Below, piece after piece: positions 1-64,000 of a stretch of 64,000 nucleotides of DNA; the stretch's first letter is position 1; each line of letters opens with the position of its first letter. The stretch is taken from positions 6,611 to 70,610 of the forward strand of contig JACPTQ010000072.1 in NCBI GenBank assembly GCA_016192705.1, written 5' to 3'. Both the position numbers and the translations under genes were made by a program. A model generated the notes under the pieces. The model was given only the letters and a program-made list of their open reading frames with translations. It was not told where the DNA came from and searched no databases. This DNA is from Deltaproteobacteria bacterium (GTDB lineage: Bacteria > Myxococcota > JACPTQ01).

Positions 1-4
1 GAAT

Positions 5-3000
5 GTGTATTGGCACCAGGAGGATCGCAACCGCGTCGATTTGGTGCCGGACCGGACGGAGTATGCGCCGGGTGATACGGCGCGGGTCTTGGTGAAGTCG
101 CCGTTCCCGCGGGCGGTCGGACTTTTGACGATTGAACGATACGGGATCGCGGAGTATCGGCCGCTCGTTTTTAATGGCTCCGCGGCGGCGGTCGAAGTGA
201 GCTTGAAGGCCGAGTGGATTCCAAACGTGAGGCTCGCGATCACGCTTTCGCGCGGGCGGCTCAGCGAAGCCGAGATCGGCGCGGGGGGCGCGGAAGCGGC
301 GGCGGATCTTGGGAAACCGGCGTTCGCGCAGGGGAGCGTGAACCTTGCGATCGAAAAGTCGCGGTACAAACTGACGGTGGGGGCGAAGCCAGCGTCGCCG
401 GAGATTGCTCCTGGGACCGAGTTGCCGATTGAAATCTCGACGACGGGGCACGACGGGAAGCCGGTCTCTTCAGAGGTTGCGGTGATGATCGTCGACGAGG
501 GAGTCCTTGCGCTCTTGGGCTTCGCGACGCCCGACCCGTTTAGTTATTTTTGGGGGTCGAAGCCGCCGATGACGGCGATGAACGATTTGCGGCGATTTAT
601 CTTGAAGCGTAAGAAGGAGCTCCAGCCGGTGTCGAAGCCGCCGCCGCCCGTGCAGCGGCGTAGCCGCGCGATGAATGGTCGCGGCCACGACGACGGTGCG
701 AAGCGCGACGAAGAAAGGGAGGGACGCACGGGTGCGTTGCCACCGCCGTCGCCTGGAGGCGGATATGGGGCTGCGGCACAAGCGCCCAAGGTGATGGCGG
801 CGCTGGCGTCCCCGGCAGCTGAGAGGGCGGCTGACAAGAAAGAGGCGTCAGGCGGCGAGGCGGCTCCAGCGTTGGTTGCGCGGACACTTTTCGCGTCGAC
901 GGCGTACTTCAATCCGGCCGTGAAGACGGGCGCGGACGGACGCGCGAAAATCGTCGTCAAGATGCCGGAGAACCTGACGACGTTTCGAATCATGGCGGTC
1001 GCGCACGATCGCGAGGTTCGGTTTGGCTCGACGAGCGACACCGTCAAGGTGCGAAAGCCGCTCCTCCTTCGCGCGTCGTTGCCGCGGTTCGCGAATTTTG
1101 GCGACGCGTTTGAGGCGAGCGTCGTCGTGAACAACGAGACTGGTAACGACACGGCGGTCGATGTGCAACTTCGCGCAGCCAACACGACGGTTGAAGGCGA
1201 GGGGCGCGAGCGCGTCCACATTAAGAACCACGAGGCGAAAGAAATTCGCTTCCGCGTGAAGGTTAAAGACCCGGGCACCGCGAAGTTCCAGTTTGCGGCG
1301 CAGACGGTCGGCGCCGGAAAGAAGATTTCGAACGACGCCGTCGAGGTGGCGATCCCGATCAAGTTGCCCGCGACGAGCGAGGCGTTTGCAACGTACGGCG
1401 CAACCGACAAATCGATCGCACAGCCACTCTTGCCGCCAAAGGAAATTGTGCCTGATTTTGGCGGACTCGAGATGTCGTTCTCGTCGACCGCGCTCACGGG
1501 ACTCACGGACGCGGTGAAATACCTCATCGACTACCCGTACGAATGCGCCGAACAGACCGCGAGCCGCATCATCCCGATCGTCGCGATGAAAGACATCATT
1601 CGCGATTTCCCGATGGCGTCCCTCAAAGACCCGACGCAGGTTCGGACAATTGTCGAGAGTGGCGTTCGACGGCTTCGCGGGATGCAGCAGTGGGACGGCG
1701 GGTTCAGCTACTGGCCAGGCGCGCATCGCACGTGGCTCTGGATTTCGTCGTGGGTGACGTTTGCGCTCGAACTCGCGAAGACCGAGGGGTTCGAGGTGCC
1801 GCAGTCGATGCTCGATAACGCGCGGCGCTTCCTCAAAAATCGGCTCGACAGCCCGCGGCTTGATTACGACGCGCTCTACTCGTACACGACGCAAGTGTTT
1901 GCAGCGTATGTCCTCTCGCTTTCCGGGAGCCACGCGACAAAGCACCTCGACCGCCTCTACGGCGTTCGGAAAGAATTGCCGCTTTTCGGTAAAGCGTTCC
2001 TCCTCGCCGCGATCCACCGCGCGAACCACGAAGACGCGCGTCGTGACGAGCTGCTTCGTGAGATTGGAAACGCCGCGGTCGAAACACCAGCCGCCGCGCA
2101 CTTCGCCGAGGCGAAGACCGAATCGCTCCGCCTTCTTATGCACTCCGACGAGCGCACCGACGCGATCGTTCTTCTCGCTTACCTCGAGGCCGACCCGAAG
2201 CAGACGCTCGTCCCCAAAATCATGAAGGGGCTCATGGACGCGCGACGCCGCGGCGGTCGATGGCGCTCGACCCAAGAGAATGCATACGGCCTTCTCGCGT
2301 TCAGTCGCTACTACAAGTTGTTCGAGAAGGAAGTTCCTGATTTTACGGCCTCGGTGTGGATTGGCGACGGGTACGTCGGGCGCGAAAAATTCGAGGGGCG
2401 CTCGATGCGCGTCGTCGAAAAGATCGTCCCGATGAGCTTCTTTACGTCGCTCGGCCAGCAGACGTTGACCCTCGCGAAGGACGGCCCGGGTCGCCTCTAC
2501 TATCGACTCGGACTCAAATATGCGCCGGCGTCGCTAAAACTCCCGCCCGAAGAGCAAGGGTTTGCCGTGTCGCGCGTCTACGAACCGGTCGAAGGCCCCG
2601 AGACGGTGCGCCGCGACGACAGCGGAGTTTGGCACATCAAGGCCGGCGCCAACGTGCGCGTGCGTCTCACGATCGTCGTCCCCGATCGGCGCCACTTCGT
2701 CGCGGTTGACGACCCGCTCCCCGCGGGGCTCGAGGGTGTGAACCTCACGTTCCAGACGACGGCGCAGGGACACCGCGCTAAGCTCCAACACAAAACGTAC
2801 GACTTCTGGCGTTCGTACTACGCACTCTGGGCGTTCGACCACAAAGAGATGCGCGACGATCGCGTCGTGTTGTTCGCCGACATGCTTCCCGCGGGCGTTT
2901 ACGAATACACCTACCTCGCGCGTGCGACGACTTACGGGCGCTTTGTGACGCCGCCCCTCAAAGCCGAAGAGATGTACGCGCCGGAAGTGTTTGGCCGCAA

Positions 3001-3028
3001 CGGAACGGACATCGTTGTCGTGGAGTAG
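5..3028 (+). CDS. alpha-2-macroglobulin family protein (N-terminus cut by window edge)
   Basis: ORF opens at the window start with no upstream stop. Thioester region YPYECAEQTASR (CxEQ motif) lies near aa 515, followed by a MG/receptor-binding-like C-terminal region. Length and architecture fit bacterial A2M. Confidence 0.75.
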   Translation: MYWHQEDRNRVDLVPDRTEYAPGDTARVLVKSPFPRAVGLLTIERYGIAEYRPLVFNGSAAAVEVSLKAEWIPNVRLAITLSRGRLSEAEIGAGGAEAAADLGKPAFAQGSVNLAIEKSRYKLTVGAKPASPEIAPGTELPIEISTTGHDGKPVSSEVAVMIVDEGVLALLGFATPDPFSYFWGSKPPMTAMNDLRRFILKRKKELQPVSKPPPPVQRRSRAMNGRGHDDGAKRDEEREGRTGALPPPSPGGGYGAAAQAPKVMAALASPAAERAADKKEASGGEAAPALVARTLFASTAYFNPAVKTGADGRAKIVVKMPENLTTFRIMAVAHDREVRFGSTSDTVKVRKPLLLRASLPRFANFGDAFEASVVVNNETGNDTAVDVQLRAANTTVEGEGRERVHIKNHEAKEIRFRVKVKDPGTAKFQFAAQTVGAGKKISNDAVEVAIPIKLPATSEAFATYGATDKSIAQPLLPPKEIVPDFGGLEMSFSSTALTGLTDAVKYLIDYPYECAEQTASRIIPIVAMKDIIRDFPMASLKDPTQVRTIVESGVRRLRGMQQWDGGFSYWPGAHRTWLWISSWVTFALELAKTEGFEVPQSMLDNARRFLKNRLDSPRLDYDALYSYTTQVFAAYVLSLSGSHATKHLDRLYGVRKELPLFGKAFLLAAIHRANHEDARRDELLREIGNAAVETPAAAHFAEAKTESLRLLMHSDERTDAIVLLAYLEADPKQTLVPKIMKGLMDARRRGGRWRSTQENAYGLLAFSRYYKLFEKEVPDFTASVWIGDGYVGREKFEGRSMRVVEKIVPMSFFTSLGQQTLTLAKDGPGRLYYRLGLKYAPASLKLPPEEQGFAVSRVYEPVEGPETVRRDDSGVWHIKAGANVRVRLTIVVPDRRHFVAVDDPLPAGLEGVNLTFQTTAQGHRAKLQHKTYDFWRSYYALWAFDHKEMRDDRVVLFADMLPAGVYEYTYLARATTYGRFVTPPLKAEEMYAPEVFGRNGTDIVVVE

Positions 3029-3094
3029 CCGCGCTCGACGGCCCCGCGCGAGACTGCTATCCTTGAAGGGCTTTTTTGACCAAGGAGGTCTTGA

Positions 3095-3604
3095 ATGGGC
3101 ATGAGCGAGTTTGAAGACGCCTACGAAGATGATGAGCAGCAAGTGCGAGGTGCGATTTTAACCCAGCCCGTGCGCGGGCTTGAGCCGGCTGAGCCGGTTT
3201 GCGTACAAGCGACGACGACGCTTCGCGAGGCCGTTGAAGCTATGAACCGCGTGAAGGCGGGGTGTGTGCTGGTGACGGGTGGCGAGCGGCTCGTTGGGAT
3301 TCTGACGGAGCGCGACATATTGCGGCACGTCGTCGGCAAACTCGACCTCGATGAGCCGGTCACCTCGGTCATGACAAAGAACCCCGAAACAGTCGGGATG
3401 GAGCACGGGATCGCATATGCCCTCAACAAGATGCACGTTGGTGGATACAGGCATATTCCAATCATCGATGCGGGCGGGCGTCCCGTCGGCATCATTTCGG
3501 TTCGCGACATCGTCGGTTTCATCGTGTCGCTCTTTCCAAGCGCGGTGCTGAACGTGCCACCCGAGCCAGAGCTTGGGATTCCGCGGACCGAAGGCGGGGC
3601 ATAG
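3095..3604 (+). CDS. CBS domain pair protein
   Basis: 169 aa; tandem CBS-like segments (LTERDILRHVVG ... ISVRDIVGFI); GGAGG Shine-Dalgarno 7 nt upstream of ATG. Confidence 0.65.
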   Translation: MGMSEFEDAYEDDEQQVRGAILTQPVRGLEPAEPVCVQATTTLREAVEAMNRVKAGCVLVTGGERLVGILTERDILRHVVGKLDLDEPVTSVMTKNPETVGMEHGIAYALNKMHVGGYRHIPIIDAGGRPVGIISVRDIVGFIVSLFPSAVLNVPPEPELGIPRTEGGA

Positions 3605-3660
3605 TTTTGGCGCTCCTCATCGGGTTGCATTTAACAGAAAAACGGGTGTAGGTTTTCACC

Positions 3661-5562
3661 ATGACTGAAAAAGATCCAACGGTGCCCGCACAAATCCGTC
3701 AGGTGCCGGCCGACACGATCGAGCATGTCGTCGTTCGATTTGCGGGGGATTCGGGCGACGGGATGCAGCTCACGGGGACGGAGTTCACGAAGTCGGCGGC
3801 CATTGCCGGAAACGACCTCGCGACGTTTCCCGATTATCCGGCTGAAATCCGCGCCCCGGCTGGAACTCTGGCCGGCGTATCGGGGTACCAGGTGCATTTT
3901 TCATCGAACGAGGTTTTTACGTCGGGTGATGAACCGGACGTACTCGTTGTGATGAATCCCGCGGCGCTCAAGGTCAATCTCGCCGATCTCACAGTTGGGG
4001 GCGTCGTTATCATTAACAGTGGCACCTTTACCGATCAGAACATCGCGAAGGCCGGATATTCGTCGAATCCGCTCTCGGACGGGACACTCGCGAAGTATCA
4101 GGTGTTTAACATCGACATCAATAAGGCGGTTCAGACAGCCCTCGAAGGTTCGGGCTTAAGCGCGAAAGAGATTCAGCGTTGTAAGAACTATTACGCGCTG
4201 GGTCTCATGTTCTGGTTGTACAGCCGGCCGACACAGCCTGAAATCGACGCCATCAACCAGAAGTTCAAAAAGAACGAGCTGTTCGCAAAGGCCAACGTGT
4301 CGGCATTCAACGCTGGCTACAATTACGGCGAGACGACGGAGATGTTTGTTTCGCGGTTTGTGGTGCCGCGTGCGGAGCTCGAGCCGGGGATCTATCGGCA
4401 CATTACAGGTAACGAAGCGACGGCGATTGGGCTGGTGGCCGCGGCGCAGCGGGCCGGACTGCCGCTTTTTTATGGGAGCTACCCCATTACGCCAGCTTCG
4501 GACATTCTTCACGCGCTGTCATCGTACCGAAACTATGGCGTTGTGACGTTTCAGGCCGAAGACGAAATTGCGGCGGTGGCGTCTGCGCTGGGCGCGGCGT
4601 TCGCGGGTTCGATTGCGGTCACGGGGACGTCGGGGCCTGGCGTTGCGCTGAAGCAGGAGGCGATTGGCCTTGCCGTGATGACCGAGCTGCCGCTCATAAT
4701 CATCAACGTGCAGCGCGGTGGGCCGTCGACGGGCTTGCCCACAAAAACGGAGCAAGCCGATCTTCACCAGGCGATGATCGGGCGAAATGGCGAATCCCCC
4801 ATTTGTGTCATTGCGCCGTCGACGCCGGCAGATTGTTTCACGATGGCGTTCGAGGCGATTCGTCTCGCCACGAAATATATGTGTCCTGTGATGCTGCTGA
4901 GTGACGGATACCTCGCAAACGGCGCCGAACCGTGGAAGCTCCCGGAGATCGACACGCTGCCGAGGATTCCGGTCAAGTTCCACACCGAGGTCGAAGGCTT
5001 TTATCCGTATCGGCGAGATGCTGTCACGCTCGCGCGGCCGTGGGCGATTCCGGGAACGCCAGGGCTCGAGCACCGTATCGGCGGCCTCGAGAAGCAGGAC
5101 GTCACGGGGAACGTTTGTTACGACGCGGCGAACCACGAGCATATGTGCCTCCTTCGGCAGGAGAAGATTAACCGTATCGTGGCGGACATTCCGCCTGTGG
5201 AAGTTTTTGGCGACGAATCGGGTGACGTTCTTGTCGTTGGGTGGGGCTCGACCTACGGCGCAATCACGCACGCGGTTAAGATGTTGCGGCAGCGCGGTGA
5301 GAAGGTGTCGTCTGTCCATCTGAAGTATCTGAATCCGTTCCCGGCGAATTTGGGGACGGTGCTCGCGCGGTTCAAAAAGGTTGTTGTCGCCGAGATGAAC
5401 CTCGGGCAGCTCGTTTGGCATTTGCGCGCGAAGTACCTCGTCGATGCGATCGCTGTCACGAAGATTCAAGGGCGCCCGTTTAAAGTTCAGGAGATCGTGG
5501 TGCGTGTTGAGGAAATCCTTGGGGCGAAACGGCCGGCTTATGCCGTCGCGGATGCGGAGTAG
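3661..5562 (+). CDS. korA: 2-oxoacid:ferredoxin oxidoreductase alpha subunit (KorA-type, fused alpha/gamma)
   Basis: 633 aa; pyruvate/2-oxoacid ferredoxin oxidoreductase core motifs (GYPITPASD, GTSGPGVALKQE); immediately followed by the TPP-binding beta subunit gene. Confidence 0.85.
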   Translation: MTEKDPTVPAQIRQVPADTIEHVVVRFAGDSGDGMQLTGTEFTKSAAIAGNDLATFPDYPAEIRAPAGTLAGVSGYQVHFSSNEVFTSGDEPDVLVVMNPAALKVNLADLTVGGVVIINSGTFTDQNIAKAGYSSNPLSDGTLAKYQVFNIDINKAVQTALEGSGLSAKEIQRCKNYYALGLMFWLYSRPTQPEIDAINQKFKKNELFAKANVSAFNAGYNYGETTEMFVSRFVVPRAELEPGIYRHITGNEATAIGLVAAAQRAGLPLFYGSYPITPASDILHALSSYRNYGVVTFQAEDEIAAVASALGAAFAGSIAVTGTSGPGVALKQEAIGLAVMTELPLIIINVQRGGPSTGLPTKTEQADLHQAMIGRNGESPICVIAPSTPADCFTMAFEAIRLATKYMCPVMLLSDGYLANGAEPWKLPEIDTLPRIPVKFHTEVEGFYPYRRDAVTLARPWAIPGTPGLEHRIGGLEKQDVTGNVCYDAANHEHMCLLRQEKINRIVADIPPVEVFGDESGDVLVVGWGSTYGAITHAVKMLRQRGEKVSSVHLKYLNPFPANLGTVLARFKKVVVAEMNLGQLVWHLRAKYLVDAIAVTKIQGRPFKVQEIVVRVEEILGAKRPAYAVADAE

Positions 5563-5564
5563 AC

Positions 5565-6638
5565 ATGGGCACGAACGGTGAACATCAGGTGAGTCCGGGT
5601 GCGGCGACCGCGAGCGGCGGCAACGGAAGCCCGGTTGTCAAACTGACGAAGAAAGATTTCGTCAGCGACCAAGATGTCCGGTGGTGTCCAGGGTGCGGCG
5701 ACTACTCGGTGCTTGCACAGGTGCAAAAGATTATTCCGGAGCTCGGCATCGCGCGCGAAAACTTCGTGTTCGTTTCTGGTATCGGTTGCTCGTCGCGTTT
5801 TCCGTACTACATGAACACGTATGGGTTTCACACGATTCACGGGCGTGCGCCGGCGATTGCGTCGGGCGTCAAGATCGCGCGTCCGGACCTGCAAGTGTGG
5901 GTCGCGACGGGAGATGGTGATGCGCTGTCAATCGGCGGGAACCACTTCATCCACTGTTTGCGGCGCAACATGGATCTCAAGATCTTGTTGTTCAACAATC
6001 GGATTTACGGTCTCACCAAGGGTCAATATTCGCCCACGAGTGAAATTGGCAAGAAGACGAAATCGACGCCGTATGGCTCGATCGACCGGCCGTTTAATCC
6101 GGTTTCGGTGGCGTTGGCCGCGGAGGCGACGTTTGTGGCGCGTGCGATCGACACCGATGTCGTGGGGCTTCAGTCTGTTCTTAAGCGCGCCGCCGATCAT
6201 CGCGGCAGCGCCTTCGTCGAGATTTATCAAAACTGCAATGTCTTTAACGATGGCGCGTGGGAGGCGGTTGCCGAAAAGTCGGTGCGCAGCGACCGCGTGG
6301 TGGTGTTGGAACACGGAAAGCCGCTTGTCTTTGGAAAAGCGCGGGACAAGGGGATTCGCATTCGTCCCGATATGACGCCGGAGGTGATTGCCGTGGCGCC
6401 CGGAACGGTCGGTGATGCGATGATCCACGACGAGAAAAGGGACGAGCCGTTTTACCCGTTCTTTTTGTCGCGCCTCGCGTACCCCGATTACCCGGAGCCG
6501 GTCGGCGTCTTTCGCGCGGTGCGGCGTCCGACGTACGACGAGCTGATTTCGCAGCAGGGTGAAACGGTTGTGGCGAAACTTGGGAAGGGGGATCTCAAGG
6601 GGCTGCTTCACGCGGGCGAAATCTGGAGGGTGGGTTAG
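5565..6638 (+). CDS. korB: 2-oxoacid:ferredoxin oxidoreductase beta subunit (TPP-binding)
   Basis: 357 aa; WCPGCGDYSVL and GIGCSSRFPYY motifs typical of OFOR beta subunits; starts 3 nt after korA stop. Confidence 0.85.
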   Translation: MGTNGEHQVSPGAATASGGNGSPVVKLTKKDFVSDQDVRWCPGCGDYSVLAQVQKIIPELGIARENFVFVSGIGCSSRFPYYMNTYGFHTIHGRAPAIASGVKIARPDLQVWVATGDGDALSIGGNHFIHCLRRNMDLKILLFNNRIYGLTKGQYSPTSEIGKKTKSTPYGSIDRPFNPVSVALAAEATFVARAIDTDVVGLQSVLKRAADHRGSAFVEIYQNCNVFNDGAWEAVAEKSVRSDRVVVLEHGKPLVFGKARDKGIRIRPDMTPEVIAVAPGTVGDAMIHDEKRDEPFYPFFLSRLAYPDYPEPVGVFRAVRRPTYDELISQQGETVVAKLGKGDLKGLLHAGEIWRVG

Positions 6639-6665
6639 CCTGCTGAGAATCGGTCGATTCCTATC

Positions 6666-7439
6666 TTAAAGAGTCAGCGTTGCCGAGGCAACTTCTGAGC
6701 CGTTAATCGTCACCGTCACTTTGACGCCGAGCATTCCGGTCGTTGCGAACGACGCGACGATGTTTGCCGAGACGTAGCCGTTCGACGCGCTGATCGCAAT
6801 CGAACCAGAGACCGAGCTTGACGAGACCGTGAGGTTTGCAGCGGTCAGCGTCAGCGTGCCGATTCCGTCGGTGACGACAACGATTCCGCTCGTGGTCATG
6901 GTCGCGGAATTTCCGGAGAGCGTCGTCGTCGCCTGGAAGTTGTTGAATTGAAGCACGTAGGTTGTGCCGAGATAGATGGCCGAATAGCTTCCGGTCACCG
7001 ACCACGTGCGATTGCCCGTGCTACCAGAAACACCAACGGTGGCGCTGCCCGAAAGGACATAGCCATTGTATGAGAGGTTGTTGAATGAAAGCGAAAGGCT
7101 TGTGGGGGGCGTACCGGAGTATGAGACGGTCGCCGATCCTGAGATGGGGGCCGTCAAGAGGACGGCTGGGTTGGGTGCGCAGCCGGTGCCAAAGTCAAAC
7201 GTGGCTGTTGTCGTGCCGCTCACGGTGGCCCGCGTGACGGTCGGGCACGTGAACGTTGTGCTTTCGAGGTCGACGGTCATCGTCGCGAGCATTGTGGTCG
7301 CCTCTTCTGAGGTGAGTGCGGCGCTGCTTGACGAGACCGCCGTCGTGCCCGATACGTTTTCTTCTTTTCCGCAGGCGATGGCCGCCGACGTGGTCATTAT
7401 GGCGAAGAGCGCAGCGTTATTAAAAAACGAGTTCATCGT
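6666..7439 (-). CDS. hypothetical Ser/Thr/Gly-rich lipoprotein
   Basis: Internal ATG at 7439 preceded by GGAAGGA; signal peptide MNSFFNNAALFAIMTTSAAIAC with lipobox (AIAC); mature part is low-complexity beta-rich S/T/G repeats. The longer ORF-track start at 7565 is discarded. Confidence 0.5.
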   Translation of the reverse strand, partial: TMNSFFNNAALFAIMTTSAAIACGKEENVSGTTAVSSSSAALTSEEATTMLATMTVDLESTTFTCPTVTRATVSGTTTATFDFGTGCAPNPAVLLTAPISGSATVSYSGTPPTSLSLSFNNLSYNGYVLSGSATVGVSGSTGNRTWSVTGSYSAIYLGTTYVLQFNNFQATTTLSGNSATMTTSGIVVVTDGIGTLTLTAANLTVSSSSVSGSIAISASNGYVSANIVASFATTGMLGVKVTVTINGSEVASATLTL

Positions 7440-7677
7440 GATCCTTCCTTCCTTTCGCGTTGGTTGGCGCTCGGCTTCGCAACTCGCTCTCACCCGCGCC
7501 TCACCTGAACGAGAGCAAGCGACGGGCCGCCCAGCCGGTGTCGGGGCCAGCGAAACGACGCGCATTTCTCAGAGTGATGCTCCGCGGCAACGACACAATC
7601 GGTCTGCGACGTCGCGCCCGCTTGTCAGGGGCGATGTGGTAGGCTGTCGGCCTAACAAGTTGCTGAAGGAGCAATTA

Positions 7678-9198
7678 ATGAGACGGCGTGCGGTTCTCTC
7701 GGTGTCTGATAAGCGGGGAATTGTCGAGTTGGCGCGGCGGCTTTCACGGGTCGGCTTCGAAATCGTTTCCACGGGAGGCACGGCGCGCGCGCTTCGTGAT
7801 GCGGGGGTTGGCGTCGTTGACGTCGCGGATGTGACCGGATTCCCCGAGATGATGGATGGGCGCGTGAAGACGCTTCATCCCAAAGTTCATGCGGGGATTT
7901 TGGCGCGTCGTGACCACGTTCGAGATCGCGCGGCGCTTGAGAAGAATGAGATCGTGCCGATTGATGTTGTGGTCGTGAACCTTTATCCATTTGAAGCGAC
8001 GGTCGACGCGGGCCATTCTGAGGCGGAGACGATTGAACACGGCGTCGACATTGGCGGGCCGTCGATGGTGCGCGCGGCGGCAAAGAATTTTTTTGATGTG
8101 GTGGTGCTTGTTGACCCCGATGATTACGAAGAAGTGGGACGGGAGATAGAAGTCGGGACAACGCTTCTGCGGCGTCGGCAATTGGCGGCAAAGGCGTTTG
8201 ATCACACGGCGCGGACCGACGCGGCGATTGCGAATTGGTTTCGCGGTGACGTGTCGGAGAGCCCGTACGGGACCCGAGAGGCGTTCCCCTTGCGGTACGG
8301 CGAAAACCCGCATCAAGAGGCGCGATTTGTGCGGGCGGCCGGTTTGAGGCCGCACGGGTTTGCGGCGTCAAACATCATTCAGGGAAAGGCGCTGTCGTAC
8401 AACAACTTGCTCGATGCGGACGCGGCGCTTCGTCTCGCGCGCGACTTCGATCTGTGTGCGGCCGTTGTGGTGAAGCACACGAACCCGTGCGGCGTCGCGG
8501 TTTCACGCGCGGGCGATGTCGCGGCCGCTTATCGCGCGGCGCGTGAGGGCGATCCCGTTTCGGCGTTCGGTGGCGTTGTTGCGTTGAATCGCGCGGTCGA
8601 TGCGGCGGCGGCGGCGTGCCTCGCGGAGACGTTTCTCGAAGTCGTGGTGGCGCCTTCGTTCGAAGCCGGAGCGCGGGAGCGGCTTGCCGCGAAGAAGAAC
8701 TTACGCCTCGTCGAGTTGCCGGATTTCGCGCGAGGTGATGCGTGGGAGCTTCGCAGCGTCACGGGCGGTGTGTTGGTGATGGAGGCCGATTCGGCTAAGT
8801 GGTCGCGGAACGCACTTCGCGTGGTGACGAAGCGGTCCCCAGAGGAGGTTGATTGGGGCGCGCTCGAGCTTGCGTGGCGAACGGCTCGTGTTGCGAAGTC
8901 TAACGCCATTGTGCTGGCGAATGGCGATTCGGTCGTTGGCGTAGGCGCGGGACAAATGAGTCGCGTTGATTCGTGTCGAATCGCGGTTGAGAAGGCGGGT
9001 GCCGAGCGTGCGCGTCACGCGGCGGCAGCGAGCGACGCGTTTTTCCCGTTCCCGGATGGCGTCGAAGTTCTGGCAAAGTCTGGCGTGGGAACCGTCGTGC
9101 AACCGGGAGGCTCAGTGAAGGATGACGAGGTCGTTGCGGCGGCCGATGCGCTGGGTATCGCGATGGTGTTTACCGGGACGCGGCATTTTCGGCATTGA
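7678..9198 (+). CDS. purH: bifunctional AICAR formyltransferase / IMP cyclohydrolase
   Basis: Start MRRRAVLSVSDKRGIVELARRL (MGS-like N-terminus) through AICARFT domain to C-terminal FTGTRHFRH. The upstream part of the 710-aa ORF lies antisense to the lipoprotein gene and is discarded. Confidence 0.9.
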   Translation: MRRRAVLSVSDKRGIVELARRLSRVGFEIVSTGGTARALRDAGVGVVDVADVTGFPEMMDGRVKTLHPKVHAGILARRDHVRDRAALEKNEIVPIDVVVVNLYPFEATVDAGHSEAETIEHGVDIGGPSMVRAAAKNFFDVVVLVDPDDYEEVGREIEVGTTLLRRRQLAAKAFDHTARTDAAIANWFRGDVSESPYGTREAFPLRYGENPHQEARFVRAAGLRPHGFAASNIIQGKALSYNNLLDADAALRLARDFDLCAAVVVKHTNPCGVAVSRAGDVAAAYRAAREGDPVSAFGGVVALNRAVDAAAAACLAETFLEVVVAPSFEAGARERLAAKKNLRLVELPDFARGDAWELRSVTGGVLVMEADSAKWSRNALRVVTKRSPEEVDWGALELAWRTARVAKSNAIVLANGDSVVGVGAGQMSRVDSCRIAVEKAGAERARHAAAASDAFFPFPDGVEVLAKSGVGTVVQPGGSVKDDEVVAAADALGIAMVFTGTRHFRH

Positions 9199-9216
9199 GC
9201 GTGGGTTGAATCACAG

Positions 9217-10435
9217 ATGAATCGGATGACGGTGTTGGTTGTTGGGGGCGGCGCTCGCGAGCACGCGCTCGCATGGAAGGTCGCGCAGTCGCCGCTCGCT
9301 GAACGCGTCATTGTTGCGCCCGGAAATGCGGGTTGGGACGACTGTGTCGCGGTATCGCCAACGGACGTTGAAGGCGTCGTTGATCTCGCACGACGCGAGC
9401 ACGTTGCGCTTGTTGTCGTTGGGCCGGAGACGGCACTCGAGGTGGGTCTTGTTGACGGGTTGCGCGAGGCGGGACTCGCGGCGTTCGGGCCGACGCGCGC
9501 GGCGGCGCAAATCGAGACAAGCAAGGCGTTTGCAAAGCGTCTCATGCGCGAGGCGGGAGTGCCGACGGCAGACTTTAATGGAATCGTTGCGCGACGCGGA
9601 AAGGGTCATCGCGACGCACTTCGCGCAATCTGACGCGCCGATTGTCGTTAAGGCGGATCGTTTGATGGCAGGGAAAGGCGTTCAGGTGTGCGGGACCGCA
9701 GATGAAGCGGTCGCATTCGCGGCGACCGTTGGCGGAACGCTTGTCATCGAGCGGTGCGTTCGGGGTGTTGAGGTGTCGCTTCACGTGCTCGTCGATGGCG
9801 CGGTTTGCGCGCCGCTTCCGCTCGCGCGCGATCACAAGCGTCTCTTGGATGGCGATCGTGGTCCAAACACAGGCGGAATGGGCGCGATCGCGCCGGTCCG
9901 GCTGCCAGAGGGCGTTTCCGTTGATGGGCTCATGGACCGATGCGTTCGCCCGATAGCCGTCGCACTCGCTTCGCGCGGCACGCCGTTTCGCGGCGTCATT
10001 TTTGCGGGTCTCATGCTTGATGGCGCGAACCCCACCGTTCTCGAATACAACGCCCGGTTTGGAGACCCCGAAACTGAAGTGCTGATGCCGCTCATTGCGG
10101 ACGATTTTGTTTCGCACCTTCTCGAGCCCGGCCACGCGGCGGTGCGTGTTCACCGTGGAGCGGCCGCTGCTGTTGTGCTGGCCGCGCGAGGATATCCCGC
10201 GGCGCCTGAGACGGGACGGCCGATTGTCGGCCTCGACAGAGTCCCGGACTGTCATCTGTTTCACGCGGGCACGCGGCGAGAGGGATCGCAGGTCGTAACG
10301 AACGGCGGTCGCGTTGTCGTCGTGACGGCGAGAGGGGACGACGTTGCGGAGGCGCGTGCACGCGCGTATCAGGGCGCTCTTCGGATTTCGTTCGACGGCG
10401 CTCAGTTTCGGCGCGACATCGGTGGAGTCGCGTAA
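9217..10435 (+). pseudogene. purD: phosphoribosylamine--glycine ligase (purD) interrupted by a +1 frameshift (single extra G at about 9580/9581)
   Basis: N-terminal 121 aa (MTVLVVGGGAREHALAWK ... VPTADF) are in frame 1. The remainder (ESLRDAERVIATHFAQSDAPIVVKADRLMAGKGV ... PETEVLMPL ... VVTNGGRVVVVTA) continues in frame 2 to 10435. Removing one G in the run aatGGaa restores a colinear PurD of about 405 aa. Confidence 0.8.
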
Positions 10436-12414
10436 TGCCGCATCGGAAGAACGAGAGGCGAGGGCGTCCTCCAGCCGAACGGACCGGTGTCTTCGTTCGG
10501 AACCGGCGCGGGTTTGGTTTCATCGCTGAGGACGCGCACGCCGAAAACGTTTCGCGCGAGCCCGATGACGATCACTTTGTCGGGCCGACCGACACGGGGG
10601 ACGCCATGTCGGGTGATCGCGTGGCGTTCGTTGTTACGCGGCGTCGCGGTCGACCCGCCGCATGCGTCACGAAGGTCATCGAAAGACGGCGCGAATCGAT
10701 CGTCGGGACGTTGGCGATGCGCGCGCGCAATATGCTCTTCGTCCCGAACGACGAAGCGATCTCGCCCATCCCGGTTCGCGGAGCCGCGCAACTTCGCGAG
10801 GGGCGACTGGTCGTTGCCAAGGTTCGGCGTTACCCCTCGGCGGACGACGCGGGCGAGGTTGAAATTGCGCGTGATATCGGCGCGCCGAACGATGCGGGAG
10901 TTGAGGTCGACGTCGCCATCGAAACGCACGGCCTCGCGCGAGAGTTCCCGGTCGACGTTATTCGTGAAAGTGAGCGGGTTTCGTCGACCGTCACGGAGCG
11001 AGATTGGGCGGGCCGCCTCGATCTTCGGGCGCTCCCCTTCGTCACCATCGATGGTGACGACGCGCGTGACTTCGACGATGCCGTTTGCGTGGAGGTGGGC
11101 GAGAAAGGCGGTGTTACGCTCTGGGTCGCTATCGCCGATGTGTCGCATTATGTGCGACCAAGGAGCGCGCTGGATCGCGAGGCGGCGAAGCGCGGTGTGA
11201 GCGTCTATTTCCCGGGACGGGTCTTGCCGATGCTCCCCGAAACGCTCTCGAACGGGATCTGCAGTCTCAACCCGCATGTTGATCGGCTCGCATGGGTTGT
11301 CGAGATGCCGTTTGATCCGCGCGGCGCCCTGGCGCCGGCCAGGTTTCACGAGGCTGTGTTTCGCTCGCACGGCCGACTCACCTACAGCAACGTCGAGCGC
11401 GCACTTCACGACGAAAGCGCGCGGCTTCCGATCACGCGCGAGCATCTGTTGCGAATGCGCCACCTTGCGGAGCAGCTCGTGGCGCGGCGGGCCGAGGGAG
11501 GAAGTCTCGACCTCGACGTTGTCGAGGCCGTCGTGAAGTTGGGCGAAGATCTGCGTCCCGTCGATGTCGAGCGTCGCGAGCGCCTTTTCGCGCATCGTAT
11601 GATCGAAGAGTTCATGATTGCGACGAACGAAGCGGTGGGGCGTTTTTTTTCAAGACGGGACCTTCCGACGCTTTATCGGGTTCACGAGGTTCCGGAGCCA
11701 GACTCGCTCGCAGCTCTTGTGAAACTTGCGGAAGCCCTCGGGGTGCGGCGGCCGCGCGAACTGCCGACGACCCCCAAGCGCCTCGCGGAGTTTGCGGCGA
11801 GCTTTCCAACCGGCGCGGGTCGCGCGACGCTCTCGCGGGCACTTCTGCGTTCCCTCAAGGAGGCGCGGTACAGCGTTGAGAACGTGGGGCACTTTGGCCT
11901 GGCATCGCCCGACTATCTGCACTTCACGTCACCGATTCGTCGGTATCCCGACCTTGTCGTGCATCGCCTGCTTAAGTCGGCGACGCGGCGCGAGCGGCGC
12001 GCCAAAAAGGCAGAGGCCGCGATGGCGGCTGAGGTTGAAGCTCTTTCCGCTGTGGCGGTCGCGTCTTCAAACGCCGAGCGACGGGCGGTTGCGGCGGAGC
12101 GCGATGTCATGGCGCTTCACAAAGCGATGTTGATGGCGACGCGCATCGGCGACGTGCTTGATGGAACCGTTGTCGCCGTTAAGCCGTTCGGTGTGTTCGT
12201 TGAGCTCGACGATCCTTTCGTCGACGGGCTTGTCTCCACGCAATCACTTCCCGATGGTCCTTGGACGTTCGATCGCGAGCGCGAGGTTTTCGTGCCACCC
12301 CGACGTGGGCGTTTCATTCAGATGGGCGATCGGGTGCGCGTCGAGGTTTTGTCGGTCAGCGTGGCGCGCCGCCAGACGGACTTCCGGTGGGCTGGTTTTC
12401 TAGGAGCCCGATAA
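10435..12414 (+). CDS. rnr: ribonuclease R (RNB-family 3'-5' exoribonuclease with C-terminal S1 domain)
   Basis: 659 aa; cold-shock-like N-terminal region, RNB catalytic domain (FVTIDGDDARDFDDAV, YFPGRVLPMLPE), C-terminal S1 domain (GDVLDGTVVAVKPFGVFVELD). Start overlaps the purD stop. Confidence 0.85.
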   Translation: MPHRKNERRGRPPAERTGVFVRNRRGFGFIAEDAHAENVSREPDDDHFVGPTDTGDAMSGDRVAFVVTRRRGRPAACVTKVIERRRESIVGTLAMRARNMLFVPNDEAISPIPVRGAAQLREGRLVVAKVRRYPSADDAGEVEIARDIGAPNDAGVEVDVAIETHGLAREFPVDVIRESERVSSTVTERDWAGRLDLRALPFVTIDGDDARDFDDAVCVEVGEKGGVTLWVAIADVSHYVRPRSALDREAAKRGVSVYFPGRVLPMLPETLSNGICSLNPHVDRLAWVVEMPFDPRGALAPARFHEAVFRSHGRLTYSNVERALHDESARLPITREHLLRMRHLAEQLVARRAEGGSLDLDVVEAVVKLGEDLRPVDVERRERLFAHRMIEEFMIATNEAVGRFFSRRDLPTLYRVHEVPEPDSLAALVKLAEALGVRRPRELPTTPKRLAEFAASFPTGAGRATLSRALLRSLKEARYSVENVGHFGLASPDYLHFTSPIRRYPDLVVHRLLKSATRRERRAKKAEAAMAAEVEALSAVAVASSNAERRAVAAERDVMALHKAMLMATRIGDVLDGTVVAVKPFGVFVELDDPFVDGLVSTQSLPDGPWTFDREREVFVPPRRGRFIQMGDRVRVEVLSVSVARRQTDFRWAGFLGAR

Positions 12415-13132
12415 GTGAGACCGACCATCGGATTTTTCTCGACCACGTCGCAAGTGGGATGTCGGGCACTTTGAGGGCAAACCGCTTTGCCTCGCGCGGC
12501 AGAACGGATGCGCCCTCACGCTCAAGGACCGGATGGAGAAAACGCCGCACGAGCGTGCCGCCGCCCTCGTCGAGAAAATCGACCGCGAGCTGAATCTCTC
12601 GAACAGCGCGTTCGCCGCGGTTCTGAACTTCGCCACTGATGACGGCGACTTTGCCATCCCGAAGGTCATCGACGGCCTGCGCGCGCAACTCTGGGAAATC
12701 GATATGGGGCCTATAAAAGAGCCCGGCTTCGTCTTCAAGCTGGACGCTCACACGAGCCGTCTTGGCCGCTTCGACGTTGACGCTTGACCTCGCCGTCCGA
12801 TGGTGAGGCGCGCGAATTTCTATTTGACGCGAGCCGGCGGCGATGTCGACTTCAATCGGGCAAACATCGCCCATCACGCGTTCGTCGATGCGAATCGATA
12901 CATTCTTGCTTGGTGTACATGAAATGATGAGACGGCCGGTTGGAATTGGCCGCGCGGCACCGGGTGTTCTCGGCGGCTGGGACGCGCGCGTCGCATCCGT
13001 TTCTCGGCGAGCATTTGCAACGGCGACGTCGGCAACGCATTTCGTCTCGGACCGCTCGGCGACACGCATCCCTCCGTAAAACGCACCGCCCCCAGAGAGC
13101 AGCGAAACCACGAGCCATGCGCCATCCTTCAT
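12356..13132 (-). CDS. hypothetical protein, possibly PEGA-like domain
   Basis: 258-aa ORF downstream of gspN on the same strand. N-terminal hydrophobic segment; a middle segment loosely resembles PEGA-type beta domains. Convergent 59-bp overlap with the rnr 3' end. Confidence 0.3.
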   Translation of the reverse strand: MKDGAWLVVSLLSGGGAFYGGMRVAERSETKCVADVAVANARRETDATRASQPPRTPGAARPIPTGRLIISCTPSKNVSIRIDERVMGDVCPIEVDIAAGSRQIEIRAPHHRTARSSVNVEAAKTARVSVQLEDEAGLFYRPHIDFPELRAQAVDDLRDGKVAVISGEVQNRGERAVREIQLAVDFLDEGGGTLVRRFLHPVLEREGASVLPREAKRFALKVPDIPLATWSRKIRWSVSLIGLLENQPTGSPSGGAPR

Positions 13133-13199
13133 TGCTTTCGTCCATCAATAAGAACTGGCCGATGTCGCCGCCGTATTCCACGCTTCAGGCTGCGCGGGG

Positions 13200-14390
13200 T
13201 CATCGTTTTGAATCGGGCAAAACTGCCGGTTTGGCGGGTCGCGGTGGCATGAGCCCAAACGGCTCAGTTGGCGCCGGAATCGCGCGGTCCGCTCGCGCCA
13301 TGGTTCCGCGAATGCGGAAACCGTACGATTTTGTCGACGAATTGTAGGCCGCCTTAAAATTCCCCATCGACGGGAGCATCGTAAGGATTTGATTGGCCTT
13401 GATGAACGACTCCGTGAAACGCACAGTTATCCATAGGTCGTAGTTCGAGTCCTTGAGGACGTTGTTGAGTCGTACGACGCCCTTGACACCAAGCTCCACG
13501 TCCGGCGACTTGATCCCGACTTTGTCAGGCGTCAGAAAGACCGTCCCCGCTTCCACGTCGAGTACGGCTGAAAGCGGCGTCAACGTCATGGCGGGAATTT
13601 TCTGCGTCGCGTCGACCGTCTCGCCCGGGTTTTCGCCGGGAAGTTTATATTTGTAATCAAATGACGGAAGCTGAAATGGCGAAATTTGGACCTCGATTTT
13701 CCCGATGGTTTCACTCCATCGCATGACGCTCGCTCCTTTGTCGCCACCCGCGGTTGGTCCCGAAAGATCGATTCTCGCGCCGACGGCGCCGGTCGGTGCG
13801 ACACCGAGTTTCGAATGAAGGACGGCGAGGCGGTCCAGGAGGATTCCTTTCGCGTCGGCTCTGACCGACCATTTTTTTGCACCCTTTGAAAAATCTGCGT
13901 TTAGCTCACCATCGGCAACGCGAAGCCCCAGCGAGACGTCAAGCCTCTTAGAAAACAGAAAGGGGAGAATCCCAACCCGCGCATGGAAGTCCTTGATGGT
14001 CAGACTTGGGCCGTCATCGCCCGCCGTACCGCCGCCTTCAGCGCGCGCGCCGGCGCGGCTTTCCGTGCGACGTGCGTCGGGTTTCGCCGATGCGGCCGTT
14101 GCAGCGCCCGATCGCGGATCGATTCGCGCGTCTGCGTCTCCAGCCTTTGTGGTTGCGCTGGGTTTGAAAGTTAACGTAATCGCTCGCGCTTGAATCCCCG
14201 AAAACCGATAAGTCGAAAGCCCCGTAAACTCGACCTTTGCCCCGAGCGCTTGTGAGATGTCGCCTCGGTATCGATCGAGAACGGCGGCGACTGGAAAGTT
14301 CAGATACGTAAAAAAGGCAAGGAGGGCGAGGGCACCGAAGATCGATGCGACAACACGGAGGGCCGCCCGAAGCCGGGTGCGGGCCGCCAT
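13200..14390 (-). CDS. gspN: type II secretion system protein N-like (called by position and topology)
   Basis: 396 aa; N-terminal TM helix (VVASIFGALALLAFFTYL); last gene of the gsp operon, start overlapping the gspM stop. No strong sequence motif recognised. Confidence 0.4.
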   Translation of the reverse strand: MAARTRLRAALRVVASIFGALALLAFFTYLNFPVAAVLDRYRGDISQALGAKVEFTGLSTYRFSGIQARAITLTFKPSATTKAGDADARIDPRSGAATAASAKPDARRTESRAGARAEGGGTAGDDGPSLTIKDFHARVGILPFLFSKRLDVSLGLRVADGELNADFSKGAKKWSVRADAKGILLDRLAVLHSKLGVAPTGAVGARIDLSGPTAGGDKGASVMRWSETIGKIEVQISPFQLPSFDYKYKLPGENPGETVDATQKIPAMTLTPLSAVLDVEAGTVFLTPDKVGIKSPDVELGVKGVVRLNNVLKDSNYDLWITVRFTESFIKANQILTMLPSMGNFKAAYNSSTKSYGFRIRGTMARADRAIPAPTEPFGLMPPRPAKPAVLPDSKR

Positions 14391-15328
14391 CAGCGTTTCC
14401 CTCGTGCGGGGCCCGGCGCTGGCAGCTTTACGGGAAAAGGCGGCTCAACGCGCGGTGTGACAAGGCCGGGTGGCGCAATTTCGCTGGCGCGTGGGCGGAC
14501 AATGGCGTCACGTCGGAGGAGCGAGGGAATGCGGAGGGGCGTTGGCGCCGCAGCGCCCGCCGGAGAGACCACGGGAGCGGGCGGTGATGCCGTTGGCGCC
14601 GGCAATGAAGGCGCTTTCGTTACGGTCGGCGTTGGGACGCTGGGCGCCGAGGGACCTGGCGACGCTTTAGTCGAAGCCGGACCAAGCGCTGGTGCTGCCG
14701 GTGGCGCTGCTCCCGTTGCGCCGCCAGGTCGAGGCGGTTGGCCCCGCGTTCCGGGAGGTTCCGCCGGAGCGCCCGCGGGTGTTTCGCCGCCACCCTTCAA
14801 GTGAAATGTCGACACAGTGAAGCGGACCTCACGGAAGTTGTTGTCGCCCTTGTAGTCGAGACGCAGTTCACGAATGAGCGCCACCGCCTGGCTGCTTTCC
14901 ACCTCCATCAACAGTTTGACGACCTTGTCGTAGGCGACGTTTGTAAGACGCGCCTCCATGCTGACTTCCTCGACGTCGGTTGGTTTAGCCGGCGTTGGAA
15001 CGGGACGGTCTTTGAGGTCGTCGATGGTGACGCCGATGTTACGTGCGACACCCTCCAAGTATCGCCGCAGCTGCGGCGGTTGGATTCGCAGGATGTTTTC
15101 CCGCTCGCGCAACTTGGCCTGCCTCTTCAAGTAAACGTCGCGCCCGCCATAGAGCGTTTCAAGGTGCGCGCGGTTGGCTTCGAGTCGCCGCTCTCGGGCC
15201 TTGTGTTTCCCCGAAGTGATCTGCCAAGCGAGGGCCGTTCCGCCGACGACGATCACACCGGCCAGCACGACAAGGAGTGCGCGATCGCGCGGCGACAGTC
15301 TCTCAAGTGCTGTAGCAAGCGCCGACAT
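14390..15328 (-). CDS. gspM: type II secretion system protein M-like with Pro-rich C-terminal extension
   Basis: Start MSALATALERL overlaps the gspL stop (TGATG). Single TM (LLVVLAGVIVVGGTALAW), periplasmic domain, then a long Pro/Ala-rich tail. Confidence 0.5.
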   Translation of the reverse strand: MSALATALERLSPRDRALLVVLAGVIVVGGTALAWQITSGKHKARERRLEANRAHLETLYGGRDVYLKRQAKLRERENILRIQPPQLRRYLEGVARNIGVTIDDLKDRPVPTPAKPTDVEEVSMEARLTNVAYDKVVKLLMEVESSQAVALIRELRLDYKGDNNFREVRFTVSTFHLKGGGETPAGAPAEPPGTRGQPPRPGGATGAAPPAAPALGPASTKASPGPSAPSVPTPTVTKAPSLPAPTASPPAPVVSPAGAAAPTPLRIPSLLRRDAIVRPRASEIAPPGLVTPRVEPPFPVKLPAPGPARGKR

Positions 15329-16896
15329 CAACAACCCGGCTCGATCGAAATCCGAAACTGGATGCGATCGCTGATGCCGCTCTTTCGTGACTCCGGTATC
15401 GTGACGCGCGTGAAACACTTGTGCGTTTTCAAGTTTTGCTCCACCTCCGAAAGCTGTTCTTGCGAATCGATCTCCCCGCGAACGTCAATCGACCTGGGCC
15501 CAACGGCAAACGACAAAACGTCCAACTTCACTGGGATTTTCGATTCAGGCCGCGCCCGCGCGTACTTTGCGAAATCACCCCAGTAATCAAGCGCGCTGAC
15601 CTCCGGCATCCGCTGCTCGTCAGATGGTCCGCCGACGCCGAGCTGATTCAGCGCCACACTAAACTCAAAAATCTCCTTTCCAAAAATGACCTTTGTAATT
15701 CGTTTGAGCTCGCCCTTTTGAGCGTCCTCTTTCGCCGAGAGGAGACCGCCGCGCGACACCAGCGAGAAAATGAGCAGCGCGACGAGTGCGATGATCGACG
15801 CGGCGATTCGACCGGCCCGCTCCTTGACGATGTCGAGATTGGCCGTCAAAACGAACTCGTCCTTGCGAAGGTTGATCGGCGGAGTCTTTGAGCCGGTGAC
15901 GCCACGAAGCGCAAGCCCAAGCGCCTTACACGCAAGGTCGCCCACCTCCGCTTCGTGGGGAATCGAGTCGGTGGTTCCCGCGAGTGGCCGAAAACGTTCG
16001 ACGGCCGTGCCAAGCTCATGCGCGAGATGCCCGTCAAGACCACGGATTCGCGACCCACCCCCAACGAGCAAAATCCGCTCGACTTGCGCATTTCCGGCTG
16101 CGTGGTAACTGAGCAACGTGCGCTTGATGTCGAGCGCGAGCGGCGCGACAGCCGACAGCGCGGCTCGGCGCAAAATCGCTTCCGTGTCGGTTAACGTCGC
16201 GCGCTCCTCAATCGACAACGAATCGTGCTTAAGGCCGGCCGCCGATTCCTCGTCAACACCGAGGGCCTTTGCGATGGCGCGCGTCACATGGGCGCCGCCG
16301 CGCGACAGCGTTCGCGTGAAGGCAAAATCCCCGTTTTCGATAATGACGATGTCCGTCGTGAGGTGCCCCACGTCGATAAGGGCAATCGGCTCGGTCGCTC
16401 CGGATAAAGACTGCGACGCCAACGACGCAAACGCGAGCGGAGCAAGGGTGATGACCCGCGGTTCCGCCGGAGTCCCCGCGAAAGGCCGCAGTGTTTCGGC
16501 GATGACTTTCTTCGGGGCGACGACAACGAAAACCTCAGAGCCCTCGCGCCGCGACGTCATTCGGAAGTGATCGAAAACGACATCCGTTATTTCGAATGGG
16601 ACAGCCTCCTCGACTTGGAAGGGAAGGGCGGCTTCTATTTTGCGCGGGTCAACAAACGGGAACTGCAAACGCCGCGTGGAGGCGCGATCACCACGCACGC
16701 CGACCACGACGCCCTCGCCGCCGAGTCGATGGTCCGCGACGATGCGAGCGACGGTTGAGGCGACATCTTCAGAGGCGCCGCCGCGGATGCGTTCTTCATG
16801 AAACGCGACAACCCGATAGCTCCGGAACGTCGCAAGGATCTCGACAACTTTGACTGAGTAACTTCCAACGTCGATCCCAATGAAGCGTTGCGGCAT
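15328..16896 (-). CDS. gspL: type II secretion system protein L (actin-like cytoplasmic domain + TM + periplasmic domain)
   Basis: Start MPQRFIGIDVGSYSVKVVEIL (PilM/GspL actin-like fold), TM segment near aa 370, periplasmic C-terminus. TAATG overlap with the gspK stop. Confidence 0.65.
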   Translation of the reverse strand: MPQRFIGIDVGSYSVKVVEILATFRSYRVVAFHEERIRGGASEDVASTVARIVADHRLGGEGVVVGVRGDRASTRRLQFPFVDPRKIEAALPFQVEEAVPFEITDVVFDHFRMTSRREGSEVFVVVAPKKVIAETLRPFAGTPAEPRVITLAPLAFASLASQSLSGATEPIALIDVGHLTTDIVIIENGDFAFTRTLSRGGAHVTRAIAKALGVDEESAAGLKHDSLSIEERATLTDTEAILRRAALSAVAPLALDIKRTLLSYHAAGNAQVERILLVGGGSRIRGLDGHLAHELGTAVERFRPLAGTTDSIPHEAEVGDLACKALGLALRGVTGSKTPPINLRKDEFVLTANLDIVKERAGRIAASIIALVALLIFSLVSRGGLLSAKEDAQKGELKRITKVIFGKEIFEFSVALNQLGVGGPSDEQRMPEVSALDYWGDFAKYARARPESKIPVKLDVLSFAVGPRSIDVRGEIDSQEQLSEVEQNLKTHKCFTRVTIPESRKSGISDRIQFRISIEPGC

Positions 16897-18170
16897 TACT
16901 CTTCCCTCCAATAGAGCAGTTTCCCGCCAGGCGGGCCGTTGTCGAGGATCGCCGTGACTTTCTTGCGCGTGATTTCTGAGGTGTTCGGCTCGTCGCCCAC
17001 GACCTCAACGACGCGGACCTCAATTCTGAAAACGCGACTCTGCACATCGATGGCACCCAAGAGCGCCGCCTCGTCGAGTGCAATCACCGTCTTGAACGCA
17101 TCAACGAACTCTTGCGCGCCCTTAATGCCGCCCCCAAACAGCGGATCGCGTCGACGCAGATACTCGTTCACCGCTTTCTCAAGAGTTGGATTATTCGGAT
17201 CGAGCAGCCGGTCAAATTTGTCCTTCGCGTACGCGCGAATCAACGTCAAAACGACATCGCGACTCGCCGTTGTAACGTTGACGCGGCCCGCACCGTAGAC
17301 CGTGAAATCGGGCTCGAACACTTCGCGCATCAATTTGTCGCTCATGCCGCGCACGAGATGAAGCTCCTTGATGCTGTCGAACTTTGCGTTTTTCGATTTG
17401 TAAGAATCCCTCAACGATTGATAGTGCGACTCTTCGTAGCCACCGCCGATGCGTTCGGTATCGGTGTCCATCCAATCGACGATCGCCGCCGCAAGGTCCT
17501 CGCGCGTCGTCGTCTGGCCGTCGGGGTCGCGTTCTTGAAAGTACTTTTCCCACTCGGGGCCCTGCAGGCGCGCAAGAACGTGCTGCACGATCGCCTTCGA
17601 TTCCTCGATGGTGCAACATTTATTGAGATTGAATTTTCGGTCTTCGTCGGTGACGGTGCACCGCGCCTGAAACGGAAGCCCGAGGAACCCGACGCTTTTC
17701 GGTTTCTTTTCTTTCGGCGCTTCACCGGATCGTGTCGTTGTTGACGGGGCGCCCGGTGGCCGCGTCGGCGAGCGATCGTCTTTTTTCTTTTCTTCGGGCA
17801 TCGTGAGCGCGCCAAGCCCAATCTCCGCAAGGATTTGGTTGATATTGCCGCCCGACGACAGTGTGCGCAAAAGTTCAGTTCGACAAAAGTCGATCGACGC
17901 GGGGCCTACGTTCAGATTCCAAAGTTGAATGTTCGTTCCGATCTGGCGCTGCATCGGGTCAACGAATGTTTTTTGTGCGTGGAGAAGCGCGCGCATCATG
18001 TTGAACGCCGAATGCGCGATTTGGTTCGCCTGAACGTCGTCGCGGGTGAGCGCGCTGCGATCGATTTTCGCCTGCGTGTTGAACTGGAATTCGTACACCA
18101 TCACGGAAAGAACCGCGAGCACCGTGAGGACCATGAGCAACGCGAATCCGTTTGACGCACGCTTTTTCAA
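16896..18170 (-). CDS. gspK: type II secretion minor pseudopilin GspK
   Basis: 424 aa; N-terminus MKKRASNGFALLMVLTVLAVLSVMVYEF (prepilin-like hydrophobic helix with the conserved E); large periplasmic domain. Start overlaps the gspJ stop. Confidence 0.7.
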   Translation of the reverse strand: MKKRASNGFALLMVLTVLAVLSVMVYEFQFNTQAKIDRSALTRDDVQANQIAHSAFNMMRALLHAQKTFVDPMQRQIGTNIQLWNLNVGPASIDFCRTELLRTLSSGGNINQILAEIGLGALTMPEEKKKDDRSPTRPPGAPSTTTRSGEAPKEKKPKSVGFLGLPFQARCTVTDEDRKFNLNKCCTIEESKAIVQHVLARLQGPEWEKYFQERDPDGQTTTREDLAAAIVDWMDTDTERIGGGYEESHYQSLRDSYKSKNAKFDSIKELHLVRGMSDKLMREVFEPDFTVYGAGRVNVTTASRDVVLTLIRAYAKDKFDRLLDPNNPTLEKAVNEYLRRRDPLFGGGIKGAQEFVDAFKTVIALDEAALLGAIDVQSRVFRIEVRVVEVVGDEPNTSEITRKKVTAILDNGPPGGKLLYWREE

Positions 18171-18886
18171 TATTTCACCGGGTCCTTGTACATCATGACT
18201 TTTGTCTGCGTTGTCAGCGTCAGATCCCGCCCTTGGTCATCGAGAATCGTGACTGAGATTTTGATTCGCTCGGGCAGCCGATCCGGTTGGCCGTCGACCG
18301 ACTCCGTGTCCCAACTGTCTTTCCAGCAATCCTCTTTACAGTCCTTTCCGTCCCAATACCGCAACTCGACCTTCTTCACATTCTCCGCGACCACGTGCGG
18401 AATTCCGCCGCGTTCTGGTTCGTCGTCGAGCCGCCGCGACTCTCGCCGCATGAAGTTGTACAGCCCGAGGTCGCGGCCGCGTCGCTTGTCGTCGGCCTTT
18501 TTCCCACGGCCAGCGCGGAACGATTCACGCTCCCCGAAGTAAGTGATTTCGCACTGATCCGACTCATGACTGTTCTTGTAGAGCCGCATGTGCGAGAGCG
18601 ATGCGAAAACGACCTTCGACACGGGACGTTCGTCCTTCGCCTGAAAAATCGTTTTCACGCGTCGCTCGCCGATCGTCGGAATGTTCCGAGAAAGGTAAGC
18701 CATCGACAGGTCGCGAACCATGCGCGTCATGGCCATTCTCACGCCCTCGTACGAATCGAGCTGGCGTTCGAGCTCCTCTTTGGAGTCAAAGCTCTGCGCG
18801 AATCCGCCCCACACGAGTGTCATCATCATCGCCGTCAGGAACACCGCGAGCAGCGTCTCCGCGAGCGTCATCCCTCGCTGCCTCAT
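18167..18886 (-). CDS. gspJ: type II secretion minor pseudopilin GspJ
   Basis: Internal start MRQRGMTLAETLLAVFLTAMMMTLVWGG overlaps the gspI stop (ATGA); prepilin-type N-terminal helix with E at +5. The upstream ORF-track extension is discarded. Confidence 0.65.
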   Translation of the reverse strand: MRQRGMTLAETLLAVFLTAMMMTLVWGGFAQSFDSKEELERQLDSYEGVRMAMTRMVRDLSMAYLSRNIPTIGERRVKTIFQAKDERPVSKVVFASLSHMRLYKNSHESDQCEITYFGERESFRAGRGKKADDKRRGRDLGLYNFMRRESRRLDDEPERGGIPHVVAENVKKVELRYWDGKDCKEDCWKDSWDTESVDGQPDRLPERIKISVTILDDQGRDLTLTTQTKVMMYKDPVKY

Positions 18887-19608
18887 CTCGCCGCCCCCAC
18901 CGAACCGATGCGCCCGGACGTCGCCGGCACCGCAGCCCCCGACGTCGCCGCGCCCACGAGCCCGGCCGCTGCACCCGCCGCTGCGGGCGTAACCCCCGGA
19001 ATCGCACCCGCCGAAATGCCCGCCGGCAGGCCACCCGGCTTCAAGTTGACGAGGTGCGTGACCAGCGAAAACGACTCCCATTCGCGCGAATCTTTCCCTT
19101 CCCTCCATTTGACGGTGACGCGCAACTCGCGAATCAGCTCCTCGAGTTGCTCTTGAATCATCTGCACGGGCCCCTTGAAATTCGCGAGCATCGCGACGAC
19201 GCTTCCGCGCGCATCGGCCGGCGTCGGCCCGCTCGGCCGCGCTGGATCTGACATCGCCGCAGCAGCGGCCGCTTGGACCTCACCCGCTTTCGCCGCCGTC
19301 GCTTCGAGCATCTGCGAAATCGGCAGTTCAATCCGCTTGAGCGTCCACTCACAGCGATACATCGGCAGGTCGCGGTTACACTCCTCGTCGCCTTCCTTAT
19401 CGAACTCCCCAAAGCCGTCGATCGCAAACTGATGTTCGAGATCGAGCACCTTCGCGCGCGCGACGGCGACCGCGCCGATCGTGTCTTTCGCGATGTTTGC
19501 CCTTGAGAATGTTTGGCTCTGCCCCACCATAATGACGCCCATATTGATGGCCAAAACCGCCAGCGCCACCATTACCTCCAGCAGCGTAAATCCTTCTTCT
19601 CTCCTCAC
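18883..19608 (-). CDS. gspI: type II secretion minor pseudopilin GspI (unusually long, Ala/Pro-rich C-terminus)
   Basis: N-terminus MRREEGFTLLEVMVALAVLAI, a classic type IV prepilin-like leader and helix. 241 aa versus about 120 typical. Confidence 0.65.
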   Translation of the reverse strand: MRREEGFTLLEVMVALAVLAINMGVIMVGQSQTFSRANIAKDTIGAVAVARAKVLDLEHQFAIDGFGEFDKEGDEECNRDLPMYRCEWTLKRIELPISQMLEATAAKAGEVQAAAAAAMSDPARPSGPTPADARGSVVAMLANFKGPVQMIQEQLEELIRELRVTVKWREGKDSREWESFSLVTHLVNLKPGGLPAGISAGAIPGVTPAAAGAAAGLVGAATSGAAVPATSGRIGSVGAAR

Positions 19609-20267
19609 GGGATCGTCTCCTGCGCCTCGGCACCACGCTCACGCTTCTCCTCATCCGGCACTGGAATGAGACCCTGTTCGACGTCGACCCGCCCGAGGTA
19701 GGGGTGAACAATGAGCGTGACGATGTGATCGTCGTCCGAGCTGAGATAAATGTACGCGCGCTCGGCGTAACCAAGCGGAAAGAAACGCAGGACCACCACA
19801 CCTTTTTTAACCATCCCCTCAAACGCTGGAGTCCACGCGCCGTGAATCCGCGTCGGCGCAGGGATCTTGACGTTTTTCTTTTCTGAATCGAGAAGCCCCG
19901 GAAAAGGATCGAAGCCACCGCCGCCGCCCGGGAGGGCTGAACTTCCCGTCCCCTCAGTTCTCTTCTTCTCGTCAAAAATTGTCTCACCATCACGAACGCG
20001 CACGACTTCAGGATCGAGGAGGTCGGCTTCAAGCGATGCGTCGAGGCTGTAGGTTTGCGCATCGAGATCGAGCGTGATTTTAACTTGCGCCGACTGCAGC
20101 GCCGCGGTGTCAAACGCCATGCGAATCGTCCCCGACAAGCGCAACGCCGTCGCGTCAACTTCTGACATATCGATGGCGCGCACGCCGAGCGTTACAACAC
20201 CGAACGCGAGCGACACGATGAGCATCACCGCCATGATCTCAAAAAGTGTAAAGCCGGAGCGCTTCAT
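19605..20267 (-). CDS. gspH: type II secretion minor pseudopilin GspH
   Basis: N-terminus MKRSGFTLFEIMAVMLIVSLAFGV, a prepilin-like leader and helix; position between gspG and gspI. Confidence 0.65.
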   Translation of the reverse strand: MKRSGFTLFEIMAVMLIVSLAFGVVTLGVRAIDMSEVDATALRLSGTIRMAFDTAALQSAQVKITLDLDAQTYSLDASLEADLLDPEVVRVRDGETIFDEKKRTEGTGSSALPGGGGGFDPFPGLLDSEKKNVKIPAPTRIHGAWTPAFEGMVKKGVVVLRFFPLGYAERAYIYLSSDDDHIVTLIVHPYLGRVDVEQGLIPVPDEEKRERGAEAQETIP

Positions 20268-20698
20268 CGCTTGTCCGTTTTTCGCTCCTCAGTGAAGACG
20301 TCGTCGTCCGTGCCGTCGGCCTTATCCGGCCCCTTCGAGTGGATCTCGAATCCGCTCGCATCCGACTTCTTAAGATAAAGATACGGCTGGTCCCACGGGT
20401 CGAGTGGAACTTTGCCGCCCTCGAGATATTTTGACACCTCTTCGAGCGTGTCCGGAAACGACCGGTGCGTCGTGCGATACGTTTTCACCGCGGTGTTGAG
20501 ATTCCCGATCTGAATGCGCGCCGTTCGCACCTCGCCTTCCTTCAGCGCATTCACAACCGCGACGCCGACGACCCCCGCAATGAGCCCGATGATGGCGATG
20601 ACGACCATGATCTCGACAAGCGAAAAGCCTCTTGGCCGCGCTCGCGATAGGGGCCTGTCTGCGTCGTTGCCTTCGTCGCTCGCGCCCTCAACGTACAT
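20264..20698 (-). CDS. gspG: type II secretion major pseudopilin GspG
   Basis: Chosen start MYVEGASDEG... gives a 25-aa leader ending RPRG|FSLVEIMVVIAIIGLIAGVVGVAVV. Strongest pseudopilin signature in the cluster; about 144 aa, as expected for GspG. Confidence 0.8.
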   Translation of the reverse strand: MYVEGASDEGNDADRPLSRARPRGFSLVEIMVVIAIIGLIAGVVGVAVVNALKEGEVRTARIQIGNLNTAVKTYRTTHRSFPDTLEEVSKYLEGGKVPLDPWDQPYLYLKKSDASGFEIHSKGPDKADGTDDDVFTEERKTDKR

Positions 20699-20808
20699 AA
20701 GAGTACGCCTCGGGCTCTCACTCCTCGGCGCCTTGCATCCAGACCCTTCTCGCGAGCCCGGATCCAACTTCATCTCGTTCTCTTCTTTCTCTTCCATCTC
20801 TCTCCTCC

Positions 20809-21952
20809 TCACCGCTTACCGATCGATTGGTTGAGTTTCATGATCGGCAAGACAACCGAAAAAATAATGAACCCCACGACGCCGCCCATCCCCACGATCA
20901 GAATCGGTTCAAGCAGTGACGTCAGCCCCTGAAGCTTCGCGTTCACCTGCGTTTCATAATGGTCCGCAACGTTGACGAGCATCTCCTCAAGCTGCCCGCT
21001 CCGCTCGCCGACGGCGATCATGTGCGTCACCATAGGCGGAAACTGCCCAGACCGCTTGAGAGGCTGCGCGATGCTCTCGCCCTCTTTGATGTTGTTGCGC
21101 GCATCGTCGATGACCGCCTCGAGCACCTTATTGTTCAAAATGTTTTTGACGATGCCGAGCGCCGTCAGCAGTTCGACACCGCTCTTTAGAAGCGTCGCAA
21201 GCGAGCCACCACCAGTCGCGCATGAAGTTCGAGACGCCGATGAGGATTTCCGTGGGCAGCGGTAAGTCGGTTTTGATGTGTTTGAAGATCGACATGAGTC
21301 GCGGCACAAGAACCGTAAACAGCAGCACAACGATGAGGCCGCCCAAAATCATCATGATGATGGGGTAGGTGAGGGCGCCCATCACCTTCGCACGCAGCTT
21401 GACCTGCTCTTCGGTGAAGTTGGCGAGGCGCGTGAGCACGAGATCGAGTGTTCCCGACGATTCGCCCGCGCGAACCATGTTGACGTAAAGCGGCATGAAC
21501 GTCTTGGGGTGGTCGCCAAGCGCGTTCGCGAGCGAGGTCCCTTCGTTGACGCGTTCGCGCACCTGCGCGAGGATCGTTTTGAAAAGTTTGTTGTCGGATT
21601 GATCGACGACAGCCGAAAGGGCCTCGACGAGCGGTAGTCCGGCGCCAAGCAGCGTTGCGAGCTGCCGCGTCATCACGGCGACGTCGCCCGCTGGAACGCG
21701 GCGCCGCTTAAAAGGGACAGAGACCTCGAACTCTTTTTTCGTGAGCGCCGCGAGCAAACCGCCACCCGCACCCGCCGCTCCAGCAGCCGCCCTTGCGCGG
21801 CCGCCGCCCGCACCCGCCGCCTCGGAAACCGCCGTCAAGAAAACGCCGTCCTTGCGCAGCACCTGCCTTAGCGCGCGCGCCGACTCAGCATCGCGCACCC
21901 CGGCGATCGCCTTTCCCTTTTCCGTCAACCCTTTGTATTCAAAAACTGGCAT
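20809..21952 (-). pseudogene. gspF: type II secretion inner-membrane protein GspF, disrupted by internal deletion of about 130 bp plus frameshift (or an assembly error)
   Basis: N-terminal 250 aa (MPVFEYKGLTEKGKAIAG ... LIGVSNFMRDWWWL) read in one frame and terminate at 21128. The C-terminal 134 aa (ATLLKSGVELLTALGIV ... FPPMVTHMIAVGERSGQLEEML ... LPIMKLNQSIG) are in another frame, 20809-21215. Compared with GspF/EpsF, about 45 aa (second TM segment and loop) are missing at the junction near 21205-21215, next to a tggtggtgg repeat. Confidence 0.75.
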
Positions 21953-22030
21953 TCAGTTCTTCTCAGTGTCTTCCTCTGTACCTTTGTGTCTCTGTGGTTG
22001 CATTTTCTTCTTCTTGTTCTTCTCTTCTGC

Positions 22031-23776
22031 CTACGCAACATCCTCCTGCGTCACGCGCATCACCTCCGAAATCGTCGTCACCCCCTGAACGACCTTGAGC
22101 AGCCCGTCGTCGCGCAGCGTCCGCATTCCACGCTGGATGGCGAGCTTCTTGATGGTGTTCGAGTCGAGCTTTCGCCGTGTCATGTCGCGCACGTCGTCGT
22201 CGATCATCATGAGTTCGTAAATCCCGACGCGCCCCACGTACCCGGAGTTAAGGCAAGCGGGGCAGCCTTTCTCACGAAACACCGTGAGCCCGGCGCTTTG
22301 ATTGGGATCGAGCCCAAGCTCGACGAGCTCCGCTTCGCTCGGCTGATACGGAACGCGGCACGCTTTGCACACGACGCGCACGAGGCGCTGCGCCAAGACC
22401 GCGAGAAGCGACGACGACAACAAGAACGGTTCAACGCCCATATCGATGAGTCGCGTGAGCGCCCCTGGCGCATCGTTCGTGTGAACCGTTGAAAAGACGA
22501 GGTGCCCCGTGAGCGACGCCTGAATCGCAATCTCCGCTGTCTCAAGGTCGCGGATTTCGCCGACCATGATGACATCCGGGTCGTGGCGTAAAATCGATCG
22601 AAGGCCCCCCGCAAAAGTGAGCTCAATTTTTGGGTTCACTTGGATTTGACTGACGCCCTGCAGCTGATACTCGACCGGGTCCTCGACCGTGATGATCATC
22701 TGGTCCTTCGTGTTGATTTTCGCGAGACACGCATAGAGCGTCGTCGTTTTCCCGCTGCCCGTCGGTCCCGTGACAAGCAGAATTCCGTGCGCGCGCTGGA
22801 TGAGTTCCTGCATCACCTTGTAATTGTCTTCCTGGAAACCGAGCGACGATAAATCGACGAGCACCGCCGACCGGTCGAGGAGGCGCATCGTGATTCGTTC
22901 GCCGTGCGACGTTGGCGCCGTCGCGACGCGAATGTCGATGTCTTTCCCCGCGAGTTTTATCCGAATGCGTCCGTCCTGGGGGAGCCGCTTCTCGGCGATG
23001 TTGAGCCCCGCCATGATCTTCACGCGCGACGAGATCGACGCGTGGTATCGCTTCGCGGGGCGCATGATCTCTTTCAACACGCCGTCAACGCGAAACCGCA
23101 CCGAGATGTCGCGCTCCATCGGCTCGATGTGAATGTCGCTCGCGCGGTCTTTCACCGATTGAAAAAGGAGCGAATTCACGAGGCGAATGATCGGCGCCTC
23201 TTCGTCAACGTCGAGAAGGTCTTGCGGTTCTTCGAGCTCGTGCGCGATGTTTTGGAGGTCGGCCCCTTCAAGATCGTCCATCGCCGCGTCGGTAACGCCA
23301 CTCTTCCGATCGAACACGCGGTTGATGGCGTCGAGGATCGTCTGGCCGGCCGCGAGAACCGGGCGCACCTCACGCCCCAAAATCGCGCACAAATCATCGA
23401 GTGGCGCCGTGTCGACCGGGTCCGCGCACGCAACCTCCACCGCTTCATCGACCCAACGCAACGGCAAAACGCGGTACTGTTTCGCATAGTTGATGGGGAT
23501 CGGCCCGACGACCTCCGTTTGAATCGCCTCGGCCGCGATCGCCTCGACAACCGGCAAGTCAAACTGCAGGCCGAGCGCATGGACGACGTCGGCCTCCGTC
23601 ACGGCCTTCATCCCAACGAGCAACTCGCCGAGTCGCCCCCCACGCTCACGCTGCAACGCGAGGGCTTCGTCGATTCGCGCGACCGTCGTTCGCCCGTGTG
23701 CAACCAGAATCTCGCCGAGCGGGCGCCCGACCCAACTTCGTTCCGCGCCCATCGCTCCAACCCGCATCGGCCTCAC
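22031..23776 (-). CDS. gspE: type II secretion ATPase GspE
   Basis: 581 aa; N1 domain, Walker A LVTGPTGSGKTTTLYA, Asp box, His box, and tetracysteine zinc motif CKACR...GCPACLNSGY. Start overlaps the gspD stop. Confidence 0.9.
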   Translation of the reverse strand: MRPMRVGAMGAERSWVGRPLGEILVAHGRTTVARIDEALALQRERGGRLGELLVGMKAVTEADVVHALGLQFDLPVVEAIAAEAIQTEVVGPIPINYAKQYRVLPLRWVDEAVEVACADPVDTAPLDDLCAILGREVRPVLAAGQTILDAINRVFDRKSGVTDAAMDDLEGADLQNIAHELEEPQDLLDVDEEAPIIRLVNSLLFQSVKDRASDIHIEPMERDISVRFRVDGVLKEIMRPAKRYHASISSRVKIMAGLNIAEKRLPQDGRIRIKLAGKDIDIRVATAPTSHGERITMRLLDRSAVLVDLSSLGFQEDNYKVMQELIQRAHGILLVTGPTGSGKTTTLYACLAKINTKDQMIITVEDPVEYQLQGVSQIQVNPKIELTFAGGLRSILRHDPDVIMVGEIRDLETAEIAIQASLTGHLVFSTVHTNDAPGALTRLIDMGVEPFLLSSSLLAVLAQRLVRVVCKACRVPYQPSEAELVELGLDPNQSAGLTVFREKGCPACLNSGYVGRVGIYELMMIDDDVRDMTRRKLDSNTIKKLAIQRGMRTLRDDGLLKVVQGVTTISEVMRVTQEDVA

Positions 23777-26553
23777 TCCTCCCCATCATCGGTGACCACG
23801 AAACCTTCGCGCACCGGCGGGTCGGCCTTCGGATCGGGAACGCCCTTCGTTTCGCCGCCCTTCACGGGTTTGCCGTCCGGCCCAAGCAGCGGCGCTGGGC
23901 CCTTCTTCTTCTTTTTCTTCCCCTTCAGTTCGTCGCGCTTGTCTTGGGCCTCCTTCGCCTCCTTGTCCATCCGCTCCTGGTCGCGAATCGCCTCCTCGAA
24001 CTTCCCGCCGTACTGATTCACCTCTTCGAGCGGCCCGTGTTTTTTCCCGTAGTCGACCGTGAACGGCGAATCGATCCCAGCCTTCGAGAATTTTTCTAAA
24101 AACTCTTGCCGCTCCTGCATTTTCTTCTCGAAGATGCGTCTAAAATCCTGCGGCGTTCGAATGATGTGGGGCGTCAGGAAGATGAGAAGATTGGTCTTCG
24201 CCATCCGATTGTTCTTCTTGCGAAAGAAGAACCCGAGCACAGGGATGTCGCCGAGAATCGGGATTTTCGACGACCCCTCCGAAACGATGTTCTTCATGAG
24301 CCCGCCCACGACGATCGTGCTCCCGTCTTTCACGATCACCGTCGTCTTGACCGTCCGCTTCGTCGTCTTCGGTTGATTCGTCGTCGGCTCGACTGCACCG
24401 AGCTCCGAGATTTCGTTGTTGACGTCCATCGTAACGTACGACGATTCGTTGATCCGCGGCTTGATGCTCAGTTTCAGCGACACGTCTTCGCGGGTGACGC
24501 TCGTCGTAAGGAGTCCCGGCAGTCCTCCGGCGGCTCCGGCGAGCGCGCCGAGACTCGTCGTTGCGCCGCTGATGAACGGCACTTTTTCGCCGACCGTGAG
24601 CTCCGCGTCTTTGTTGTCGGTCGCGAGGATGTGCGGCGTCGACAAGACGTTCGTGTCCTGGTTCGACTGGAGAAACTGCAAAAACGCACCGAACGATGGA
24701 ATCCCGGTGCCGAGGCTAAACGTGCCGGTGGTGCTCGTCGTTGTTGTTGACGAGCCGAGCGCGCCGGTTGTTCCTGGGACGTCGGGTCCGCGCAGAATGG
24801 CGCCGAATCCCGTGAGCGCCGCCGGCGTCAAGAACAGCGTGTCGGCCGGATTGTTCCCAAACATGAGCGGAACGGTCTGCCCATTGACGCTGAAACCCTT
24901 GCCGCCAGTAAACGAAACTTTCTGGTCCTTTTGGCGGTCGATCGCGACCTCCATGATAACCGTCTCAACAAAAACCTGGTTCCGCCGCATGTCGAGTTTC
25001 GCGATGATGTCTTTGAGCGCGCGGTAATCTTTTTCGGTGCCGATGATAATGAGCGAGTTCGTCGCCTTGTCGGCCGTGATCTTGAGCTCGCCCTCGAACA
25101 GGCTGGCGCCGGCAGCCGCCCCTTTTGCGCCCGGCGCTGTTGGCGGCCTCGGACCTGTTTTTGCGCTTCCGGCCGCGAGACTCGCGAGAACGGTCGCCAT
25201 CTCCTCGGCCTCGGCGTTTTCGAGGTAATGAACGCGCACGCGTCCTTCGCCACCCGGGAGCGGAATGTCGAGCTCTTTGATGAGTTGCACAACTTTGCTG
25301 TACGCACGGTCTTGCGCAACGATGATCAGCATGTTGGTGCGTTCATCGGAAATGATTTTCGACACGCGAACATCCTCGTCGGCCTCGGGCGGCAACATCG
25401 CGGGCGTCGTTCCGGGTGTTGGCGGAGGTTGTGGAGCCGGTGGCGGCGGCGGACGACCGGGCGTTGGCGGTGCGTGGGGCGTGACCGGTTGCGCCTGACC
25501 GCGCGGTTTTTTCCCAGACTTGTCGCCAAACAGCTCGTTCAGTTTCGACGCGATGTCGCTCGCCGTTGCGTGCTTGATCTTGCGCAAGAAGATCCGCTCG
25601 CGCCCACCGGTCGGCACGTCAAGCCGTTCGATAATCTTCAAGATGCGTCGAATGTTCGCCGCGGTGTCAGACAGAATCAACGTGTTCGTTGGAGCGTACG
25701 GCGTCAAGTCGGAGCCGCGGCCCTTCAACTTATTGATAACGTTTTGAATCTCGGCGAGCTCGACGTGCTTGACCGGGATAAGCCGCGTCAGGAAGCGGTC
25801 GTCGTCGGGCACCGGTTCCTTGTCGGGCAGCGTCGTGATCGGCATTTGATTCGCGTCGCGCTGCTCGACAAGCTTCAAGTAGTTTCCCGACGGCACGACG
25901 GTGAGTCCGTTCACCTCGAGCGCCGAAAGGAACGCCTTCCACGCCTCACCGATACGAACTTTGCGCGGCGAGAATATTGAAATCTTTCGGCCTTTGACCT
26001 TCTCAGTCAGGATGAAGTTCTTGCCGGTAAGGTCTGAAATCCACTTAACAACCGCCTCGAGATCCTCTTTCGGCAAATCGAAGCTGAACGCGACGTTCTT
26101 CGGGAATTTTGGGTTGTGCTTAATGTTCTTTGGGTAGTCGGTTTCTGGCAGCGGCCCGCCTGACGACGGCGCGGGGATTGGCGGTCCACCGGCCTTGGCG
26201 TCGCCGGGCTTTTTCGCAGGCACTGCGGTTGTTGCGGCCGCTTTCGCATCGCCCTTGCCGGGCCGTGGCGTAAGGCTCCCAGGTTTCTTCAAATCTTTTG
26301 GTGGAACGAGCGGAATAACAGGATCTTTTTTCCTTGTCGCCTCGAGCACGGGCGCTGCCTTCTTCTTAAAACGCTTCCGTGGCCGCGCCGGTTCTTCATC
26401 CTGCGCCTGTGCTGAAATTGAAAAAGCGAGGACGGGGAGTAACCACAGAGGCGCTGAGATTCGGAGATTGGAGGAGGCTGAAAACCTCTTTCTCTTCCGA
26501 CCTCTCTCACTCTGCGTCTCTGTGGTTTCTCTTCTATCTTCCATCTCTCTCAT
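23773..26553 (-). CDS. gspD: type II secretion secretin GspD with long Lys/Pro-rich N-terminal extension
   Basis: Start taken at MREMEDRR... (ATG 5 nt after an AAGGTGG SD that sits 11 nt after the upstream stop). Signal peptide ...LWLLPVLAFSISAQA|QDEE, N0-N3 domains, and C-terminal secretin domain (VPILGDIPVLGFFFRKKNNRMAKTNLLIFLTPHII). The ORF-track N-terminal 33 aa overlap the upstream PDZ coding sequence and are discarded. Confidence 0.85.
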   Translation of the reverse strand: MREMEDRRETTETQSERGRKRKRFSASSNLRISAPLWLLPVLAFSISAQAQDEEPARPRKRFKKKAAPVLEATRKKDPVIPLVPPKDLKKPGSLTPRPGKGDAKAAATTAVPAKKPGDAKAGGPPIPAPSSGGPLPETDYPKNIKHNPKFPKNVAFSFDLPKEDLEAVVKWISDLTGKNFILTEKVKGRKISIFSPRKVRIGEAWKAFLSALEVNGLTVVPSGNYLKLVEQRDANQMPITTLPDKEPVPDDDRFLTRLIPVKHVELAEIQNVINKLKGRGSDLTPYAPTNTLILSDTAANIRRILKIIERLDVPTGGRERIFLRKIKHATASDIASKLNELFGDKSGKKPRGQAQPVTPHAPPTPGRPPPPPAPQPPPTPGTTPAMLPPEADEDVRVSKIISDERTNMLIIVAQDRAYSKVVQLIKELDIPLPGGEGRVRVHYLENAEAEEMATVLASLAAGSAKTGPRPPTAPGAKGAAAGASLFEGELKITADKATNSLIIIGTEKDYRALKDIIAKLDMRRNQVFVETVIMEVAIDRQKDQKVSFTGGKGFSVNGQTVPLMFGNNPADTLFLTPAALTGFGAILRGPDVPGTTGALGSSTTTTSTTGTFSLGTGIPSFGAFLQFLQSNQDTNVLSTPHILATDNKDAELTVGEKVPFISGATTSLGALAGAAGGLPGLLTTSVTREDVSLKLSIKPRINESSYVTMDVNNEISELGAVEPTTNQPKTTKRTVKTTVIVKDGSTIVVGGLMKNIVSEGSSKIPILGDIPVLGFFFRKKNNRMAKTNLLIFLTPHIIRTPQDFRRIFEKKMQERQEFLEKFSKAGIDSPFTVDYGKKHGPLEEVNQYGGKFEEAIRDQERMDKEAKEAQDKRDELKGKKKKKKGPAPLLGPDGKPVKGGETKGVPDPKADPPVREGFVVTDDGEE

Positions 26554-26702
26554 CACACCCACCTTCACTGGATCTGGTAGTTCAACTTCTTTTTCGTGCC
26601 ACCGCCCGAAAGTTCGATCTGAATTGAGCTCGCATCCTTGAGCCGCCGCCACGCGTCGAACGCCTTGTCGGGGCTATCGATGTCCTCGCCGTTTATTCGT
26701 CG
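26384..26702. repeat. direct repeat copy 1 (about 320 bp, about 95% identical to copy 2): PDZ 3' half + 11-nt SD-containing intergenic + signal-peptide coding 5' end
   Basis: Aligned by eye with 26956-27274. Period 572 bp. Lower-identity paralogy continues on both sides. Confidence 0.85.
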
Positions 26703-27125
26703 AATCACGTCGCCGCTTTTGATTCCAAGCTTCGAAAAAAGACTCTCCGGCCGAACGCTAAACACTTTGATACCCACGGTTTTAGCCCTTTCAAAATAGA
26801 GGGCGACTCGCGGGCACGGCGTGAGTTGGCCCTCTTTGGAGGGTTCGGAAAGCAACTCCTGCCGGGAGATAACGAGATTGGCTTGCGAATCGTTTCGGAT
26901 GGTCTTACGGGATAACGTTTTTGGCAGATGTTTCTTTTGATCTTGTTTTCTCGGTCGCGCCGGTTCTTCATCCTGCGCCTGCGCCGAAAACGAAAAAGCC
27001 AGGACGGGGAGTAACCACAGAGGCCCTGAGATTCGGAGATTGGAGGAGGCTGAAAACCTCTTTCTCTTCCGACCTCTCTCACTCTGCGTCTCTGTGGTTT
27101 CTCTTCTATCTTCCATCTCTCTCAT
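26565..27125 (-). CDS. chimeric GspC-like PDZ protein carrying the GspD-type cleavable signal peptide (predicted soluble periplasmic PDZ paralogue)
   Basis: Start MREMEDRR... with the same SD and spacing as gspD. Signal peptide LWLLPVLAFSFSAQA|QDEEPARPRK is nearly identical to the GspD N-terminus. It is followed by a short linker and a PDZ domain whose C-terminal half (GDVIRRINGEDIDSPDKAFDAWRRLKDASSIQIELSGGGTKKKLNYQIQ) is nearly identical to the GspC C-terminus. No TM anchor or HR domain. Confidence 0.6.
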   Translation of the reverse strand: MREMEDRRETTETQSERGRKRKRFSASSNLRISGPLWLLPVLAFSFSAQAQDEEPARPRKQDQKKHLPKTLSRKTIRNDSQANLVISRQELLSEPSKEGQLTPCPRVALYFERAKTVGIKVFSVRPESLFSKLGIKSGDVIRRINGEDIDSPDKAFDAWRRLKDASSIQIELSGGGTKKKLNYQIQ

Positions 27126-27274
27126 CACTTCCACCTTCACTGGATCTGGTAGTTCAACTTCTTCTTCGTGCCGCCGCGCGAAAGTTCGATCTGAATTGAG
27201 CTCGCATCCTTGAGCCGCCGCCACGCGTCGAACGCCTTGTCGGGGCTATCGATGTCCTCGCCGTTTATTCGCTG
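26956..27274. repeat. direct repeat copy 2 of the gspC-3'/gspD-5' junction segment
   Basis: Partner of 26384-26702. Confidence 0.85.
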
Positions 27275-28102
27275 AATGACGTCTCCGTTCGTGATGCCGA
27301 TCTTCGAATAGAGGCTTCCCGGCCTGATGCTAAACAACTTGAACCCCGCGCCCTTACCCCCTTCAAAGTGCGGGACAATTCGGGCTTCCGTCGCGAGCTG
27401 GTTTAGGTTCGAGAGCCGATTCTGAACCTCCTGACGCGTGATGACGTAATCGCTGTCTGAAAGTTTTTTGATGTTCTTGTCGTCGACGGCGGTTGGTGTC
27501 CCTTCGCTCGCCGAAATCGTTGGCGGCGACGCGGCCGCTCGTGCCGCGCGCGCGCGTTTTGCCTCGTCGTCCATCGCTTCGAGTTTTTCGCGCTTGCCTC
27601 CCTGCTCAAGAATCACAGTGGGTCGCGGCCACCGATCGATTTCAACGATGGTCCACCCCTGAATGGCGCTTCCCATTCGATACAGCTCCGCTTCGGCGTT
27701 TGGAGCGGCTTTGTCTCGAATCGCCGCGAACGACCACGCAGGATTTTGCGCGACGATGGTGCCGACCAACTCCGCGTTCAGCTTGCTGTCTTGAACGTCG
27801 CCTTCCTTTTGTGGCACCAGCGCCGAACCCGCATCGGGCGGTGCTGTCGCGGCTTCGTACGAGTAACTCGAATTGAAAATGTTCGTCTTCAGGAGAGGCA
27901 TCGGATCTTTGCGGACATTTCGCGGCGCGGAAACAACGGGCAGCGGTGCCGGAGGATCGCCCGAAGCTGGCGCCACCGTGAGTGCGCGTTCGATCCAGCT
28001 CGATGCGCCCCAGGAACCGACGAGGGCGCCGAGCGAAACGACGCCGACGTTGACAACCCAAAAGTAGCGCTTAAGAACGGTTTGAAGGGTGGGCAGAGCC
28101 AT
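27137..28102 (-). CDS. gspC: type II secretion protein GspC (TM anchor, HR domain, PDZ domain)
   Basis: 321 aa; N-terminal TM (YFWVVNVGVVSLGALVGSW), Pro-rich linker, HR-like region (LVGTIVAQNPAWSFAAIRD...YRMGSAIQGWTIVEIDRWPRPTVILEQGGKREKLE), and C-terminal PDZ (FKLFSIRPGSLYSKIGITNGDVIQRINGEDIDSPDKAFDAWRRL). First gene of the gsp operon. Confidence 0.7.
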   Translation of the reverse strand: MALPTLQTVLKRYFWVVNVGVVSLGALVGSWGASSWIERALTVAPASGDPPAPLPVVSAPRNVRKDPMPLLKTNIFNSSYSYEAATAPPDAGSALVPQKEGDVQDSKLNAELVGTIVAQNPAWSFAAIRDKAAPNAEAELYRMGSAIQGWTIVEIDRWPRPTVILEQGGKREKLEAMDDEAKRARAARAAASPPTISASEGTPTAVDDKNIKKLSDSDYVITRQEVQNRLSNLNQLATEARIVPHFEGGKGAGFKLFSIRPGSLYSKIGITNGDVIQRINGEDIDSPDKAFDAWRRLKDASSIQIELSRGGTKKKLNYQIQ

Positions 28103-28277
28103 ACGGGAATTACGGGGAGCAAGCGATGCGCCATCGCGATCCCGACGGAAAACTGAGGAGCATCAGTGACTCTCGGTCCCGAAAGCGGCGGCGCAAATGC
28201 CAATCTGGCAAAGCAAGCCCGTGTCGCCTTTCAACCGTGACATTTAGACAACTCGAAAAAGCGCGCGAATCAGAAGT

Positions 28278-31200
28278 CTAAGGAATCCGTTTCACGAAGA
28301 CGGCCGTATTGTTCGAGCATCTCGCCGCTTCAAAGCGCCCCGCGGGAACTCTCTTGCGGTAAACGCCCCATGGATGGTTATCCGACGCGCGATAGATCGT
28401 CCCCACCTTCGTCCAACCGCCGCCTGGAGGCTGACACTTGGTGTGGTCGTACGCATCGGTGTGATAAACGATCGCCGGCTCAGTGAGCGTAAAGACTGGC
28501 GGAACCCCGGAGCCACCCTGAATGAGAACGCTCCCCTCCATTTCCGGGAGCAGATTCTTTATCGGCTCAAGGTTGGAGCGGTAAATAAACTGCCTGCCCA
28601 CCGGATTCTCATGCGGCCCCGCAATCGCCGGCACCACGTCTCGGACGAGTCGGGAAGCGAATCCTGACGGCCACCCCGCTCGCTGCGCCGTGACGCCGTA
28701 CTTAAACTCGCTGAGGTTCGGCTTTTGCGCTTGTTGAAGGTTCGAGAATCTCCCCTCGAGCGAGTTCGCGGAAACCGTGAGCCGGTACCACTGCCACCAG
28801 CCGGGGCTGACCCGACGGAGCTCCAAGACCCGCGTGGCCGGGTCGAAGCTCACCGAGTCGATATTCTCGCGCCCAGCGCCCCCAAAGCGCAGGTCGAGTT
28901 GATACCCGGATCCGGCTCGCGCGATCTCGAGATCGAACCTGTGGTTGTTCGCGTTGCCTTGCCACTTACCCGCGGGGTCGACGACGGGACTCTGGGATGT
29001 CGCGGCAGGCCCTTGTGCCGCCGCACCCGCCGCCTTGACCGCGTCCTCCGCAGCCACGCTGGTGCATTTGACGACGGCGCCGAAGGTTGCGCCCACGTTT
29101 CGCGTGAGGTTGTTCTCACAGCAGTCGGACGCCTTTCTGACGAACGTGTCGCGTCCGGCGCTCGCGACCTTACCGATGGCCGACTTCAGGTCGCTCACCC
29201 CCGGAACACCGCGCATTCGCGCGTCGCCAAAAAACGCATCGACCGCTTTGAGTCCGTCGTCGGCTGACGAAATCGTTCGGTTCAACGCCTTTCGGTACTC
29301 GGAGCACGCAAAGACCTTGAGCGCCTCGCCCGCCGCGGCGTTCAGTGACTCCGCGAGGCACTCGGTCGCATTCTTGAGCATGCCGCTGAAATTGGCGCTC
29401 CCGCCACAGCTCGGCTTGCACTTGGGGTTCGACTCGAGTTCGTTCGCGAACGTCGAAAACCCAGTGTCGGTGAGCGTCGCGACCTTGTCGCGCAAGTCTT
29501 TCGGGAATCCGAGCTTCACGGCGCTCGCAAGCTTTTCGATGTTATCGACGACCGCACCTTTGAGCGTTCCCGAGCGCGCCTCATTCGCGATCCAGCGCAC
29601 AGTGCCGTCGTACGCTGCCGCCGCGAGCGCCGTCCCCGCGCACGATCCGGCCTGGCTCACGAGCGCGCCCCAATCGACGTTCGCCCCGATGTTGAGCTTC
29701 GAGCCGTCGGCGCCGATGCAGCTCTCGAGGCACTGTGACATCGCCGGAATCCCGTACCGTCCGATGTTCGCTCCCACGCCCTTCAGCATGTCTGGCAGGT
29801 TGACGCTTCCCGCGCCCCCGAAGTTAAGCGAAAAATTGAGCCCCGCGTTCTCGAAGAAGCCAGCGAGATTCGCAAACTGCAACCGGAACGTCTCGCCTTC
29901 GCCGCGGGCGGCATCGACGACCTTCATAAGCGCTTCTTTGACGAGCGCGTTTCGGCCAACAATGAGCGCGCTCTCGGCTTCTCGCCTTAGGCACGCGACG
30001 ACGCCGGTCACGAACCGGTCGAACGCGCCCCTCCAATCGTTCCCTTCGAACGCGAGATTTACGCACGCCGCGCGGATCTGAAGGCCGAACTTCTCGACCG
30101 CGGCGCCCGAAGCTTTATCAAGCATTGCGGCCACATTGAAGTCGCCCGGAATCGCCCGACCGAGCGCGCCGAAGAGCGAACTGAGGCCGCCTTTAATTGC
30201 GCCAAAACCAAGACCAGAAAAGGCATCCAGCGCGCCCGCCGCAAGGCCGATTTGTGCCCCAACGCCGAGGCAATTGAAGAGGTTCTCAAGGAACTTTTTG
30301 ATCCCTTCACCCTTGCCAATGTCGCGTGTGACGCTTGAGCAGACCTGACCCACGAATCGTCCAAACACGGCCGCGCCGGCGTCGAGCCCACTCTTCAAGA
30401 GCTCGTCGAGTTTCCCGGGGAGTGCGGGAAACGAAAGCTTAAATCCGCCGAACGAACCCACGAACGCGCCCCAAGCCGCGTCGAGGCCGGACTTCGAGGT
30501 TGCGCCCTTCGCGATTTCAGCGACGGCGCTGACGATGGTCGACTCCTGGAGTGCGTTCAACGCGACGGGTCCGATGCAATCAAAGACCTCCTTCGCGAGT
30601 GCCGCGACGTCGCCACCTTTGAGCTGCTTGTTGCCGCAACTTAGCCGAAGCTCAACGCCAAATCGCCTGCCACTTTCCGTCGCAATCTTGCCCGCGAACG
30701 TCATCAGGTCGGGCGGCATTCCGAGTCCCCACGCGCCAAAGACGTCTCCGAGAAACTTGATCCCGTCGCCGAATCGGTTGGATTCCTTCTCGGCGAAATC
30801 GGCAAGCCTTTGGACCGCGGCCAAGATGAGATCGCCCGGCCCATACTCCTTCTGCTCCGTGATCGCCCCGAGCTTGCGAGCCGCGTCGCGCAGCTTGTCG
30901 AGCGGGATGACCGCGCCGACACCTTTGCAAAGCGCCTTGAGCGGTTCGCTGAGAACCGGTCGAAGGGCGTCGAACGACTGGTTCAAGAGCGGCTTCAGGA
31001 CGAAGTTGCGCACGAGTTCCTTGGCGCCTGGAATGCGGATGTTCACGACCGGGATCGCGGTGCCGTCGAATACAAAGTCGCTGACCTTTTCCGCGATGAG
31101 CGGCGCAAGGAAGGTATCGTGAAGCGCGTTAAGCGCAAAATGAGACAGAACCCCGGCGACCGGGCCGAGAAGGGCGCCGACGCCACCGAGCGTCGCACCT

Positions 31201-34200
31201 GCCGCGGCTACGGCCTGCGTGATCATGGCGACGAGGGGAGGGTAGATCGTCTTCGTCACCACGGGGAGCTTCAGCACCGCTTCGACGAAGCCGCTCACGA
31301 TCCCGACGAGTGCGGGTCGAAGCATGATGGCCGCTTGGTCGAGGAGCGCATCGATGAGCTTATTCACCGCGTCGGCGATGGCCTGCGTTTTTCCGCCAGG
31401 CGAGGTCATCGCCGCGAAGGGGTCTGGGCAAAGGCCGGTGACGGTCTCGACGATCTTTGCGAGACTGCTGACGATATCGAGAATTTTTCCTGCGCCTGTA
31501 AAGAAGTCCTTTACATCTTTAAAAACAACGCGAACCCTCGGCGGCACGAGTCCGCAAACCGGTTCAATCGCCGAAACCTTTGTTTGCCCCGCAAGGCAAT
31601 CGATCGCGTTCTGCCCGAGCGCGGTGATGAGCCGGCCGACGGGGCCCGTCACGGCGCTGTAAATCTGATCGAGGACGGGCGAGACGATCGTGTCAAACGC
31701 GTCGGAAATCGCTCGCTTTACTCCTTCGGCTATCGGTACGCCATACTGGTCCCAGAGCGCCTTCGCGGAGTTTCCGACGAAGTCGATCGCGTTCTTTCCA
31801 AGGTCGACGACGTACGTGACGGCGCCGACGGCGGCTTGCCCCATCGCCTGAAGCCCGGCGGTCGTGAATTCGCCGACCTTCGCGAATCCGTCGCCGATCC
31901 CTTTCGCGAGACTCCCGCCTTCGACCATGACGTCGCTCATCGCGCTGTTGAACGTGCTCATCGCCGCCTGCGGATCGCTAAACATCTGCCCGACGCCGTT
32001 CGAAACTTTGCCGACCCACTTCCCAAATTTTTCCCACGGCGGCGCCTTGGCATCGGCCTCGCGGCGCGCCTGTTCTTCAAGCGCTCGTCGCCGATCGTCA
32101 GCGGCCTTTGACGCTTTCGTCAGCGCCTCCTGCGCGTTCGCGCAAAAGTCATCGTAACGTTTGTCGCCGTCCGCCAAGAGGGACCTTATTTGCTCAAAGC
32201 CGGTGCAGTTCTTTTCCTTGGCGGTCAGGTTTTTCGGGAAACTGAGCGATGGCAAAAAGTCACCTCTTCCCGATCCTTTGCACCGACTTGAGATTTGGCT
32301 AAGCGTATCGTCGGCGTCTTTCCTATTGCCACTGCCGAGGTGACGCATCGCGGTTTCCACATCGATCCTGATAATTTCGAAGCTGAACCAGAGTGTGCCC
32401 TTAGCCACGTCGTGGCAGTCGTTGAGGCGCGCGGCCGTTTCATCGAACTCCTTTGTTTTCGCCTCGACGAGGTTGGTGACGATCTGTCTCGCGCTTGAGT
32501 AAACCGTGTTAAGCACGACCGTGACGGGGCTCACCATGGCCCCGGCGCAAGGCCCGTCCTTTTTCGAGAACTGCGTGAGAACATGTTTCCCGAGAGCCTC
32601 GATGGTCTTTGCAAATTCTCCCTGGCCGTTTTCAACCCATTTCCCAAAGTCGCTCGCCTTCTCAAAAGGGAATCGCGAGAACGGCGGTTCAAAAACAGCG
32701 CGAAACTTGGCGAGCCCCTGTGAGATGCAGGCGTTTTCTTTCATCCAGAGTACGGTGCCGGCGGTGCTATCGAGGTTGCTCTCGGAAACAAACTTTCGTC
32801 GCGCGTCGGCGGTGGCGAAATGGTTTCGCAGCCCTTGCGGGCCGCCGCCGCCCACGCCGTCGTCGAGCAACTTTCGCATGAGCGTGAGCGCGCGGTTTGG
32901 ACGCGTGCCGCTCGGGTGCTCCGGCAATGTCGGATTCATCAAGTAGCCGGCGATCCCGGGATAATTGGCGCGCAATTCGGCGGTTGCCACGAAGATGAGC
33001 GACTTCACCGCCTCGCCCTTAAGGCGTTCGAGCTCGGCGCCAATCCCGAGCTGACTCAAGAAATAACCACGCTTCTCGCGCACCGACTTTTCGAGTTTCG
33101 CCGGGTCGTTCGCGCCTTTGCACCAGCCCCACATCTCCTTGATGACGGTGCGGAGCGGCGATGCGCGACTCGGATCGCTCGCGTCGTCGAAGAGCAGCAT
33201 GCCAGCGATCGATGGATAGTGGTCGAGCTCCGTCGCGAATTCACGACGAAGAGCGGCGATGGCGGCGTCACGATTGGGACTTCCGACCTTTAGTTTGTCG
33301 AGCAGGGAGCCCTGCTCTTGCGTTAGCTTTGCTCGGACGTTTGCGGCGTCCAAGCGTTCAGTGGACGAAAACCGGCGGAGCAGCGCCTTAAAGAACGGGT
33401 TCCCAGAACTCGTAACCGCCGGAATGATTTGCGGCGAACACGTGATGGCGTCCTTGAACACCGTGAGAAGCGACGAACGAACAGTCTCTTCGCGCAACCG
33501 AACGTATTCCGCTTCAACTTTGTCACTCACCGGCTTTTCCAGGAGCGGCGCGATGAAGTTCGCAAGGTTCCGGCTCTGTGGAATCCGTCTTTGGTCTCGC
33601 GACGAAATGATCTGCCAATCGGCGGGCGTGAGTTTGACGTTGCTCGTCTTCGCGAGCGCCGTTTTCAGCAGGTCGGATGATGGGTCTTTGAAGATCGCGC
33701 GAAGGCCGGGCTCCACTTTGGTGTAATGGAAATACGCAAGGTCGAGGGCGTTGACGATTTCGAGCCCGTCGATGCACTTCGATAGCGCGACCGCAACCTG
33801 GTTCGGGTCTTTGTTAAACCCGAACTTTGGGAACTGGCGTTTGATCGCCGCGTAAAGGACCTCATACCGTTCGTTGACGCAAAGCCGCTCGCGTTTGAAA
33901 ACATCGAGTCCTGTTTCGGTCAGCGCTCGAATCAACTCGGACTGCCTTGACCAGTTGCCTCGTATATCCTGCTCCCATTTGCCTGGCGGCGACGTCCGTA
34001 TCCAATCCGCGGCGGCCTGAACTACGCGGCCGTTCGGATGAACGGCGGCGCCAAGCACGGTTGGGAAGTTCTGCCGAACGATCGGAAAGAGACTCGCAAT
34101 CACTTGCCCCGCATACAATCGCCGCAATTTGTCGAGCTCGCCAAAGATCGCCTTGAATCCAGGGAAGCCGGTCTTATTTGCCTTGAGTTTCTCAAAAAGC

Positions 34201-35249
34201 TCGTCGCGTAAAACTTGTTCGGGCGATATGATCTGGCCGGACCTGCGGGTCACTGGGCCGCCCACTTCGAAGTCGTTGAACCGTCCCCGCCCCGACCCCG
34301 TAGGTTTTTTTAGCTTGGTGAATGAGGCCACAACGGCGTCGATGGCGGCGCGCATCGGAACTCCGTTTGGGTCGAGAAGGACCGGCCGCAGTTTGTATCC
34401 GACGGAGCTGTCTTCGTCGGCATAGACGAGCGGAAGGACTTGGCTCGCGACGGACGGCGCGTAGCAGCGAGCGACCGCAGCTTTGATCGCAGGGGTCCAG
34501 TCGACTTCTTTCATCCGCGACTGAAGACGCACGAGAACCTGGCGTTCGCGTCCAGGTCTGACAACGATTGGTTCCTGGAGCCGGCGCGCGAGGATTTCCG
34601 GGAGCTCTGTTTGCCGCGTCGCCTCGATGGCTTCGACGACGATCGCGCAACCGCCGATCGACGCGGGCAGACTGCCCATATAGATGTTGATTGCCTGACG
34701 CTGTGCCGTGAGGGCGATCCGCTCAACGTCCGCGAAGGTGAGTTTTTCCGCGACCATCTCGGCTTCGATTTCGTCGATCCGCTCCTTGGGGGGTGCCGGT
34801 GCCCTCGCGGCCCCCGCTCCATAGAAAACACGACGAAGGACGCCCCACTCGATGAGGTTGCGCCGCATCTTCGAGTCGCTCTGCAGCTCCTTGATGAGCG
34901 CCGTCATGATTGGAGCCACGGAGAGGTCTTGGCCGAACCCCGGGACGTTGGCGAGCGCTTTTTTCCACCGTTCAAACTCCCGCGGATCGGGCTCTCGTCC
35001 TAAGACAGTCTTGTAGGCGTACGCGGTGTTTCGACAGATGGTGCTTTCATTGTTTGGAGCGCACCCCGTGGTCGTCGCGCGCGTAAGCGCACGGCACGTG
35101 TCGTGTGTGTGCCAGGCGCACCAATCGGCGGCGCGGTCAGGTTTCCGCTGCGCTTGCACAGACGCTGGCACCGACCAAGCGAGCAAGAACGCCGGCATAA
35201 CGAGTCTGGCCATCCGAGTTTTCCACTTAAAACGTGCTGCAAACCGCAT
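28278..35249 (-). CDS. giant secreted protein (2323 aa), mostly alpha-helical/low-complexity, no recognised catalytic domain
   Basis: Uninterrupted 6.97-kb ORF directly upstream of, and co-oriented with, the gsp operon. N-terminal signal peptide (MARLVMPAFLLAWSVPASVQA). Cys-rich N-terminal module with a LGREPDPxEFERW motif, then long A/G/L/K-rich helical regions. Shares short motifs with the 828-aa protein at 52404-54890. Confidence 0.6.
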   Translation of the reverse strand: MRFAARFKWKTRMARLVMPAFLLAWSVPASVQAQRKPDRAADWCAWHTHDTCRALTRATTTGCAPNNESTICRNTAYAYKTVLGREPDPREFERWKKALANVPGFGQDLSVAPIMTALIKELQSDSKMRRNLIEWGVLRRVFYGAGAARAPAPPKERIDEIEAEMVAEKLTFADVERIALTAQRQAINIYMGSLPASIGGCAIVVEAIEATRQTELPEILARRLQEPIVVRPGRERQVLVRLQSRMKEVDWTPAIKAAVARCYAPSVASQVLPLVYADEDSSVGYKLRPVLLDPNGVPMRAAIDAVVASFTKLKKPTGSGRGRFNDFEVGGPVTRRSGQIISPEQVLRDELFEKLKANKTGFPGFKAIFGELDKLRRLYAGQVIASLFPIVRQNFPTVLGAAVHPNGRVVQAAADWIRTSPPGKWEQDIRGNWSRQSELIRALTETGLDVFKRERLCVNERYEVLYAAIKRQFPKFGFNKDPNQVAVALSKCIDGLEIVNALDLAYFHYTKVEPGLRAIFKDPSSDLLKTALAKTSNVKLTPADWQIISSRDQRRIPQSRNLANFIAPLLEKPVSDKVEAEYVRLREETVRSSLLTVFKDAITCSPQIIPAVTSSGNPFFKALLRRFSSTERLDAANVRAKLTQEQGSLLDKLKVGSPNRDAAIAALRREFATELDHYPSIAGMLLFDDASDPSRASPLRTVIKEMWGWCKGANDPAKLEKSVREKRGYFLSQLGIGAELERLKGEAVKSLIFVATAELRANYPGIAGYLMNPTLPEHPSGTRPNRALTLMRKLLDDGVGGGGPQGLRNHFATADARRKFVSESNLDSTAGTVLWMKENACISQGLAKFRAVFEPPFSRFPFEKASDFGKWVENGQGEFAKTIEALGKHVLTQFSKKDGPCAGAMVSPVTVVLNTVYSSARQIVTNLVEAKTKEFDETAARLNDCHDVAKGTLWFSFEIIRIDVETAMRHLGSGNRKDADDTLSQISSRCKGSGRGDFLPSLSFPKNLTAKEKNCTGFEQIRSLLADGDKRYDDFCANAQEALTKASKAADDRRRALEEQARREADAKAPPWEKFGKWVGKVSNGVGQMFSDPQAAMSTFNSAMSDVMVEGGSLAKGIGDGFAKVGEFTTAGLQAMGQAAVGAVTYVVDLGKNAIDFVGNSAKALWDQYGVPIAEGVKRAISDAFDTIVSPVLDQIYSAVTGPVGRLITALGQNAIDCLAGQTKVSAIEPVCGLVPPRVRVVFKDVKDFFTGAGKILDIVSSLAKIVETVTGLCPDPFAAMTSPGGKTQAIADAVNKLIDALLDQAAIMLRPALVGIVSGFVEAVLKLPVVTKTIYPPLVAMITQAVAAAGATLGGVGALLGPVAGVLSHFALNALHDTFLAPLIAEKVSDFVFDGTAIPVVNIRIPGAKELVRNFVLKPLLNQSFDALRPVLSEPLKALCKGVGAVIPLDKLRDAARKLGAITEQKEYGPGDLILAAVQRLADFAEKESNRFGDGIKFLGDVFGAWGLGMPPDLMTFAGKIATESGRRFGVELRLSCGNKQLKGGDVAALAKEVFDCIGPVALNALQESTIVSAVAEIAKGATSKSGLDAAWGAFVGSFGGFKLSFPALPGKLDELLKSGLDAGAAVFGRFVGQVCSSVTRDIGKGEGIKKFLENLFNCLGVGAQIGLAAGALDAFSGLGFGAIKGGLSSLFGALGRAIPGDFNVAAMLDKASGAAVEKFGLQIRAACVNLAFEGNDWRGAFDRFVTGVVACLRREAESALIVGRNALVKEALMKVVDAARGEGETFRLQFANLAGFFENAGLNFSLNFGGAGSVNLPDMLKGVGANIGRYGIPAMSQCLESCIGADGSKLNIGANVDWGALVSQAGSCAGTALAAAAYDGTVRWIANEARSGTLKGAVVDNIEKLASAVKLGFPKDLRDKVATLTDTGFSTFANELESNPKCKPSCGGSANFSGMLKNATECLAESLNAAAGEALKVFACSEYRKALNRTISSADDGLKAVDAFFGDARMRGVPGVSDLKSAIGKVASAGRDTFVRKASDCCENNLTRNVGATFGAVVKCTSVAAEDAVKAAGAAAQGPAATSQSPVVDPAGKWQGNANNHRFDLEIARAGSGYQLDLRFGGAGRENIDSVSFDPATRVLELRRVSPGWWQWYRLTVSANSLEGRFSNLQQAQKPNLSEFKYGVTAQRAGWPSGFASRLVRDVVPAIAGPHENPVGRQFIYRSNLEPIKNLLPEMEGSVLIQGGSGVPPVFTLTEPAIVYHTDAYDHTKCQPPGGGWTKVGTIYRASDNHPWGVYRKRVPAGRFEAARCSNNTAVFVKRIP

Positions 35250-35287
35250 TCTCTCCTCCCGTCATCGACCTTCTATATCCTTTTGAC

Positions 35288-35300
35288 GGGGGGGGGGGGG
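35288..35300. repeat. G13 homopolymer (C13 on the giant-gene coding strand), about 40-50 nt upstream of the giant gene ORF start, followed by T7 and G6 runs
   Basis: Read directly: ttttgacggggggggggggggatttattcaaagtttttttggggggc. Confidence 0.9.
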
Positions 35301-35681
35301 ATTTATTCAAAGTTTTTTTGGGGGGCTTCCGTCACCGTTCCGATGCCCCCAGTCAGCGCAATCGCATCTAAAAAGACCAGGTAGCAGGTTGATGGTATTC
35401 GTCCGTGACTCTCAACAATTTCGTTTTGGCGCGAGTTATTCGCGTGCACCCAAGAGGCGAACCCGCCGGGTCGCATGGGCACGGCGAGCCGGTCGGCGAT
35501 CTGCCGTCACAAGGTCCACCCCCAGCGACTCAGGGCCTGTGCATTTTTCCGCACCGTGTTAGGGTGAGAACATCGAAGGTTCGTGTTCCCACGGTGTTTG
35601 AGCGCCCCGAGAACAGGCGGAGGACGGACACGCTGCGAGATTTGACCGCGTTTCAGGGCGTTTGTTAGATTGAGAGCAACG

Positions 35682-36365
35682 ATGAACGACGTGGCTTCAC
35701 AGTCCGGCGGCTCCGAAGTTCTTTTTCAGCGGTTTGGTCGCCAGGCGCCAGCCGGGACGGTCCTATTCCGGGAGGGCGATTCCGGCGAGGAGATGTATGT
35801 CATTCAGAGTGGCCGCGTGCAGATAACGGTTACGGTTCGTGGCATCGAGAGGATGCTCGACGAGCTTGGGCCCGGTGAGTTTTTTGGCGAGATGGCGATC
35901 CTAAACGCGCGACCGCGGAGCGCCACGGCGACCGTTATCGAGGAGGCGCAACTCCTCGTGGTTGGCGCGAAAACGCTCGAGGCGATGATTCGCGGAAACA
36001 CGGAGATCGCGGTGCGCATGGTCAAGAAGCTCGCGGAGCGACTCGACGAGGCGGACCGAGTTATCGAGAACCTGATGTTGCGTGACTTGGCGAGTCGCGT
36101 TGTGCACCATTTGCAGGGCCTCGCGGAGACAGCCGGCGTCGCGGCGACCGAAGGCGGTGTGCGGATTCAAACAACGCCGAGTGAAGTTTCGCAAGCCATT
36201 TTGGTGCCGCTCGAAACCGTCGGGGATGTTTTCGCGCGGCTCGTAAAGGCGAATCTGCTCAAGCCCGAAGCGGGCGGCGCGTTTGTTATTCCAGACCCCG
36301 CAGCGATGGGGCAGTTTCTGGAATTCTTGGGGATGAAGGCGCGCTTCGAGCGACCGCTCACATGA
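35682..36365 (+). CDS. Crp/Fnr-family transcriptional regulator (cNMP-binding domain + C-terminal HTH)
   Basis: cNMP-binding beta-roll (GEFFGEMAILNARPRSATATVIEEAQLLVV) and C-terminal helix-turn-helix region. ATG at 35682 preferred over the TTG at 35670. Confidence 0.75.
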   Translation: MNDVASQSGGSEVLFQRFGRQAPAGTVLFREGDSGEEMYVIQSGRVQITVTVRGIERMLDELGPGEFFGEMAILNARPRSATATVIEEAQLLVVGAKTLEAMIRGNTEIAVRMVKKLAERLDEADRVIENLMLRDLASRVVHHLQGLAETAGVAATEGGVRIQTTPSEVSQAILVPLETVGDVFARLVKANLLKPEAGGAFVIPDPAAMGQFLEFLGMKARFERPLT

Positions 36366-36375
36366 AAGTCGGAAA

Positions 36376-37137
36376 TTGAAATTCCGTGTGCTCGGCTGCC
36401 ACGGCGGCGAAGCGCCTGGGTTTCGCGCGACGGCGTTTCTCATCGACGATGTGTTTGCGATCGACGCGGGCGGGATTGTTGGCGCGCTCCCGATCACGGC
36501 GCAGGCGCGGCTGGAAGCCGTGGCGCTCTCACACATCCACCTTGACCACATGAAAGATCTCGCGATGGTCGCCGACAACACGTTTGCGCTTCGCCGGTCC
36601 CCGCTCGACGTTTATGGAGCCGAGACGACGGTTAAGCATTTGAAGCGGCATCTGTTCAACGATAAGCTTTGGCCCGATTTCACGCGGATACCGACCGCGT
36701 CGCGGCCGACGATTCGTTTGCATTCGGTGTCCCTTGAGAAAGACGTTCGGATCGGACGACTCACGATCCGAGCGATCCCCGTGTTTCATACGGTCGAGTC
36801 GGTCGCGTTTCTCGTGTCGGATGGCAGCGGCACGATCGCCGTGTCGGGCGACACCGGGCCGACGACGCGACTTTGGGAAGTCTTGAACGGCACCCACGAT
36901 TTGCGCGCGGTGCTCGTCGAATGTTCGTTTCCGAATGCGCTGCAAGAGGTCGCCGACCTTTCGGGTCACTTCACGCCGCAAACACTGAAAACCGAGCTCG
37001 AAAAACTCGCGAACCGCGACGTGCCGATCTTTGTTTATCATCTGAAGCCACCGTTTTATGGCGAGGTGGCGCGCGAGTTGCGCGGGATGGGGCGGCGCCT
37101 TCGGATTTTGAAGCTCGCCGATGAGTTTCGATTCTAG
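36376..37137 (+). CDS. class II 3',5'-cyclic-nucleotide phosphodiesterase-like (metallo-beta-lactamase fold)
   Basis: 253 aa; signature HIHLDHMKDL (HxHLDH of class II cAMP phosphodiesterases / MBL fold). Immediately downstream of the Crp-family regulator. Confidence 0.55.
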   Translation: MKFRVLGCHGGEAPGFRATAFLIDDVFAIDAGGIVGALPITAQARLEAVALSHIHLDHMKDLAMVADNTFALRRSPLDVYGAETTVKHLKRHLFNDKLWPDFTRIPTASRPTIRLHSVSLEKDVRIGRLTIRAIPVFHTVESVAFLVSDGSGTIAVSGDTGPTTRLWEVLNGTHDLRAVLVECSFPNALQEVADLSGHFTPQTLKTELEKLANRDVPIFVYHLKPPFYGEVARELRGMGRRLRILKLADEFRF

Positions 37138-37139
37138 GA

Positions 37140-38066
37140 ATGGCGTGGTGGAAAAAAGAGAAGCCGCCTGAGACGGTGAATTCCGGCGCGGTGATTTCGC
37201 GAACCGCGGATGGCCTTTGGCGCAAGTGCGATGGGTGCGGTGAAATTCTCTATGCGCAAGAGGTTGCGAAAAACGCCGAGGTGTGTCCGCGGTGTCAGTT
37301 GCACTTTCCGATCTCGGTCACGAACCGGATCGCGTTTCATTTCGACGAGGGTTCATTTCGCGAAACGGACGCGGGGGTTCGTGGCGCCGATCCGCTGGAG
37401 TTTCGCGACAGCAAGAAATACCGAGATCGTCTCAAGGCGGCTGAAAAATCGGTTGGCCGTAAGGACGCCATCGTCACCGGTTCGGCGTGGATGGAGGGGA
37501 TCCCGGTGCGCGCGGGGCTTTTTGATTTCGCGTTCATGGGGGGGAGCATGGGGTCTGCCGTCGGCGAAAAGATCGCGCGGCTCTTCGATGGCGCGCTCGC
37601 GGCGGGGCTGCCGGTCGTCCTTTTTTCGTGTTCGGGCGGTGCGCGCATGCAGGAGGGGACGCTGTCGCTTATGCAGATGGCGAAGACGGTTCAGGCGATC
37701 GCGCGGTTTCGTGCGGGTGCGGCCCGCGAGGGTGTTGCGCGCCCGTTTGTTTCGGTCTTGCTGAATCCAACGACCGGTGGTGTTGCCGCGAGTTTTTCGA
37801 TGCTCGGCGACATCATCGTTGCGGAGCCCAAAGCGCTTGTTGGCTTCGCAGGGCCACGCGTCATTCAAGAAACGTTGCGCGAGAAGTTGCCGCCAGGGTT
37901 TCAGCGCGCGGAATATCTGCTCGAGCATGGAATGATCGATGCGGTTGTCGAGCGTCGAGAGCTGAAGACGTGGATCGCGCGGTCGTTGCGATTGCTCGGG
38001 TGCACGGTCGACCCGAAGAGCGTTGCGCATCGCTCGGGAGCCACCGCGAGCGCGAAAACGGAATGA
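37140..38066 (+). CDS. accD: acetyl-CoA carboxylase carboxyltransferase beta subunit
   Basis: N-terminal Zn ribbon CDGCGEILY...CPRCQLHF, then the carboxyltransferase domain (GSMGSAVGEKIARLF, LVGFAGPRVIQETL). Confidence 0.9.
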   Translation: MAWWKKEKPPETVNSGAVISRTADGLWRKCDGCGEILYAQEVAKNAEVCPRCQLHFPISVTNRIAFHFDEGSFRETDAGVRGADPLEFRDSKKYRDRLKAAEKSVGRKDAIVTGSAWMEGIPVRAGLFDFAFMGGSMGSAVGEKIARLFDGALAAGLPVVLFSCSGGARMQEGTLSLMQMAKTVQAIARFRAGAAREGVARPFVSVLLNPTTGGVAASFSMLGDIIVAEPKALVGFAGPRVIQETLREKLPPGFQRAEYLLEHGMIDAVVERRELKTWIARSLRLLGCTVDPKSVAHRSGATASAKTE

Positions 38067-39448
38067 ACGTTGGCGCACGATTCGCTATGATGCGGACGCG
38101 CATGAAAAAGCCGACCGCGGAATACGAAACCGTCATCTTGGGCGCGGGGCTCGCGGGGCTTTCCGCGGCGCTTCACTTGGAGCGCGATTACATTGTCGTG
38201 GAACAGGGCGCGGCCGTCGGCGGTCTTGCGCAAACGGATGTCGTTGACGGTTTCTACTTCGATCGCACGGGGCACTGGCTCCACCTGCGCGACCCGGGGA
38301 TCAAGGCGATGGTCGATGAGTTTATTGGCCATCGACTGGTGAACGTCGTTCGCAAGAGCAAGATTTTTTCGCACGGCGTTTACACGCACTACCCATTTCA
38401 AGCGAACACGTACGGACTCCCGCCGAAGGTCGTCGAAGAATGCCTGCTCGGATTCATCACGGCACCCGCTCGTACGGCACCCGCCCGCGGTCTCAAGAGG
38501 CTGCGCGACCCGAAAAATTTTGAAGAGTTCATCTTTTTTCATTTCGGCGAAGGGATCGCGCGACACTTTATGATCCCTTACAACACGAAGCTTTGGGGTG
38601 TGCCGCCGCGCGAGATCACAAGCGAGTGGTGTTCGCGCTTTGTGCCGCGCCCGACGATCGATGAGGTTGTTCGCGGTGCACTCGGGTTGTCGCGCGAGCA
38701 GATTGGCTACAACGCAACTTACCTCTATCCGAAGGACGCGGGGATCGATGTCTTGCCGCAAGCCCTCGCCGTGCGCGTGTCGCCGCTGCGACTCTCGACG
38801 AGCGCCGTGGCCATCGACCTCGCGCGGCGCCAAGTCACACTGTCGTCTGGCGAAACGCTCGCGTATCGCCACCTCATTTCGACGCTGCCATTGCCCGCGC
38901 TCGTCGCGATGTCGCGTCCGGTCACGGCGACAATTCGGACGCTCGCAAAAAAACTTCGGCACACCTCGGTCATGTTCGCGAACTTCGGCGTGCGCGGTCG
39001 GGCGCCGATCGACTCACAGTGGATCTACTATCCCGAGACGCGATTCCCCTTTTACCGCGCGGGAATCCCGACGAACGCCGTCGCTGCGCTCGCTCCGCCC
39101 GGCCACTACTCGCTTTACGTCGAAGTCTCTCATCGCGGCGAGCTGGTTGCGGACAAAGTGCTTCCGGCGCTTCGGGCCGCGGTCGTCGATGCGGGACTCG
39201 TCTGCGACGCGCGCGACATTGTCGTCGAGCGGATGTGTAACATTCCGTGTGCGTATGTGATTTTTGATGACAACTACTTTCGGGGCGTGCGGACGATCTT
39301 GCCGTGGCTCGCGCGACAAGGGGTTCTCTCGACGGGGCGATACGGAAAGTGGACGTATTGTTCCATGGAAGACGCCATGATGATGGGGCGCGAGGCGGCC
39401 GCCGACGTACGACGCGGCGCACGGGGGCGGAGGGCGAGAAAAAAATGA
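38063..39448 (+). CDS. FAD-dependent oxidoreductase, amine-oxidase / UDP-galactopyranose-mutase-like fold
   Basis: ATG at 38063 overlaps the accD stop (ATGA). Rossmann motif VILGAGLAGLSAALHL; C-terminal GRYGKWTYCSMEDAM resembles the UGM C-terminus. The upstream part of the 606-aa ORF lies in another frame over accD and is discarded. Confidence 0.55.
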   Translation: MNVGARFAMMRTRMKKPTAEYETVILGAGLAGLSAALHLERDYIVVEQGAAVGGLAQTDVVDGFYFDRTGHWLHLRDPGIKAMVDEFIGHRLVNVVRKSKIFSHGVYTHYPFQANTYGLPPKVVEECLLGFITAPARTAPARGLKRLRDPKNFEEFIFFHFGEGIARHFMIPYNTKLWGVPPREITSEWCSRFVPRPTIDEVVRGALGLSREQIGYNATYLYPKDAGIDVLPQALAVRVSPLRLSTSAVAIDLARRQVTLSSGETLAYRHLISTLPLPALVAMSRPVTATIRTLAKKLRHTSVMFANFGVRGRAPIDSQWIYYPETRFPFYRAGIPTNAVAALAPPGHYSLYVEVSHRGELVADKVLPALRAAVVDAGLVCDARDIVVERMCNIPCAYVIFDDNYFRGVRTILPWLARQGVLSTGRYGKWTYCSMEDAMMMGREAAADVRRGARGRRARKK

Positions 39449-40233
39449 AGGCTGAAGCACCAGCGATCAAAGGGGCCGGGAGTAAGAAGAGAATGGGCGC
39501 GGCGCGGGCAAAGAGGGCGTCTCTGGCGGCGCCTCGGCTTTCGATCGTCATCCCGGTCTACAATGAGCACGCCATTATGGCGGATGCGGTCGCGGGGCTT
39601 CGCGAGAAGCTCGCGGAGTGGGGGGTAACGTACGAAATCATTTTGTCGGAAAACGGGAGCCGCGACGAAACGCTCGCCATCGCCAATCGCATCGCTGAAA
39701 AACACGCCGACGTGCGCGTCCTGCACACCGAAGAGGCGAATTACGGGAAAGCGCTCAGGCGTGGCATTCAGGATGCGCGTGCGGATGTGGTCGTGTGCGA
39801 CGAGATCGATTTGTGCGACGTCGACTTTCACCGGCGCGCGCTTGAACTTCTCGAGTCGGGCGAGGCCGATTTCGTGGTGGGTTCGAAGCGTCTCGCCGAT
39901 TCGGACGACGAGCGCCCCGCGTATCGACAGCTCGCGACGTACGTGTTCAACGGGCTCTTGCGCGTGATGCTCGGCTTTCATGGGACCGACACGCATGGGC
40001 TTAAAGCGTTTCGGCGCGAGACGGTTTTGGCGACGGTGCGGGAGTGCCTTGTCGACCGCGACCTTTTCGCGAGCGAGCTCGTGATTCGCTCGGAACACGC
40101 GGGCCTCCGCATGCGTGAAATCCCCGTGCGCGTCATCGAGAAGCGGCCACCGTCGGTCAACTTGTTTAAGCGCGTGCCGAACGTGCTGAAGAACCTCGTG
40201 CGGCTCTTCGTCGCAATTCGCATTCGCGGGTGA
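39445..40233 (+). CDS. family 2 glycosyltransferase (polyprenyl-phosphate sugar transferase-like)
   Basis: LSIVIPVYNEH...SENGSRDET... DXD-type GT2 signature; ATGA overlap with the upstream gene. Confidence 0.7.
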   Translation: MKAEAPAIKGAGSKKRMGAARAKRASLAAPRLSIVIPVYNEHAIMADAVAGLREKLAEWGVTYEIILSENGSRDETLAIANRIAEKHADVRVLHTEEANYGKALRRGIQDARADVVVCDEIDLCDVDFHRRALELLESGEADFVVGSKRLADSDDERPAYRQLATYVFNGLLRVMLGFHGTDTHGLKAFRRETVLATVRECLVDRDLFASELVIRSEHAGLRMREIPVRVIEKRPPSVNLFKRVPNVLKNLVRLFVAIRIRG

Positions 40234-41162
40234 TGGGCGCGCGCCTCGCCTCGATCTCGGTCGACGTCGATTCGCTTCATCATTACCTGCGCATTCACGG
40301 AAACGCCACGGGGGAACCGGACCGAAAGGTGTGGCGTCTCGCCATGCCGCGCTTTCTCGATCTCTTTGATGAGCACGATGTGCGTGCGACGTTTTTTGTC
40401 GTGGGTGAAGAAGCGTCGTGGAACAGCGAGATGCTGCGCGTCCTCGCCAGCCTCGGACACGAAATCGCAAATCACAGCTTTCGCCACCTTTACGACCTGT
40501 GGCAACAGCCCGCCTTGGTTCAGCAGGATGAGATCGCACACGCCCATGACGCCATCGCAGCCGCCTGTGGCGTTGCGCCCGTTGGATTTCGCGCGCCGGG
40601 ATACAGCGTATCGGAATCGCTTCTCGACGCCGTGCGTGCCCTGGGCTACCGCTACGATTCGTCGGTTTTCCCAGCTGTGCCGTACTACCTCGCTAAAGCC
40701 GCGGTGATCGCGTCACAGCGCCTCCTTTCGCGCCCCGTTGGGTCGTCGCTCGGACCCGCGAAGGTTCTCGCCGCGCCGCGACACCCGTACTTTCCGGACC
40801 CGCACAACTGGCGACGCCGTGCGCGATCGGGCTCGTTCGTTGAATTGCCGATACCCGTTGTGCCGCCCTTAGCGTTTCCCTACATCGGCACCACGATCCT
40901 CACCACGCCGCGCCCTGTATTTCGCTGGCTAACGCGCGCCGTGTGCGCGCGATACGACTATGTCAACGTTGAGCTGCACGGGATTGAACTTCTCGATTTC
41001 GCGGCCGATTCCATCGATCCGCGGCTTCGCAAACAGCCAGATTTGCAAATCCCGTTCGTCGAAAAGCGAGAACGGCTCATCGAGCTCTTCTCGATCCTTC
41101 GCCGCGAGGGATTTGAGATCGTGCCCATTCGCGAAGCGGCATCCCGCGTCGCCATTGGATAA
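40230..41162 (+). CDS. polysaccharide deacetylase (CE4 / NodB homology)
   Basis: DVRATFFVVGEE and NHSFRHLYDL motifs; ATGA overlap with the GT2 gene. Confidence 0.75.
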   Translation: MMGARLASISVDVDSLHHYLRIHGNATGEPDRKVWRLAMPRFLDLFDEHDVRATFFVVGEEASWNSEMLRVLASLGHEIANHSFRHLYDLWQQPALVQQDEIAHAHDAIAAACGVAPVGFRAPGYSVSESLLDAVRALGYRYDSSVFPAVPYYLAKAAVIASQRLLSRPVGSSLGPAKVLAAPRHPYFPDPHNWRRRARSGSFVELPIPVVPPLAFPYIGTTILTTPRPVFRWLTRAVCARYDYVNVELHGIELLDFAADSIDPRLRKQPDLQIPFVEKRERLIELFSILRREGFEIVPIREAASRVAIG

Positions 41163-41199
41163 TCGCGCGGCCAGCCCTTACAGTATTTGGTAGAGAGGA

Positions 41200-41781
41200 A
41201 TGCAACCACAAAGACACACGGACACTGGGATTTTATGGAGGGGATTCTCTTTTGAGATCCACTTCCCTGTGCTTCAGCGCTCGCTGTCTCTGTGCCGCTT
41301 TGGTTGCATTTTCGTAGTCTTGTCTTGCGCCGTCCCAGCGCCGATCGACGGCCCGGCCGATGAGACGGCCGCATCGCCTCGCATCGTCTGGACAACCGTC
41401 GACCCGCCTGTCGGACTCGTGTCCATCAACCAGAGCGCGACATCGACCGAGTTTCGTATCATTCAAGTCGATGACCCGAACGTCGCCGACAAGTTGACCA
41501 TTCGATTCTTTGTCGACTACCACCGCGACACAACGATTCAACGCGAGTTCACGCTGCTCGCCGACCCCGGCTCGACGACCCCGACAATTCGCACGGGCGT
41601 GATTTTCAGTGCCCCGACCGCTCTCTTCGGGTCGAACCCCACCGCTTCGGCGCACCTCGTCGAGGCGATCGTAAGCGATCGCGGCTTTTCGGATACGGGG
41701 CAAACGACGAACATCAATCGGAACGTGCCGTCCGACGCACGCACCGATTACATCGCGTGGACCGTCCAGGTGGTCCCATGA
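41200..41781 (+). CDS. hypothetical protein, possible secreted/lipoprotein
   Basis: 193-aa ORF; hydrophobic N-terminal region with possible lipobox (VVLSC); no recognised domain. Confidence 0.3.
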   Translation: MQPQRHTDTGILWRGFSFEIHFPVLQRSLSLCRFGCIFVVLSCAVPAPIDGPADETAASPRIVWTTVDPPVGLVSINQSATSTEFRIIQVDDPNVADKLTIRFFVDYHRDTTIQREFTLLADPGSTTPTIRTGVIFSAPTALFGSNPTASAHLVEAIVSDRGFSDTGQTTNINRNVPSDARTDYIAWTVQVVP

Positions 41782-43442
41782 TGCTGCGCGCAAAATCGTC
41801 GACCGCGCACCGGCCCTGGGCGACGCGCTTCTCTGGTCCGCGGTCTTCGGCGCGCCGTTTCGCGCTTGTCTTTATGATGCTCCCGCTCGCCCTTCTTGGC
41901 GCGTGCCTCCTACGCCTCACGTCACAGAAGTCGGCGTTTCGAATCCCGGAGTGCTCCTTTGCGTCGTCTTGCCCAAGTGGGTTCACCTGCACGAACGGCT
42001 ATTGCGTTTCCGCGGACACCGCAAACTCTCTCACCGTCGACGTTCAACTTTCGCCGGGCACATCAAGTGGTTTCTTGCGTCCGGTGCAGATGACCTCACA
42101 GAACTTGTCGCAATTAACCTCCGCGACTCTTCCGACCTTTGTGCTCGCGTCACCCGTGAACGTCACGGGTTCAGTTGCCGTTCCGGCCGACGCTTCGGTG
42201 TTGCCGACATCGATTGAAATCGTCGCCGAGCGGCCGGGCGCTATCGCCGGCACCATCGCTCGCTTCTCAACGTTCGCGCAAAAAACACCCGCTGCCGAAT
42301 GGACATACACGCTTGCGGTGTTACCCGGAACGTACGCATTCACCGTCACACCGAAAGACGCGCCGTCTCCGCCGGTGACCGTTCTGGATGCTTCGATAAC
42401 CGAATCGACGTCGCAAACCTTCACACTCACCGATCCAGCCGCGCTCATCGAAGTCCGGGGGCGCGTCGTCCAAGTGGGAAGCGAGGTTGCGACGGTCGGC
42501 GGGTTGACCGTGCAAATCATCGACGAAGCGGCGCAAATCCGATCGACAACCGCAACGACCGCCGCGGACGGGACGTTCACGGTTTGGATCGCGCCCGGCG
42601 CCACAGAGGCATTACTTCAGGTGCGCGGAACCGAAGCGAGCGGCCTTTACCCGGCGGTTGATGTCGATGCCGGAATCGTTGCCGCGGGATTCTCTGCGGG
42701 CGACGTGAGCTTGGGCGATCTGTCGGGCGGCCGCGTGTCGACAACGTTTCGCGTGCTTGCGTCGGATGGCGGCGCGGTGCCGAATGCGCGCGTTCGTTCG
42801 GTTGGAAGTATTGGGGCTGGCACTGTCACCGCGACAGGAACGACCGGATCGACCGGAGAATGGACCGTCGGTCTGTATCCCGGGAGTTACGTCGCCGAAG
42901 TTGCGCCACCCTCCGGCGCCGGCTCGGCATCGGCGCGAAGCAGCGTCTCCGTGAGCCCGTCTGGAAATACCGTCGTCGTGACACTTCCCGACAAGGTTCT
43001 AATCTCGTTGTCGGTCGCGTCTTCTGTGGGTGACCCCGTCGCTTATGCGCCGATCTCGCTCCGGCGCGTCGGCGAGCTCGATGCGTCGGCGGCCCCGTGG
43101 GTTATCGACGAGATCGCAGCGACAACAGACTCCAACGGGCGGGCGGCGGTCCTTGTCGATCCGGGTCGATTCGACGTGTCTGTGACGCCGGTGCCGTCCA
43201 CGCGTTTACCCGCGACGACGATAGAGGGAGCCTTCTTCTCGTCGGGAGGCGCGCTCCCGATCACGTTGCCGCGCGGTCTCACCGTCACCGGTCTTGTTAT
43301 CGGTCCCGACGCTTTTTATGTCGCCGACGTTCTCGTTGAGTTTTTTGCGTCGACGCCCGACGCGTCGGTCACGCCGCCCGTTCTTGCGTCGACCGTCTCG
43401 GCGTCGGATGGAACGTTTGTCGTCACGCTGCCAAATCCGTAG
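41757..43442 (+). CDS. hypothetical lipoprotein with repeated carboxypeptidase-regulatory-like beta domains
   Basis: Signal peptide/lipobox (LALLGAC), Cys-rich motif CPSGFTCTNGYC, and repeated motifs of the kind GTYAFTVTPKD / GSYVAEVAPPSG / GRFDVSVTPVPS. Confidence 0.45.
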   Translation: MDRPGGPMMLRAKSSTAHRPWATRFSGPRSSARRFALVFMMLPLALLGACLLRLTSQKSAFRIPECSFASSCPSGFTCTNGYCVSADTANSLTVDVQLSPGTSSGFLRPVQMTSQNLSQLTSATLPTFVLASPVNVTGSVAVPADASVLPTSIEIVAERPGAIAGTIARFSTFAQKTPAAEWTYTLAVLPGTYAFTVTPKDAPSPPVTVLDASITESTSQTFTLTDPAALIEVRGRVVQVGSEVATVGGLTVQIIDEAAQIRSTTATTAADGTFTVWIAPGATEALLQVRGTEASGLYPAVDVDAGIVAAGFSAGDVSLGDLSGGRVSTTFRVLASDGGAVPNARVRSVGSIGAGTVTATGTTGSTGEWTVGLYPGSYVAEVAPPSGAGSASARSSVSVSPSGNTVVVTLPDKVLISLSVASSVGDPVAYAPISLRRVGELDASAAPWVIDEIAATTDSNGRAAVLVDPGRFDVSVTPVPSTRLPATTIEGAFFSSGGALPITLPRGLTVTGLVIGPDAFYVADVLVEFFASTPDASVTPPVLASTVSASDGTFVVTLPNP

Positions 43443-43444
43443 CA

Positions 43445-43660
43445 GGGTGCGTAAAAACGCCCGCCGCGCGCTCCGGTTGGCTCCGCAGCTCCGCGCTCGC
43501 AGACCTTTTGGTCTGCTCGCTCTTCGGGCGTTTCGATGATCTTACGGAGAACCGAAAATCTCAGATGCGCCCTCAGAGTCGCTGCTGCACCAACCGTGCG
43601 CGCGGCGGGCGTTTCAGCCGCCCCCAGGGGCTTCAAAAGGGCATCTCCGCACCCTGCTAA
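43445..43660. other. nested inverted repeats (about 215 bp) in a convergent intergenic region; candidate bidirectional terminator or structured RNA
   Basis: Outer gcagggtgcg / cgcaccctgc; second layer acgcccgccgcgcgc / gcgcgcggcgggcgt; third ccggttgg...gcagc / gctgc...ccaaccg; inner hairpin gcagacc-tttt-ggtctgc. Confidence 0.35.
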
Positions 43661-44130
43661 CGGCGTAACGCGCGTCGAACGTTCCGCTCCGCCTCGCGCT
43701 TCGCGGTTGCTTCACGTTTATCGAACTGCTTTTTTCCCTTCGCCAAAAAGAACTCGACCTTCGCGCGGCCATCTTTGAAGTAGAGTGCTGTCGGAATAAG
43801 CGAGAAACCTTTTTCGGCGACATCGCGCGCCAGTCGATGCAGTTCTTGGCGATGCACCAAGATTTTTCGCGCGCGAAGCGGCGTGTGGTTGTTGTACGTC
43901 GCGTTCGGGTACTCGGCAATGTACGAGTTCACGAGAAAAAGTTCGCCACGTTCAATCGCCGCGTAAGAGTCGGTGAGGTTCGCCTTGCCATCGCGAAGCG
44001 ATTTCACTTCGCTCCCCGTGAGCACGAGCCCGCCCTCGTAGGCTTCGCTCAAGAAATAGTCGTGCCGCGCCTTGCGGTTCACGCAAACGATCTTCTCGCC
44101 CTGCTTTGACGGCGGTTCCTTAGCGCCCAC
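43657..44130 (-). CDS. smpB: SsrA-binding protein SmpB
   Basis: Strong match to SmpB (GEKIVCVNRKARHDYFLSEAYEGGLVLTGSEVKSLRDGKANLTDSYA...ILVHRQELHRL...FSLIPTALYFKDGRAKVEF). GTG start chosen at 44130 to give the expected 158 aa; the ORF-track start is further upstream and overlaps the MITE. Confidence 0.8.
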   Translation of the reverse strand: MGAKEPPSKQGEKIVCVNRKARHDYFLSEAYEGGLVLTGSEVKSLRDGKANLTDSYAAIERGELFLVNSYIAEYPNATYNNHTPLRARKILVHRQELHRLARDVAEKGFSLIPTALYFKDGRAKVEFFLAKGKKQFDKREATAKREAERNVRRALRR

Positions 44131-44181
44131 GGGGCGAGTCTGCCTGAACTGTGCGGTCTGCGTCCAGGGTTCGTGCGATTT

Positions 44182-44729
44182 CCTCGATCCCCGGATAAGC
44201 AGCCAGTTTTCTTCCTTACGTAGGGTCGGCAGGTGCCGCTTCGGCGCGCCGACGTCCTCGGGTCTGAACGGACTCGCGCGACAGAGCCGCTGTTCAGAGG
44301 TAAGCGAAAGCTCGGTGATCCCAGCCAATATTGCGCTGCAGACCCTGCGGAGGCGCGCCTATGCGAGCCTCTGCCGACCCCACGCAAATCCGGGCGGACC
44401 GCTTTCCGGAGACGCTTTTTCTGGGCTTGAGGGCGGTTCGAAGAGTTCACCCGCTGGGTATCAGCTGACGATCGATCGACTCCCAAGTCTCTGAACCGAG
44501 GGTTCTGGGAAACGGCTGGTTTCTGCTTGGGCGGGCGGGGATTGGGTGAGCGGCGGCTCGCGTCCGCAGGGGATGAGGTGCCGATGGGGCGTGGGATTGC
44601 CGTTCTCATGACGCTTGGTTCATTTCGTACAGACTCACATTTCATGTCAGACCCGAGGACTTCCGCGAGCCGGAGCGAGCCCAACCCCGACCGCCCCACT
44701 GAAGTCTTCTCCGTTATCCGGGGATCAGG
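44182..44729. mobile_element. MITE-like non-autonomous element, copy 1 (548 bp) with 16-17-bp terminal inverted repeats and 9-bp target-site duplication GTGCGATTT
   Basis: Ends CCTCGATCCCCGGATAAGC ... GCTTATCCGGGGATCAGG (imperfect inverse complements). Flanked by gtgcgattt at 44173-44181 and 44730-44738. No ORF with transposase features inside. About 90% identical to copy 2, with indels. Confidence 0.6.
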
Positions 44730-44771
44730 GTGCGATTTGCGGCGTCGCGCGATCGCGCGTAACATCCGCAA

Positions 44772-46046
44772 ATGACTTCGATGCGAGCAAAACTGAGACC
44801 GGATGCGAATGCGAAAAACGTGCGAGGACTAATCCCGCTCGAGCGCGCCCCTGGACTGTTCGACGCGCTCGACGTGGATGCGTGGCTTTTGACCGATTTT
44901 CGCGCCCAAAATCCGATTGCGGCGAACGTCGTCTTGCCCCGGGGACACACGACGCGGCGCTATTTTGTGATCGTTCCGCGAACGAATGTCGCGAAGACAA
45001 AACTCCTGCTCCACCGGATCGAGGCCGATAACTTCACGAACATCGTGGGCGAGAAACGATTCTATGCCTCTCGCGCGGAGCAGGACGAAGGGCTCAAGTG
45101 GCTTCTCGCAGGCGTCCAGCGCGTTGCCATGGAGTATTCGCCCAAGGGCGCTCTCCCGTACGTTTCGCGCGTCGACGCGGGTACCGTCGATCGCGTGCGC
45201 GCGCTCGGCATTGACGTTGTCTCGTCCGAAATGTTGGTTCAGCGGCTCCTCTCGCGCTTGACGCCGGCCGGCATCGCGTCACACCGTCGCGCCGCGGCGG
45301 CTCTCCACGACATTCAGGAAGCGGCGTTCTCGCGCATTCGCCGCGACGTTCGCGCGCGACGGAAACTCACCGAGTGGACGCTCTCGAAATGGATGGCCGC
45401 GGGGCTTTCAGCGCGCGGGATGGTTTTTGACGCCGAACCGATCGTCGCGATCAACGGTAACGCTGGGAGGCCTCACTATTCACCCGACGCCACACACGAT
45501 GCTCCGATCGGCGTGGGCGATCTTGTGCTGCTCGACTTATGGGCCAAGGAGAAAACGCCGGGCGCGATCTACGCCGACATCACGTGGGTTGGCTTCGTTG
45601 GCGACCGCGTGCCAGCCCGCTACGCCCGCGCATTCGCCACGATCGCCGCAGCGCGCGACGCGGTTGTCGACCACTTGAGATTAAAAGCACGCCCCACGGG
45701 CGCCGAGCTCGATGGCGTCTGTCGCGGCGTCATTCGGCAAGCGGGGGAGGGCGCCGCGTTCATTCATCGCACGGGGCACAGCATCGACACCGACGTGCAC
45801 GGCTCGGGCGTTCACATCGACGGTTTCGAGACGCACGATTCGCGCGTGGTTGAGCCGGGCTCTCTCTTTTCGGTTGAGCCGGGCCTTTATTACGACGACT
45901 TTGGCGTACGCACCGAGATCGATGTCCTCATGACGGCGGGCGGCCCCGAGGTAACAACCGGCACACCGCAGCGCGAGATTGTTCCTTTGTTCGCCGAGCG
46001 ATCCGAGCAAAAGCGCGCTTCAAGAAAGGATGCCGCGCGCGCGTGA
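44772..46046 (+). CDS. M24-family metallopeptidase (Xaa-Pro aminopeptidase / creatinase-like)
   Basis: C-terminal pita-bread domain motifs HRTGHSIDTDVHGSGVHI, VEPGLYYDDFGVRTEIDVLMT. Confidence 0.7.
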   Translation: MTSMRAKLRPDANAKNVRGLIPLERAPGLFDALDVDAWLLTDFRAQNPIAANVVLPRGHTTRRYFVIVPRTNVAKTKLLLHRIEADNFTNIVGEKRFYASRAEQDEGLKWLLAGVQRVAMEYSPKGALPYVSRVDAGTVDRVRALGIDVVSSEMLVQRLLSRLTPAGIASHRRAAAALHDIQEAAFSRIRRDVRARRKLTEWTLSKWMAAGLSARGMVFDAEPIVAINGNAGRPHYSPDATHDAPIGVGDLVLLDLWAKEKTPGAIYADITWVGFVGDRVPARYARAFATIAAARDAVVDHLRLKARPTGAELDGVCRGVIRQAGEGAAFIHRTGHSIDTDVHGSGVHIDGFETHDSRVVEPGSLFSVEPGLYYDDFGVRTEIDVLMTAGGPEVTTGTPQREIVPLFAERSEQKRASRKDAARA

Positions 46047-46930
46047 AGCTCCCGATTCCGTGGGGGCGACTCTCGCGGCGGAATGCGCGGCAACTCGTCG
46101 CCTTCCTCATTCTCGTTGGTGTCGTGCTCTATGTGCGCTCGCTGCTTGAAGCGGACGAAAAAATTCAGTCGTGGGAACAGCCGCTCGATGTGGCGGTCAT
46201 TCAACTCACGCCGGACGAGACGCCGATTCCAGATGAGTTCACGCGCACATTTTTTGCGCCGTCAAGCTACCCGGCCGATCGCGGGACGTCACTCCACGCG
46301 ATTCCGCGCTGGCTGCGGGACGAATCGGTTCGCCTCACCGGACGCGATCGAACCCTCATTCGCTTTCACCTTTTTGGGCCGACGGTCTTTCGCGAACCAC
46401 CACCAAAGCCGAGCGACAGTTTTTTCGGGCGCATCGTCGCCGGCTTTTCGTTTCGCTCCTACTTAAAGCGCGTCGCGACGGCGGCTTCGGTCGATCTTTC
46501 AAAGTTTCTCGTGAAGCTTGTTCTCGTCTACTACTCACCCGGAAAACCCGTCGACAAACATTCCGACTCGTACGGGTCGTTTCGTGACCACGCGGGGCTT
46601 GTCTACGTGCCAACGGCGATCGCCGACATCCCTTACAACGTCGCCGAAATCACGCACGAGCTGATGCACACGTTTGGCGCGAAGGACAAATACGACGGCC
46701 GCGCGACGGTTTTCCCGGGCGGATACGCGGAGCCATTTAAGGCGCCGCTTCTTCCTCAACGCTTCGCCGAGGTGATGGCCGGTGAGATTCCGCTTGCGCC
46801 GAATCGGTTGCGCCCGGTGCGCGGACTCGACGAGCTTCGCGTGGGGCACGAGACGGCGCTTGAGATCGGTTGGCTCGATGATGAGACGGTGCGTCGGTAT
46901 TACAAGGGGGGGCGACGAACCCGCGAATAG
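46043..46930 (+). CDS. hypothetical membrane-anchored protein with HExxH motif (possible zinc metalloprotease)
   Basis: N-terminal TM (LVAFLILVGVVLYV); HELMHTFGAKDKYDG contains an HExxH motif. Confidence 0.35.
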   Translation: MKLPIPWGRLSRRNARQLVAFLILVGVVLYVRSLLEADEKIQSWEQPLDVAVIQLTPDETPIPDEFTRTFFAPSSYPADRGTSLHAIPRWLRDESVRLTGRDRTLIRFHLFGPTVFREPPPKPSDSFFGRIVAGFSFRSYLKRVATAASVDLSKFLVKLVLVYYSPGKPVDKHSDSYGSFRDHAGLVYVPTAIADIPYNVAEITHELMHTFGAKDKYDGRATVFPGGYAEPFKAPLLPQRFAEVMAGEIPLAPNRLRPVRGLDELRVGHETALEIGWLDDETVRRYYKGGRRTRE

Positions 46931-46946
46931 CTGCCGCGCAAACGTT

Positions 46947-47570
46947 TCACCGCGCAGGATTCAGGAGGCATTGCCGCAACGAGGTCGTCTCGGTAAATCC
47001 GCAGCGTCCATCCGCCTGTTCTTTGCATTCAGCGGTTTGGTAACATGCATACTGTGGTTTCCAATCGCACAACCTCGACACAATTTCCTTGCCACAGTTT
47101 TCGCTGAAGCAACCGGCCTTGAGGCACTTGCCCGGCCGGGCCGGCTTCTTGACATACCACCATCGCGCAAAGCTTGGCGAAAGGCCGCCCTCGCCGATCG
47201 TCATTCGTCCGCCGTTCGGGCTCTTCGGGTGCTCCCGAAAGTTGAGACTGAAGTGCTCGAGCCAATTGCTCTCCTTCGACGTCGGGTAAAAAGTGCCGTT
47301 GGGAATTGGACAGGGCGAAGAGTTGCATCGCAAAATCCGTTTCATTCTCTTGAAGTGAACGAGGATTTTTCCCGCGGTCTTCATTTTTATGTCGTAAACC
47401 TCGGAATACCCCGGATCTTGGATCTTTTCGAAGCAGACTTCGGCGGGCTCGGCTTCGACGGCCGTCGTCGTTTCTGCGGCGATCCAATAGCATTCCTGGC
47501 GTCCATAAGCGTTTCCAGTGAGTGCAACGAGTAATCCGATAGCAATGACAGCACCTTGGCGCATCTTCAT
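46947..47570 (-). CDS. hypothetical secreted Cys-rich protein (lower GC than surroundings)
   Basis: Signal peptide MKMRQGAVIAIGLLVALTGNAYG, about 14 Cys in 207 aa. Local GC visibly lower (about 55%) than the roughly 67% surroundings. Confidence 0.45.
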   Translation of the reverse strand: MKMRQGAVIAIGLLVALTGNAYGRQECYWIAAETTTAVEAEPAEVCFEKIQDPGYSEVYDIKMKTAGKILVHFKRMKRILRCNSSPCPIPNGTFYPTSKESNWLEHFSLNFREHPKSPNGGRMTIGEGGLSPSFARWWYVKKPARPGKCLKAGCFSENCGKEIVSRLCDWKPQYACYQTAECKEQADGRCGFTETTSLRQCLLNPAR

Positions 47571-47644
47571 CCTCCCTTTCTGAGTCGCCTCCGAAAAACC
47601 GACTTTCCCAGCAGCCCGTTAGACGCGCAAGCTCGTTCGTTTAT

Positions 47645-47968
47645 TCATCGTAGGTCGATACCCGCGAGGTCTTTGGTGAGCGTGCGCAGGTAAGCGAAAA
47701 GCTCAATGCCGCGCCCGCGGTCGTCGAACCACCGCCCGGACGGCTCGTCGTAGTTAAAGTGGATCGCCGTGTCGCGCGCGGCGAGCCAGATTTGCCGCAC
47801 GGGGCGCTGCGTGTTGATGATGCATCGGACGCCCTTCGGGTATTGGATGGTAACGACGTCCCCGGCGTTCGTCACTTCGGCGAGGTCGGGGTCGACGTCC
47901 TCGAAGCGTGCGTCGATCTCTTTCCAGGCGCTATCAACAAGCGATAAATATCGGCTTTCATCTAACAT
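47645..47968 (-). CDS. cyaY: frataxin-like iron-sulfur cluster assembly protein CyaY
   Basis: 107 aa; pattern LADSAWKEID...DVDPDLAEVTNAGDVVTIQYP...IINTQRPVRQIWLAA...HFNYDE..GRW matches the CyaY/frataxin family. Confidence 0.65.
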   Translation of the reverse strand: MLDESRYLSLVDSAWKEIDARFEDVDPDLAEVTNAGDVVTIQYPKGVRCIINTQRPVRQIWLAARDTAIHFNYDEPSGRWFDDRGRGIELFAYLRTLTKDLAGIDLR

Positions 47969-48015
47969 ACGTCTCTCCTTGCGCTACCAAAGCCCAACCT
48001 GTACATACCACTCTT

Positions 48016-48654
48016 ATGAAGGGGGCCGCGATGTCGATCAAGCACGTTATCTTTTTCTTGATAGCAAGTTCGTGGGTCAGTGCTGGTTGTAAGTCCGAAG
48101 ATTCTCGCCCCGCGTCCGACTGTTTTGGTTACACCGCGCCGCCCGGCTGGAAACCAACGAGCAAGAGCTCGGGCACCGACGGAAAACAGATCATTATTTT
48201 TGGCGAAAAGATTTATTCCTTAGGGGCGCAAAGAAACCAAGACAACTTTCTTGTTCGCTTCATTCCGTCGGGCGGATTGTCATTGCCGGGTTACAAGGAC
48301 TTCATCTTGAAGGCACTCGGCAGCGCCGACAAGATGAAAGAGACGATGAAAACGGCCGAGAAGATGCGGGCCAACGTCGGCCAATTCAAGAGTTTCGTTG
48401 ACGCGACAACAGAAATAAAAGCGCCGGTCGTCACCGACCACAAGGTGAGTGGGCGCGATGCTTATCACATCTCGTCGGAAACAGCGCTCGCCGTGGGCGA
48501 GAAACCGGTTCGCCTCATCACACGGTCGGTGCTGACGAAGTGGGGAAGCGAGTTCATCATCGCCTCGGCCGGCTACCCCGATTTTCGCGACGCCGACTTG
48601 CGCTCGCTCGCGGACGCGTTCCTTGCGTCGGTTAATTTCGATAAGTGTAAGTAG
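48016..48654 (+). CDS. hypothetical lipoprotein (lower GC)
   Basis: Start MKGAAMSIKHVIFFLIASSWVSAGC (lipobox SAGC). The ORF-track upstream extension overlaps cyaY on the other strand and is discarded. The stop lies inside the MITE copy-2 target duplication. Confidence 0.45.
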   Translation: MKGAAMSIKHVIFFLIASSWVSAGCKSEDSRPASDCFGYTAPPGWKPTSKSSGTDGKQIIIFGEKIYSLGAQRNQDNFLVRFIPSGGLSLPGYKDFILKALGSADKMKETMKTAEKMRANVGQFKSFVDATTEIKAPVVTDHKVSGRDAYHISSETALAVGEKPVRLITRSVLTKWGSEFIIASAGYPDFRDADLRSLADAFLASVNFDKCK

Positions 48655-49168
48655 TCCTCGATCCCGGGATAAGCGGCCAGTTCGCTTCTGTGCGTAGGGT
48701 CGGCAGGAGCCGCTTCGGCGCGCCGACGTCCTCGGGTCTGAACTGACTCGTGCGACAGAGCCGCTGATTAGAGGCAAGCGAAGGCTCGGTGATCCCAGCC
48801 AATATCGCGCTGCAGACCCTGCGGAGGCGCGCCTTTGCGGGCCCCTGCCGACCCTACGCAATTCCGGGCATACCGCTTTCCCGGGGACATTTTTCTAAGG
48901 CTTGAGGGCGGCACGAGGAGCTCACCCGCTGGGTGTCGGCTGATGATCGATCGACCCCCAAGTCCCTTAGCCGCCGTTTCAGGAAAACGGCCGGGTTCTG
49001 GTATCCGCAGGGGATGAGGTGCCGATGGGGCGTGGGATTGCCGTTCTCATGATGTTTGATTCGTTTCGGACAGACTCACATTTCATGTCAGACCCGAGGA
49101 CTTTTGCGAGCCGAAGCAAGCCCAACTCCGACCGCCCCACGCTGGTCTTGGCCGTTAATCTGGAATCA
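48654..49168. mobile_element. MITE-like element, copy 2 (about 515 bp), 9-bp target-site duplication GTGTAAGTA; right terminal repeat degraded
   Basis: Starts gTCCTCGATCCCGGGATAAGC; flanked by gtgtaagta at 48645-48653 and 49169-49177. Colinear with copy 1 apart from a roughly 30-bp indel and substitutions. Confidence 0.6.
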
Positions 49169-49178
49169 GTGTAAGTAA

Positions 49179-50675
49179 TCATCGTTTCGGCGCGCAGACG
49201 TCGGCTGTTTTCGCGGCGTTCCCAAATCGCGGGAGCGTCCCCTTCGTGGTTCCTGCGAGGTCTGCGCAGTTGTGGTTCTGCGGCGCCGCCTTGCTGACGC
49301 AGACGCCCCGCGCTGGCGCAACGCCTGGATCGGCGATACAGAAGGTTGGGGCTTTCCCGGCGAGGTCGGGGCATGTCCCGTTGCACGTCAGCGAGCAAAA
49401 GCCCCGCGCATGGCAGAACCCCGCTGCGCCGCTGCTCGTGAAGGCGCAATCGACCGCGGCCGTGCATCGATCGCCAACAAACTTCGCCGGCGGCGGGGGT
49501 GGCGGCGCGACACCGTTCAACTTCGGAAACGTCGCGGCATCATCCAACCGCACGAATGAAAATCCCTCGGCTTTGAGCGCAAGAATAATCGCTTCCAAGT
49601 TGTCAGCGGTGTTGTCGTGAATATCGTGGAAAAGCAGGATGCCGCCGCCTTCCTCTCTTGCTTGCGACAACACGTACGCCTTCATATCGCTGCGATAACG
49701 ATCAGGCACCCACTTGAACGTCTCCTTTTTGCACTTGCCGCCGCCCGACGAGAAGCACCAGTCGGCGCTGTCGATGTGCCAGCCGGTCGCGACGAGGCGA
49801 CGATCGCGCACAAGTTGCATGGTCGTGCAGGTCGAACTCCCGAATGGGAATCGCATGAACTTCTGCGGCTCGCCCGTTCCGGTGATGGTGGTTGCGACCG
49901 AATCGACTTCCGACGCGACCTTCGATCTCGTCTGCTGCGCGAGGTTGATGTGGGCGTACGTGTGATTCGCGAGCAAGAACATCGGGTCGTCCGCGACCTG
50001 TTTGATGATCGTGCGATCGGCTTGCGAATCGATCCACTTTCCATTGATGAAGAATGTGGCCGGCGTGTTTTGCCGCTTGAGAATGGCGATCACTTGCGCC
50101 GTCGTTTCAGGGTTGGGGCCGTCGTCGAAGGTGAGAGCGATGCGCTTGTTAAACCCTGACTGGTCAGGAACGACGACGCCCGAACACGAAGACGACGCCG
50201 CGAGGGCGATCGACACCGCCGAAAAAATGGGGGTCGGGGGGCCTGGCGGCGGCGCGGCAAGGATAAAAAACGGCAGCGCGGGTTTTGTGGGGTCGAGGAG
50301 GCGTCCCGACTTCGGGGCTTTGCGCGCCTTTCGCGACTCCAGAAGCTCCTCGTGTGCGCGTTCCCATCCAGGGGCGACGTGTTTTCGAAAACAGGCTTCG
50401 CGCGGGGGCCGTGCACGATCGAAGCATGCCTTCCGCGTTGCAACACACGCAGTTACTTTCGCGCCCGTGCACGATTTGAGCGACTCTTTGCCGCCGCATC
50501 GTTTTGCGCGCGGGCAGACCGGGCAAACGCACCGCAGAAACGCCTTCTTGCACGCACGAACCTCTTGAATGAAATCTCGTTGGCAGTGCCGATCCGCGCG
50601 GGCTTCACGAGAGCTGCCAAGGATCATCATGAGACCGGCCATAAGTGAAAGATGAAAAGACCCGTTTGCTGTCAT
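49179..50675 (-). CDS. secreted polysaccharide deacetylase (CE4) with Cys-rich N-terminal and C-terminal regions
   Basis: Signal peptide; NodB motifs IALTFDDGPNPETT, FFINGKWI, and catalytic His region LLFHDIHDNT. Confidence 0.65.
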   Translation of the reverse strand: MTANGSFHLSLMAGLMMILGSSREARADRHCQRDFIQEVRACKKAFLRCVCPVCPRAKRCGGKESLKSCTGAKVTACVATRKACFDRARPPREACFRKHVAPGWERAHEELLESRKARKAPKSGRLLDPTKPALPFFILAAPPPGPPTPIFSAVSIALAASSSCSGVVVPDQSGFNKRIALTFDDGPNPETTAQVIAILKRQNTPATFFINGKWIDSQADRTIIKQVADDPMFLLANHTYAHINLAQQTRSKVASEVDSVATTITGTGEPQKFMRFPFGSSTCTTMQLVRDRRLVATGWHIDSADWCFSSGGGKCKKETFKWVPDRYRSDMKAYVLSQAREEGGGILLFHDIHDNTADNLEAIILALKAEGFSFVRLDDAATFPKLNGVAPPPPPPAKFVGDRCTAAVDCAFTSSGAAGFCHARGFCSLTCNGTCPDLAGKAPTFCIADPGVAPARGVCVSKAAPQNHNCADLAGTTKGTLPRFGNAAKTADVCAPKR

Positions 50676-50701
50676 TTTTCCTCCTCACGCATGACGATTA
50701 T

Positions 50702-52222
50702 TCACGGCGCCGGCCAGCGCGACCACTGAAGGTTTCGGGACCCGCGTTTCAACGTTCCTTCGGCGATCGACGCGCCCTGGCTGTCGACGACGACGAGCCG
50801 CAGGTCGTCACCCTTGATATCGGCGAGCGTGAAGTTGACGTGCTTAAAGTGCTTGCGATCGGAGCGCGCGCCACCCGAGCCAAGAACAAGCGTTGGAATG
50901 CCGGCTTGCGTGCCTGACACGGCAGCCGTCGATTCGCGCCCGAGCCTTTCCCAGTGGCCAACGACGATGAGGTCGACGCCCTCGCGTTCGAGGAGAAGGG
51001 CGAGCCGCTTCGCCGTTTCTTTGTGAACGCCGCCGTCGCGGAGCGGAAAATGGAAAAACGCGATTTTCCAAATGTTCGTTTGCCCGCGCACGCGTTTGAG
51101 ATCGTCCTTCAGCCACTTAACCTGCGGGCTGTCGTTCGCGTCGACGTCGTCAAGCGACGCGATGGCGTACGACTCAGACCCGTTAGCCATTTTCGCCGTC
51201 GCGCTCACCGCGCCGACCCCCGCGATGTCGAGGCCGATGAAGTGCGCATTCGCGTAGTCAAACGAATAGTACGTCTTTCCCGTGCCGTTCTTTTGGAGAA
51301 GCGGTCGAAATGCGTCGCGGTAGTAGCGTCCGCCGTGTGAGAGCTTGTCGCCGTGCTCATGATCGTGGTTGCCGGGCACCGGGAAAAACGGAACGCCCTT
51401 CAAAATGTCTTTGCCGCCGCCGCGCCAACCGTTGCCGTTGTACGTGCCGAACAAATGTTCCGCGTACTCCCAGGCTTTTCCCTTTTCGTTCGACACGTCG
51501 CCCGGCGACACGATGAAATCGAAACCGGTGCGCGCTTCGCCATGGACGGTTCGTCGCGCGCGCTTTGTTTCGAAAATGCGATCGCGAAGGTGTCGGTGAA
51601 TGTGGTAGCTGCAGTTTGGGTCGGTGATTTTTCGGAGCTCGTTACAGTCGGGCGAATAGGCGCTGAAAATGTCGGAGACGAAAACCGTTGAAAACGACGT
51701 CTGCGTGCGCGGCTCGCTGGTCTTGAATCGCGCGTCGCGCACGAGATCGACGGCGCCTTGCCCGCGGCTGTTTTTTCGCACGACGCGGTAGTGATACCAC
51801 GTGCCCGGAGTGAGCCCTGTCAGCGTGACCTCAAAGCCGTGCTCGGCGTTTGACTTTCTCAAACGTCTCCCCGCGCTCCCCACAATATCGACGCCGATCG
51901 TTTGCCGTCCCGTCCGTTGCACGGTCGCGCTCGGTCGCGACGGAAGCGGCGCGCGCTCAACCGCGTGAAAAAATTCGCAGATGTCGGCGCCGTCTTTCGT
52001 TTTCCAGACGATGGTGACCGACGTCTGCGCAGCGTATTGAATGTGCGGCAATCGGTAGCGCGGCGGCTCCTCGCTCGACCCATCGGTTTCGTACGGCGTT
52101 TTCTCGCCGGGGCTGCATTCGGTGCAGGTGGGATCGTTGGGGCGCGCGCTGGAGGCGCCGGGTGACGCGAGCACGAGGATCGTGAAAAGTGAAATCAAGG
52201 GTCGCGGTGCGAGTCGATTCAT
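50702..52222 (-). CDS. secreted metallophosphoesterase (purple acid phosphatase-like, calcineurin fold)
   Basis: Signal peptide; N-terminal PAP-type FN3-like domain (SVTIVWKT); metallophosphatase motifs GDVSNE, FFPVPGNHDHEHGD, VVGHWE. Confidence 0.7.
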   Translation of the reverse strand: MNRLAPRPLISLFTILVLASPGASSARPNDPTCTECSPGEKTPYETDGSSEEPPRYRLPHIQYAAQTSVTIVWKTKDGADICEFFHAVERAPLPSRPSATVQRTGRQTIGVDIVGSAGRRLRKSNAEHGFEVTLTGLTPGTWYHYRVVRKNSRGQGAVDLVRDARFKTSEPRTQTSFSTVFVSDIFSAYSPDCNELRKITDPNCSYHIHRHLRDRIFETKRARRTVHGEARTGFDFIVSPGDVSNEKGKAWEYAEHLFGTYNGNGWRGGGKDILKGVPFFPVPGNHDHEHGDKLSHGGRYYRDAFRPLLQKNGTGKTYYSFDYANAHFIGLDIAGVGAVSATAKMANGSESYAIASLDDVDANDSPQVKWLKDDLKRVRGQTNIWKIAFFHFPLRDGGVHKETAKRLALLLEREGVDLIVVGHWERLGRESTAAVSGTQAGIPTLVLGSGGARSDRKHFKHVNFTLADIKGDDLRLVVVDSQGASIAEGTLKRGSRNLQWSRWPAP

Positions 52223-52403
52223 TCTCTTCCCTCCGACATCTCATTAGACGTGCCGATATGGCCATCTATTCAATTCCGTCGAGCTTTTCGGTGGTCAATC
52301 GCCGCCGCGACCGAAAAGAATTTGAATAAAACACCCCCCCCTCCCCGTCTAAACGGTTTGGTGGCCGATTGGTCGGCGCTATTTTGCAAGGGGAGGACCG
52401 AGG

Positions 52404-54890
52404 ATGCGAAAAAGGAAAGCGAAACTCTGGCTGTTGGGGGCTGCCGCCGTCGGAACTTTTCTCGGGAACGTGTCGATCGAAACGGGCCAGGTCGGCCTCG
52501 TGTCGACCGCGCGGGCACAGTTCGATCCCTGGATTCAAGTGTGCGGACCTTGGGATGGCGGGTGCTGGCCCTCCGACGGAAACTACTATGGGGATGGTAA
52601 ACGAAGATGGTTCCTCAAGGTTATCGGTTGTCAAATTGATTGGGGTAGTGACTTTACGAACCAAGGGAGACGCGATGGCTTTTTTAATTGCGTGCATAAC
52701 AACGCTAAAAAGCTCATTGACAACGCTGGGAAGGCGCTCAACGAAGGAAAAGACTGGGTGGTGAACCAGATCAAAAGTCCGTTCGGCTGCCCGCTTCGAA
52801 TCGATAACATCGGCGGTTTCCTCAACTGCCTCGGGAGAAAACTCAAAGAACAATGGGATAAGGCCGCCAAAGCGATGCAGCAGTGGGGAAGTTCCGCGGC
52901 CCAGTTCTTTGATGGTTTTATCTACGACATTATCGGGAAACCAATCGGCTGCTCGAGAGAAAACAGTCGGGTCTCCAGCTTGGCCCGCTTAGCGGAATGC
53001 GTCGGCAAAGAGATTGCGAAAAAGGGCAGCGAAATGTTCGAAGCCGGCAAGAAGACGCTCGGCGACTTGACCGGGGCTTTCGGGAAGATTGTGGAGGCTG
53101 TAAAGCAGTTCCTCGGTGCCAACCCCAAGTTTTTGGATGCGCTCAAATGTGCCATCCCGGGAGGAGAGGCTCTTGTTGCCAAGGAAGCCCAAACATTTAA
53201 GCTCGTCGAGGGAATCTTCGGTTTCATCACGAATCCCGTCGGGACCATCAAGAACTGGCTTGACTTCGGGCAGATGGGCAAAAACTTGATGGCGAAATTC
53301 GATGAAGTCAAATCGCGGGCTGTCTCGCTCATGGGTCGGGTTGGCGGCAAGTTGCAACAAGCCGGAGCGGCGTTCGGCGCCCTGCTCGAATCGCCAAAAA
53401 ACGGGGCGAGGCGCGAGGCCGTCAAGAAGCCCGTCAGGGAGGCCCTTGGTGATGTTTGGGTCGAGACAAGCGCGTTCGCAAAGAACATTCCAGGAATGTT
53501 CTGCCCCTTTACGATGGCCGAGGGCTTTGGGCTCGTGCACTTCGCGATAGATGGCGTGACGGGTCTCGTGGTGGAAGCCATCGCAAACGTCTTTGGTACC
53601 GCGAAGGACGTTTTGGACGGCGCCATTCAAAAGGTCACGGACAAATTGAAGGAACTCTTTCAACAGTTCATCAGCGGCAGGCTCCCGCTGGCGATCGCGA
53701 ATCTTCTTCCGCCCTGGCTCAAAGATGTGGGGTTATCGATCCAACGCGTGGTGGGTCAGGTGACAGGCCTCTCAAAGGACATGACATCAAAGATCAAAGG
53801 GTTTGTCCTCGACATCAAGAAGGGCGGCCAGAGTGCGCGCACGGCACTCACGCAGCTACAGGGCGTCGTCGGTTCTCTGCCCCGGCTTGATGCGGGAGGC
53901 TTTCGACTCGCGGTGCGTGCGGGCGTTGAGTTACTCAAGCAGTGGGGGCGAGGACTCATCGATGTGGAGCTTGGCAAGATTGTCGATGGCGCGCTGTCAG
54001 GTCTTTCGACATCGGTCGGCGTCTTGACGAGCGGCATCGATGCGGTTTGTGGGCTCGTTCCTTTTGTGGGTGCGGCCATCTGCGCGGCGACTATTACGAC
54101 TGGGCTTCGCGTTCTGTGGGACTGGGTGGGCGCTCCGCCGGTCAAAGAAATGGGCCTCAAGTTTGTCCGTGAAAAGATCGACGGCATCGCCGACTGGATT
54201 GGCGCAAACCTCGACAGCGGCGCTGTCGGAAGAACCACGGCTCAGATAGGCCAAACACTCGGCGGACTCCAGAATTCGCTCGGTGGGCTGTTGGACAGCA
54301 TTAAGGGATTTGTGAATACGCAGATCCTGCCTGTCGTAGAGGGCTCGCTCGGCATGAACGATCTCCTCTTTCAGCTGCCGCAGTTGCCCGCGCTGGCGGC
54401 CGGCACAGCGCCCGCGTGCCCCGCGTGTCCGTCCTGTCAACCAGCCGCCCCGTGCGCCGCGTGCAGTTGCCCAGTCGCGAGTTCGTCGCCGCAAACATCA
54501 CAGGTGCAACCGGCCGCATCTGCGCCGTCGTTTCCACCCCGCGCGCAACGGGGATGGGCGTCACCTGCGCCGTCGTTCCCACCGCTCGCGCAACGGGGAT
54601 GGGCGTCACCAGGAGCTGCCGACCTTTGGCCAGAGGTGTTTGATTGGCGATGGTACGTCGAGAACCAACCTGACTTGAAGCGAGCGCAATCCGGACAGGC
54701 CCAGGCGCAGAGACATTGGCAAAGTCACGGGATTCGCGAGGGGCGGCAGGCGCACCCGAACTTCTCGACAAAGGCCTACCTCGCGAGGTATCCGGACCTT
54801 CAGCGTGCGTTCGGTGCGACGGGCTACGCGAAGGCCCTTTATCACTATCTCAACAATGGGATCAAAGAGGGACGTAAGGGCGCGCCCTGA
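52404..54890 (+). CDS. secreted alpha-helical protein (828 aa), distant paralogue of the 2323-aa giant protein; lower GC
   Basis: Signal peptide MRKRKAKLWLLGAAAVGTFLG. Shares motifs with the giant protein (AVCGLVPFVGAAI vs PVCGLVPPRV; GAFGKIVEAVKQFLG vs GAGKILDIVSSLAKIVE). C-terminus has a 54-nt tandem duplication (SFPPRAQRGWASP x2) and a repeated HYxNNGIKEGR-like motif. GC roughly 55-57% versus about 67% nearby. Confidence 0.5.
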   Translation: MRKRKAKLWLLGAAAVGTFLGNVSIETGQVGLVSTARAQFDPWIQVCGPWDGGCWPSDGNYYGDGKRRWFLKVIGCQIDWGSDFTNQGRRDGFFNCVHNNAKKLIDNAGKALNEGKDWVVNQIKSPFGCPLRIDNIGGFLNCLGRKLKEQWDKAAKAMQQWGSSAAQFFDGFIYDIIGKPIGCSRENSRVSSLARLAECVGKEIAKKGSEMFEAGKKTLGDLTGAFGKIVEAVKQFLGANPKFLDALKCAIPGGEALVAKEAQTFKLVEGIFGFITNPVGTIKNWLDFGQMGKNLMAKFDEVKSRAVSLMGRVGGKLQQAGAAFGALLESPKNGARREAVKKPVREALGDVWVETSAFAKNIPGMFCPFTMAEGFGLVHFAIDGVTGLVVEAIANVFGTAKDVLDGAIQKVTDKLKELFQQFISGRLPLAIANLLPPWLKDVGLSIQRVVGQVTGLSKDMTSKIKGFVLDIKKGGQSARTALTQLQGVVGSLPRLDAGGFRLAVRAGVELLKQWGRGLIDVELGKIVDGALSGLSTSVGVLTSGIDAVCGLVPFVGAAICAATITTGLRVLWDWVGAPPVKEMGLKFVREKIDGIADWIGANLDSGAVGRTTAQIGQTLGGLQNSLGGLLDSIKGFVNTQILPVVEGSLGMNDLLFQLPQLPALAAGTAPACPACPSCQPAAPCAACSCPVASSSPQTSQVQPAASAPSFPPRAQRGWASPAPSFPPLAQRGWASPGAADLWPEVFDWRWYVENQPDLKRAQSGQAQAQRHWQSHGIREGRQAHPNFSTKAYLARYPDLQRAFGATGYAKALYHYLNNGIKEGRKGAP

Positions 54891-55203
54891 GCAGGGCAAT
54901 CGTCGTTTGATCGAGATTCTATAGGCGACTCCCGTACGCGTCTGACGGCGCAGGAAGAAACTGCGCGAGAAGGTCGCCGCGGCGGCTCGTGACGCGCGAT
55001 TTGCGGTGTCAGGTTAATCCTTTCAATCGGCTGACGTCGTAATAAGCGGTGATATTTCAGGTTGTTACGGGCGTTAGTCCAAATGCGTGACGCGCCGCCC
55101 CAATCGGCATCAGCGATGCACACCGCTCCTTCGGGTTGGACCGACCCGTCCTGGGAAACTGGGCCGCGTCGGGGAGTGCCTGTGGCTTGAAAAGGAGGCC
55201 AGC

Positions 55204-57672
55204 ATGTCTCGATTCGTTTTCGTGACCGTCGCGCTCTTCGCGGCCGTTGGGTGTGGAAGTAAAGGGGAGAAGGGGGAGATGGGGACGAATGGGTCAGCGG
55301 GTCCGGGGGGCGACGCGGGACCAGAAGGCGCCGCGGGTCCCGCGGGCGATGCGGGTGCGACGGGTCCAACCGGTAACGCGGGTCCGTCGGGAGACGCCGG
55401 GGCCGCGGGAACGCCGGGCGCATCGGGCGGCACCATAACGGGATCGGTGAAGGACACGAACAACGCGGGCCTCGTGGGTGCCACGATCTCGACGAGCCCG
55501 ACGTCATCGTCGACGGCGAGTGACGTGAGCGGAAACTTCTCGCTCGCGTCAGTTCCGAACGGCGTCTTCACCGTCATCGCGACGTTGGCCGGTTACGGGG
55601 CGTCGAGCGTGACGGGCGTGAGCGTGACGGCGGGTGGTTCGACGAGTGCCGCGTTCGTGCTTTACTTGGCGGACGGCGGGTTTGCGTCGATCAGCGGGAC
55701 GGTCAAGAACACGGCCGGCGCCGCCATTGCGAACGCGACGGTCAGCGTATCGGGCGTTGATGCGTCCGCCGTGACCGCCGCCGACGGAACGTACACCATC
55801 ACAAACGTCCCCGCGCCCGGGCCCTATTTCCTCGACGTCGCGCCGCCAACGAACGACGCCGATGCGGGGTATTTCGCCGGCGACACCCGCGTGAGCCTTC
55901 TTCTCACGCGCGCGTCACACACCGACGCGAGCATTATTCTGTCTGCGCGACCTTCGAGCGCGGCAACGTACATCGGAACGTCGCTGTGCGCCCTGTGTCA
56001 CGCGGTGGTCGGTGACACGACGATTGTCCCCCGACATGCGTCGGCTGGGCATTGGCGCTCCTTGAGCCTCGATGGCGGTGAGCGCTTCGTCTCGACGAGT
56101 CTCTGGCCGAGCGTGGGTGCGACCGTCGACACCGGAAAATACGCGCAAGATCCAAACGGCGTGAAATATGACGCGGGGAACGGCGGCAGCGGCTGGAACC
56201 GCGTTTACCTGTGCCAAAACAGCGCGGGCTCTTACGCGATGATGTTCGGCCCAAACCCCGATGCGGGTGTCGACGCTGGGTGCACCGGCGCTGGGGGCAC
56301 GACCCAGGGAATCGTTATCCCGGTCGCGGGAACGTACGGCGGTGAGGGCGATCGGTCGACGTGGGATGGCGGGATTGTCGCGAACCTAGGAAAATTCAAG
56401 CAACGATTCTTCGCGCGGGTCAACGATGTCGATTCGGGGACCGGGTGGACTTACACCGCTGGAAAAGACAAAGACCTTCTCGTCCTACCCGTGCAGGTCA
56501 CGCAGTCCGGCGATGGATACCCCAAGTTTGACGTGTACAAAGAAACCGAATGGGCGAACCGCAATCGAACGTTCGCGTACGCGTGCGCGGGATGCCACAA
56601 CACCAACATGAACATCGTGTGGGACCAGGCTGGCGGCAGCGACTACATCACGAGTTACGCGTACACCGACCTCAACGTCGGCTGCGAGAAGTGCCACGGC
56701 CCGGGCTCCGAGCACGTCGCGGTGGGTGGCGGTTTGGCCAAGGCGATCATCAACCCGAAATACTTGACTGCGGACCGCGAGCGCCAGGTGTGTGGGCAGT
56801 GCCACTCGGGTGACGACGGAAAAAACGAGGGGAGCCAGAAGAAATACGGTTACGCGTACAACCTGAATTACGCCGACGCGGGCGCGACGTACATTGGGCG
56901 AGGGACGTACGTGCCCGGGTTCTACGACATCAGCGAGTTCATTTCGAACCTTGACGGCGGTGCTTCTTTCAACGCATGGGCGACGATTTTCGGCACGAAG
57001 ACGTGGGGCAAGGCGCACCGCCAGCAGTACGCGATGCTGCTCAAGTCGAAGCACGTGAACAACACGACGCGGCGAATGACGTGCGCGAGTTGCCACGACG
57101 TTCACAGCACGTACCAAGGTCCGAAGGCGCACAGCGTCACGTCGGGGAGTGACACGTTTGTGTTCGAAACGCCGAGGTTCAACAACAACGTGCTTTGCCT
57201 CTCGTGCCACGCGGGGAGCGGCGAGTTCGCGACGATGGCGACGAGCGACGTCGCGGCGATTCAGGTCGGCGACTCGAGGGTTGTTTCGAAGAACGGGACG
57301 AACCAGAGCTTTACGGCGGGCGAAATAGCGTCGGCGCTCGAGCGCGTCGGAGATGTGGTTGAAGGCCATATGAACAACAAGGCAAACATGGGTTTCTTCG
57401 TGATGTACGACCCTGAGCGCGAGCCAGGCGTTGGGCGCTGCATGAACTGCCACATGCCGCGGACGGCGAAGAGCGGCGGCTATACGACGGGCGTTGATGA
57501 ATTCGGCAAGACGGCGCTTATCGAAGGCGACCAGGGGTCGCACGTGTTCGACGTCATTCGGCCGCAGATGAGCCGCATCATGACCGACGGCGGCGTCTCC
57601 GACACGGCCGTCATGCCGAACTCGTGTGGCCCGTGCCACGCGCGCTATCGCTTCAGCGGCGACGGGCAGTAA
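55204..57672 (+). CDS. lipoprotein: collagen-like (Gly-X-Y)20 segment + carboxypeptidase-regulatory-like beta domains + octaheme c-type cytochrome domain
   Basis: AAGGAGG SD 7 nt upstream of ATG. Lipoprotein signal MSRFVFVTVALFAAVGC. 20 uninterrupted GXY triplets (GSKGEKGEMGTNGSAGPGGDAGPEG...GTPGASGG) at about 55255-55435. Eight CxxCH motifs (CALCH, CAGCH, CEKCH, CGQCH, CASCH, CLSCH, CMNCH, CGPCH). Confidence 0.7.
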   Translation: MSRFVFVTVALFAAVGCGSKGEKGEMGTNGSAGPGGDAGPEGAAGPAGDAGATGPTGNAGPSGDAGAAGTPGASGGTITGSVKDTNNAGLVGATISTSPTSSSTASDVSGNFSLASVPNGVFTVIATLAGYGASSVTGVSVTAGGSTSAAFVLYLADGGFASISGTVKNTAGAAIANATVSVSGVDASAVTAADGTYTITNVPAPGPYFLDVAPPTNDADAGYFAGDTRVSLLLTRASHTDASIILSARPSSAATYIGTSLCALCHAVVGDTTIVPRHASAGHWRSLSLDGGERFVSTSLWPSVGATVDTGKYAQDPNGVKYDAGNGGSGWNRVYLCQNSAGSYAMMFGPNPDAGVDAGCTGAGGTTQGIVIPVAGTYGGEGDRSTWDGGIVANLGKFKQRFFARVNDVDSGTGWTYTAGKDKDLLVLPVQVTQSGDGYPKFDVYKETEWANRNRTFAYACAGCHNTNMNIVWDQAGGSDYITSYAYTDLNVGCEKCHGPGSEHVAVGGGLAKAIINPKYLTADRERQVCGQCHSGDDGKNEGSQKKYGYAYNLNYADAGATYIGRGTYVPGFYDISEFISNLDGGASFNAWATIFGTKTWGKAHRQQYAMLLKSKHVNNTTRRMTCASCHDVHSTYQGPKAHSVTSGSDTFVFETPRFNNNVLCLSCHAGSGEFATMATSDVAAIQVGDSRVVSKNGTNQSFTAGEIASALERVGDVVEGHMNNKANMGFFVMYDPEREPGVGRCMNCHMPRTAKSGGYTTGVDEFGKTALIEGDQGSHVFDVIRPQMSRIMTDGGVSDTAVMPNSCGPCHARYRFSGDGQ

Positions 57673-57676
57673 GCGG
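57484..57676. repeat. direct repeat A (3' end of the cytochrome gene), about 93% identical to 58648-58840
   Basis: Aligned by eye. The two copies bracket the hydrolase gene; period 1164 bp. Confidence 0.85.
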
Positions 57677-57731
57677 GAGCCCACGTCCACGCCGTTGATG
57701 ATGAGCCCGTCGGACGCGCTATAATGGCGCG

Positions 57732-58622
57732 ATGCAACCGGCACCGCCCATGCCCGCATGGCTCGAGGCGATGGTCCCCTACCGCCGCTACCGGCTCGAC
57801 GTCGGTGACGACCTGCGCATGCACGTCATGGAAATCGGCGAAGGTCTGCCCGTCGTGCTGTTCCATGGAAATCCGTCGTGGGGCTTTCTCTATCGCCGCG
57901 TGGTCGACAAGCTCGCAGGCCAGCCCCTTCGGCTCATCATGCCCGATCTCATCGGGCTCGGCTTCTCCGACAAGCCCGGAGCCGACGCCCACACCCTGGA
58001 CAACCACATCCGCTGGATGAGCCGATGTCTCGATGCGCTGGCGCTCGAGCGCTGTGTCGCCGTGGTGCAGGACTGGGGTGGCGCCATCGGCGTTGGCGCA
58101 CTTGCGACGCGGCCCAAGTTGTGTACCGGGCTCGTCGTGATGAACACGGGGCTCTCCCCGCCTCGCAAGGGGTTTCGTGCCACGGCCTTCCATCGACTCG
58201 CGCGCGCACCTGGTATCAGCACGGCGCTGTTTCGGCTGGCGGGCTTTCCCCAGTCGATGATGTGGATTGCGCAGGGTGAGCGCTGCAGCATCCGCGGCGA
58301 GGTGGCGCGCGCCTACCGTTACCCGCTGCGTCGCTGGCGCGACAACGCCGCGCCGCTCGCCCTCGCGCGCATGGTGCCGAACGATTTCGATCACCCGTCC
58401 ATCCCGTCGCTCGAGCGCTGCGAGGCCTACGTGAGAGCCTTTACCGCACCGACCGCCATCGTGTGGGGCGATCGCGATCCGGTCCTCGGTCGGGTGCTCG
58501 GCTGGATGCGCAAGCTGTTGCCCAATGCGCCGGTGACCCGCACGCAAGCCGGGCATTTCCTCCAGGAACAGGTGCCGGACGAAATCGCCGCAGCGATTCG
58601 CGACGTCGCGGAGCGACGATGA
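57732..58622 (+). CDS. alpha/beta-fold hydrolase, haloalkane-dehalogenase-like family
   Basis: VVLFHGNPSWGFLYRRVV (HGNP(T/S)xxxL(W/Y)R signature), nucleophile elbow region DWGGAIG, C-terminal His. A perfect TATAAT sits 6 nt upstream of the ATG (57720-57725), suggesting a leaderless transcript. Confidence 0.75.
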   Translation: MQPAPPMPAWLEAMVPYRRYRLDVGDDLRMHVMEIGEGLPVVLFHGNPSWGFLYRRVVDKLAGQPLRLIMPDLIGLGFSDKPGADAHTLDNHIRWMSRCLDALALERCVAVVQDWGGAIGVGALATRPKLCTGLVVMNTGLSPPRKGFRATAFHRLARAPGISTALFRLAGFPQSMMWIAQGERCSIRGEVARAYRYPLRRWRDNAAPLALARMVPNDFDHPSIPSLERCEAYVRAFTAPTAIVWGDRDPVLGRVLGWMRKLLPNAPVTRTQAGHFLQEQVPDEIAAAIRDVAERR

Positions 58623-58647
58623 ACGAACCGCGACGAGCGGTGGATGG

Positions 58648-58840
58648 ACGACGGGCGTTGATGACTTCGGCAAGACGGCGCTCATCGAGGGCGACCAGGG
58701 GTCGCACGTGTTCGACGTGATTCGGCTGCAGATAAGGCGCATCATGACCGACGGCGGCGTCTCTGACACGGCCGTCATGCCGAATTCGTGTGGCCCGTGC
58801 CACGCGCGCTATCGCTTCAGCGGCGACGGGCAGTAAGCGC
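58648..58840. repeat. direct repeat B: orphan copy of the cytochrome gene 3' end (encodes ...GVDDFGKTALIEGDQGSHVFDVIRLQIRRIMTDGGVSDTAVMPNSCGPCHARYRFSGDGQ*), a gene fragment
   Basis: About 13 substitutions relative to copy A; retains the reading frame, final CxxCH and stop codon, but has no start. Confidence 0.85.
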
Positions 58841-58871
58841 GCGCGGAAGCGGGGGCGGTAGCGATCTTTCC

Positions 58872-58955
58872 TGGACTTGGACCTCGACTTGGACTTGGAC
58901 CTGGACTTCCGCCGAACGGTCCAGGACCAGGTCCAGGGTTAGGTCCAGGACCAGG
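58872..58955. repeat. inverted hexanucleotide-repeat hairpin: (TGGACY)6 - 9-nt loop - (WCCAGG)6
   Basis: tggacttggacctcgacttggacttggacctggactt ccgccgaacgg tccaggaccaggtccagggttaggtccaggaccagg. More GGTCCAGG copies continue to about 58990. No T-tract. Confidence 0.8.
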
Positions 58956-59034
58956 CGAGGACGGGGCTGCGGTAGCGGTCCAGGCCTATCCTGAACAGGA
59001 TGAACAAGATAAACAGGATTGCGGATGCGGAAAA

Positions 59035-59900
59035 CTACCTCGGGGTTGCTGGAGCAACCGGCGCGGGCGTCGCAGGCACCACGGTTGTCGGTGCCGTCTT
59101 CGGCGCGATGCGGCGCCTGCGGCCGCGTGCGACAAAAATCGCCGGATAGCGATCGAGGGCCGCTTCGTCGGCGCGGAAGATGAAGCCGGCGGCGGCGCGG
59201 ATCGTGTCGACGCCATAGCGCGCGTAAGTGGCGGCGCGGTCGCGAAGGTCGCGCGATTCGGTGGGGCTCGGGCTCCGTTCCGTCGCCCTCCCCATTTTCG
59301 CCGCGCGCTCAGCCCACTGGGTTTCGCGCCATTGCGGCGAAAATTTCGTCACTTCGCGGTCGTCCGACTTTGCGGCGAGAGCGTTCACGAGCTTCACCGA
59401 GATGTTTTGCGCCTGCGTGACGTCGGCTTCCGTGATTTCGGAGCGACACTTTGCGCCACTCCAGTTCGCCGAGAAGAGGCCGGCGAGCGCAGCCAAATCG
59501 TCGGCGGTGTCGAGGTGTCCTTGTCCCTCGCGGATAAGGTCGAGCTGCGGCGGTAAAGGAGGTCCGCTTGCCAAAGTGCTTGCGCGCGAACGACGAGGTT
59601 GTCGTGCGCGGCCGGGTCGAACGCGGCGGCGGCAAACGTCGCGACGAAGCGAGCGCGGTCGGCGGCGCAGCTTTGCGCGTTCTGGATGATCGCCGCGACG
59701 GCCTCGGGGACCTGCGCGCGAAACGGTGTCACGGCGTGCGCGGGGATCGCGTCGAACGTCGCGCGGAGCTTCGCGAGCGCCTCATCGCCGCCAGAAAGGG
59801 TGATCGCATCGGTTGCGGCGTGCGTCGCCTGCTCGGTCGTTTCGTTTGTCTTCGTTATCTCGTTCCCCTCGTGCGAATTGGCGGCCTCAATCAACCCCAA
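59035..59900 (-). CDS. hypothetical protein(s): two overlapping minus-strand ORFs (59394-59900 and 59035-59574), possibly one gene of about 290 aa with a frameshift
   Basis: Both ORFs are Ala-rich with no recognised domain and overlap by 181 bp in different frames. Which is real cannot be decided from sequence alone. Confidence 0.25.
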
Positions 59901-60309
59901 AGAGAACGATCAAGGTTTTAACTATTCTTTTACCGTTCATCGTTCTCTCGCGCTCTCTTCCTCGCTTTTCGTAACGCATCGTCTTCGTCCTTTTACCCAT
60001 GAGACGGAGCCGCGAGCGGTTTGTTGCGCAAAACAAGGTTCGCCCCCAGAATCGATAGGGGAGGGCGCGCGCGCGTGTCGCATTGTCTCTCGGACGAAGT
60101 CGTCGCTTTGATGCTCGACGGGCGGTTGTCTGACGCGGCACGTGCGGACGCCGAGCGCCATCTCACGCAAAGGATAGGACACGCAATTGGGGATGCGCAT
60201 GGGTTCGGGAGGCGATGAGGGCGGGAGATGGCGCGGAAGGCGGCGAGAGAAGGCGTTTGTGCGGAGGGGGATTCGGAAGACACGTTGGCGATGGCGGCGC
60301 GGGTGTCGC

Positions 60310-60672
60310 TCAATCGAGGGTGGAGCACGGATCGAAGGGGCTGAAGGAAGTTGGGTCGCGGGCACACGCGAGGATGGGAGGTACTGAAGGGAGGCCCAGG
60401 TGTTCGAGGATTGCGTGTGTGGGCTCGGCCTCAGTGATGACGGCGATAAATTCGAGACGGCCGTTGCATGCAGGACAGGCGAGTGCATCGACGTCATAGA
60501 ACTTTTCGAGCCATCGGCCGAGAAGCCAGTGGCTTCTCGGTGCGAGAAAAATGGCGAGACCGACGGAACGGAGGTCGCAGCCTACCTTGTTTCTACGCAG
60601 CTGCTGCGCCCATTCGAAGCGGGAGAGTCGGGACGTTGTCGCAGTGAGAAGAGTTGCGGCGAGCCGTCCCAC
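60310..60672 (-). pseudogene. remnant of an IS91/ISCR-family (rolling-circle) transposase C-terminus
   Basis: 120-aa ORF containing WAQQLRR...VDALACPACNGRLEFIAVITEAEPTHAILEHLGLPSVPP, resembling the conserved C-terminal WAxLLxRVF...CPxCGGxLxxIAxI...ILxHLGLP block of IS91-family transposases. No catalytic N-terminal part is present nearby. Confidence 0.4.
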
Positions 60673-60694
60673 GATTGAAATCGAGCCGTGGCCG

Positions 60695-62905
60695 TTACCA
60701 GACGCGGCACCCGATGAGCGGAAGCGATTGACACGGCAACACGCCGCTTACGCAGTCGCGTCGATTTTCCACCCCGACCTCGTAGCGACCGGCCACGAAT
60801 CGTCGCTGAAACGTTGCCCCGCCGTCGACGCCAAGCGGAATCGTCGACATCCCGTTTCCGGCCGCGTCCCAGAGGATGAGCGACCCGCGATTTTTCGCGT
60901 GCAAACTCGCCGGCATCGGGAAGCCGCGAAGCGTGACAACGCCCGAGAGCATCACGACGTCGAGGTCGAAATCGAGATTTCCCGAGGCCCTCAAATCGAC
61001 ATCGCGCCGGATCTCGACGCGCCCTTGGCACGGGAGAACGCCATCGCCAAGTGCAGGACAGTCGTCGTCGTTCGAGAATGTGATGTCGTACGTCCCCGGG
61101 AACAGCCGAATCCGATAGGTCGCGGCGTTCGTCGCGCCGAGCGTTGCCGCCGATTGCCCCAGGGTCGGACTCGAAAAATGAAGTTCGCCTCGATTCGAGC
61201 CGGCGTCGCTCGCGCCGACCGCGAATCCGTTGGCGGTGACTGTCCCGGCGACATCGATGACCGGCAAATCGATCGGGAGTGAAGCGGGGCCGACAATCGA
61301 AACGCCGCGCGCGACGTCGTAAAACTGACACGGCGTCGGCCCGGTTTCGCAGTGATAGAAATTGTAAAACGACACGTCGTGTTGGCCTTTGTAGACGAGG
61401 GCGGTGAAGGTCGCGGCGCCCGTCGACCCGAGCGTCGCGGTCACGGACGATGGACCGCGAAGCGTCACCATTCCGCGGCTCCGGCCGTCGGCGTTTTCCG
61501 CCCTCGCGGCGCCGTTCACCGTCACCGTGCCGCTGACAGACGTGGTCGAAACATCGATGTCGAGCGAGCTCACCGACTGGACTTGGATCCCGGTGCGAAC
61601 GGTGTTCGTCCCGCATGGGAGTGGCCCGACGGCGCACGCCTCCCAGCTTGAGAGGGCGATCGAATGAACGCCCTTATAGATGACGGCGCGGTAAGTCGCC
61701 GCCCCGGCGAGCCCGAGATCGGCGTTTGGCCCAAGGCCCTCGCTGCCCATGATGGCAACCACACCGCGTGTGGCGCCGCTGGCTCGCGTGGCCATCGGTT
61801 GCGCGTTGACGGTCACGGTGCCGGAGACCGTTGTGACGGGGAGATCGATGTTAAGCGCGCCTGTCGAGCGAATGGGAACGGCCGTCATGCGGGTGCTCGC
61901 GTGACACGGAATCGGCGAGTCGGATTCACACGCGCGCGGCCCGGTTACGACGACGTCGTAATCGCCCATGGGCACGTCGACGCTGTAGAGCGAACGCCCT
62001 TGCGTCGGGAATGCGACCGTCGCCGCGGTCTGGCCATCGTGCGCGCGAAATGAAACCGACCCGCGAGTCCCACCGCGCGTGCTGACGCCCATCATTGAGC
62101 CGTTGACCGTGACCTCGCCGCTCACCGTTACGCGCACGACGCTTCGCACGTCGAAGTCGATGGCGCCATCGGCGGTCAATTGCAGTGACCGCTTGAGAAA
62201 CTGCGTGCCGCATGGAAGCGTGGTTCCGGCGCACGACTGAAATTTTGAGAAGGTCACGGAATAAAATCCCGGAAAGAGCTTCGTTGAAAACACGGCCTCG
62301 CCCGAGGTTGGGAGCTCGACCGTAACGGGAAGCGTCGTGCCAACGCGCAAAAACGAGAGAGCGCCGCGCGGCGAGCCGGCCGGAGCGGTTTGGCCATCGA
62401 GCGTGACACGCCCTGCGACTTGAATGGTCTGGAGGTCGAAGTTTCGGACGCCGGATGCCGAAAGGATGAACGGCGCGCATGGCGTTTCGCACCCGTTCGC
62501 TGGGATGTCGTCGTCGTCGCGAAATCCAGCGGGGCATCGCCCGGCATCGAGCGTCATTCCGGCGTCAGCCGATACACCTGCGTCGCGAAAAACGCCTGCG
62601 TCATGGGCGGTGCCCGCATCGCGCAAGCCTCCCGCATCGCGCACGGCTCCGGCATCGCGGCTAAAGCCAGCGTCAAAGGGACGCACCGGCGCTCCCGCAT
62701 CGAAACGAACGCCGGCATCAACCGCGGCGACTCGTCCGCCCGCATCGAGCAAATGTCCGCCATCGCGTTCGGTCGCAACAGGCGGCGAGGCCTCGTCGAC
62801 CACAAACTCCGAAGGTTCGTCGCTCGTCGCGCACGCAGCGACGAAGCAGCCGAGCACCGCCATTCCCGTTGCCACTCGTCGCTTATGTCGATGTGGTTGC
62901 AGCAT
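60695..62905 (-). CDS. large lipoprotein with D-A-G low-complexity region and repeated beta-domain modules
   Basis: Signal/lipobox MLQPHRHKRRVATGMAVLGCFVAAC. (F/V)RDAG repeats. At least five repeats of a roughly 95-aa module ending with conserved LPCG and containing TVSGTVTVNG. Confidence 0.5.
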   Translation of the reverse strand: MLQPHRHKRRVATGMAVLGCFVAACATSDEPSEFVVDEASPPVATERDGGHLLDAGGRVAAVDAGVRFDAGAPVRPFDAGFSRDAGAVRDAGGLRDAGTAHDAGVFRDAGVSADAGMTLDAGRCPAGFRDDDDIPANGCETPCAPFILSASGVRNFDLQTIQVAGRVTLDGQTAPAGSPRGALSFLRVGTTLPVTVELPTSGEAVFSTKLFPGFYSVTFSKFQSCAGTTLPCGTQFLKRSLQLTADGAIDFDVRSVVRVTVSGEVTVNGSMMGVSTRGGTRGSVSFRAHDGQTAATVAFPTQGRSLYSVDVPMGDYDVVVTGPRACESDSPIPCHASTRMTAVPIRSTGALNIDLPVTTVSGTVTVNAQPMATRASGATRGVVAIMGSEGLGPNADLGLAGAATYRAVIYKGVHSIALSSWEACAVGPLPCGTNTVRTGIQVQSVSSLDIDVSTTSVSGTVTVNGAARAENADGRSRGMVTLRGPSSVTATLGSTGAATFTALVYKGQHDVSFYNFYHCETGPTPCQFYDVARGVSIVGPASLPIDLPVIDVAGTVTANGFAVGASDAGSNRGELHFSSPTLGQSAATLGATNAATYRIRLFPGTYDITFSNDDDCPALGDGVLPCQGRVEIRRDVDLRASGNLDFDLDVVMLSGVVTLRGFPMPASLHAKNRGSLILWDAAGNGMSTIPLGVDGGATFQRRFVAGRYEVGVENRRDCVSGVLPCQSLPLIGCRVW

Positions 62906-62906
62906 C

Positions 62907-64000
62907 CTATTCGCCCGAAATGAAAGTGGGTGTTGAACGCGAAATGTTGTCTCCCGTCCCAAGTACGCCATAGTAGTTATCGCCCCAGCACTTCACCGCG
63001 CCTTCAACGGTGAGAGCGCAGGTGTGCCAGTGGCCGGTGGCAATGGCGGTAACGCCCGACGACAGCCCGCTTACCGACGTCGGTGTGGAAAACGAATATC
63101 CTCCCCAACACAACACGCCGCCATCCGACGTTAAGGCGCAGGTTTGGTACGGAGCTGCGGAGACCTGGGTGACGTCGGTAAGTCCCAACACATCGACGGG
63201 CGCCAGGCGATTCGTCGTCGTTCCGTCGCCAAGTTGACCGTAATCGTTTTTGCCCCAGCACTTGACGCGACCGTCTACCATGCGTGCGCAGGTGTGCGTT
63301 GAGGATGCGGCGAGCGTTGAAACGCCGGAAAGCCCGACGACATCGACAGGTGTTAAACGTATGGTCGATGTGCCATCACCAAGCTGCCCAACGTTGTTCG
63401 TTCCCCAACATTTGACGCCACCGCCTTGCATCACCGAACAGACGTGTGTTGAGCCAGTCGCGATCGATTTGGCGCCGGCGACGTCGACAACGTCCGTCGG
63501 TCTCGATCGACTCATCCACGTTCCGTCGCCAAGCTGACCGGTCCCGCCGTAGCCCCAGCACTTCACGCCACCGTCTGTGGTCAATGCACATGTTGAAACG
63601 CTGCCCGCTGAGACCTGGACGACCGGCTCGGTCAATCCGACGACATCGATCGGCAAGGGGTATCTGCCGCCCGAAGTCCCGATGCCAAGCTGACCGTCGC
63701 CGTTACTCCCCCAACATTTGACGCCACCGCCACTCGTCACCGCGCACTTGTGGTCGCCAGCGACTGATGGAACGAGAACGCCTCCGTCGAGACCCTGGAC
63801 ATCGACGGGTATATTGCGGTCCATGTATGTGCCGTCGCCAACCTGGCCGTAATAGTTTCGTCCCCAGCACTTGGCCCCGCCGTCCCCGATCAAAATGCAT
63901 GTCCCGGATTCGCCGGCCGAGACCGCCGTTGCGCGGCAGCAGCCGCCCCCACACTTCACGAAGCCGTCGTCACACTTGGACGTGCATTGTCCGCTTCGAC
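62907..64000 (-). CDS. RCC1-repeat (beta-propeller) protein, N-terminus beyond window end
   Basis: Seven or more repeats with (Y/V)GQLGDGT signatures (NYYGQVGDGT, GDGQLGIGT, GTGQLGDGT, NNVGQLGDGT, NDYGQLGDGT). The reading frame stays open to the window edge. Confidence 0.7.
   Translation of the reverse strand, partial: RSGQCTSKCDDGFVKCGGGCCRATAVSAGESGTCILIGDGGAKCWGRNYYGQVGDGTYMDRNIPVDVQGLDGGVLVPSVAGDHKCAVTSGGGVKCWGSNGDGQLGIGTSGGRYPLPIDVVGLTEPVVQVSAGSVSTCALTTDGGVKCWGYGGTGQLGDGTWMSRSRPTDVVDVAGAKSIATGSTHVCSVMQGGGVKCWGTNNVGQLGDGTSTIRLTPVDVVGLSGVSTLAASSTHTCARMVDGRVKCWGKNDYGQLGDGTTTNRLAPVDVLGLTDVTQVSAAPYQTCALTSDGGVLCWGGYSFSTPTSVSGLSSGVTAIATGHWHTCALTVEGAVKCWGDNYYGVLGTGDNISRSTPTFISGE

Follow-up and report, generated by a model that had tools for sequence, protein, structure and literature searches.

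The minus-strand gene row at positions 13200-28102 of the 64,000-nt stretch of DNA analysed here (the window) is, judged by its sequence, a type II secretion system (T2SS), and neither a type IV pilus nor a Tad system. The cluster is of an ordinary kind, widespread in Myxococcota and already annotated in the public record: the source is a public groundwater MAG with locus tags HYY84_*, and NCBI had named its GspD, E, G and N. Very probably, the whole represents the single Myxococcota-type ("delta-type") gsp operon of a groundwater deltaproteobacterium, uncultured and related to Myxococcota, with a gspF deletion that is likelier to be an artefact and an additional gene, C2, that arose by duplication. 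The operon is intact in the natural population. As written in this contig it would be non-functional, because gspF lacks 149 nt, with a frameshift and the removal of transmembrane helix 2. The genes are co-directional and run from gspC to gspN in the order C-D-E-F-G-H-I-J-K-L-M-N:

27137-28102, minus strand: gspC, 321 aa; MBI3074169, annotated "hypothetical"; exact sequence in NCBI
26565-27125, minus strand: C2 (HYY84_18835), between gspC and gspD; 186 aa from ATG
23773-26553, minus strand: gspD, 926 aa from ATG 26553; ORF of 959 aa
22031-23776, minus strand: gspE, 581 aa from GTG; 573 aa as annotated (MBI3074166)
21204-21952, minus strand: gspF 5' fragment, codons 1-250 of the intact gene; Pfam T2SSF domain 1; stop at 21128
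20809-21203, minus strand: gspF 3' fragment, in another frame than the 5' fragment; Pfam T2SSF domain 2
20264-20797, minus strand: gspG, major pseudopilin; 177 aa from the Shine-Dalgarno-backed ATG 20797, 144 aa from ATG 20698 (NCBI)
19605-20267, minus strand: minor pseudopilin at the gspH position, 220 aa; leader MKRSG; N_methyl match
18883-19608, minus strand: minor pseudopilin at the gspI position, 241 aa; N_methyl match
18167-18886, minus strand: gspJ, minor pseudopilin, 239 aa; N_methyl match
16896-18170, minus strand: gspK, minor pseudopilin, 424 aa from TTG; without Glu5
15328-16896, minus strand: gspL, 522 aa; PilM/actin-like cytoplasmic domain, transmembrane helix, periplasmic domain
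14390-15328, minus strand: gspM, 312 aa; N-terminal transmembrane helix, T2SSM-like domain, Pro/Ala-rich tail
13200-14390, minus strand: gspN, 396 aa; MBI3074158, named GspN by NCBI; exact sequence in NCBI

A sequence-only reading of the same DNA had described a complete operon of twelve genes in canonical order on the minus strand. Order and strand were borne out, but completeness was not: gspF is split into two ORFs by a 149-nt frameshifting deletion, and a thirteenth ORF, derived from gspC and lying between gspC and gspD, had been overlooked. Consecutive genes overlap at D/E, G/H, H/I, I/J, J/K, K/L, L/M and M/N, all of them but G/H noted in that reading. The G/H and I/J overlaps are ATGA and the H/I overlap is GTGA, while the K/L junction is TAATG and the L/M and M/N junctions are each TGATG. 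Two of the overlaps depend on the start codon chosen: D/E (GTGA) requires that gspE starts at GTG 23776 (the NCBI start is ATG 23752), and J/K (TTGA) that gspK starts at TTG.

The identity of the system was assigned by comparing T2SS profile models with type IV pilus and Tad models at the Pfam and NCBIfam curated cut-offs. GspC, D, E and N, as well as F in its intact form, exceeded the T2SS-specific NCBIfam cut-offs, and the PilB (610 bits vs 676), PilQ (207 vs 284) and PilC (333-363 vs 700) models fell short of theirs; the cluster is therefore identified as a T2SS. GspC, in which a transmembrane helix at the N-terminus is followed by an HR region and, at the C-terminus, a PDZ domain, scored 282 bits on GspC_delta (NF041515; cut-off 150) and 27.9 on Pfam T2SSC (cut-off 27), and also matched Pfam PDZ_2. 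GspD matched Pfam N0, three Secretin_N domains and Secretin, and reached 516 on TIGR02517 (type_II_gspD; cut-off 351); its best PDB relatives are T2SS GspD (3e-67), with PilQ at about 1e-18. GspE matched Pfam T2SSE with an E-value of 5e-144 and TIGR02533 (type_II_gspE) with 712 bits vs 630, and GspN scored 87.9 vs 50 on TIGR04411 (T2SS_GspN_Lepto).

The pseudopilins and the remaining platform proteins gave lower scores. GspG was recognised by Pfam T2SSG (52.4 vs 21) and N_methyl (31.3 vs 21.2), with 76.9 on TIGR01710, below the cut-off of 88.9, and has a predicted cleavage site at RPRG|FSLVE. GspK scored 48.4 vs 26.2 on Pfam T2SSK_1st and 103.5 on NF037980 (cut-off 130). GspH, I, J, L and M were under the curated family cut-offs and were assigned by weak profile matches, N-terminal prepilin motifs and position. 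The scores were 42.9 for the gspH-position protein (TIGR01708, cut-off 80), which has positional homologues in relatives, 25 for GspI (TIGR01707, cut-off 44), 24.7 for GspJ (Pfam T2SSJ, cut-off 28), for which tblastn found equivalently placed homologues in almost every relative, 28.6 for GspL (TIGR01709, cut-off 65), and 23.2 for GspM (Pfam T2SSM, cut-off 27.8), the last match spanning model positions 2-155 of 160.

Some features are shared with pili. The N-terminus of GspL scores best against PilM (PilM_2 86.8 vs 27, E 1.8e-24; best PDB match PilM, 1e-19), GspE carries an MshEN domain together with its score on the PilB model, and some minor pseudopilins weakly match ComG minor pilin models. 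That the cluster encodes a type IV pilus, an MSHA-like pilus or a Tad system is nevertheless extremely improbable, given the distribution of scores around the cut-offs and the presence of the T2SS-specific GspC, GspK and GspN. The profile search gave no match to PilT, PilN, PilO, PilP, TadZ, RcpC or Flp among the cluster ORFs, and none of the Tad-specific families (TadA, TadB/C, RcpA/C, TadZ, Flp pilin) was found in the cluster; Tad models gave weak sub-threshold cross-matches only (58 bits vs 373 for TadA-type ATPases; RcpA in PDB at E ~9e-11). Type IVa pilus and Tad identities were rejected on these grounds, and the T2SS identity given in the sequence-only reading stands up to the refuting condition which that reading had set.

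The locus is also syntenic with Myxococcota gsp loci. The order C-D-E-F-G-H-I-J-K-L was matched in the comparison with Myxococcus-type loci and is common to dozens of Myxococcota loci from Myxococcus, Archangium, Corallococcus, Pyxidicoccus and others (including L002 Myxococcus vastator, L010 Archangium gephyra, L005 and L006 Corallococcus, and L014 Pyxidicoccus), with M and N following in some. The studied example of these loci is the M. xanthus system (PMC12475490). Shared with them are a GspC_delta-type GspC, a PilM-like GspL (about 520-535 aa), a long GspI, a long basic GspG leader and a GspD of about 800-900 aa with an extension before N0. Sequence identity is moderate: at most 62% for GspE, about 38% for GspD and 25-36% for the pseudopilins. 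The present locus differs from them in its C2 chimera, a Pro/Ala-rich GspM tail of ~110 aa and, in this assembly, the broken gspF.

Five components had been called atypical, and these features were compared across about 40-60 related Myxococcota loci. The descriptions of GspD, GspI, GspL and GspM agree with the sequence, and that of GspG depends on the start codon; four of the five features are normal in relatives. In GspD, a Lys- and Pro-rich stretch of ~105 mature residues precedes N0, which starts at ORF residue 195 (Pfam); the corresponding part reaches 175 aa in related loci. Apart from this extension, GspD has a signal peptide at its N-terminus, then N0 and the three Secretin_N domains, which contain a Pro-rich insert, and after the secretin domain it ends in a Lys-rich tail. 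The start chosen by NCBI (GTG 26349; MBI3074167) cuts off the signal peptide. The 241-aa GspI is lengthened by Ala/Gly/Pro-rich low-complexity stretches, and mature GspI measures 184-314 aa in related Myxococcota. The PilM/actin-like N-terminus of GspL recurs at a conserved position in relatives, where the protein is PilM-like and about 510-640 aa long in most loci. The GspG leader, put at 25 aa in the sequence-only reading, is long, but counts 24 aa only from ATG 20698 and 57 aa from ATG 20797, which is preceded by GGAGGAG; leaders of 14-34 aa are found in relatives. Only the Pro/Ala-rich C-terminal tail of GspM (~110 aa) looks lineage-specific. It is missing from those relatives that had a traceable M, and positional homologues in six of these measure 181-206 aa, where full length is measurable, vs 312 aa here.

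Compared with the classical gammaproteobacterial systems (Klebsiella Pul, Vibrio Eps, E. coli Gsp), the cluster has the same twelve core functions, an N0-N3 secretin, a GspE with tetracysteine motif and Walker boxes, and pseudopilin processing sites of the type G|F/M-T-L-x-E; the PDB matches of GspD are to GspD of these systems. It differs from them in having a GspL with PilM-like instead of Pfam T2SSL sequence, a GspI of about twice the length, a GspG leader of 24-57 aa where theirs is under ~10, a Leptospira-type GspN, an MshEN c-di-GMP motif in GspE and no gspO in the cluster. At residues 19-70, the N-terminus of GspE matches the MshEN-type c-di-GMP motif model NF053729 (47.6 vs 38), and the Pfam MshEN score is 59.4 vs 23.1. 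This motif consists of a tandem 24-residue RLGxx(L/V/I)(L/V/I)xxG...LxxxLxxQ at the N-terminus of the ATPase (PMC5013675). It is known from MshEN ATPases such as V. cholerae MshE and a P. aeruginosa T2SS-type ATPase (PMC5013675), and in GspE it is a putative c-di-GMP-binding site. Read from the sequence, the second half-motif has Lys in place of the consensus Gly.

The gspF gene is essential for a T2SS. In this sequence there is no intact platform protein GspF, the gene being split into ORFs in different frames at 21128-21952 (274 aa) and 20809-21330 (173 aa). At the junction 21203|21204, 149 nt are missing, out of frame. They correspond to residues 251-299, a segment that holds transmembrane helix 2 and the first part of cytoplasmic domain 2. 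The public annotation lists G as MBI3074165 and E as MBI3074166, with no protein accession in between. Three contigs that come from separate sequencing runs, L081, L082 and L083, match both flanks at 100% identity and carry the additional 149 nt (the 5' fragment is 100% identical to L081 positions 1-1487), so that their intact GspF has 430 aa and scores 483 vs 424 on TIGR02120. Over ~32 kb compared with single-run contigs, there are no SNPs outside the C/C2 repeat, and two frameshifting deletions: the 149 nt of gspF and 5 nt in purD.

This deletion might be a real mutation, in an operon that is turning into a pseudogene cluster and no longer yields a functional T2SS. It is present in the deposited contig, which leaves gspF without an accession, and its junction has no flanking repeat that would account for an assembler collapse. 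Such decay is however rather unlikely: in the other eleven gsp genes the ORFs are unbroken and the motifs conserved, gspF is intact in three independent assemblies of the same strain, and a second frameshift on the same contig in purD, a core gene, fits assembly errors better than two knockouts. We therefore consider a local assembly or curation error to be the likelier explanation of the gspF deletion. The artefact reading also leans on gspD being essential in M. xanthus (PMC12475490), which speaks against decay. Were the deletion real, the lineage would survive without a T2SS that M. xanthus needs.

The ORF overlooked between gspC and gspD, C2, is a chimera in which a secretin-type start region and signal peptide are joined to a GspC-type linker and PDZ domain. 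It is annotated as 219 aa from GTG 27224 (ORF 26565-27224). Its PDZ domain scores 29.1 on Pfam PDZ_2 (cut-off 27), and its GspC_delta match is confined to model positions 175-311, C2 being without the HR domain and the transmembrane anchor. A repeat search (family D1) found two copies with 93% identity over 300 nt, spaced by 572 nt:

26932-27231, unstranded: repeat copy R1, gspC 3' end, 11-nt spacer with Shine-Dalgarno and C2 5' end
26360-26659, unstranded: repeat copy R2, C2 3' end, 11-nt spacer with Shine-Dalgarno and gspD 5' end

When the two are aligned, a near-identical core of ~320 nt is bordered by flanks that are ~65% identical. Single-run contigs break within the repeat (L087 ends at 27131). 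Very probably, a 572-nt tandem duplication over the gspC/gspD junction gave rise to C2, whose product would be a soluble periplasmic PDZ protein with the secretin's signal peptide, and whose ends were later homogenised with the parent copies through gene conversion. In the repeat core, dS is 0.086 between C and C2, whereas it is 0.92 when C is compared with its counterpart in L088, a close uncultured relative (JGI metagenome 3300045072); this points to recent gene conversion. Together with a dN/dS of ~0.46 in the diverged half of C2, these values favour divergence of C2 followed by gene conversion.

L088 resembles our locus in its highly similar GspC (P0009, 321 aa; ~83% nucleotide identity over gspC) and in the Lys/Pro-rich N-terminal extension of its GspD, but its gspC abuts gspD, with no C2 between them. 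Among about 15 billion clustered proteins, C2 stands alone in its cluster. Querying with the N-terminus of GspD brought up no independent copy, and C2 is seen in this one assembly only. There is a little less than an even chance that C2 is not a working gene, but a non-functional by-product of the duplication or part of a co-assembled strain variant. Its restriction to this assembly would fit, as would the dN/dS of the diverged half, which suggests relaxed constraint, a GC3 of 0.58 vs about 0.7 in neighbouring genes, and the lack of the HR domain, the part of GspC that binds the secretin. On the other hand, the ORF has stayed open across ~250 nt diverged by ~35%, the PDZ profile is still above the Pfam cut-off, and the start context and Shine-Dalgarno are the same as those of gspD. 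Extra GspC paralogues also recur in other Myxococcota T2SS loci, and one locus, L041, has a short PDZ-only ORF. It is unlikely that C2 works as a new component, namely a soluble PDZ module of the periplasm that is exported by means of the secretin's signal peptide and that gene conversion keeps in register with both parent genes. If it does, C2 would modulate cargo recognition or compete for it, the cargo perhaps being a 2,323-aa secreted orphan protein.

How the machine would work can be proposed from established knowledge of T2SS. The GspE hexamer, probably responding to c-di-GMP via its MshEN motif, would dock on the GspF platform and on GspL, the latter through its actin-like domain, and would power assembly of a GspG pseudopilus with GspH, I, J and K as its cap. 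Folded cargo from the periplasm would be pushed by this pseudopilus through the GspD secretin. GspC would join the platform to the secretin N0, its PDZ domain helping to select cargo, and GspM and GspN would act as accessory platform proteins. The pseudopilins would be matured by a prepilin peptidase encoded elsewhere. The lack of gspO in the cluster that had been pointed out before was confirmed: no Peptidase_A24 match was found in any cluster ORF, or in selected ORFs of at least ~170 aa in the 64-kb window.

The cargo might also be other than protein. In M. xanthus, GspD is reported to form slime nozzles needed for gliding, its depletion abolishing slime secretion and A-motility (PMC12475490). 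The present GspD is related to that of Myxococcota at the level of an orthologue (37-39% identity over ~700 aa). Main export of a non-protein polymer by this machine, or at least by its secretin, seems to us quite improbable, since protein-secretion roles remain according to the same study (PMC12475490) and the host is distant from M. xanthus (GspE 62% identical) and not known to glide; nothing in the 64-kb window bears on cargo.

Upstream of gspC lie genes for a Crp-like regulator and a phosphodiesterase of the metallo-beta-lactamase fold, the same pair as in L088. The 2,323-aa ORF of the orphan protein, which is lineage-specific, is inserted just upstream of gspC; in L088 the regulator pair is ~100-170 nt from gspC, with no such ORF intervening.

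Between 13200 and 28102 the minus strand of the window carries an unbroken row of co-directional open reading frames (ORFs), listed here with their Pfam families.

27137-28102, minus strand: gspC ORF; T2SSC and PDZ
23773-26652, minus strand: gspD ORF; GspD N0, three Secretin_N, Secretin
22031-23776, minus strand: gspE ORF; T2SSE and MshEN
21128-21952 and 20809-21330, minus strand: gspF ORFs; T2SSF, one domain per ORF
20264-20812, minus strand: gspG ORF; T2SSG and N_methyl
19605-20267 and 18883-19608, minus strand: gspH and gspI ORFs; N_methyl only
18167-19108, minus strand: gspJ ORF; T2SSJ (weak) and N_methyl
16896-18170, minus strand: gspK ORF; T2SSK_1st
15328-16911, minus strand: gspL ORF; PilM_2
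14390-15418, minus strand: gspM ORF; T2SSM (weak)
13200-14390, minus strand: gspN ORF; no Pfam family

Neighboring genes overlap as the sequence-only reading had described: GTGA was observed at D/E, ATGA at G/H, GTGA at H/I, ATGA at I/J and TTGA at J/K, with TAATG at K/L and TGATG at both L/M and M/N. Those at D/E and J/K require GTG and TTG starts, respectively, which NCBI or Prodigal did not pick. Scanning the operon for promoters and terminators gave counts at chance level.

The assignment to a type II secretion system (T2SS) was assayed against the curated cut-offs of NCBIfam.

NCBIfam profile scores of T2SS and type IV pilus components at the locus, in bits.
GspC_delta: 282, cut-off 150
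type_II_gspD: 516, cut-off 351
type_II_gspE: 712, cut-off 630
GspF, intact form: 483, cut-off 424
GspN, Leptospira type: 88, cut-off 50
PilB: 610, cut-off 676
PilQ: 207, cut-off 284
PilC: 333-363, cut-off 700

These scores decide the refutation test that the first reading had set for itself: a reading as a type IV pilus or as an MSHA or Tad system was dropped and the original identification as a T2SS was upheld. The closest solved structures to GspD are T2SS GspD (E 3e-67), versus about 1e-18 for PilQ, and none of PilT, PilN/O/P or Tad-specific components was found at the locus. NCBIfam scores for GspG, H, I, K and L fall short of the cut-offs, and no T2SS-specific NCBIfam match was obtained for J or M; these seven are assigned on Pfam matches, prepilin N-termini and position. 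The locus is thus a standard Myxococcota-type T2SS, a known kind of system that is already annotated. Exact-sequence look-ups place the window within a 71.7-kb contig belonging to a public MAG, "Deltaproteobacteria bacterium" (locus tags HYY84_*), on which NCBI names GspN (MBI3074158), GspG (MBI3074165), GspE (MBI3074166) and GspD (MBI3074167) and labels as "hypothetical" GspC (MBI3074169) and an additional ORF (HYY84_18835), referred to below as C2. Among 185,579 species in a genome collection, the closest are Myxococcota, whose GspE is at most 62% identical. The NCBI start of GspD (GTG 26349, 858 aa) cuts off the signal peptide along with some of the N-terminal extension (26349-26553, minus strand); a start at ATG 26553, backed by a Shine-Dalgarno sequence, is more plausible.

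The claim that all twelve genes are intact proved wrong for this sequence. In the assembly, gspF is split into two ORFs of 274 and 173 aa in different frames. No NCBI protein accession lies between GspG and GspE, indicating that gspF is unannotated as a protein there. Contigs from three sequencing runs, assembled independently (L081, L082 and L083), match both flanks of the window's gspF break at 100% identity and hold 149 extra nt between positions 21204 and 21203, giving an intact GspF of 430 aa. The absent codons (251-299) specify transmembrane helix 2 and the beginning of cytoplasmic domain 2. The spacing between the gspF halves is also larger, by about 130-160 nt, in every distant relative, and the 149-nt segment, sought elsewhere within the window, was not relocated there. 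GspF is, to our knowledge, required by every T2SS studied; the operon as written in the contig is without this component.

The contig has a further local deletion, which bears on assembly quality: purD (GARS; 9221-10435, plus strand) lacks 5 nt (CGACG) near 9578, resulting in a frameshift. The gene is intact (404 aa) in L085, an otherwise identical single-run contig. Over about 32 kb of window compared with single-run contigs, zero SNPs were detected outside the gspC/C2 repeat, together with two frameshifting deletions (149 nt in gspF and 5 nt in purD). Two knockouts of important genes with no point differences favor local assembly or curation errors over biology, and the essentiality of gspD in M. 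xanthus (PMC12475490) was counted on the same side. What counts against an artefact is that neither deletion junction has a repeat able to explain an assembly collapse. The gspF deletion junction had no match in JGI metagenome contigs, a result of little weight, as the strain may be absent from that collection. Altogether, we consider the gspF deletion to be probably an artefact, a real deletion being less probable but still a serious candidate. Any secretion capacity inferred from the MAG must allow for a gspF break at odds with three independent assemblies of this strain.

The small ORF C2, overlooked by the first reading, lies between gspC and gspD (26565-27224; 219 aa, or 186 aa from the ATG at 27125). 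Its N-terminus is almost identical to the start region and signal peptide of GspD, and its C-terminus to the end of the GspC PDZ domain. C2 results from a 572-nt tandem duplication whose copies share a core of about 320 nt at 97-100% identity, against about 65% in the flanks. The duplicated unit extends from within the PDZ-coding part of gspC to just beyond the gspD signal peptide; C2 is therefore a secretin signal peptide fused to the linker and PDZ domain of GspC. HR domain and membrane anchor are both missing, and the gspD Shine-Dalgarno and start context are kept. In the diverged half, C2 and gspC differ by a dS of about 1.1, with dN/dS about 0.46. The core has a dS of 0.086, versus 0.92 for the same codons compared with gspC of L088, the locus of a close uncultured relative (JGI metagenome 3300045072). 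This low core dS points to recent gene conversion between gspC and C2. In L088 gspD directly follows gspC, and in a set of about 15 billion proteins C2 forms a cluster by itself.

As complete genes, gspD, gspE and C2 occur in the NCBI MAG only. C2 was not found in any independent assembly, the single-run contigs ending inside the repeat, and exact-protein look-ups (GspC, two GspE candidate starts, the 219-aa C2 and a phosphodiesterase) returned zero contigs. A homologue search with the GspD N-terminus recovered no same-strain copy, also missed the NCBI GspD, and is uninformative on C2. A pure assembly chimera was considered and rejected: identity at the boundaries fades from about 98% to about 65% with no sharp ends, and about 250 nt of unique diverged sequence also speak against it. 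Such a smooth loss of similarity on either side favors an evolutionary origin of C2.

Duplication of gspC is recurrent in Myxococcota. Many T2SS loci of the phylum have two tandem full-length paralogues (L009, L012, L013, L025, L032, L042 and L050), and in L041 (9120-9791) a short ORF beside gspD consists of a signal or transmembrane segment and a PDZ domain only. The theme of an extra gspC is therefore not new, but the chimeric form of C2 is. C2 represents a clear case of a new gene formed by tandem duplication across a gene boundary, with apparent partial homogenization by conversion afterwards, and is the only mildly interesting biological item of the locus. The only additions of note are chimeric C2 and the gspF and purD deletions; a reading from sequence alone can list the canonical gene order yet overlook a split gene and a small extra ORF.

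An 18-nt purine-rich motif, AACCACAGAGACRCARAG, has three coding-strand copies, versus 0.02 expected by chance. They are located in the gspE-gspF spacer and just past the starts of gspD and C2.

21982-21999, minus strand: AACCACAGAGACRCARAG, gspE-gspF spacer
26510-26527, minus strand: AACCACAGAGACRCARAG, gspD
27082-27099, minus strand: AACCACAGAGACRCARAG, C2
26441-26458: inverted partner

RNA folding predicted a long hairpin between the gspD copy and its downstream complement (z = -2.9), and no notable hairpin for the C2, E-F and L088 copies.

Component features that had been described as atypical were compared with about 40-60 related loci.

Component features in the window and in relatives.
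Mature GspI: window 235 aa; relatives 184-314 aa
GspL: window 522 aa, PilM-like; relatives mostly about 510-640 aa
GspG leader (Shine-Dalgarno-backed ATG): window 24 or 57 aa; relatives 14-34 aa
GspD before N0: window 160 aa; relatives median 80 aa, maximum 175 aa
GspM: window 312 aa; relatives 181-206 aa

The GspI, GspL, GspG and GspD features belong to the clade, and the Lys/Pro-rich GspD extension is conserved in L088. GspM is the exception, its Pro/Ala-rich tail of about 110 aa appearing to be lineage-specific. Annotation should thus read as a standard Myxococcota-type T2SS with gspF disrupted in the assembly, rather than as a "complete, atypical" system.

By homology, the machine should work like other T2SSs. 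GspE, held by the actin-like domain of GspL and by GspF, would polymerize GspG below an H-I-J-K tip, and the pseudopilus would push folded proteins from the periplasm out through the GspD channel. GspC would bridge the platform to the secretin N0, its PDZ domain contributing to cargo choice. GspE residues 19-70 (23560-23720, minus strand) match the MshEN motif (47.6 versus an NCBIfam cut-off of 38), a c-di-GMP motif defined in PMC5013675. GspE is thus a predicted c-di-GMP receptor, which would place the T2SS under c-di-GMP control.

As had been noted, the cluster contains no gspO: Peptidase_A24 is absent from the cluster ORFs and the other window ORFs scanned. Since many bacteria encode their prepilin peptidase away from the gsp locus and also use it for type IV pili, its absence is unremarkable.

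Immediately upstream of gspC and in the same orientation lies a 2,323-aa ORF with a signal peptide (28278-35249, minus strand) that has no match in Pfam or NCBIfam. Single-run contig L087 contains the ORF; L088, where a Crp-like gene adjoins gspC, does not. A homologue search was empty but also missed the ORF itself, low-complexity words probably saturating the candidate list, and is uninformative. The ORF is a possible lineage-specific T2SS cargo. Divergent from the gsp side, at 35670-37137 (plus strand), are a cNMP-binding Crp-like regulator and a class-II cyclic-nucleotide phosphodiesterase of the metallo-beta-lactamase fold; such a pair is also found near gspC in L088 (273-1731), which hints at cyclic-nucleotide control of the operon. 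A 258-aa PEGA-domain protein (12356-13132, minus strand) follows gspN after a 67-nt gap, in the same orientation. None of the related T2SS loci had a detectable homologue, and the protein is therefore probably outside the T2SS. Further along the window, a 192-nt repeat is present at 57460-57651 and 58624-58815 (91.7% identical). All four single-run contigs covering this region stop at precisely 49131, suggestive of a further repeat or a variable boundary at this position.

Follow-up and report, generated by a model that had tools for sequence, protein, structure and literature searches.

The window, which is the whole 64-kb stretch of DNA analysed here (GC = 0.610), belongs to a 71.7-kb scaffold of the NCBI metagenome-assembled genome (MAG) 'Deltaproteobacteria bacterium' with the locus tag prefix HYY84 (He et al. 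2021). The organism, whose lineage is Myxococcota-like, comes from agricultural groundwater at Modesto, California. A T2SS operon was found in the window with its genes in the order gspC-D-E-F-G-H-I-J-K-L-like, all on the same strand (Table 1). The gspF gene adjoins gspE and gspG and lies where a gspF is expected in a gsp operon, with gspC, gspD and gspE upstream of it and gspG to gspK and a gspL-like gene downstream. None of the downstream genes from gspG to the PilM/GspL-like gene is interrupted. Only gspF is broken in this otherwise complete operon, as it is read on the minus strand in two different frames, namely a 274-aa ORF at 21128-21952 and a C-terminal part at 20809-21201.

Table 1. 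Features of the gsp operon and of the other broken genes in the window, with the evidence for each.
Feature	Position	Strand	Basis
gspC, delta-type, full length	27137..28102	-	NF041515 (GspC_delta), 282 bits (cut-off 150), profile 1-311/311
gspD secretin, full length	23773..26652	-	TIGR02517, 516 bits (cut-off 351), profile 2-599/600
gspE, full length	22031..23776	-	TIGR02533, 712 bits (cut-off 630), profile 4-486/486
gspF codons 1-250, authentic N-terminal part	21203..21952	-	tblastn with P0001 residues 1-250, 100% identity
gspF deletion junction, 149 bp absent (gspF nt 750-898)	21203..21204	-	base-by-base comparison with L001; confirmed with L002-L004
Out-of-frame tail of the N-terminal ORF, 24 residues (ACDASKERCRTADGARHRQKHFEQ) and TAA stop	21128..21202	-	
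gspF codons 301-430 and stop (second T2SSF domain, TM3)	20809..21201	-	tblastn with P0001 residues 300-430
Downstream T2SS genes	15328..20797	-	gene calls in L001/L004, NCBIfam, 100% DNA identity
gspG	20264-20797	-	
gspH-like	19605-20267	-	
gspI-like	18883-19572	-	
gspJ-like	18167-18886	-	
gspK	16896-18134	-	
PilM/GspL-like gene	15328-16896	-	
purD (GARS), 5-bp deletion CGTCG (+ strand) between 9578 and 9579	9217..10435	+	comparison with L091
Hypothetical gene, two frames (59394-59900 and 59035-59574)	59035..59900	-	coding-frame plot, homologues

The N-terminal ORF begins with an ATG; after its authentic part, which ends in ...SNFMRDWWWL (GVSNFMRDWWWL), come 24 unrelated residues and then the stop. 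Codons 1-250 span T2SSF_N, the first T2SSF domain, TM1 and the periplasmic loop, and end with WWWL, the four residues that open TM2. The region of the out-of-frame tail encodes GspF residues 301-325 when it is read in the correct frame. The C-terminal part, as translated from 20809..21201, reads LATLLKSGVELLTAL...NQSIGKR and ends at the stop codon. One complete PF00482 (T2SSF) domain was found by Pfam in each fragment, covering profile positions 2-125 and 5-125 of 125 respectively, and the first of them occupies residues 95-217 of the N-terminal ORF. Both T2SSF domains of a GspF are therefore present in the window copy. The three-TM layout with TM2 between the two domains is lost, as only the WWWL of TM2 is left, and the split into two frames is at odds with TIGR02120, which describes a single polypeptide from end to end. 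The claim of the earlier note that two conserved GspF parts lie in different frames is thus borne out.

Several further features were observed in and around the upstream genes of the operon. GspE carries at residues 19-70 an N-terminal MshEN-like c-di-GMP-binding motif (NF053729; 47.6 bits, cut-off 38), and this motif suggests that the secretion system may be under c-di-GMP control. A diverged tandem duplication with a period of 572 bp (26381-26795 and 26953-27367; 90% identity over 415 bp) covers the 3' end of gspC, the intergenic region and the 5' end of gspD. It creates a chimeric 219-aa ORF (26565-27224, minus strand) in which the first ~93 residues match the GspD leader/N-terminus and the C-terminus is a GspC-like PDZ domain. 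Two tandem gspC copies are found in a related genome (L007), and the duplication in the window may be natural and yield an additional PDZ protein, or it may stem from variant contigs that were joined. Directly upstream of gspC and on the same strand lies an ORF of 2,323 aa (28278-35249, minus strand) with an N-terminal signal-like sequence, which could be a candidate T2SS substrate or accessory giant protein.

The two conserved parts of the window gspF were joined and used as a query against 5.8 billion proteins. A single near-identical protein was returned (P0001, 430 aa) and all the other matches have at most 54% identity, so that no second near-identical GspF exists among the proteins searched. 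P0001 is identical to both of the window parts and has extra residues in between. It is encoded on Logan contigs from three single-run assemblies (SRR12113390, -385 and -422), and a contig from a fourth run (-428) likewise crosses the junction site. All four are assemblies of groundwater metagenomes from Modesto, California, and the matching runs (SRR121133xx-34xx) form the Modesto agricultural groundwater series of He et al. 2021. The four contigs (L001-L004) match the window with 100% DNA identity on either side of a single 149-bp gap. A genuine pseudogene would be expected to have its lesion reproduced in independent data of the same organism, and here four such assemblies were found to be intact.

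The intact protein matches the GspF equivalog model TIGR02120 over its whole length (483 bits, cut-off 424, profile 1-401/401). The segment that is absent from the window is present in all seven aligned homologues, whose named members include the GspF of Vulgatibacter and of Myxococcaceae, and it is also retained in all 80 fetched GTDB loci, whose matches cover at least residues 1-422. The 274-aa product of the deletion allele, for which the query was clean and had an ATG start, has no record in the exact-product look-up. No record was returned either for the C-terminal ORF products of 173, 109 and 105 aa, although these look-ups may be invalid as the queries have GTG/TTG starts and may have been translated with V or L instead of M. 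GspC (321 aa) and the product of ORF 57732-58622 also have no record in the exact look-ups. The best GspF match among the GTDB species representatives has 59% identity, and the species is accordingly not represented there. A 26-mer scan of the JGI metagenome contigs gave five matches, all of them distant homologues with the conserved SNFMRDWWWL coding motif, and the species is absent from these contigs too. The 26-nt stretch encoding NFMRDWWWL is exactly conserved in the gspF of lineages that are otherwise ~65-70% identical (L086-L090, from JGI/ENA), and it marks the beginning of TM2 as a patch of unusual nucleotide conservation.

Comparison with the intact allele gives the exact extent of the lesion. 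The deletion had been put at about 130 bp with about 45 residues missing and the join at about 21205-21215; alignment to the intact allele with identical flanks revises these figures to 149 bp, to 49 whole codons (251-299) plus one nucleotide on either side (codon 250, third position; codon 300, first position), and to a junction exactly between 21204 and 21203. The junction sequence on the minus strand is GGTGGCT/CGCTTGCG, and the deletion shifts the reading frame of gspF. The peptide lost, MFGGALVLVWGLKRYFASEAGRLVWDRVVLTLPIFGKLVRMVAIARFTR, comprises the greater part of TM2, the linker and the helix that opens the second cytoplasmic domain, in agreement with the earlier description of the missing stretch as the second TM helix and the following loop.

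A link between the join and a tggtggtgg micro-repeat had also been drawn, and the junction does not uphold it. The TGGTGGTGG run stops 4 nt short of the junction, the distal end has nothing that corresponds to it, and the comparison with L001 shows 0 bp of microhomology and no flanking repeat. Since there is no matching distal repeat and no microhomology, the micro-repeat does not explain the deletion, and slippage at this run was rejected, given its distance of 4 nt from the junction and the lack of shared sequence at the distal end. A de Bruijn repeat collapse would need a k-mer of at least 20 bases common to the two ends; no shared sequence of 20 bp or more is present, which excludes such a collapse and also replication slippage. 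Two other candidates were rejected. Hairpin-mediated deletion is not supported, as the intact 189-nt region folds no better than its shuffles (z = +0.8), and a translocation or inversion of the 149 bp is contradicted by the lack of a copy elsewhere within the 64-kb window. The earlier note had also proposed looking for a second gspF or pilC paralogue in the genome; this search covered the 64-kb window, in which tblastn returned internal-duplication cross-matches and no paralogue.

A total of fourteen Logan contigs from six runs could be compared with 29,959 bp of the window (intervals 173-6378, 6521-22690, 35549-39859 and 44702-47973). No substitutions were found over these 29,959 bp, which include the whole of gspF outside the gap, whereas two deletions were found, one in gspF and one in purD, and both break the reading frame. 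Within 15491-22690 the window is the same as the independent contigs except for the gspF gap. The extra substitutions or decay that relaxed selection would leave in gspF or its operon were not seen in the DNA compared. The earlier suggestion of a rewired T2SS finds no support, as the other operon genes are full length and are identical to the independent contigs wherever these overlap. Across the six runs, all from one aquifer site, the ~30 kb compared between 173 and 47973 are 100% identical, a sign that the population there is highly clonal.

The second lesion splits purD, the purine-synthesis gene for phosphoribosylamine-glycine ligase, into two ORFs in the window (9217-9633 and 9239-10435). 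An intact purD of 404 aa with the GARS_N, GARS_A and GARS_C domains is found on an independent contig (L091), and the 5-bp gap is the only difference over the 8.9 kb of this one contig. There is no repeat or homopolymer at the gap.

The third lesion was flagged by a codon-usage frame plot, which showed a same-strand frame switch near 59.55 kb within the hypothetical gene. About 37 residues are absent at ~59541-59555, as judged from paralogues in the same MAG and not from an allele. A homologue search with the joined pieces returned four proteins. MBI3074191.1 (HYY84_18950; 168 aa, on a 71,701-bp contig) is identical to the upstream piece, and a 283-aa paralogue in the same MAG, HYY84_12555, spans both pieces, as do two further homologues. 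A second paralogue, HYY84_00460, has the identical length (283 aa) and falls in the same 90% cluster as HYY84_12555. The paralogues lack an in-frame insertion of 29 residues (FSPQWRETQWAERAAKMGRATERSPSPTES) that the downstream piece contains. Three other loci were considered as split genes and rejected for lack of frameshift evidence, namely accD/amine oxidase (37-39 kb), where the independent contigs show two separate genes, smpB (43.6-44.8 kb) and a deacetylase (49-50.7 kb). The scaffold therefore carries lesions similar to that of gspF in purD, as seen against L091, and in the hypothetical gene, as seen against its paralogues.

The contigs of He et al. 2021 were assembled with MEGAHIT and then passed through the IDBA-UD v1.1.3 scaffolder, and the assembly methods mention no step for the correction of local errors (PMC7906910). 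The pipeline thus includes a step, IDBA-UD scaffolding, that is able to join contigs without a verified overlap. Local assembly errors have been documented by the same laboratory, with thirteen of them counted in a genome of 1.13 Mb, and through them broken genes spread into databases (Chen et al. 2020; PMC7111523). For most candidate Deltaproteobacteria MAGs of the site, the data suggest a coverage in the low teens.

Taken with these observations, the gspF break is best explained as a collapsed scaffold join or a local assembly error, with the gspF and the T2SS of the organism intact, a reading to which we give a probability of roughly 0.83. It is favoured because gspF with identical flanks is intact in four independent assemblies, because on the same scaffold at least two further deletions break a reading frame and substitutions are absent, and because the source pipeline has a scaffolding step known for local errors. 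We infer that at three sites in the window two contigs were joined without any bases in between, so that 5 bp of purD, 149 bp of gspF and ~110 nt of the hypothetical gene would have been dropped. A scaffold gap estimated as zero or negative is one possible route to such joins, and the removal of gap Ns afterwards is another. Either route would produce clean deletions without microhomology, N runs or accompanying substitutions, and the error would have arisen in a low-coverage metagenome-assembled genome. At a negative estimated distance the IDBA scaffolder may cut back the following contig and leave the overlap unchecked, a behaviour that serves here as a lead. Blind joining of contigs fits all the three lesions, the 0 bp of microhomology and the absence of N runs. 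Neither non-ACGT bases or N runs nor exact short-range tandem duplications were observed in the window, and the companion signatures that scaffold errors may leave at other joins (N runs, spurious duplications) are accordingly missing. Their absence counts against a noisy scaffolder, which might leave such traces. Of the options raised in the earlier note, the assembly or consensus error is the one that the intact alleles, the further lesions and the scaffolding step favour.

A genuine and very recent 149-bp deletion, for instance through end-joining repair of a double-strand break, is an unlikely alternative by which a clone or subpopulation would have lost gspF function, the MAG would represent this variant and its T2SS would be non-functional. 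The lesion is present in the deposited sequence, and the sample behind the MAG could have been dominated by a deletion variant. A very recent mutation would likewise leave the flanks 100% identical, and a junction with zero microhomology is compatible with repair of the NHEJ type, which is encoded by many Myxococcota. Four independent read sets yield the intact allele, however, and the absence of any record of the 274-aa product is a clean negative, although the look-ups of the C-terminal ORFs may carry no weight. The two further frame-breaking deletions on the scaffold, including that in purD, also speak against it when set beside 0 substitutions in 30 kb. In natural divergence, substitutions outnumber indels severalfold, and three mid-size, repeat-independent, frame-breaking deletions accompanied by no substitutions in 30 kb would be very unusual as a product of natural mutation. 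A free-living bacterium that occurs together with its intact clone would not plausibly show such a spectrum of mutations or such a density of pseudogenes, and several filters from the same site yielded the intact clone. An inactivated gspF with a non-functional T2SS, as the earlier note had allowed, is not supported.

If the clean deletions of 5, ~110 and 149 bp were all real, the MAG would represent a clone after a burst of end-joining-type deletion mutagenesis with an intact sister clone persisting, which we regard as improbable. Such a clone would have lost T2SS secretion and purine synthesis and would be a candidate secretion-null, auxotrophic 'cheater'. Taken by itself, a real gspF deletion would be nothing more than an ordinary loss of function in a well-known gene.

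Far less probable is a mixture in which both alleles were present in the sample and the assembler took the path of a minority deletion allele. Metagenome populations are heterogeneous, and the Logan contigs of this organism do break often (1.5-9 kb), but those of four runs cross the gspF site without a break at a bubble. A graph assembler would also require read-supported k-mers at the junction, and the same coincidence would be needed for purD and for the third lesion. The last alternative, a functional split GspF in which the halves act as separate single-domain proteins in analogy to the platform proteins TadB/TadC, is scarcely credible even though each half keeps a complete T2SSF domain and, without TM2, could keep its native topology (N-in, one TM, C-out), since in the start-codon survey the C-terminal part lacks a usable start codon or Shine-Dalgarno at its 5' end and the first in-frame starts downstream of the junction fall inside the second T2SSF domain, the deleted segment is retained in the homologues and GTDB loci described above, and the intact allele is identical outside the gap, which leaves no time for adaptation to a split protein.

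Both the gene family and the class of artefact are known ones. The intact allele has the same two T2SSF domains as GspF/EpsF/XcpS (TIGR02120; two PF00482 domains and PF28597), the inner-membrane platform of the T2SS, and structures of GspF/EpsF cytoplasmic domains (2VMA, 3C1Q and 5NBG) match its residues 81-193. The window copy differs from this family in the absence of nt 750-898, the frameshift and the lack of a single ORF. PilC, the platform protein of the type IVa pilus (Myxococcus xanthus, 3jc8_Ca), is homologous over residues 86-424 (E = 3e-81) and shares the layout of two domains and three TM. It differs in that the NCBIfam PilC models score below their cut-off (333-363 bits against 700) on the intact allele and the operon context is gsp and not pil. 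The lesions resemble the local errors described by Chen et al. 2020 (PMC7111523) in that the consensus is not reproduced independently, several occur on one scaffold and genes are broken, although that class is defined by a lack of read support whereas the present case is judged from assembled contigs.

As a rough rate, collapsed joins would account for at least three broken genes per 64 kb in a public MAG built with MEGAHIT and scaffolded with IDBA-UD, and this bears on pseudogene counts and metabolic reconstructions made from the He et al. 2021 data set. A reader of the HYY84 MAG would conclude that the T2SS and purine synthesis have been lost in this organism; the independent assemblies indicate that gspF and purD are both intact in the population.

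Follow-up and report, generated by a model that had tools for sequence, protein, structure and literature searches.

Between gspC and gspD lies an additional gene that, judging from the sequence, arose by a 572-bp tandem duplication in this lineage, extending from codon 204 of gspC to codon 68 of gspD. The event joined GspD residues 1–68 to GspC residues 204–321, creating a third gene between the two parental ones. Later on, the middle of this gene drifted under relaxed constraint, losing the pre-PDZ motif, acquiring conservative changes in the PDZ N-half, and decreasing in GC3. A 326-nt tract (PDZ C-half, stop codon, ribosome-binding site, and signal peptide) was homogenized with the parental junction by conversion, repeatedly or recently. 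The overall explanation that we favor, with modest confidence, is a tandem duplication followed by conversion of its ends, which left a young accessory PDZ paralogue acting in trans.

The repeat at the gspC/gspD junction

A repeat search returned one direct-repeat family (26360–26659 and 26932–27231; 300 nt, 93% identity, spacing 572), and this junction repeat was the longest within the window, that is, the whole 64-kb stretch of DNA analyzed. Base-by-base comparison of the two head-to-tail 572-nt units delimited a 326-nt core that was 95.4% identical (15 differences), with two stretches, of 93 and 103 nt, free of any difference, the remaining 246 nt being ~58% identical. The step from ~70% to 100% identity between the copies was abrupt. 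Each core copy comprises the PDZ C-half, a TGA, the AAGGTGG-containing spacer of 11 nt, and ~56 opening codons of the next gene. These data bore out the original observation of two direct copies of ~320 bp, ~95% identical and 572 bp apart, as well as the contents assigned to them. The PDZ N-halves, which had been described as diverged, indeed showed 70–73% nucleotide identity over codons 111–140 and less further upstream.

The arithmetic of the unit was simple (354 + 3 + 11 + 204 = 572 nt), and a composite parent made of gspD codons 1–68 and gspC codons 204–321 counts exactly 186 codons. This exact match with the length of the extra ORF indicated that no indel has occurred since the duplication. 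At both breakpoints, the sequence is a lysine/proline-rich linker. The new junction is in frame, since the reading frame of gspD is shifted by +2 from that of gspC and 572 equals 3n + 2. Composite reconstruction and domain matches thus upheld the proposal of an in-frame chimera between a GspD signal peptide and a GspC linker and PDZ, and the boundaries first given to gspC, the extra ORF, and gspD agreed with the profile matches and the list of open reading frames.

Features of the gspC/gspD junction region, in coordinates of the window
Feature	Coordinates	Strand	Content or basis
gspC, 321 aa	27137–28102	−	TM helix, HR domain, linker, pre-PDZ hairpin and helices, PDZ; MBI3074169.1
Chimeric extra ORF, 186 aa	26565–27125	−	Open reading frame list; GspD signal peptide and GspC linker/PDZ
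gspD secretin, 926 aa from ATG at 26553	23773–26553	−	TIGR02517 516 bits; Pfam N0, Secretin_N, Secretin
Duplication unit 2	26932–27503	−	gspC codons 204–321, stop, spacer, extra-ORF codons 1–68; period 572, composite fit without indels
Duplication unit 1	26360–26931	−	Extra-ORF codons 69–186, stop, spacer, gspD codons 1–68
Core copy 2	26952–27277	−	gspC PDZ C-half, TGA, 11-nt spacer, extra-ORF codons 1–~56; 326 nt
Core copy 1	26380–26705	−	Extra-ORF PDZ C-half, TGA, 11-nt spacer, gspD codons 1–~56; 326 nt
Diverged middle segment Y	26706–26951	−	Last gspD-derived codons (~57–68), GspC-derived linker, degenerate pre-PDZ motif, PDZ N-half
Predicted signal peptide, extra-ORF residues 1–50	26976–27125	−	Read from sequence
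PDZ domain, extra-protein residues ~105–186	26568–26813	−	AlphaFold, Foldseek
Shine-Dalgarno AAGGTGG of extra ORF	27131–27137	−	Read from sequence; 5 nt before ATG
Shine-Dalgarno AAGGTGG of gspD	26559–26565	−	Duplicate of extra-ORF site; read from sequence
Imperfect hairpin, ~110 nt, gspD 5′ coding region in core copy 1	26429–26539	−	Folding versus shuffles
Same hairpin in core copy 2, extra-ORF 5′ coding region	27001–27111	−	Less stable: MFE −41.6 kcal/mol, z −1.7

The extra-ORF AAGGTGG overlaps the gspC stop codon by one base, its first A being the third base of that codon, and no convincing terminator was found between gspC, the extra ORF, and gspD. The hairpin in core copy 1 folds with an MFE of −45 kcal/mol (z −3.7), and none of 200 shuffles folded equally well; sub-threshold Rfam matches resembling miRNA precursors reflect the hairpin shape only. 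Further along the same operon, gspF looks frameshifted or deleted. This could mean that the T2SS is decaying or that the assembly is imperfect at this point.

The chimeric gene and its predicted product

The gspC product matched NCBIfam GspC_delta with 282 bits (cut-off 150) along with Pfam T2SSC and PDZ_2, and its AlphaFold model comprised a TM helix (14–41), an HR domain (110–176), and a PDZ domain (241–320) with pLDDT around 90. The extra ORF is annotated by NCBI as a 219-aa hypothetical protein starting at an upstream GTG (HYY84_18835, MBI3074168.1). Its 186-aa product aligned to positions 175–311 only of the GspC_delta profile, with 110 bits, that is, under the cut-off of 150. Pfam returned PDZ_2 (26.6 bits) and PDZ_6 (25.7 bits) and no T2SSC (HR) match, and the protein has no TM anchor. 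Residues 111–186 were modeled with pLDDT 84–93, and the best PDB matches of the extra PDZ in Foldseek were 2i4s and 2i6v (EpsC PDZ) and 5hj1 (PulC PDZ). An intact PDZ fold lacking both TM anchor and HR domain, as had been anticipated, is supported by these results.

The predicted signal peptide has an unusually long charged n-region of 33–35 residues ending in RGRKRKR..R, an h-region LWLLPVLAFSF, and a cleavage site between AQA and QD. It differs from that of gspD at two residues (A34G and I46F), and an A-x-A site followed by QD is common to the extra protein and the GspD of the closest relative, L002. The linker that follows is basic and predicted to be disordered. Residues invariant in 25–36 GspC homologues, forming the pre-PDZ motif LSNLN..A.ARIVP, are replaced in the extra protein, three prolines are introduced, and the pre-PDZ helices, confident in the GspC model, are lost or of low confidence in the extra-protein model. 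Replacements in the core of the PDZ N-half are conservative (GFKLFSIRP to GIKVFSVRP), and the final 43 residues show one difference from GspC of the same genome. In the binding groove, the half formed by helix alpha-2 is identical to that of GspC, and the half formed by strand beta-2 is conservatively changed.

Lying inside the gspC-D-E-F operon with a strong AAGGTGG of its own, the extra gene would be co-transcribed and translated. Its product would be exported by Sec via the signal peptide of the secretin and cut between AQA and QD. The mature protein would be a soluble periplasmic protein of ~136 residues, made of a ~55-residue basic disordered tail and a GspC-type PDZ. Lacking a TM helix, it would have no tether to the inner membrane; lacking an HR domain, it would have none to the secretin. 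Most likely, it would be an accessory paralogue of recent origin, its PDZ retaining the ability to bind the partner(s) of the GspC PDZ. The composition of the groove points to a possible action in trans on PDZ-dependent cargo, which the extra PDZ might hold or compete for, under weak selection.

Divergence, conversion, and alternative origins

Segment Y has diverged from gspC at 90 of 225 nt without gaining a stop or an indel (dS 1.26, dN 0.37), and GC3 is 0.59 versus 0.72 in gspC, a drop that would be expected under relaxed selection. Within the PDZ C-half, dS between the two copies was 0.08. The same region of gspC gave a dS of 0.91 when compared with the gspC of L002, which indicated that its synonymous sites are free to vary. 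Set against this control and against the value for the middle, the low dS of the core implies recent homogenization, and the preference originally expressed for gene conversion over a very recent duplication was reinforced. On the extra-gene branch, the PDZ N-half had an omega of 0.38 (p = 0.03). Omega was 0.61 over codons 83–143 (p = 0.10) and reached 1.27 in the pre-PDZ segment; over the corresponding codons, dN of gspC was 0. Constraint on the extra protein is relaxed or weak, though the omega of the PDZ N-half, the absence of indels, and a stop-free frame that only 8% of random-substitution replicates retained point to some selection on the protein.

In L002, whose GspC is 92% identical at the amino acid level, gspD directly follows gspC. 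GspC_delta relatives at 13 genome and 80 metagenome loci have a single PDZ before gspD, with L035 as the sole exception. No orthologue of the extra protein was found among 1.84 billion representatives, the only matches with E < 1e-30 being this protein and GspC of the same genome. From these comparisons, the duplication appears to be lineage-specific. With about 95 related loci devoid of the extra gene, the arrangement deserves to be called unusual, as it had been; it is not unique in kind, however, since independent analogous chimeras occur (see below).

A possible, though less probable, reading is that the duplication is real and the protein functionless, a tolerated spacer ORF drifting towards loss. 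The frame would have remained open since conversion keeps both ends like their functional parents, and a stop or frameshift would disturb coupling or exert polarity onto gspD. The omega of about 0.6 overall and above 1 in the pre-PDZ segment, the loss of family-invariant residues, the decayed GC3, the absence of orthologues and of the gene in L002, and the possibly broken gspF all fit this reading. Moreover, 8% of replicates receiving 90 random substitutions in 225 nt stayed stop-free, so that the open frame is not strongly improbable by chance. Yet the omega of the PDZ N-half and the conservative core replacements point to constraint at the protein level, and no indel has accumulated at 40% divergence. 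Tandem repeats with 326 nt of near-identity should be readily lost by unequal recombination; the survival of this one over the time needed for Y to diverge suggests that selection has kept it. Also, analogous chimeras are conserved elsewhere.

The source being one short-read MAG, the assembler might have strung variants from different strains one after another through a repeat that they share, or a sub-population only might carry the duplication, the dominant genome having a single junction. This population is represented by just one further assembly, Logan contig L001, which agrees with the window at 99.945% identity but breaks inside the repeat without confirming the arrangement. The contig carries gspC with copy-1 variants and ends at 27131, exactly at the next variant site, which indicates that the assembly graph was tangled there. 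The possible local error in gspF and a chimeric low-coverage contig (L103) from the same lineage point the same way. Against this, Y is joined to the core on both sides, and its 5′ junction, from signal peptide to linker, is impossible to derive from a normal gspC/gspD allele. Codons 57–68, past the near-identical tract, are GspD-like with synonymous changes, denoting old homology rather than a k-mer mis-join: in codons 57–60 (RPRK), outside the conversion tract, the amino acids match those of gspD and all four codons are synonymously changed, which argues that the junction is biological. In addition, 15 positions distinguish the two copies of the core, the unit has the length expected of a clean in-frame duplication, and no other source for Y exists in any database searched. 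An assembly error or mixed population is thus unlikely.

About equally unlikely, and in our view marginally more so, is a very recent duplication whose middle was imported later from a distant gspC allele, as a horizontal mosaic. The synonymous distance of Y is 1.26 to the window gspC and 0.94 to that of L002, versus 0.54 between those two, which makes Y outgroup-like, and L002 has no extra gene. However, these distances rest on only ~45 synonymous sites and are imprecise as dates, and the nearest known sequence to Y is GspC of the same genome. The gspD-derived codons 57–68 are also old and diverged, so that a pre-formed chimera would have had to be imported, and the lower GC3 fits drift in situ.

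Comparison with known systems

Like other gene-converted tandem duplicates, the two units are head-to-tail repeats with an abrupt switch from ~60–70% to 95–100% identity and homogenized synonymous sites in the tract. What sets them apart is that the unit straddles a gene boundary. The conversion tract therefore connects the 3′ part of one gene with the translation signals and 5′ part of its successor, and a novel chimeric ORF results from the duplication. The extra protein resembles GspC_delta (NF041515; studied relatives EpsC, OutC, and PulC) through its C-terminal 137 residues, which provide the profile alignment. In place of the cytoplasmic/TM anchor and HR domain, it has a predicted cleavable signal peptide. 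The HR domain of GspC contacts the N0 domain of GspD (PMC3169554). In V. cholerae, the purified PDZ of EpsC pulls down a cargo determinant (PMC12369372), so an isolated PDZ can bind cargo.

A parallel in design is a family of five SP-N0-PDZ proteins (P0274–P0278), 41–46% identical to the L035 query protein and exemplified by MBN2494029.1 (JXR96_05525, annotated "hypothetical protein"). Each of these exported proteins combines a GspD N-terminus with a GspC-type PDZ. In L035 and L099, the gene lies exactly between gspC and gspD; some members have moved out of T2SS loci (L100–L102). A junction duplication like the one described here evidently gave rise to the family. Its breakpoint falls after N0, however, so that N0 (PF21305) is carried along, whereas the window protein has the signal peptide and ~18 mature GspD residues. 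The SP-N0-PDZ proteins are old (29–41% identity to the adjoining GspD N0 and 45–68% to the adjoining GspC PDZ), and most (P0274–P0276) keep the pre-PDZ motif that the window protein has lost. The family and the window gene are unrelated by descent, being independent chimeras.

Another chimera, P0081 (177 aa; locus L016), is encoded on a single 748-nt contig (ENA ERZ27313774 k141_958931). There, the gspC 3′ end and stop are followed by a spacer and by an ORF in which a signal peptide of the GspD type and ~45 further residues run into a GspC linker and PDZ, the PDZ being 92% identical to ordinary GspCs of its lineage. It belongs to another Myxococcales lineage, has another breakpoint, and precedes a gene with a different signal peptide; it may be an assembly chimera. 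Together, the P0274–P0278 family and this SP-PDZ protein provide a precedent for untethered exported GspC-type PDZ proteins that persist elsewhere.

The duplicated junction between gspC and gspD

The type II secretion (T2SS) operon of the window carries an extra ORF between gspC and gspD (see table). A repeat search found a single direct repeat at this junction, the longest of the window, with a spacing of 572 nt. Base-by-base comparison of the two 572-nt units delimited a core of 326 nt, 95.4% identical between the copies (15 differences) and containing two stretches free of any difference, of 93 and 103 nt; over the other 246 nt of the units, identity was 58%. Each core copy comprises the C-half of a PDZ domain, a TGA stop codon, an 11-nt spacer and about 56 codons of the following gene, with AAGGTGG located 5 nt ahead of the ATG in both. 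The extra ORF fits, without any indel, a composite parent made of gspD codons 1-68 and gspC codons 204-321. The units stand head to tail with no spacer between them, and the period decomposes exactly as 354+3+11+204, so both units have kept their length, to the base, since the duplication. The original prediction of a duplicated junction giving rise to a chimeric gene was confirmed in every particular by the unit comparison and the gene coordinates.

Features of the window around the duplicated junction and other repeats
Feature	Position	Strand	Remarks
Type II secretion operon		-	gspC, extra ORF, gspD, gspE, then gspF, G, H, I, minor-pseudopilin-like ORF, K, L/PilM-like gene, gspN
gspC	27137-28102	-	NCBIfam GspC_delta, 282 bits; annotated by NCBI merely as 'hypothetical protein'
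Extra ORF (186 codons)	26565-27125	-	NCBI: hypothetical protein HYY84_18835, MBI3074168.1
gspD	23773-26553	-	TIGR02517, 516 bits
gspE	22031-23776	-	Operon member
gspF, split region	20809-21952	-	Overlapping ORFs 21128-21952 (GspF profile 1-226 of 401) and 20809-21330
Direct repeat	26360-26659 / 26932-27231		Spacing 572
Core	26380-26705 / 26952-27277		326 nt
Y (diverged middle segment)	26706-26951		Core on either side
Imperfect hairpin	26429-26539 / 27001-27111	-	About 110 nt, one in each core
AACCACAGAGAC recurrence	21988-21999	-	gspE-gspF spacer
2323-aa ORF	28278-35249	-	Directly upstream of gspC
Repeated segment of ~550 nt	44181-44731 / 48655-49172		88% identical, 34-nt indel, 4.47 kb apart
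smpB	43657-44328		Adjoins first copy of the ~550-nt segment
221-nt direct repeat	57460-57680 / 58624-58844		92% identical, spacing 1164
861-aa ORF	55087-57672	+	Several CxxCH haem-binding motifs
296-aa ORF	57732-58622

NCBI places the start of the extra ORF at a GTG 99 nt upstream of the ATG (219 aa), which makes it overlap the 3' end of gspC. The ATG behind AAGGTGG is a far more plausible start, because no in-frame ATG, GTG or TTG lies closer to the h-region. In gspD, too, the longest reading frame starts with a GTG that lies 99 nt ahead of the ATG at 26553 (959 aa), and the same start problem could also affect this gene.

The only other assembly of the population, a Logan contig, matches the window over 7.2 kb at 99.945% identity. 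Of its four mismatches, three coincide exactly with copy-1 variants, within the core copy of gspC, and it ends at 27131, one base ahead of the next copy-specific variant, which points to a tangled assembly graph and gives the arrangement no independent confirmation. Exact-sequence look-ups with GspE and with the extra protein, in its 186-aa and 219-aa versions, returned no record; hence, no further assembly covers the junction. The tangled graph speaks for an assembly artefact or population heterogeneity, and so does the split gspF of the same operon, where the frame changes near 21203/21204 and about 50 residues are unaccounted for (residues ~232-280 of homologues have no counterpart). The gspF split is either a real deletion or frameshift, by which the platform protein of the T2SS is inactivated, or an error of the assembly at this site. 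What makes an artefact or heterogeneity at the junction very improbable is that Y is joined to the core on both sides, and that its 5' junction, leading from a signal peptide into the GspC linker, is impossible to derive from an ordinary allele, which argues for a biological junction. Moreover, codons 57-60, just beyond the near-identical tract, still encode the R-P-R-K of GspD with all codons synonymously changed, indicating old homology and not a k-mer mis-join. The duplication appears real in this assembly, correctly described and rare, the evidence coming from one metagenome-assembled genome (MAG).

Other features of the window deserve mention. The 2323-aa ORF has a signal peptide at its N-terminus and is devoid of Pfam domains. 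The nearest relative (locus L002) lacks it at the orthologous position, where a cNMP-binding regulator and a metallo-beta-lactamase-fold phosphodiesterase abut gspC; the product of the 2323-aa ORF may be a lineage-specific T2SS cargo. The 221-nt repeat, which is the 3' end of the 861-aa ORF recurring just past the 296-aa ORF, is another boundary-spanning duplication of the same genome. The repeated segment of ~550 nt contains no convincing ORF. Neither Rfam at E<=1 nor ARAGORN, for tmRNA and tRNA, gave a match with it, and it could represent the remnant of a mobile element or a structured RNA not described so far.

Features of the extra protein

The extra ORF scored 110.3 bits against NF041515 (GspC_delta), under the cut-off of 150, as compared with 282 for the neighbouring gspC, and 35.6 against TIGR01713, under the cut-off of 101.6. 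It had no match to PF11356 (T2SSC), and the GspC_delta alignment begins at position 175 of 311, that is, no HR domain was found. This domain is described in PMC3169554 as the link of GspC to the N0 domain of the secretin GspD. The sole hydrophobic stretch of the extra protein is the 11-residue LWLLPVLAFSF followed by AQA, and an N-terminal TM anchor is absent, whereas GspC of the window has a 28-residue predicted TM helix. With PDZ profiles, the extra ORF scored 26.6 (PDZ_2, PF13180) and 25.7 (PDZ_6, PF17820) for a gathering threshold of 27. The bona fide PDZ of gspC scored even lower (24.2); therefore, this PDZ clade sits at the threshold.

In an AlphaFold model built from a 26-sequence alignment, the first 75 residues were disordered, residues 77-92 formed a hairpin and a short helix at low confidence, a break lay at 96-101 (pLDDT below 50), and a confident PDZ domain occupied ~105-186 (pLDDT 84-93). 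The top Foldseek matches in the PDB were 2i4s and 2i6v (EpsC PDZ) and 5hj1 (PulC PDZ). Besides a TM helix and the HR domain, the GspC model had a pre-PDZ hairpin with two helices, predicted with confidence (residues 211-239), and these pre-PDZ elements were largely lost in the model of the extra protein. Thus, the original prediction of a PDZ module with neither TM anchor nor HR domain was borne out, the fold being predicted as a GspC-type PDZ.

As for export, a Sec (type I) signal peptide has a positive n-region, an h-region of 7-15 residues and small residues at -3 and -1. By inspection, the extra protein exhibits all three (RGRKRKR..R, LWLLPVLAFSF and A-Q-A|Q). Its signal peptide differs from that of GspD by two residue changes (A34G and I46F) and has an unusually long, charged n-region of 33-35 aa. 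Cleavage is predicted at AQA|QD (A50|Q51), yielding QDEEPARPRKQDQK as the predicted mature N-terminus, and A-x-A|QD also occurs in GspD of L002. Export and cleavage of the extra protein are thus inferred from its signal-peptide features.

Gene conversion, selection and possible action of the extra gene

We compared divergences (Nei-Gojobori) between the extra ORF and gspC with those between gspC of the window and gspC of L002 (JGI sample 3300045072), whose protein is 92% identical; values were computed on codons aligning gap-free, the two gspC genes having internal indels. In the PDZ C-half (codons 144-186), the extra ORF and gspC differed by a dS of 0.08 and a dN of 0.01, whereas the dS of the equivalent codons between the two gspC genes was 0.91. 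This indicated that synonymous sites of the core are free to change and that the core has been homogenised within the genome, that is, by gene conversion. In the diverged middle (codons 83-143), dS and dN were 1.26 and 0.37 between the extra ORF and gspC, and 0.54 and 0 between the two gspC genes. This orthologue control supports the gene conversion proposed in the original prediction, and the dS of 0.91 rules out protein or RNA constraint as the source of core identity. The conversion tract takes in a 3' coding end, translation signals and a 5' coding end.

Each core contains a hairpin at the codons for the n- and h-regions of the signal peptide. As compared with shuffled sequences, its folding had a z of -3.7 in copy 1, -1.7 in copy 2 and -0.15 in the orthologous region of L002. 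A conserved regulatory RNA is ruled out as a general explanation by the L002 value and the weaker copy 2. Rfam returned nothing in the whole window at gathering thresholds; at E<=1, the core had just far-sub-threshold miRNA-precursor-like matches, due to the presence of a long hairpin and not to membership of an RNA family. A 5'-arm motif of the hairpin, AACCACAGAGAC, in purine-rich context, recurs in the gspE-gspF spacer and has 6 matches in the window at <=1 mismatch versus 0.12 expected.

Unique nucleotide changes numbered 57 on the extra-gene branch, 9 on window gspC and 6 on L002, and branch dS was ~0.6 for Y versus ~0.24 for window gspC (~45 synonymous sites). Y looks, on these counts, older than the split from L002: either the duplication would predate the split and have been lost in the L002 lineage, or Y would have evolved faster. 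On the extra-gene branch, codons 83-143 had an omega of 0.61 (p=0.10); taken separately, the PDZ N-half gave 0.38 (p=0.03) and the pre-PDZ segment 1.27. Alignment of 25-36 GspC homologues showed that the extra protein keeps the invariant core residues of the PDZ, with conservative changes such as GFKLFSIRP to GIKVFSVRP. The pre-PDZ motif LSNLN..A.(Q/E/K)ARIVP.F is invariant in these homologues and reads LLSEPSKEGQLTPCPRVALYF in the extra protein, the replacement of LSNLN..A.ARIVP by LLSEPSKEGQLTPCPRVAL bringing in three prolines. GC3 is 0.59 in Y versus 0.72 in the homologous part of gspC, and the 225 nt compared hold 90 differences, no stop and no indel; 8% of random-substitution replicates were likewise stop-free. 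Taken together, these observations indicate that constraint on the extra gene is relaxed, while purifying selection still acts to some extent on the fold of the PDZ.

How might the extra protein act? The binding groove of PDZ domains is generally formed by strand beta-2 and helix alpha-2. In the extra PDZ, alpha-2 lies within the conversion tract and is identical to that of GspC, and beta-2 lies within Y and is conservatively changed; the domain should thus recognise the same or very similar partners as the PDZ of GspC. Since no convincing terminator was found between the genes, the extra ORF would be co-transcribed with its neighbours, then translated from the retained ribosome-binding site, and its product would be exported by Sec, cleaved and released as a soluble periplasmic protein. 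The PDZ of EpsC is needed for a subset of cargo only, and the isolated domain can bind a cargo determinant (PMC12369372); in V. cholerae, the GspC PDZ is needed for one known substrate only (PMC12369372). Because it is the HR domain that ties GspC to N0, and because the PDZ serves a subset of cargo and binds alone, the most likely action would be in trans on PDZ-dependent cargo, by holding it or competing for it.

On balance, we consider it somewhat probable that the extra ORF is a weakly selected accessory gene acting in this way, a reading in keeping with the residual constraint on the PDZ. It is rather unlikely that the ORF is a tolerated by-product, whose frame would stay open through conversion and through coupling with gspD or polar effects on it, and most improbable that it is a mosaic that arose by import of a foreign segment. 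The extra gene sits within the operon, half-locked to GspC by gene conversion, and the locus is a clean example of gene birth by boundary-spanning duplication.

Analogous chimeras at type II secretion loci

In L002, gspD directly follows gspC with no gene between them. A tblastn census of loci with relatives of GspC_delta (13 from genomes and 80 from metagenomes) found a second PDZ between gspC and gspD in a single locus, L035; the arrangement is not common among relatives, consistent with the original prediction. Among 1.84 billion representative proteins, the extra protein matched only itself and its own GspC at E<1e-30, which indicates that it has no orthologues. The metagenome scan with the extra protein as query returned nothing, and the 80 metagenome loci come from a second scan with a GspC alignment as query. 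In the genome scan, matches were at best 28-37% identical and included neither the source genome nor a close relative.

Several look-alikes were set aside. A seemingly rearranged relative (P0004, locus L103; ENA ERZ1292636, sample 'Hain_PNK108') is probably a chimeric contig of 771 nt and low coverage, in which ~245 nt of this lineage's gspC PDZ (about 90% identity) are flanked on both sides by unrelated DNA, with an ATPase_gene1-like ORF. P0170 is a GspC without HR domain that keeps its TM helix. The upstream PDZ matches in L030/L031, L057, L062 and L066 are tandem gspC-like paralogues or remnants 5' of gspC and not junction chimeras. There, a second gspC-like gene, shorter and diverged, lies directly upstream of gspC (L057 78-677, L062 2201-2944, L066 53-574, L031 3692-4354). 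The L062 copy is complete, its N-terminus being hydrophobic over one segment and followed by an HR-like region and a PDZ; that of L057 has the HR-like region and PDZ with no N-terminal hydrophobic segment, the L066 ORF is shorter, and L030 and L031 keep just a truncated remnant.

The L035 protein (P0274) has 249 aa; its signal peptide is followed by the N0 domain of a GspD (PF21305), which a linker connects to a GspC-type PDZ. It belongs to a family of five (P0274-P0278), the other four being 41-46% identical to it. One member lies between gspC and gspD in L099 (NCBI MAG JAFGRB010000076, JXR96_05525), and those of L100-L102 are located outside T2SS loci. The N0 and PDZ parts are 29-41% and 45-68% identical, respectively, to those of neighbouring genes, and this low identity indicates that the family is old. 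The genes (L035 607-1356, L099 1409-2218, L100 5001-5738 and L101 5001-5726) encode proteins of 241-269 aa and carry no annotation; that of L100 adjoins a guanylate-cyclase-domain gene, and a PilZ gene is nearby in L100 and L101. Neither PDZ-only nor N0-PDZ genes were found described for T2SS loci in the literature searched, and the family seems undescribed.

A 748-nt ENA contig from another Myxococcales lineage (L016) carries the 3' end of gspC, a spacer and then a 177-aa chimera, in which a GspD-type signal peptide and ~45 residues are fused to a GspC linker and PDZ, the PDZ being 92% identical to that of local GspCs. As a single short contig, it weakly suggests an independent chimera. This kind of event does recur, and the independent N0-PDZ chimeras suggest that the boundary-spanning route was used more than once.

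The GspC PDZ is among the few elements tied to T2SS substrate specificity, and how the T2SS chooses its cargo is poorly understood. A natural untethered periplasmic copy would provide a ready-made test of whether the PDZ has to bind cargo on the machine or can do so in trans. The independent N0-PDZ family suggests that the accessories of the T2SS may include a genuine class, so far undescribed, of untethered proteins with a GspC-type PDZ. A broader reading, which we hold to be doubtful, is that junction duplication is a recurrent, Myxococcota-type T2SS route to soluble Sec-exported accessories, either PDZ-only (window and L016) or N0-PDZ (P0274-P0278), which would influence, in trans, either the selection of cargo or the contact of GspC with GspD. 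The window would then show a young member, still homogenised with its parents, and the N0-PDZ proteins would represent the mature state; if true, the T2SS would have a class of components that has so far gone unrecognised.

The extra ORF and the P0274-P0278 family have in common a signal peptide, a GspC-type PDZ and, for the members of L035 and L099, the location of the gene between gspC and gspD. They differ in that PF21305 is present in L035 and its family and has no match in the extra ORF. As compared with the known T2SS, the extra ORF encodes a GspC-derived PDZ protein born from a boundary-spanning tandem duplication, and not a new system.

Follow-up and report, generated by a model that had tools for sequence, protein, structure and literature searches.

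The 64,000-nucleotide stretch of DNA analysed here (the window) carries on its minus strand a giant open reading frame of 6972 nt including the stop codon (28278..35249), with a presumptive product of 2323 amino acids. As the first-pass annotation had stated, the frame is uninterrupted; the probability of 2323 codons remaining open by chance at 61% GC is about 4e-32. The GC content at the three codon positions (GC1/GC2/GC3 = 0.62/0.47/0.73 for the whole ORF) is of the coding type in each 600-nt block and resembles that of the neighbouring genes, and a GGAGG sequence 5 nt ahead of the ATG provides a strong Shine-Dalgarno. The ORF is a real gene of native composition. Its mature product has a mass of ~245 kDa, a pI of ~9, 17 His and an even number of Cys residues (38), and no paralogue is encoded within the 64-kb window. 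An Rfam scan of the region gave no match; a tandem-repeat scan returned a single short, low-scoring 21-nt repeat (32095-32140).

Downstream of the giant gene and co-oriented with it lies a T2SS operon (12356..28102, minus strand). The stop codon of the giant gene, at 28278, and the ATG of gspC, at 28102, are separated by a spacer of 175 nt (28103..28277, minus strand), the distance and orientation originally reported. The operon comprises gspC (27137..28102), gspD (23773..26652), gspE (22031..23776), gspF (about 20809..21952) and gspG (20264..20812), followed down to about 14390 by further pseudopilin-like genes, gspK, a PilM/actin-like gene and gspM, and down to 12356 by a 396-aa ORF and a PEGA-domain ORF, all on the minus strand. 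Two of the three pseudopilin-like genes besides gspG match the N-terminal methylation motif only, the third giving a sub-threshold T2SSJ match, and the PilM/actin-like protein occupies the GspL position, between gspK and gspM. The gspF gene is broken: it is frameshifted and, through an internal deletion at about 21197, lacks ~45-47 aa including the second transmembrane helix. Thus, unless this is an assembly error, the adjoining T2SS may not work. The nearest related T2SS loci, found in Myxococcota and Bradymonadia, encode GspC proteins no more than 37% identical to the one described here. A giant gene upstream of gspC is absent at all 13 of the nearest gspC loci; the upstream genes are unrelated and the neighbourhood is not conserved. 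Since the related operons appear to begin at gspC, the gspC gene of this locus may have its own promoter within the spacer. Inspection of the spacer's minus strand revealed no site resembling an intrinsic terminator or a sigma-70 promoter.

On its 5′ side, the giant gene shares an intergenic region (35250..35669, minus strand) with a divergent Crp-like gene. This region includes the Shine-Dalgarno sequence GGGAGGAGAG, at about 35252..35261, and a run of 13 C residues on the coding strand of the giant gene (35288..35300). A hairpin pairing the C-tract with the Shine-Dalgarno, and thereby sequestering the ribosome binding site, is present in the MFE fold but has a z of -0.18, no better than shuffled sequences, and was rejected. 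CRP-type sites (TGTGA-N6-TCACA) are missing from both intergenic regions, their count across the window being that expected by chance.

The giant protein starts with a putative signal peptide of the Sec/SPase-I type (aa 1-33; 35151..35249, minus strand; MRFAARFKWKTRMARLVMPAFLLAWSVPASVQA followed by QRK). Reading the translation by eye, one recognizes a basic n-region, the h-region LVMPAFLLAWSV and a presumptive cleavage site between VQA and Q, in the context PASVQA-QRK, with neither a lipobox nor a twin-Arg motif; the first Cys is residue 44. Judged in this manner, the Sec signal proposed by the first-pass annotation stands. The Cys-rich N-terminal module that it had described, with a motif of the LGREPDPxEFERW type, is present as well (34935..35150, minus strand): Cys residues are found at positions 44, 52, 63 and 72, and the motif, LGREPDPREFERW, spans aa 83-95. 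Here the sequence resembles DUF4214 (PF13946), a domain of secreted bacterial proteins, the pattern LGRxPDxxExxxW aligning with profile positions 27-50. The match (12.2 bits, E 0.2) is below the gathering score of 23.2 and covers just a third of the domain, a motif-level resemblance that does not establish membership.

The segment that follows (aa 106-1059; 32073..34934, minus strand) is of ordinary composition and was found to contain no domain, repeat or catalytic motif; an exhaustive phmmer search with aa 1-1200 against 1.84 billion representatives yielded no homologue. The recurrence of [FY]P-x-[IV]-x-G at aa 395, 473, 678 and 763 was considered as the mark of a repeat in the N-terminal half and discarded, the leave-one-out scores being unsupportive when compared with shuffles. 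No signal exceeded the shuffle maxima in an ungapped self dot-plot, and BLAST self-comparison was also empty. Between aa 1060 and 1478 (30816..32072, minus strand) the protein is A/G/V-rich and, by composition and PHROG profiles, has the texture of a phage tape-measure protein. The bulk of the protein had been described as rich in A, G, L, K and V and helical. Enrichment in A, G, L and V applies to aa ~1060-2082 only, residues 100-1060 being compositionally ordinary; helicity was examined in a single repeat unit (see below), where three helices are predicted. The most hydrophobic stretch of the protein, aa 1307-1365 (31155..31331), includes one GxxxGxxxG motif at aa 1358-1366. Since the lowest dGapp of any 19-mer in the protein is +3.55 kcal/mol, no stop-transfer segment is expected; with this value, anchoring to the inner membrane through aa 1307-1365 is disfavoured.

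Six divergent repeats of ~100 aa each, R1 to R6, occupy aa 1479-2082 (29004..30815, minus strand). In leave-one-out HMM scoring, four of the units beat all of ~500 shuffles and the other two beat all but 4-9. A Pro at position 34 and Cys residues at positions 60 and 80 are invariant across R1-R6, with 20-30 residues separating the two Cys. A candidate seventh repeat, R0 (aa 1382-1478), was rejected. That the Pro and Cys positions are conserved in units otherwise diverged indicates that selection acts on the giant protein, and the conserved Cys pairs, as read from the sequence, suggest that disulfides form in the periplasm. An AF2 model of one unit shows three helices at low confidence (pLDDT 63.6); with this model, Foldseek found no match in the PDB with E < 1, nor did a profile of the six repeats match any PDB sequence. 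The C-terminal ~230 aa (aa 2095-2323; 28281..28967, minus strand) are W/Y/R-rich and indeed compositionally distinct, as had been pointed out. They are predicted, again with low confidence (pLDDT 43.6), to form two beta-rich modules, the last of which holds a Cys pair (Cys 2272 and Cys 2311) and ends the protein with the sequence VFVKRIP. Fold searches with the repeat-unit and C-terminal models gave nothing significant.

Searches of Pfam, NCBIfam, PADLOC and PDB sequences produced no match to the giant protein. An index of 5.8 billion proteins, queried with the whole protein, its C-terminal 244 aa and the six-repeat profile, returned nothing, and so did tblastn against phages (50,697 records) and plasmids. 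Scans of genomes, metagenomes and viral contigs found no relative; the sole metagenome match (L014) was dismissed, as it lies out of frame inside a methylmalonyl-CoA epimerase/mutase region. Upon exact look-up in public assemblies only accD was found, whereas the giant protein, GspC, GspE, the first gspF ORF and the Crp-like ORF are not on record. DNA of 100% identity is present in SRR12113425, SRR12113426 and SRR12113385. The initial failure to recognize nucleotide-binding, RHS, haemagglutinin or known toxin motifs was corroborated by Pfam, NCBIfam, PADLOC and motif scans. Pfam, NCBIfam and PADLOC detected none of the features of polymorphic toxins (RHS/YD or filamentous-haemagglutinin repeats, a known C-terminal toxin domain), and directly 3′ of the giant gene there is no immunity gene, only the 175-nt spacer and then gspC. 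Type V autotransporter features are absent (no Pfam Autotransporter or OMP match, and no aromatic residue at the C-terminus, VFVKRIP), as are those of T1SS RTX adhesins (zero GGxGxD motifs, and an N-terminal signal peptide instead); the HExxH motif is also missing. No well-known domain architecture, which would have counted against the original proposal of a dedicated cargo, was detected by Pfam, NCBIfam or PADLOC, or by fold searches with the two models. From its sequence, the giant protein appears to be a lineage-specific orphan of the envelope or the extracellular space. The lack of homologues may simply reflect sparse sampling of a lineage whose nearest GspC is 37% identical.

We postulate, with confidence falling somewhat short of even, that the gene specifies a lineage-specific, Sec-exported protein of ~245 kDa that most likely passes through the T2SS and has an elongated structural or adhesive role outside the cell or at its surface. 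Sec would translocate the protein fully into the periplasm, where disulfides would stabilise it, and the adjacent T2SS would most likely carry it across the outer membrane. The exported molecule would consist of a small four-Cys, DUF4214-like head behind the signal peptide, ~950 aa of uncharacterised sequence, a segment of ~420 aa that is rich in small residues, probably helical and textured like a tape-measure protein, then six ~100-aa three-helix repeats arranged as a rod, each presumably pinned by its conserved Cys pair, and lastly, at the C-terminus, two beta modules that would likely serve for binding. That the adjoining T2SS has this protein as its cargo is a plausible if unproven best guess, to which we give a little under an even chance. 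The sequence appears to offer what such a cargo would need, namely a putative Sec signal, no stop-transfer segment, an even Cys count and conserved Cys pairs, and no alternative route across the outer membrane was apparent from it, neither an autotransporter barrel nor RTX repeats nor a lipobox being detected. The co-orientation with gspC, the distance of 175 nt and the failure to find a terminator in between also favour cargo status, and so, by analogy, would the sslE-gsp precedent (PMC3707838). Against it stand the lack of a homologue, the 13 related gspC loci without a giant gene and the broken gspF; the wider interpretation is further weakened by the low confidence of the two models (pLDDT 63.6 and 43.6), the fold searches without a match and a signal peptide read by eye.

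The signal peptide and the Cys pairs, taken by themselves, demand a periplasmic location only. The giant protein could therefore be a structural component residing in the periplasm or envelope, for example a spacer or scaffold on the outer membrane or peptidoglycan, not secreted by the T2SS and adjacent to it by coincidence. The unrelated genes preceding related T2SS operons, and the disruption of gspF next to an undamaged giant ORF, fit this possibility. We consider it real but rather doubtful, for a protein of 245 kDa that is not a lipoprotein and has no anchor segment would be unusual in the periplasm, and beta modules at the tip of a rod of repeats, if the low-confidence models can be trusted, would resemble an outward-facing binding end. 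A different role for a T2SS-secreted protein would be that of a membrane-active toxin or predation factor, whose hydrophobic, partly Gly-zipper-like helices (aa ~1307-1365) insert in the target membrane while the C-terminal beta modules bind the target. The GxxxGxxxG motif in the most hydrophobic stretch at aa 1339-1366, the tape-measure-like texture and the affiliation of the nearest T2SS relatives with Myxococcota and Bradymonadia, groups generally known to include predators, are in line with such a role. It appears quite unlikely, as the stretch in question is weakly hydrophobic (dGapp +3.55), matches to toxin and pore-former families are lacking and no immunity-like gene lies downstream. 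The internal deletion and frameshift of the neighbouring gspF, the want of a homologue in all databases searched and the lack of any exact or partial recorded copy, even in samples containing the same organism, could also be explained if the locus were decaying or an assembly artefact and the giant ORF not a working gene. The 2323-codon open frame, the uniform coding-type GC across 7 kb, the strong Shine-Dalgarno and the Pro and Cys positions kept across six diverged repeats make this very improbable. Finally, the central region matches tape-measure PHROG families over aa ~1067-1815 (phrog_1535, E 1e-9; phrog_58 and phrog_1272, E ~1e-5 to 1e-6), but descent from a domesticated and fused phage tail tape-measure protein is scarcely credible in view of a control in which the real sequence scored 38.8 bits (E 7e-10), the reversed sequence matched other tape-measure PHROGs (E 3e-7 [30.3 bits] to 2e-5) and eight shuffles of the region matched none, so that the signal probably reflects helical small-residue texture; phage records and viral contigs likewise held no relative, and the window's ORFs scanned with Pfam included no phage-family match.

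Returning to the preferred interpretation, a bolder version of it can be formulated. In this version the giant protein would be the first known representative of a new family of giant rods, built of three-helix repeats that are stapled by disulfides, and the dedicated, operon-linked cargo of the T2SS in an uncultivated lineage that branches deeply in the vicinity of Binatia and Myxococcota. The C13 tract, as part of the leader or promoter, would switch its expression, and the protein would form a fibre on the cell surface that serves adhesion or predation. Taken as a whole, we regard this as unlikely. If the T2SS truly has the protein as a dedicated substrate, few known substrates would equal it in size; it would be non-enzymatic for the most part, and would widen the range of sizes and shapes handled by the secretin and pseudopilus. 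The 100-aa repeat with its pinning Cys pair would represent a new module of extracellular rods. At present, it is a single orphan gene from a poorly sampled lineage.

Phage tape-measure proteins and the giant protein both have long small-residue-rich stretches whose periodic texture probably generates the profile scores; unlike them, the giant protein combines a putative Sec signal peptide with Cys-pair repeats and its gene is flanked by T2SS, Crp-like, PDE and accD genes, not by a tail-gene module. Rod-like proteins made of three-helix-bundle repeats include those with spectrin repeats and the Ebh repeats of Staphylococcus. The giant protein shares with them the tandem repeat of ~100 aa and, as predicted here for one unit at low confidence, the three long helices; sequence or structural matches were not obtained (Foldseek E > 1) and, to our knowledge, those families do not conserve a Pro and a pair of Cys residues in every unit. 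The view of the first-pass annotation that giant proteins next to a T2SS are not a described cargo class was too strong, as the literature already describes a large cargo encoded ahead of a gsp operon as well as giant genes that neighbour T2SS-like loci. In Omnitrophota, giant genes adjoin T2SS-like loci and a role in adhesion or predation has been proposed (bioRxiv 10.1101/2023.11.21.568195). The likeness lies in a very long, largely unannotatable gene beside secretion genes of the gspD/E/F type. The Omnitrophota proteins exceed 30,000 aa and have many transmembrane regions and SecA-DEAD-like domains, whereas the protein described here has 2323 aa, no transmembrane-competent segment and no such domain; furthermore, their secretion locus is upstream of the giant gene, whereas here the giant gene precedes a canonical gspC-M operon. 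Another parallel is SslE/YghJ of the E. coli T2SS-beta: SslE is secreted by the system of the gsp-beta operon, and its gene, sslE (product of ~180 kDa), is directly upstream of this operon and regulated together with it (PMC3707838). In both cases a gene for a large exported protein directly precedes gsp genes. SslE is lipidated and contains an M60-like zinc-metallopeptidase domain, whereas the giant protein, ~50% longer and with no detected sequence similarity to it, has a signal of the SPase-I type, lacks both a lipobox and an HExxH motif, and matches nothing in Pfam or NCBIfam. If its secretion by the T2SS were borne out, the locus would represent a second, unrelated arrangement of the SslE type, with the cargo gene placed first in the operon.

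The 2323-aa secreted protein that the first-pass annotation had put forward as a candidate dedicated T2SS cargo is encoded, as described, by a single uninterrupted ORF on the minus strand (28278..35249; 6972 nt with the stop codon). At 61% GC, a run of 2323 open codons has a chance probability of about 4e-32. The GC contents of the three codon positions (0.62, 0.47 and 0.73) match those of the gspC, gspD, gspE, Crp-like, phosphodiesterase and accD genes, in a pattern that is constant across all 600-nt blocks of the ORF. The ATG is preceded by GGAGG, 5 nt upstream. The ORF is a real gene of native composition. It lies upstream of gspC, is co-oriented with it and is separated from it by exactly 175 nt, again as reported. 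No terminator was found in this spacer, which may still hold a separate promoter for gspC.

Reading of the translation predicts a Sec/SPase-I type signal peptide at aa 1-33, in agreement with the initial proposal, with a basic n-region, the h-region LVMPAFLLAWSV and cleavage between VQA and Q; the N-terminus has neither a lipobox nor a twin-arginine motif. The mature protein is ~245 kDa and has a pI of ~9; its Cys residues number 38, its His residues only 17. Its Cys-rich N-terminal module was recovered as four Cys (44, 52, 63 and 72) followed by LGREPDPREFERW, a motif with a sub-threshold match only to DUF4214 (E 0.2). The description of the remainder as A/G/L/K/V-rich holds, for A/G/L/V, only over aa ~1060-2082, of which aa 1060-1478 are A/G/V-rich. 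It does not hold for aa 106-1059, whose composition is ordinary and in which a domain, a catalytic motif and a supported repeat were all sought and none found. The hydrophobicity peak (aa 1307-1365) falls in the A/G/V-rich region and includes a GxxxGxxxG motif; the best 19-mer scores +3.55 kcal/mol on the Hessa biological scale, so that a stop-transfer segment is not expected, and the chain should pass entirely through the inner membrane.

Residues 1479-2082 consist of six divergent ~100-aa repeats, absent from the first-pass annotation, that emerged when the Cys positions were used as anchors. Four of the six units outscored all ~500 shuffles in a leave-one-out HMM test, while the other two were outscored by only 4 and 9 of them; a putative seventh unit failed. 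Invariant columns of the alignment are one Pro and two Cys, the latter spaced by 20-30 residues. AlphaFold2, run on one unit with the six-repeat alignment as input, modelled three long helices (pLDDT 63.6), with helix 2 running from just after the Pro to the first Cys. An Ala/Pro/Gln/Ser-rich linker precedes the C-terminal region (aa 2095-2323), 229 residues that are W/Y/R-rich and compositionally distinct, as had been noticed. This region was modelled as two beta-rich modules with a pLDDT of only 43.6. Of the sequence put forward as helical, the modelling covered one repeat unit.

Searches of Pfam, NCBIfam, PADLOC and PDB sequences returned no relatives, consistent with the earlier failure to recognise a nucleotide-binding, RHS, haemagglutinin or known toxin motif. 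The same was true of a word-indexed collection of 5.8 billion proteins, for which the full-length sequence, its last 244 aa and the six-repeat profile served as queries; of an exhaustive phmmer search in which aa 1-1200 were compared with 1.84 billion cluster representatives; of pattern scans and tblastn over GTDB species genomes, JGI metagenomes and IMG/VR; and of tblastn against phage and plasmid collections. The sole metagenome match was spurious. Foldseek, proposed in the initial annotation, found nothing significant in the PDB with either the repeat-unit or the C-terminal model. The Cys-pinned repeat is new and the protein lies outside every known family. In MAGs, giant secreted orphans are a frequent finding. 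Sampling of the lineage is poor, so the lack of homologues should be read with caution. Logan contigs from SRR12113426, SRR12113425 and SRR12113385, only 1.5-4.3 kb each, are 100% identical to window positions 35549-39859; despite this presence in public reads, no copy of the giant gene is on record in public assemblies. Among 185,579 species genomes, the closest gspC loci belong to Binatia, Myxococcota and Bradymonadia MAGs, with GspC 28-37% and GspE 55-60% identical. At 13 of 13 related loci, what precedes gspC is not a giant gene but either a small gene in divergent orientation or a regulator resembling NtrC, and tblastn of the protein against these loci was empty. The giant gene is a lineage-specific addition.

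The T2SS operon, on the minus strand, begins with gspC (T2SSC and PDZ domains) and the secretin gene gspD and continues with gspE, gspF and gspG. Three further pseudopilin-like genes come next, of which two match the N-terminal methylation motif only and the third matches T2SSJ below threshold. They are followed by gspK, a PilM/actin-like gene at the place of GspL, gspM (T2SSM match below threshold), an ORF without assignment and one with a PEGA domain. In the 959-aa GspD ORF (23773..26652, minus strand), the N0 domain does not start until residue 195, and the alignment with related secretins sets in at about residue 177-189; either GspD carries a non-conserved N-terminal extension or its GTG start was called too early. 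Upstream, and divergent from the giant gene, lie a cNMP-binding Crp-like regulator and a class-II MBL-fold cyclic-nucleotide phosphodiesterase (35670..37137, plus strand), and accD. Together, the regulator and phosphodiesterase might act as a module that places the giant gene/T2SS unit under cyclic-nucleotide control; neither intergenic region contains a CRP-consensus site. A G13 run at 35288..35300, read as C13 on the strand of the giant gene, precedes the ATG by 39-51 nt; the 64 kb contain no other G/C homopolymer of 9 or more. A C6A7 run (coding strand) lies just beyond it at 35313..35325. The G13/C13 run is a candidate for phase variation by slipped-strand mispairing, or else a spot where sequencing errors are likely; it pairs with the Shine-Dalgarno sequence no better than shuffles do. 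Elsewhere in the window, the 861-aa product of 55087..57672 (plus strand) combines CarboxypepD_reg domains with matches below threshold to multihaem cytochromes (c7, MtrC-like). It and two large ORFs of 828 and 561 aa without Pfam match (52404..54890 and 41757..43442) may represent other exported proteins of this organism.

We tentatively favour a role as T2SS cargo. The giant protein would be exported through Sec, form disulfides and fold in the periplasm, and be carried by the T2SS over the outer membrane. Outside, or at the surface, it would act as an elongated protein that binds a target through its C-terminal beta modules. Sequence features suggest the Sec and periplasmic steps; position and analogy only point to T2SS passage and target binding. 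In favour of the cargo role are the predicted export without an anchor, the lack of any visible alternative path across the outer membrane, the co-orientation with gspC with no terminator found in the spacer, and the precedent of sslE (below). The 13 related loci without a giant gene upstream of gspC count against this role or are neutral to it, and so does the state of gspF. That gene (~20809..21952, minus strand) is broken up into two ORFs that overlap in different frames, the shift falling between FMRDWWWLA and TLLKSGV near 21197, and lacks ~45-47 aa equivalent to ~245-291 (second transmembrane helix and linker) of GspF from the related T2SS loci L001 and L004. Either gspF has suffered an internal deletion and is a pseudogene, or the assembly is wrong at this point; if the defect is real, the T2SS is probably inactive. 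That the giant protein resides in the envelope, unrelated to the T2SS, is a less likely but serious alternative. A secreted membrane-active factor is improbable. It is very improbable that the locus is decaying or artefactual. Descent from a tape-measure protein scarcely deserves credence: PHROG tape-measure families match aa ~1067-1815 (E 1e-9), but the reversed sequence also matches other such families (E 3e-7 to 2e-5) and eight shuffles match none, so that the signal is probably one of periodic small-residue texture rather than descent. Over aa 1060-1830 (~29760..32072), the tape-measure bits were 39 for the real and 30 for the reversed sequence. Tape-measure matches on small-residue-rich helical sequence call for a reversal control.

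The first-pass claim that such a T2SS-adjacent class is not described was too strong. The sslE gene lies directly upstream of the gsp-beta operon, with which it is co-regulated, and its ~180 kDa product is secreted by that T2SS (PMC3707838), a cargo gene placed as the giant gene is here. Giant genes beside T2SS-like loci have also been reported from Omnitrophota (bioRxiv 10.1101/2023.11.21.568195), but their products, which exceed 30,000 aa and contain numerous transmembrane regions, are very different from the 2323-aa protein. A large cargo gene heading a gsp operon is an already known arrangement.
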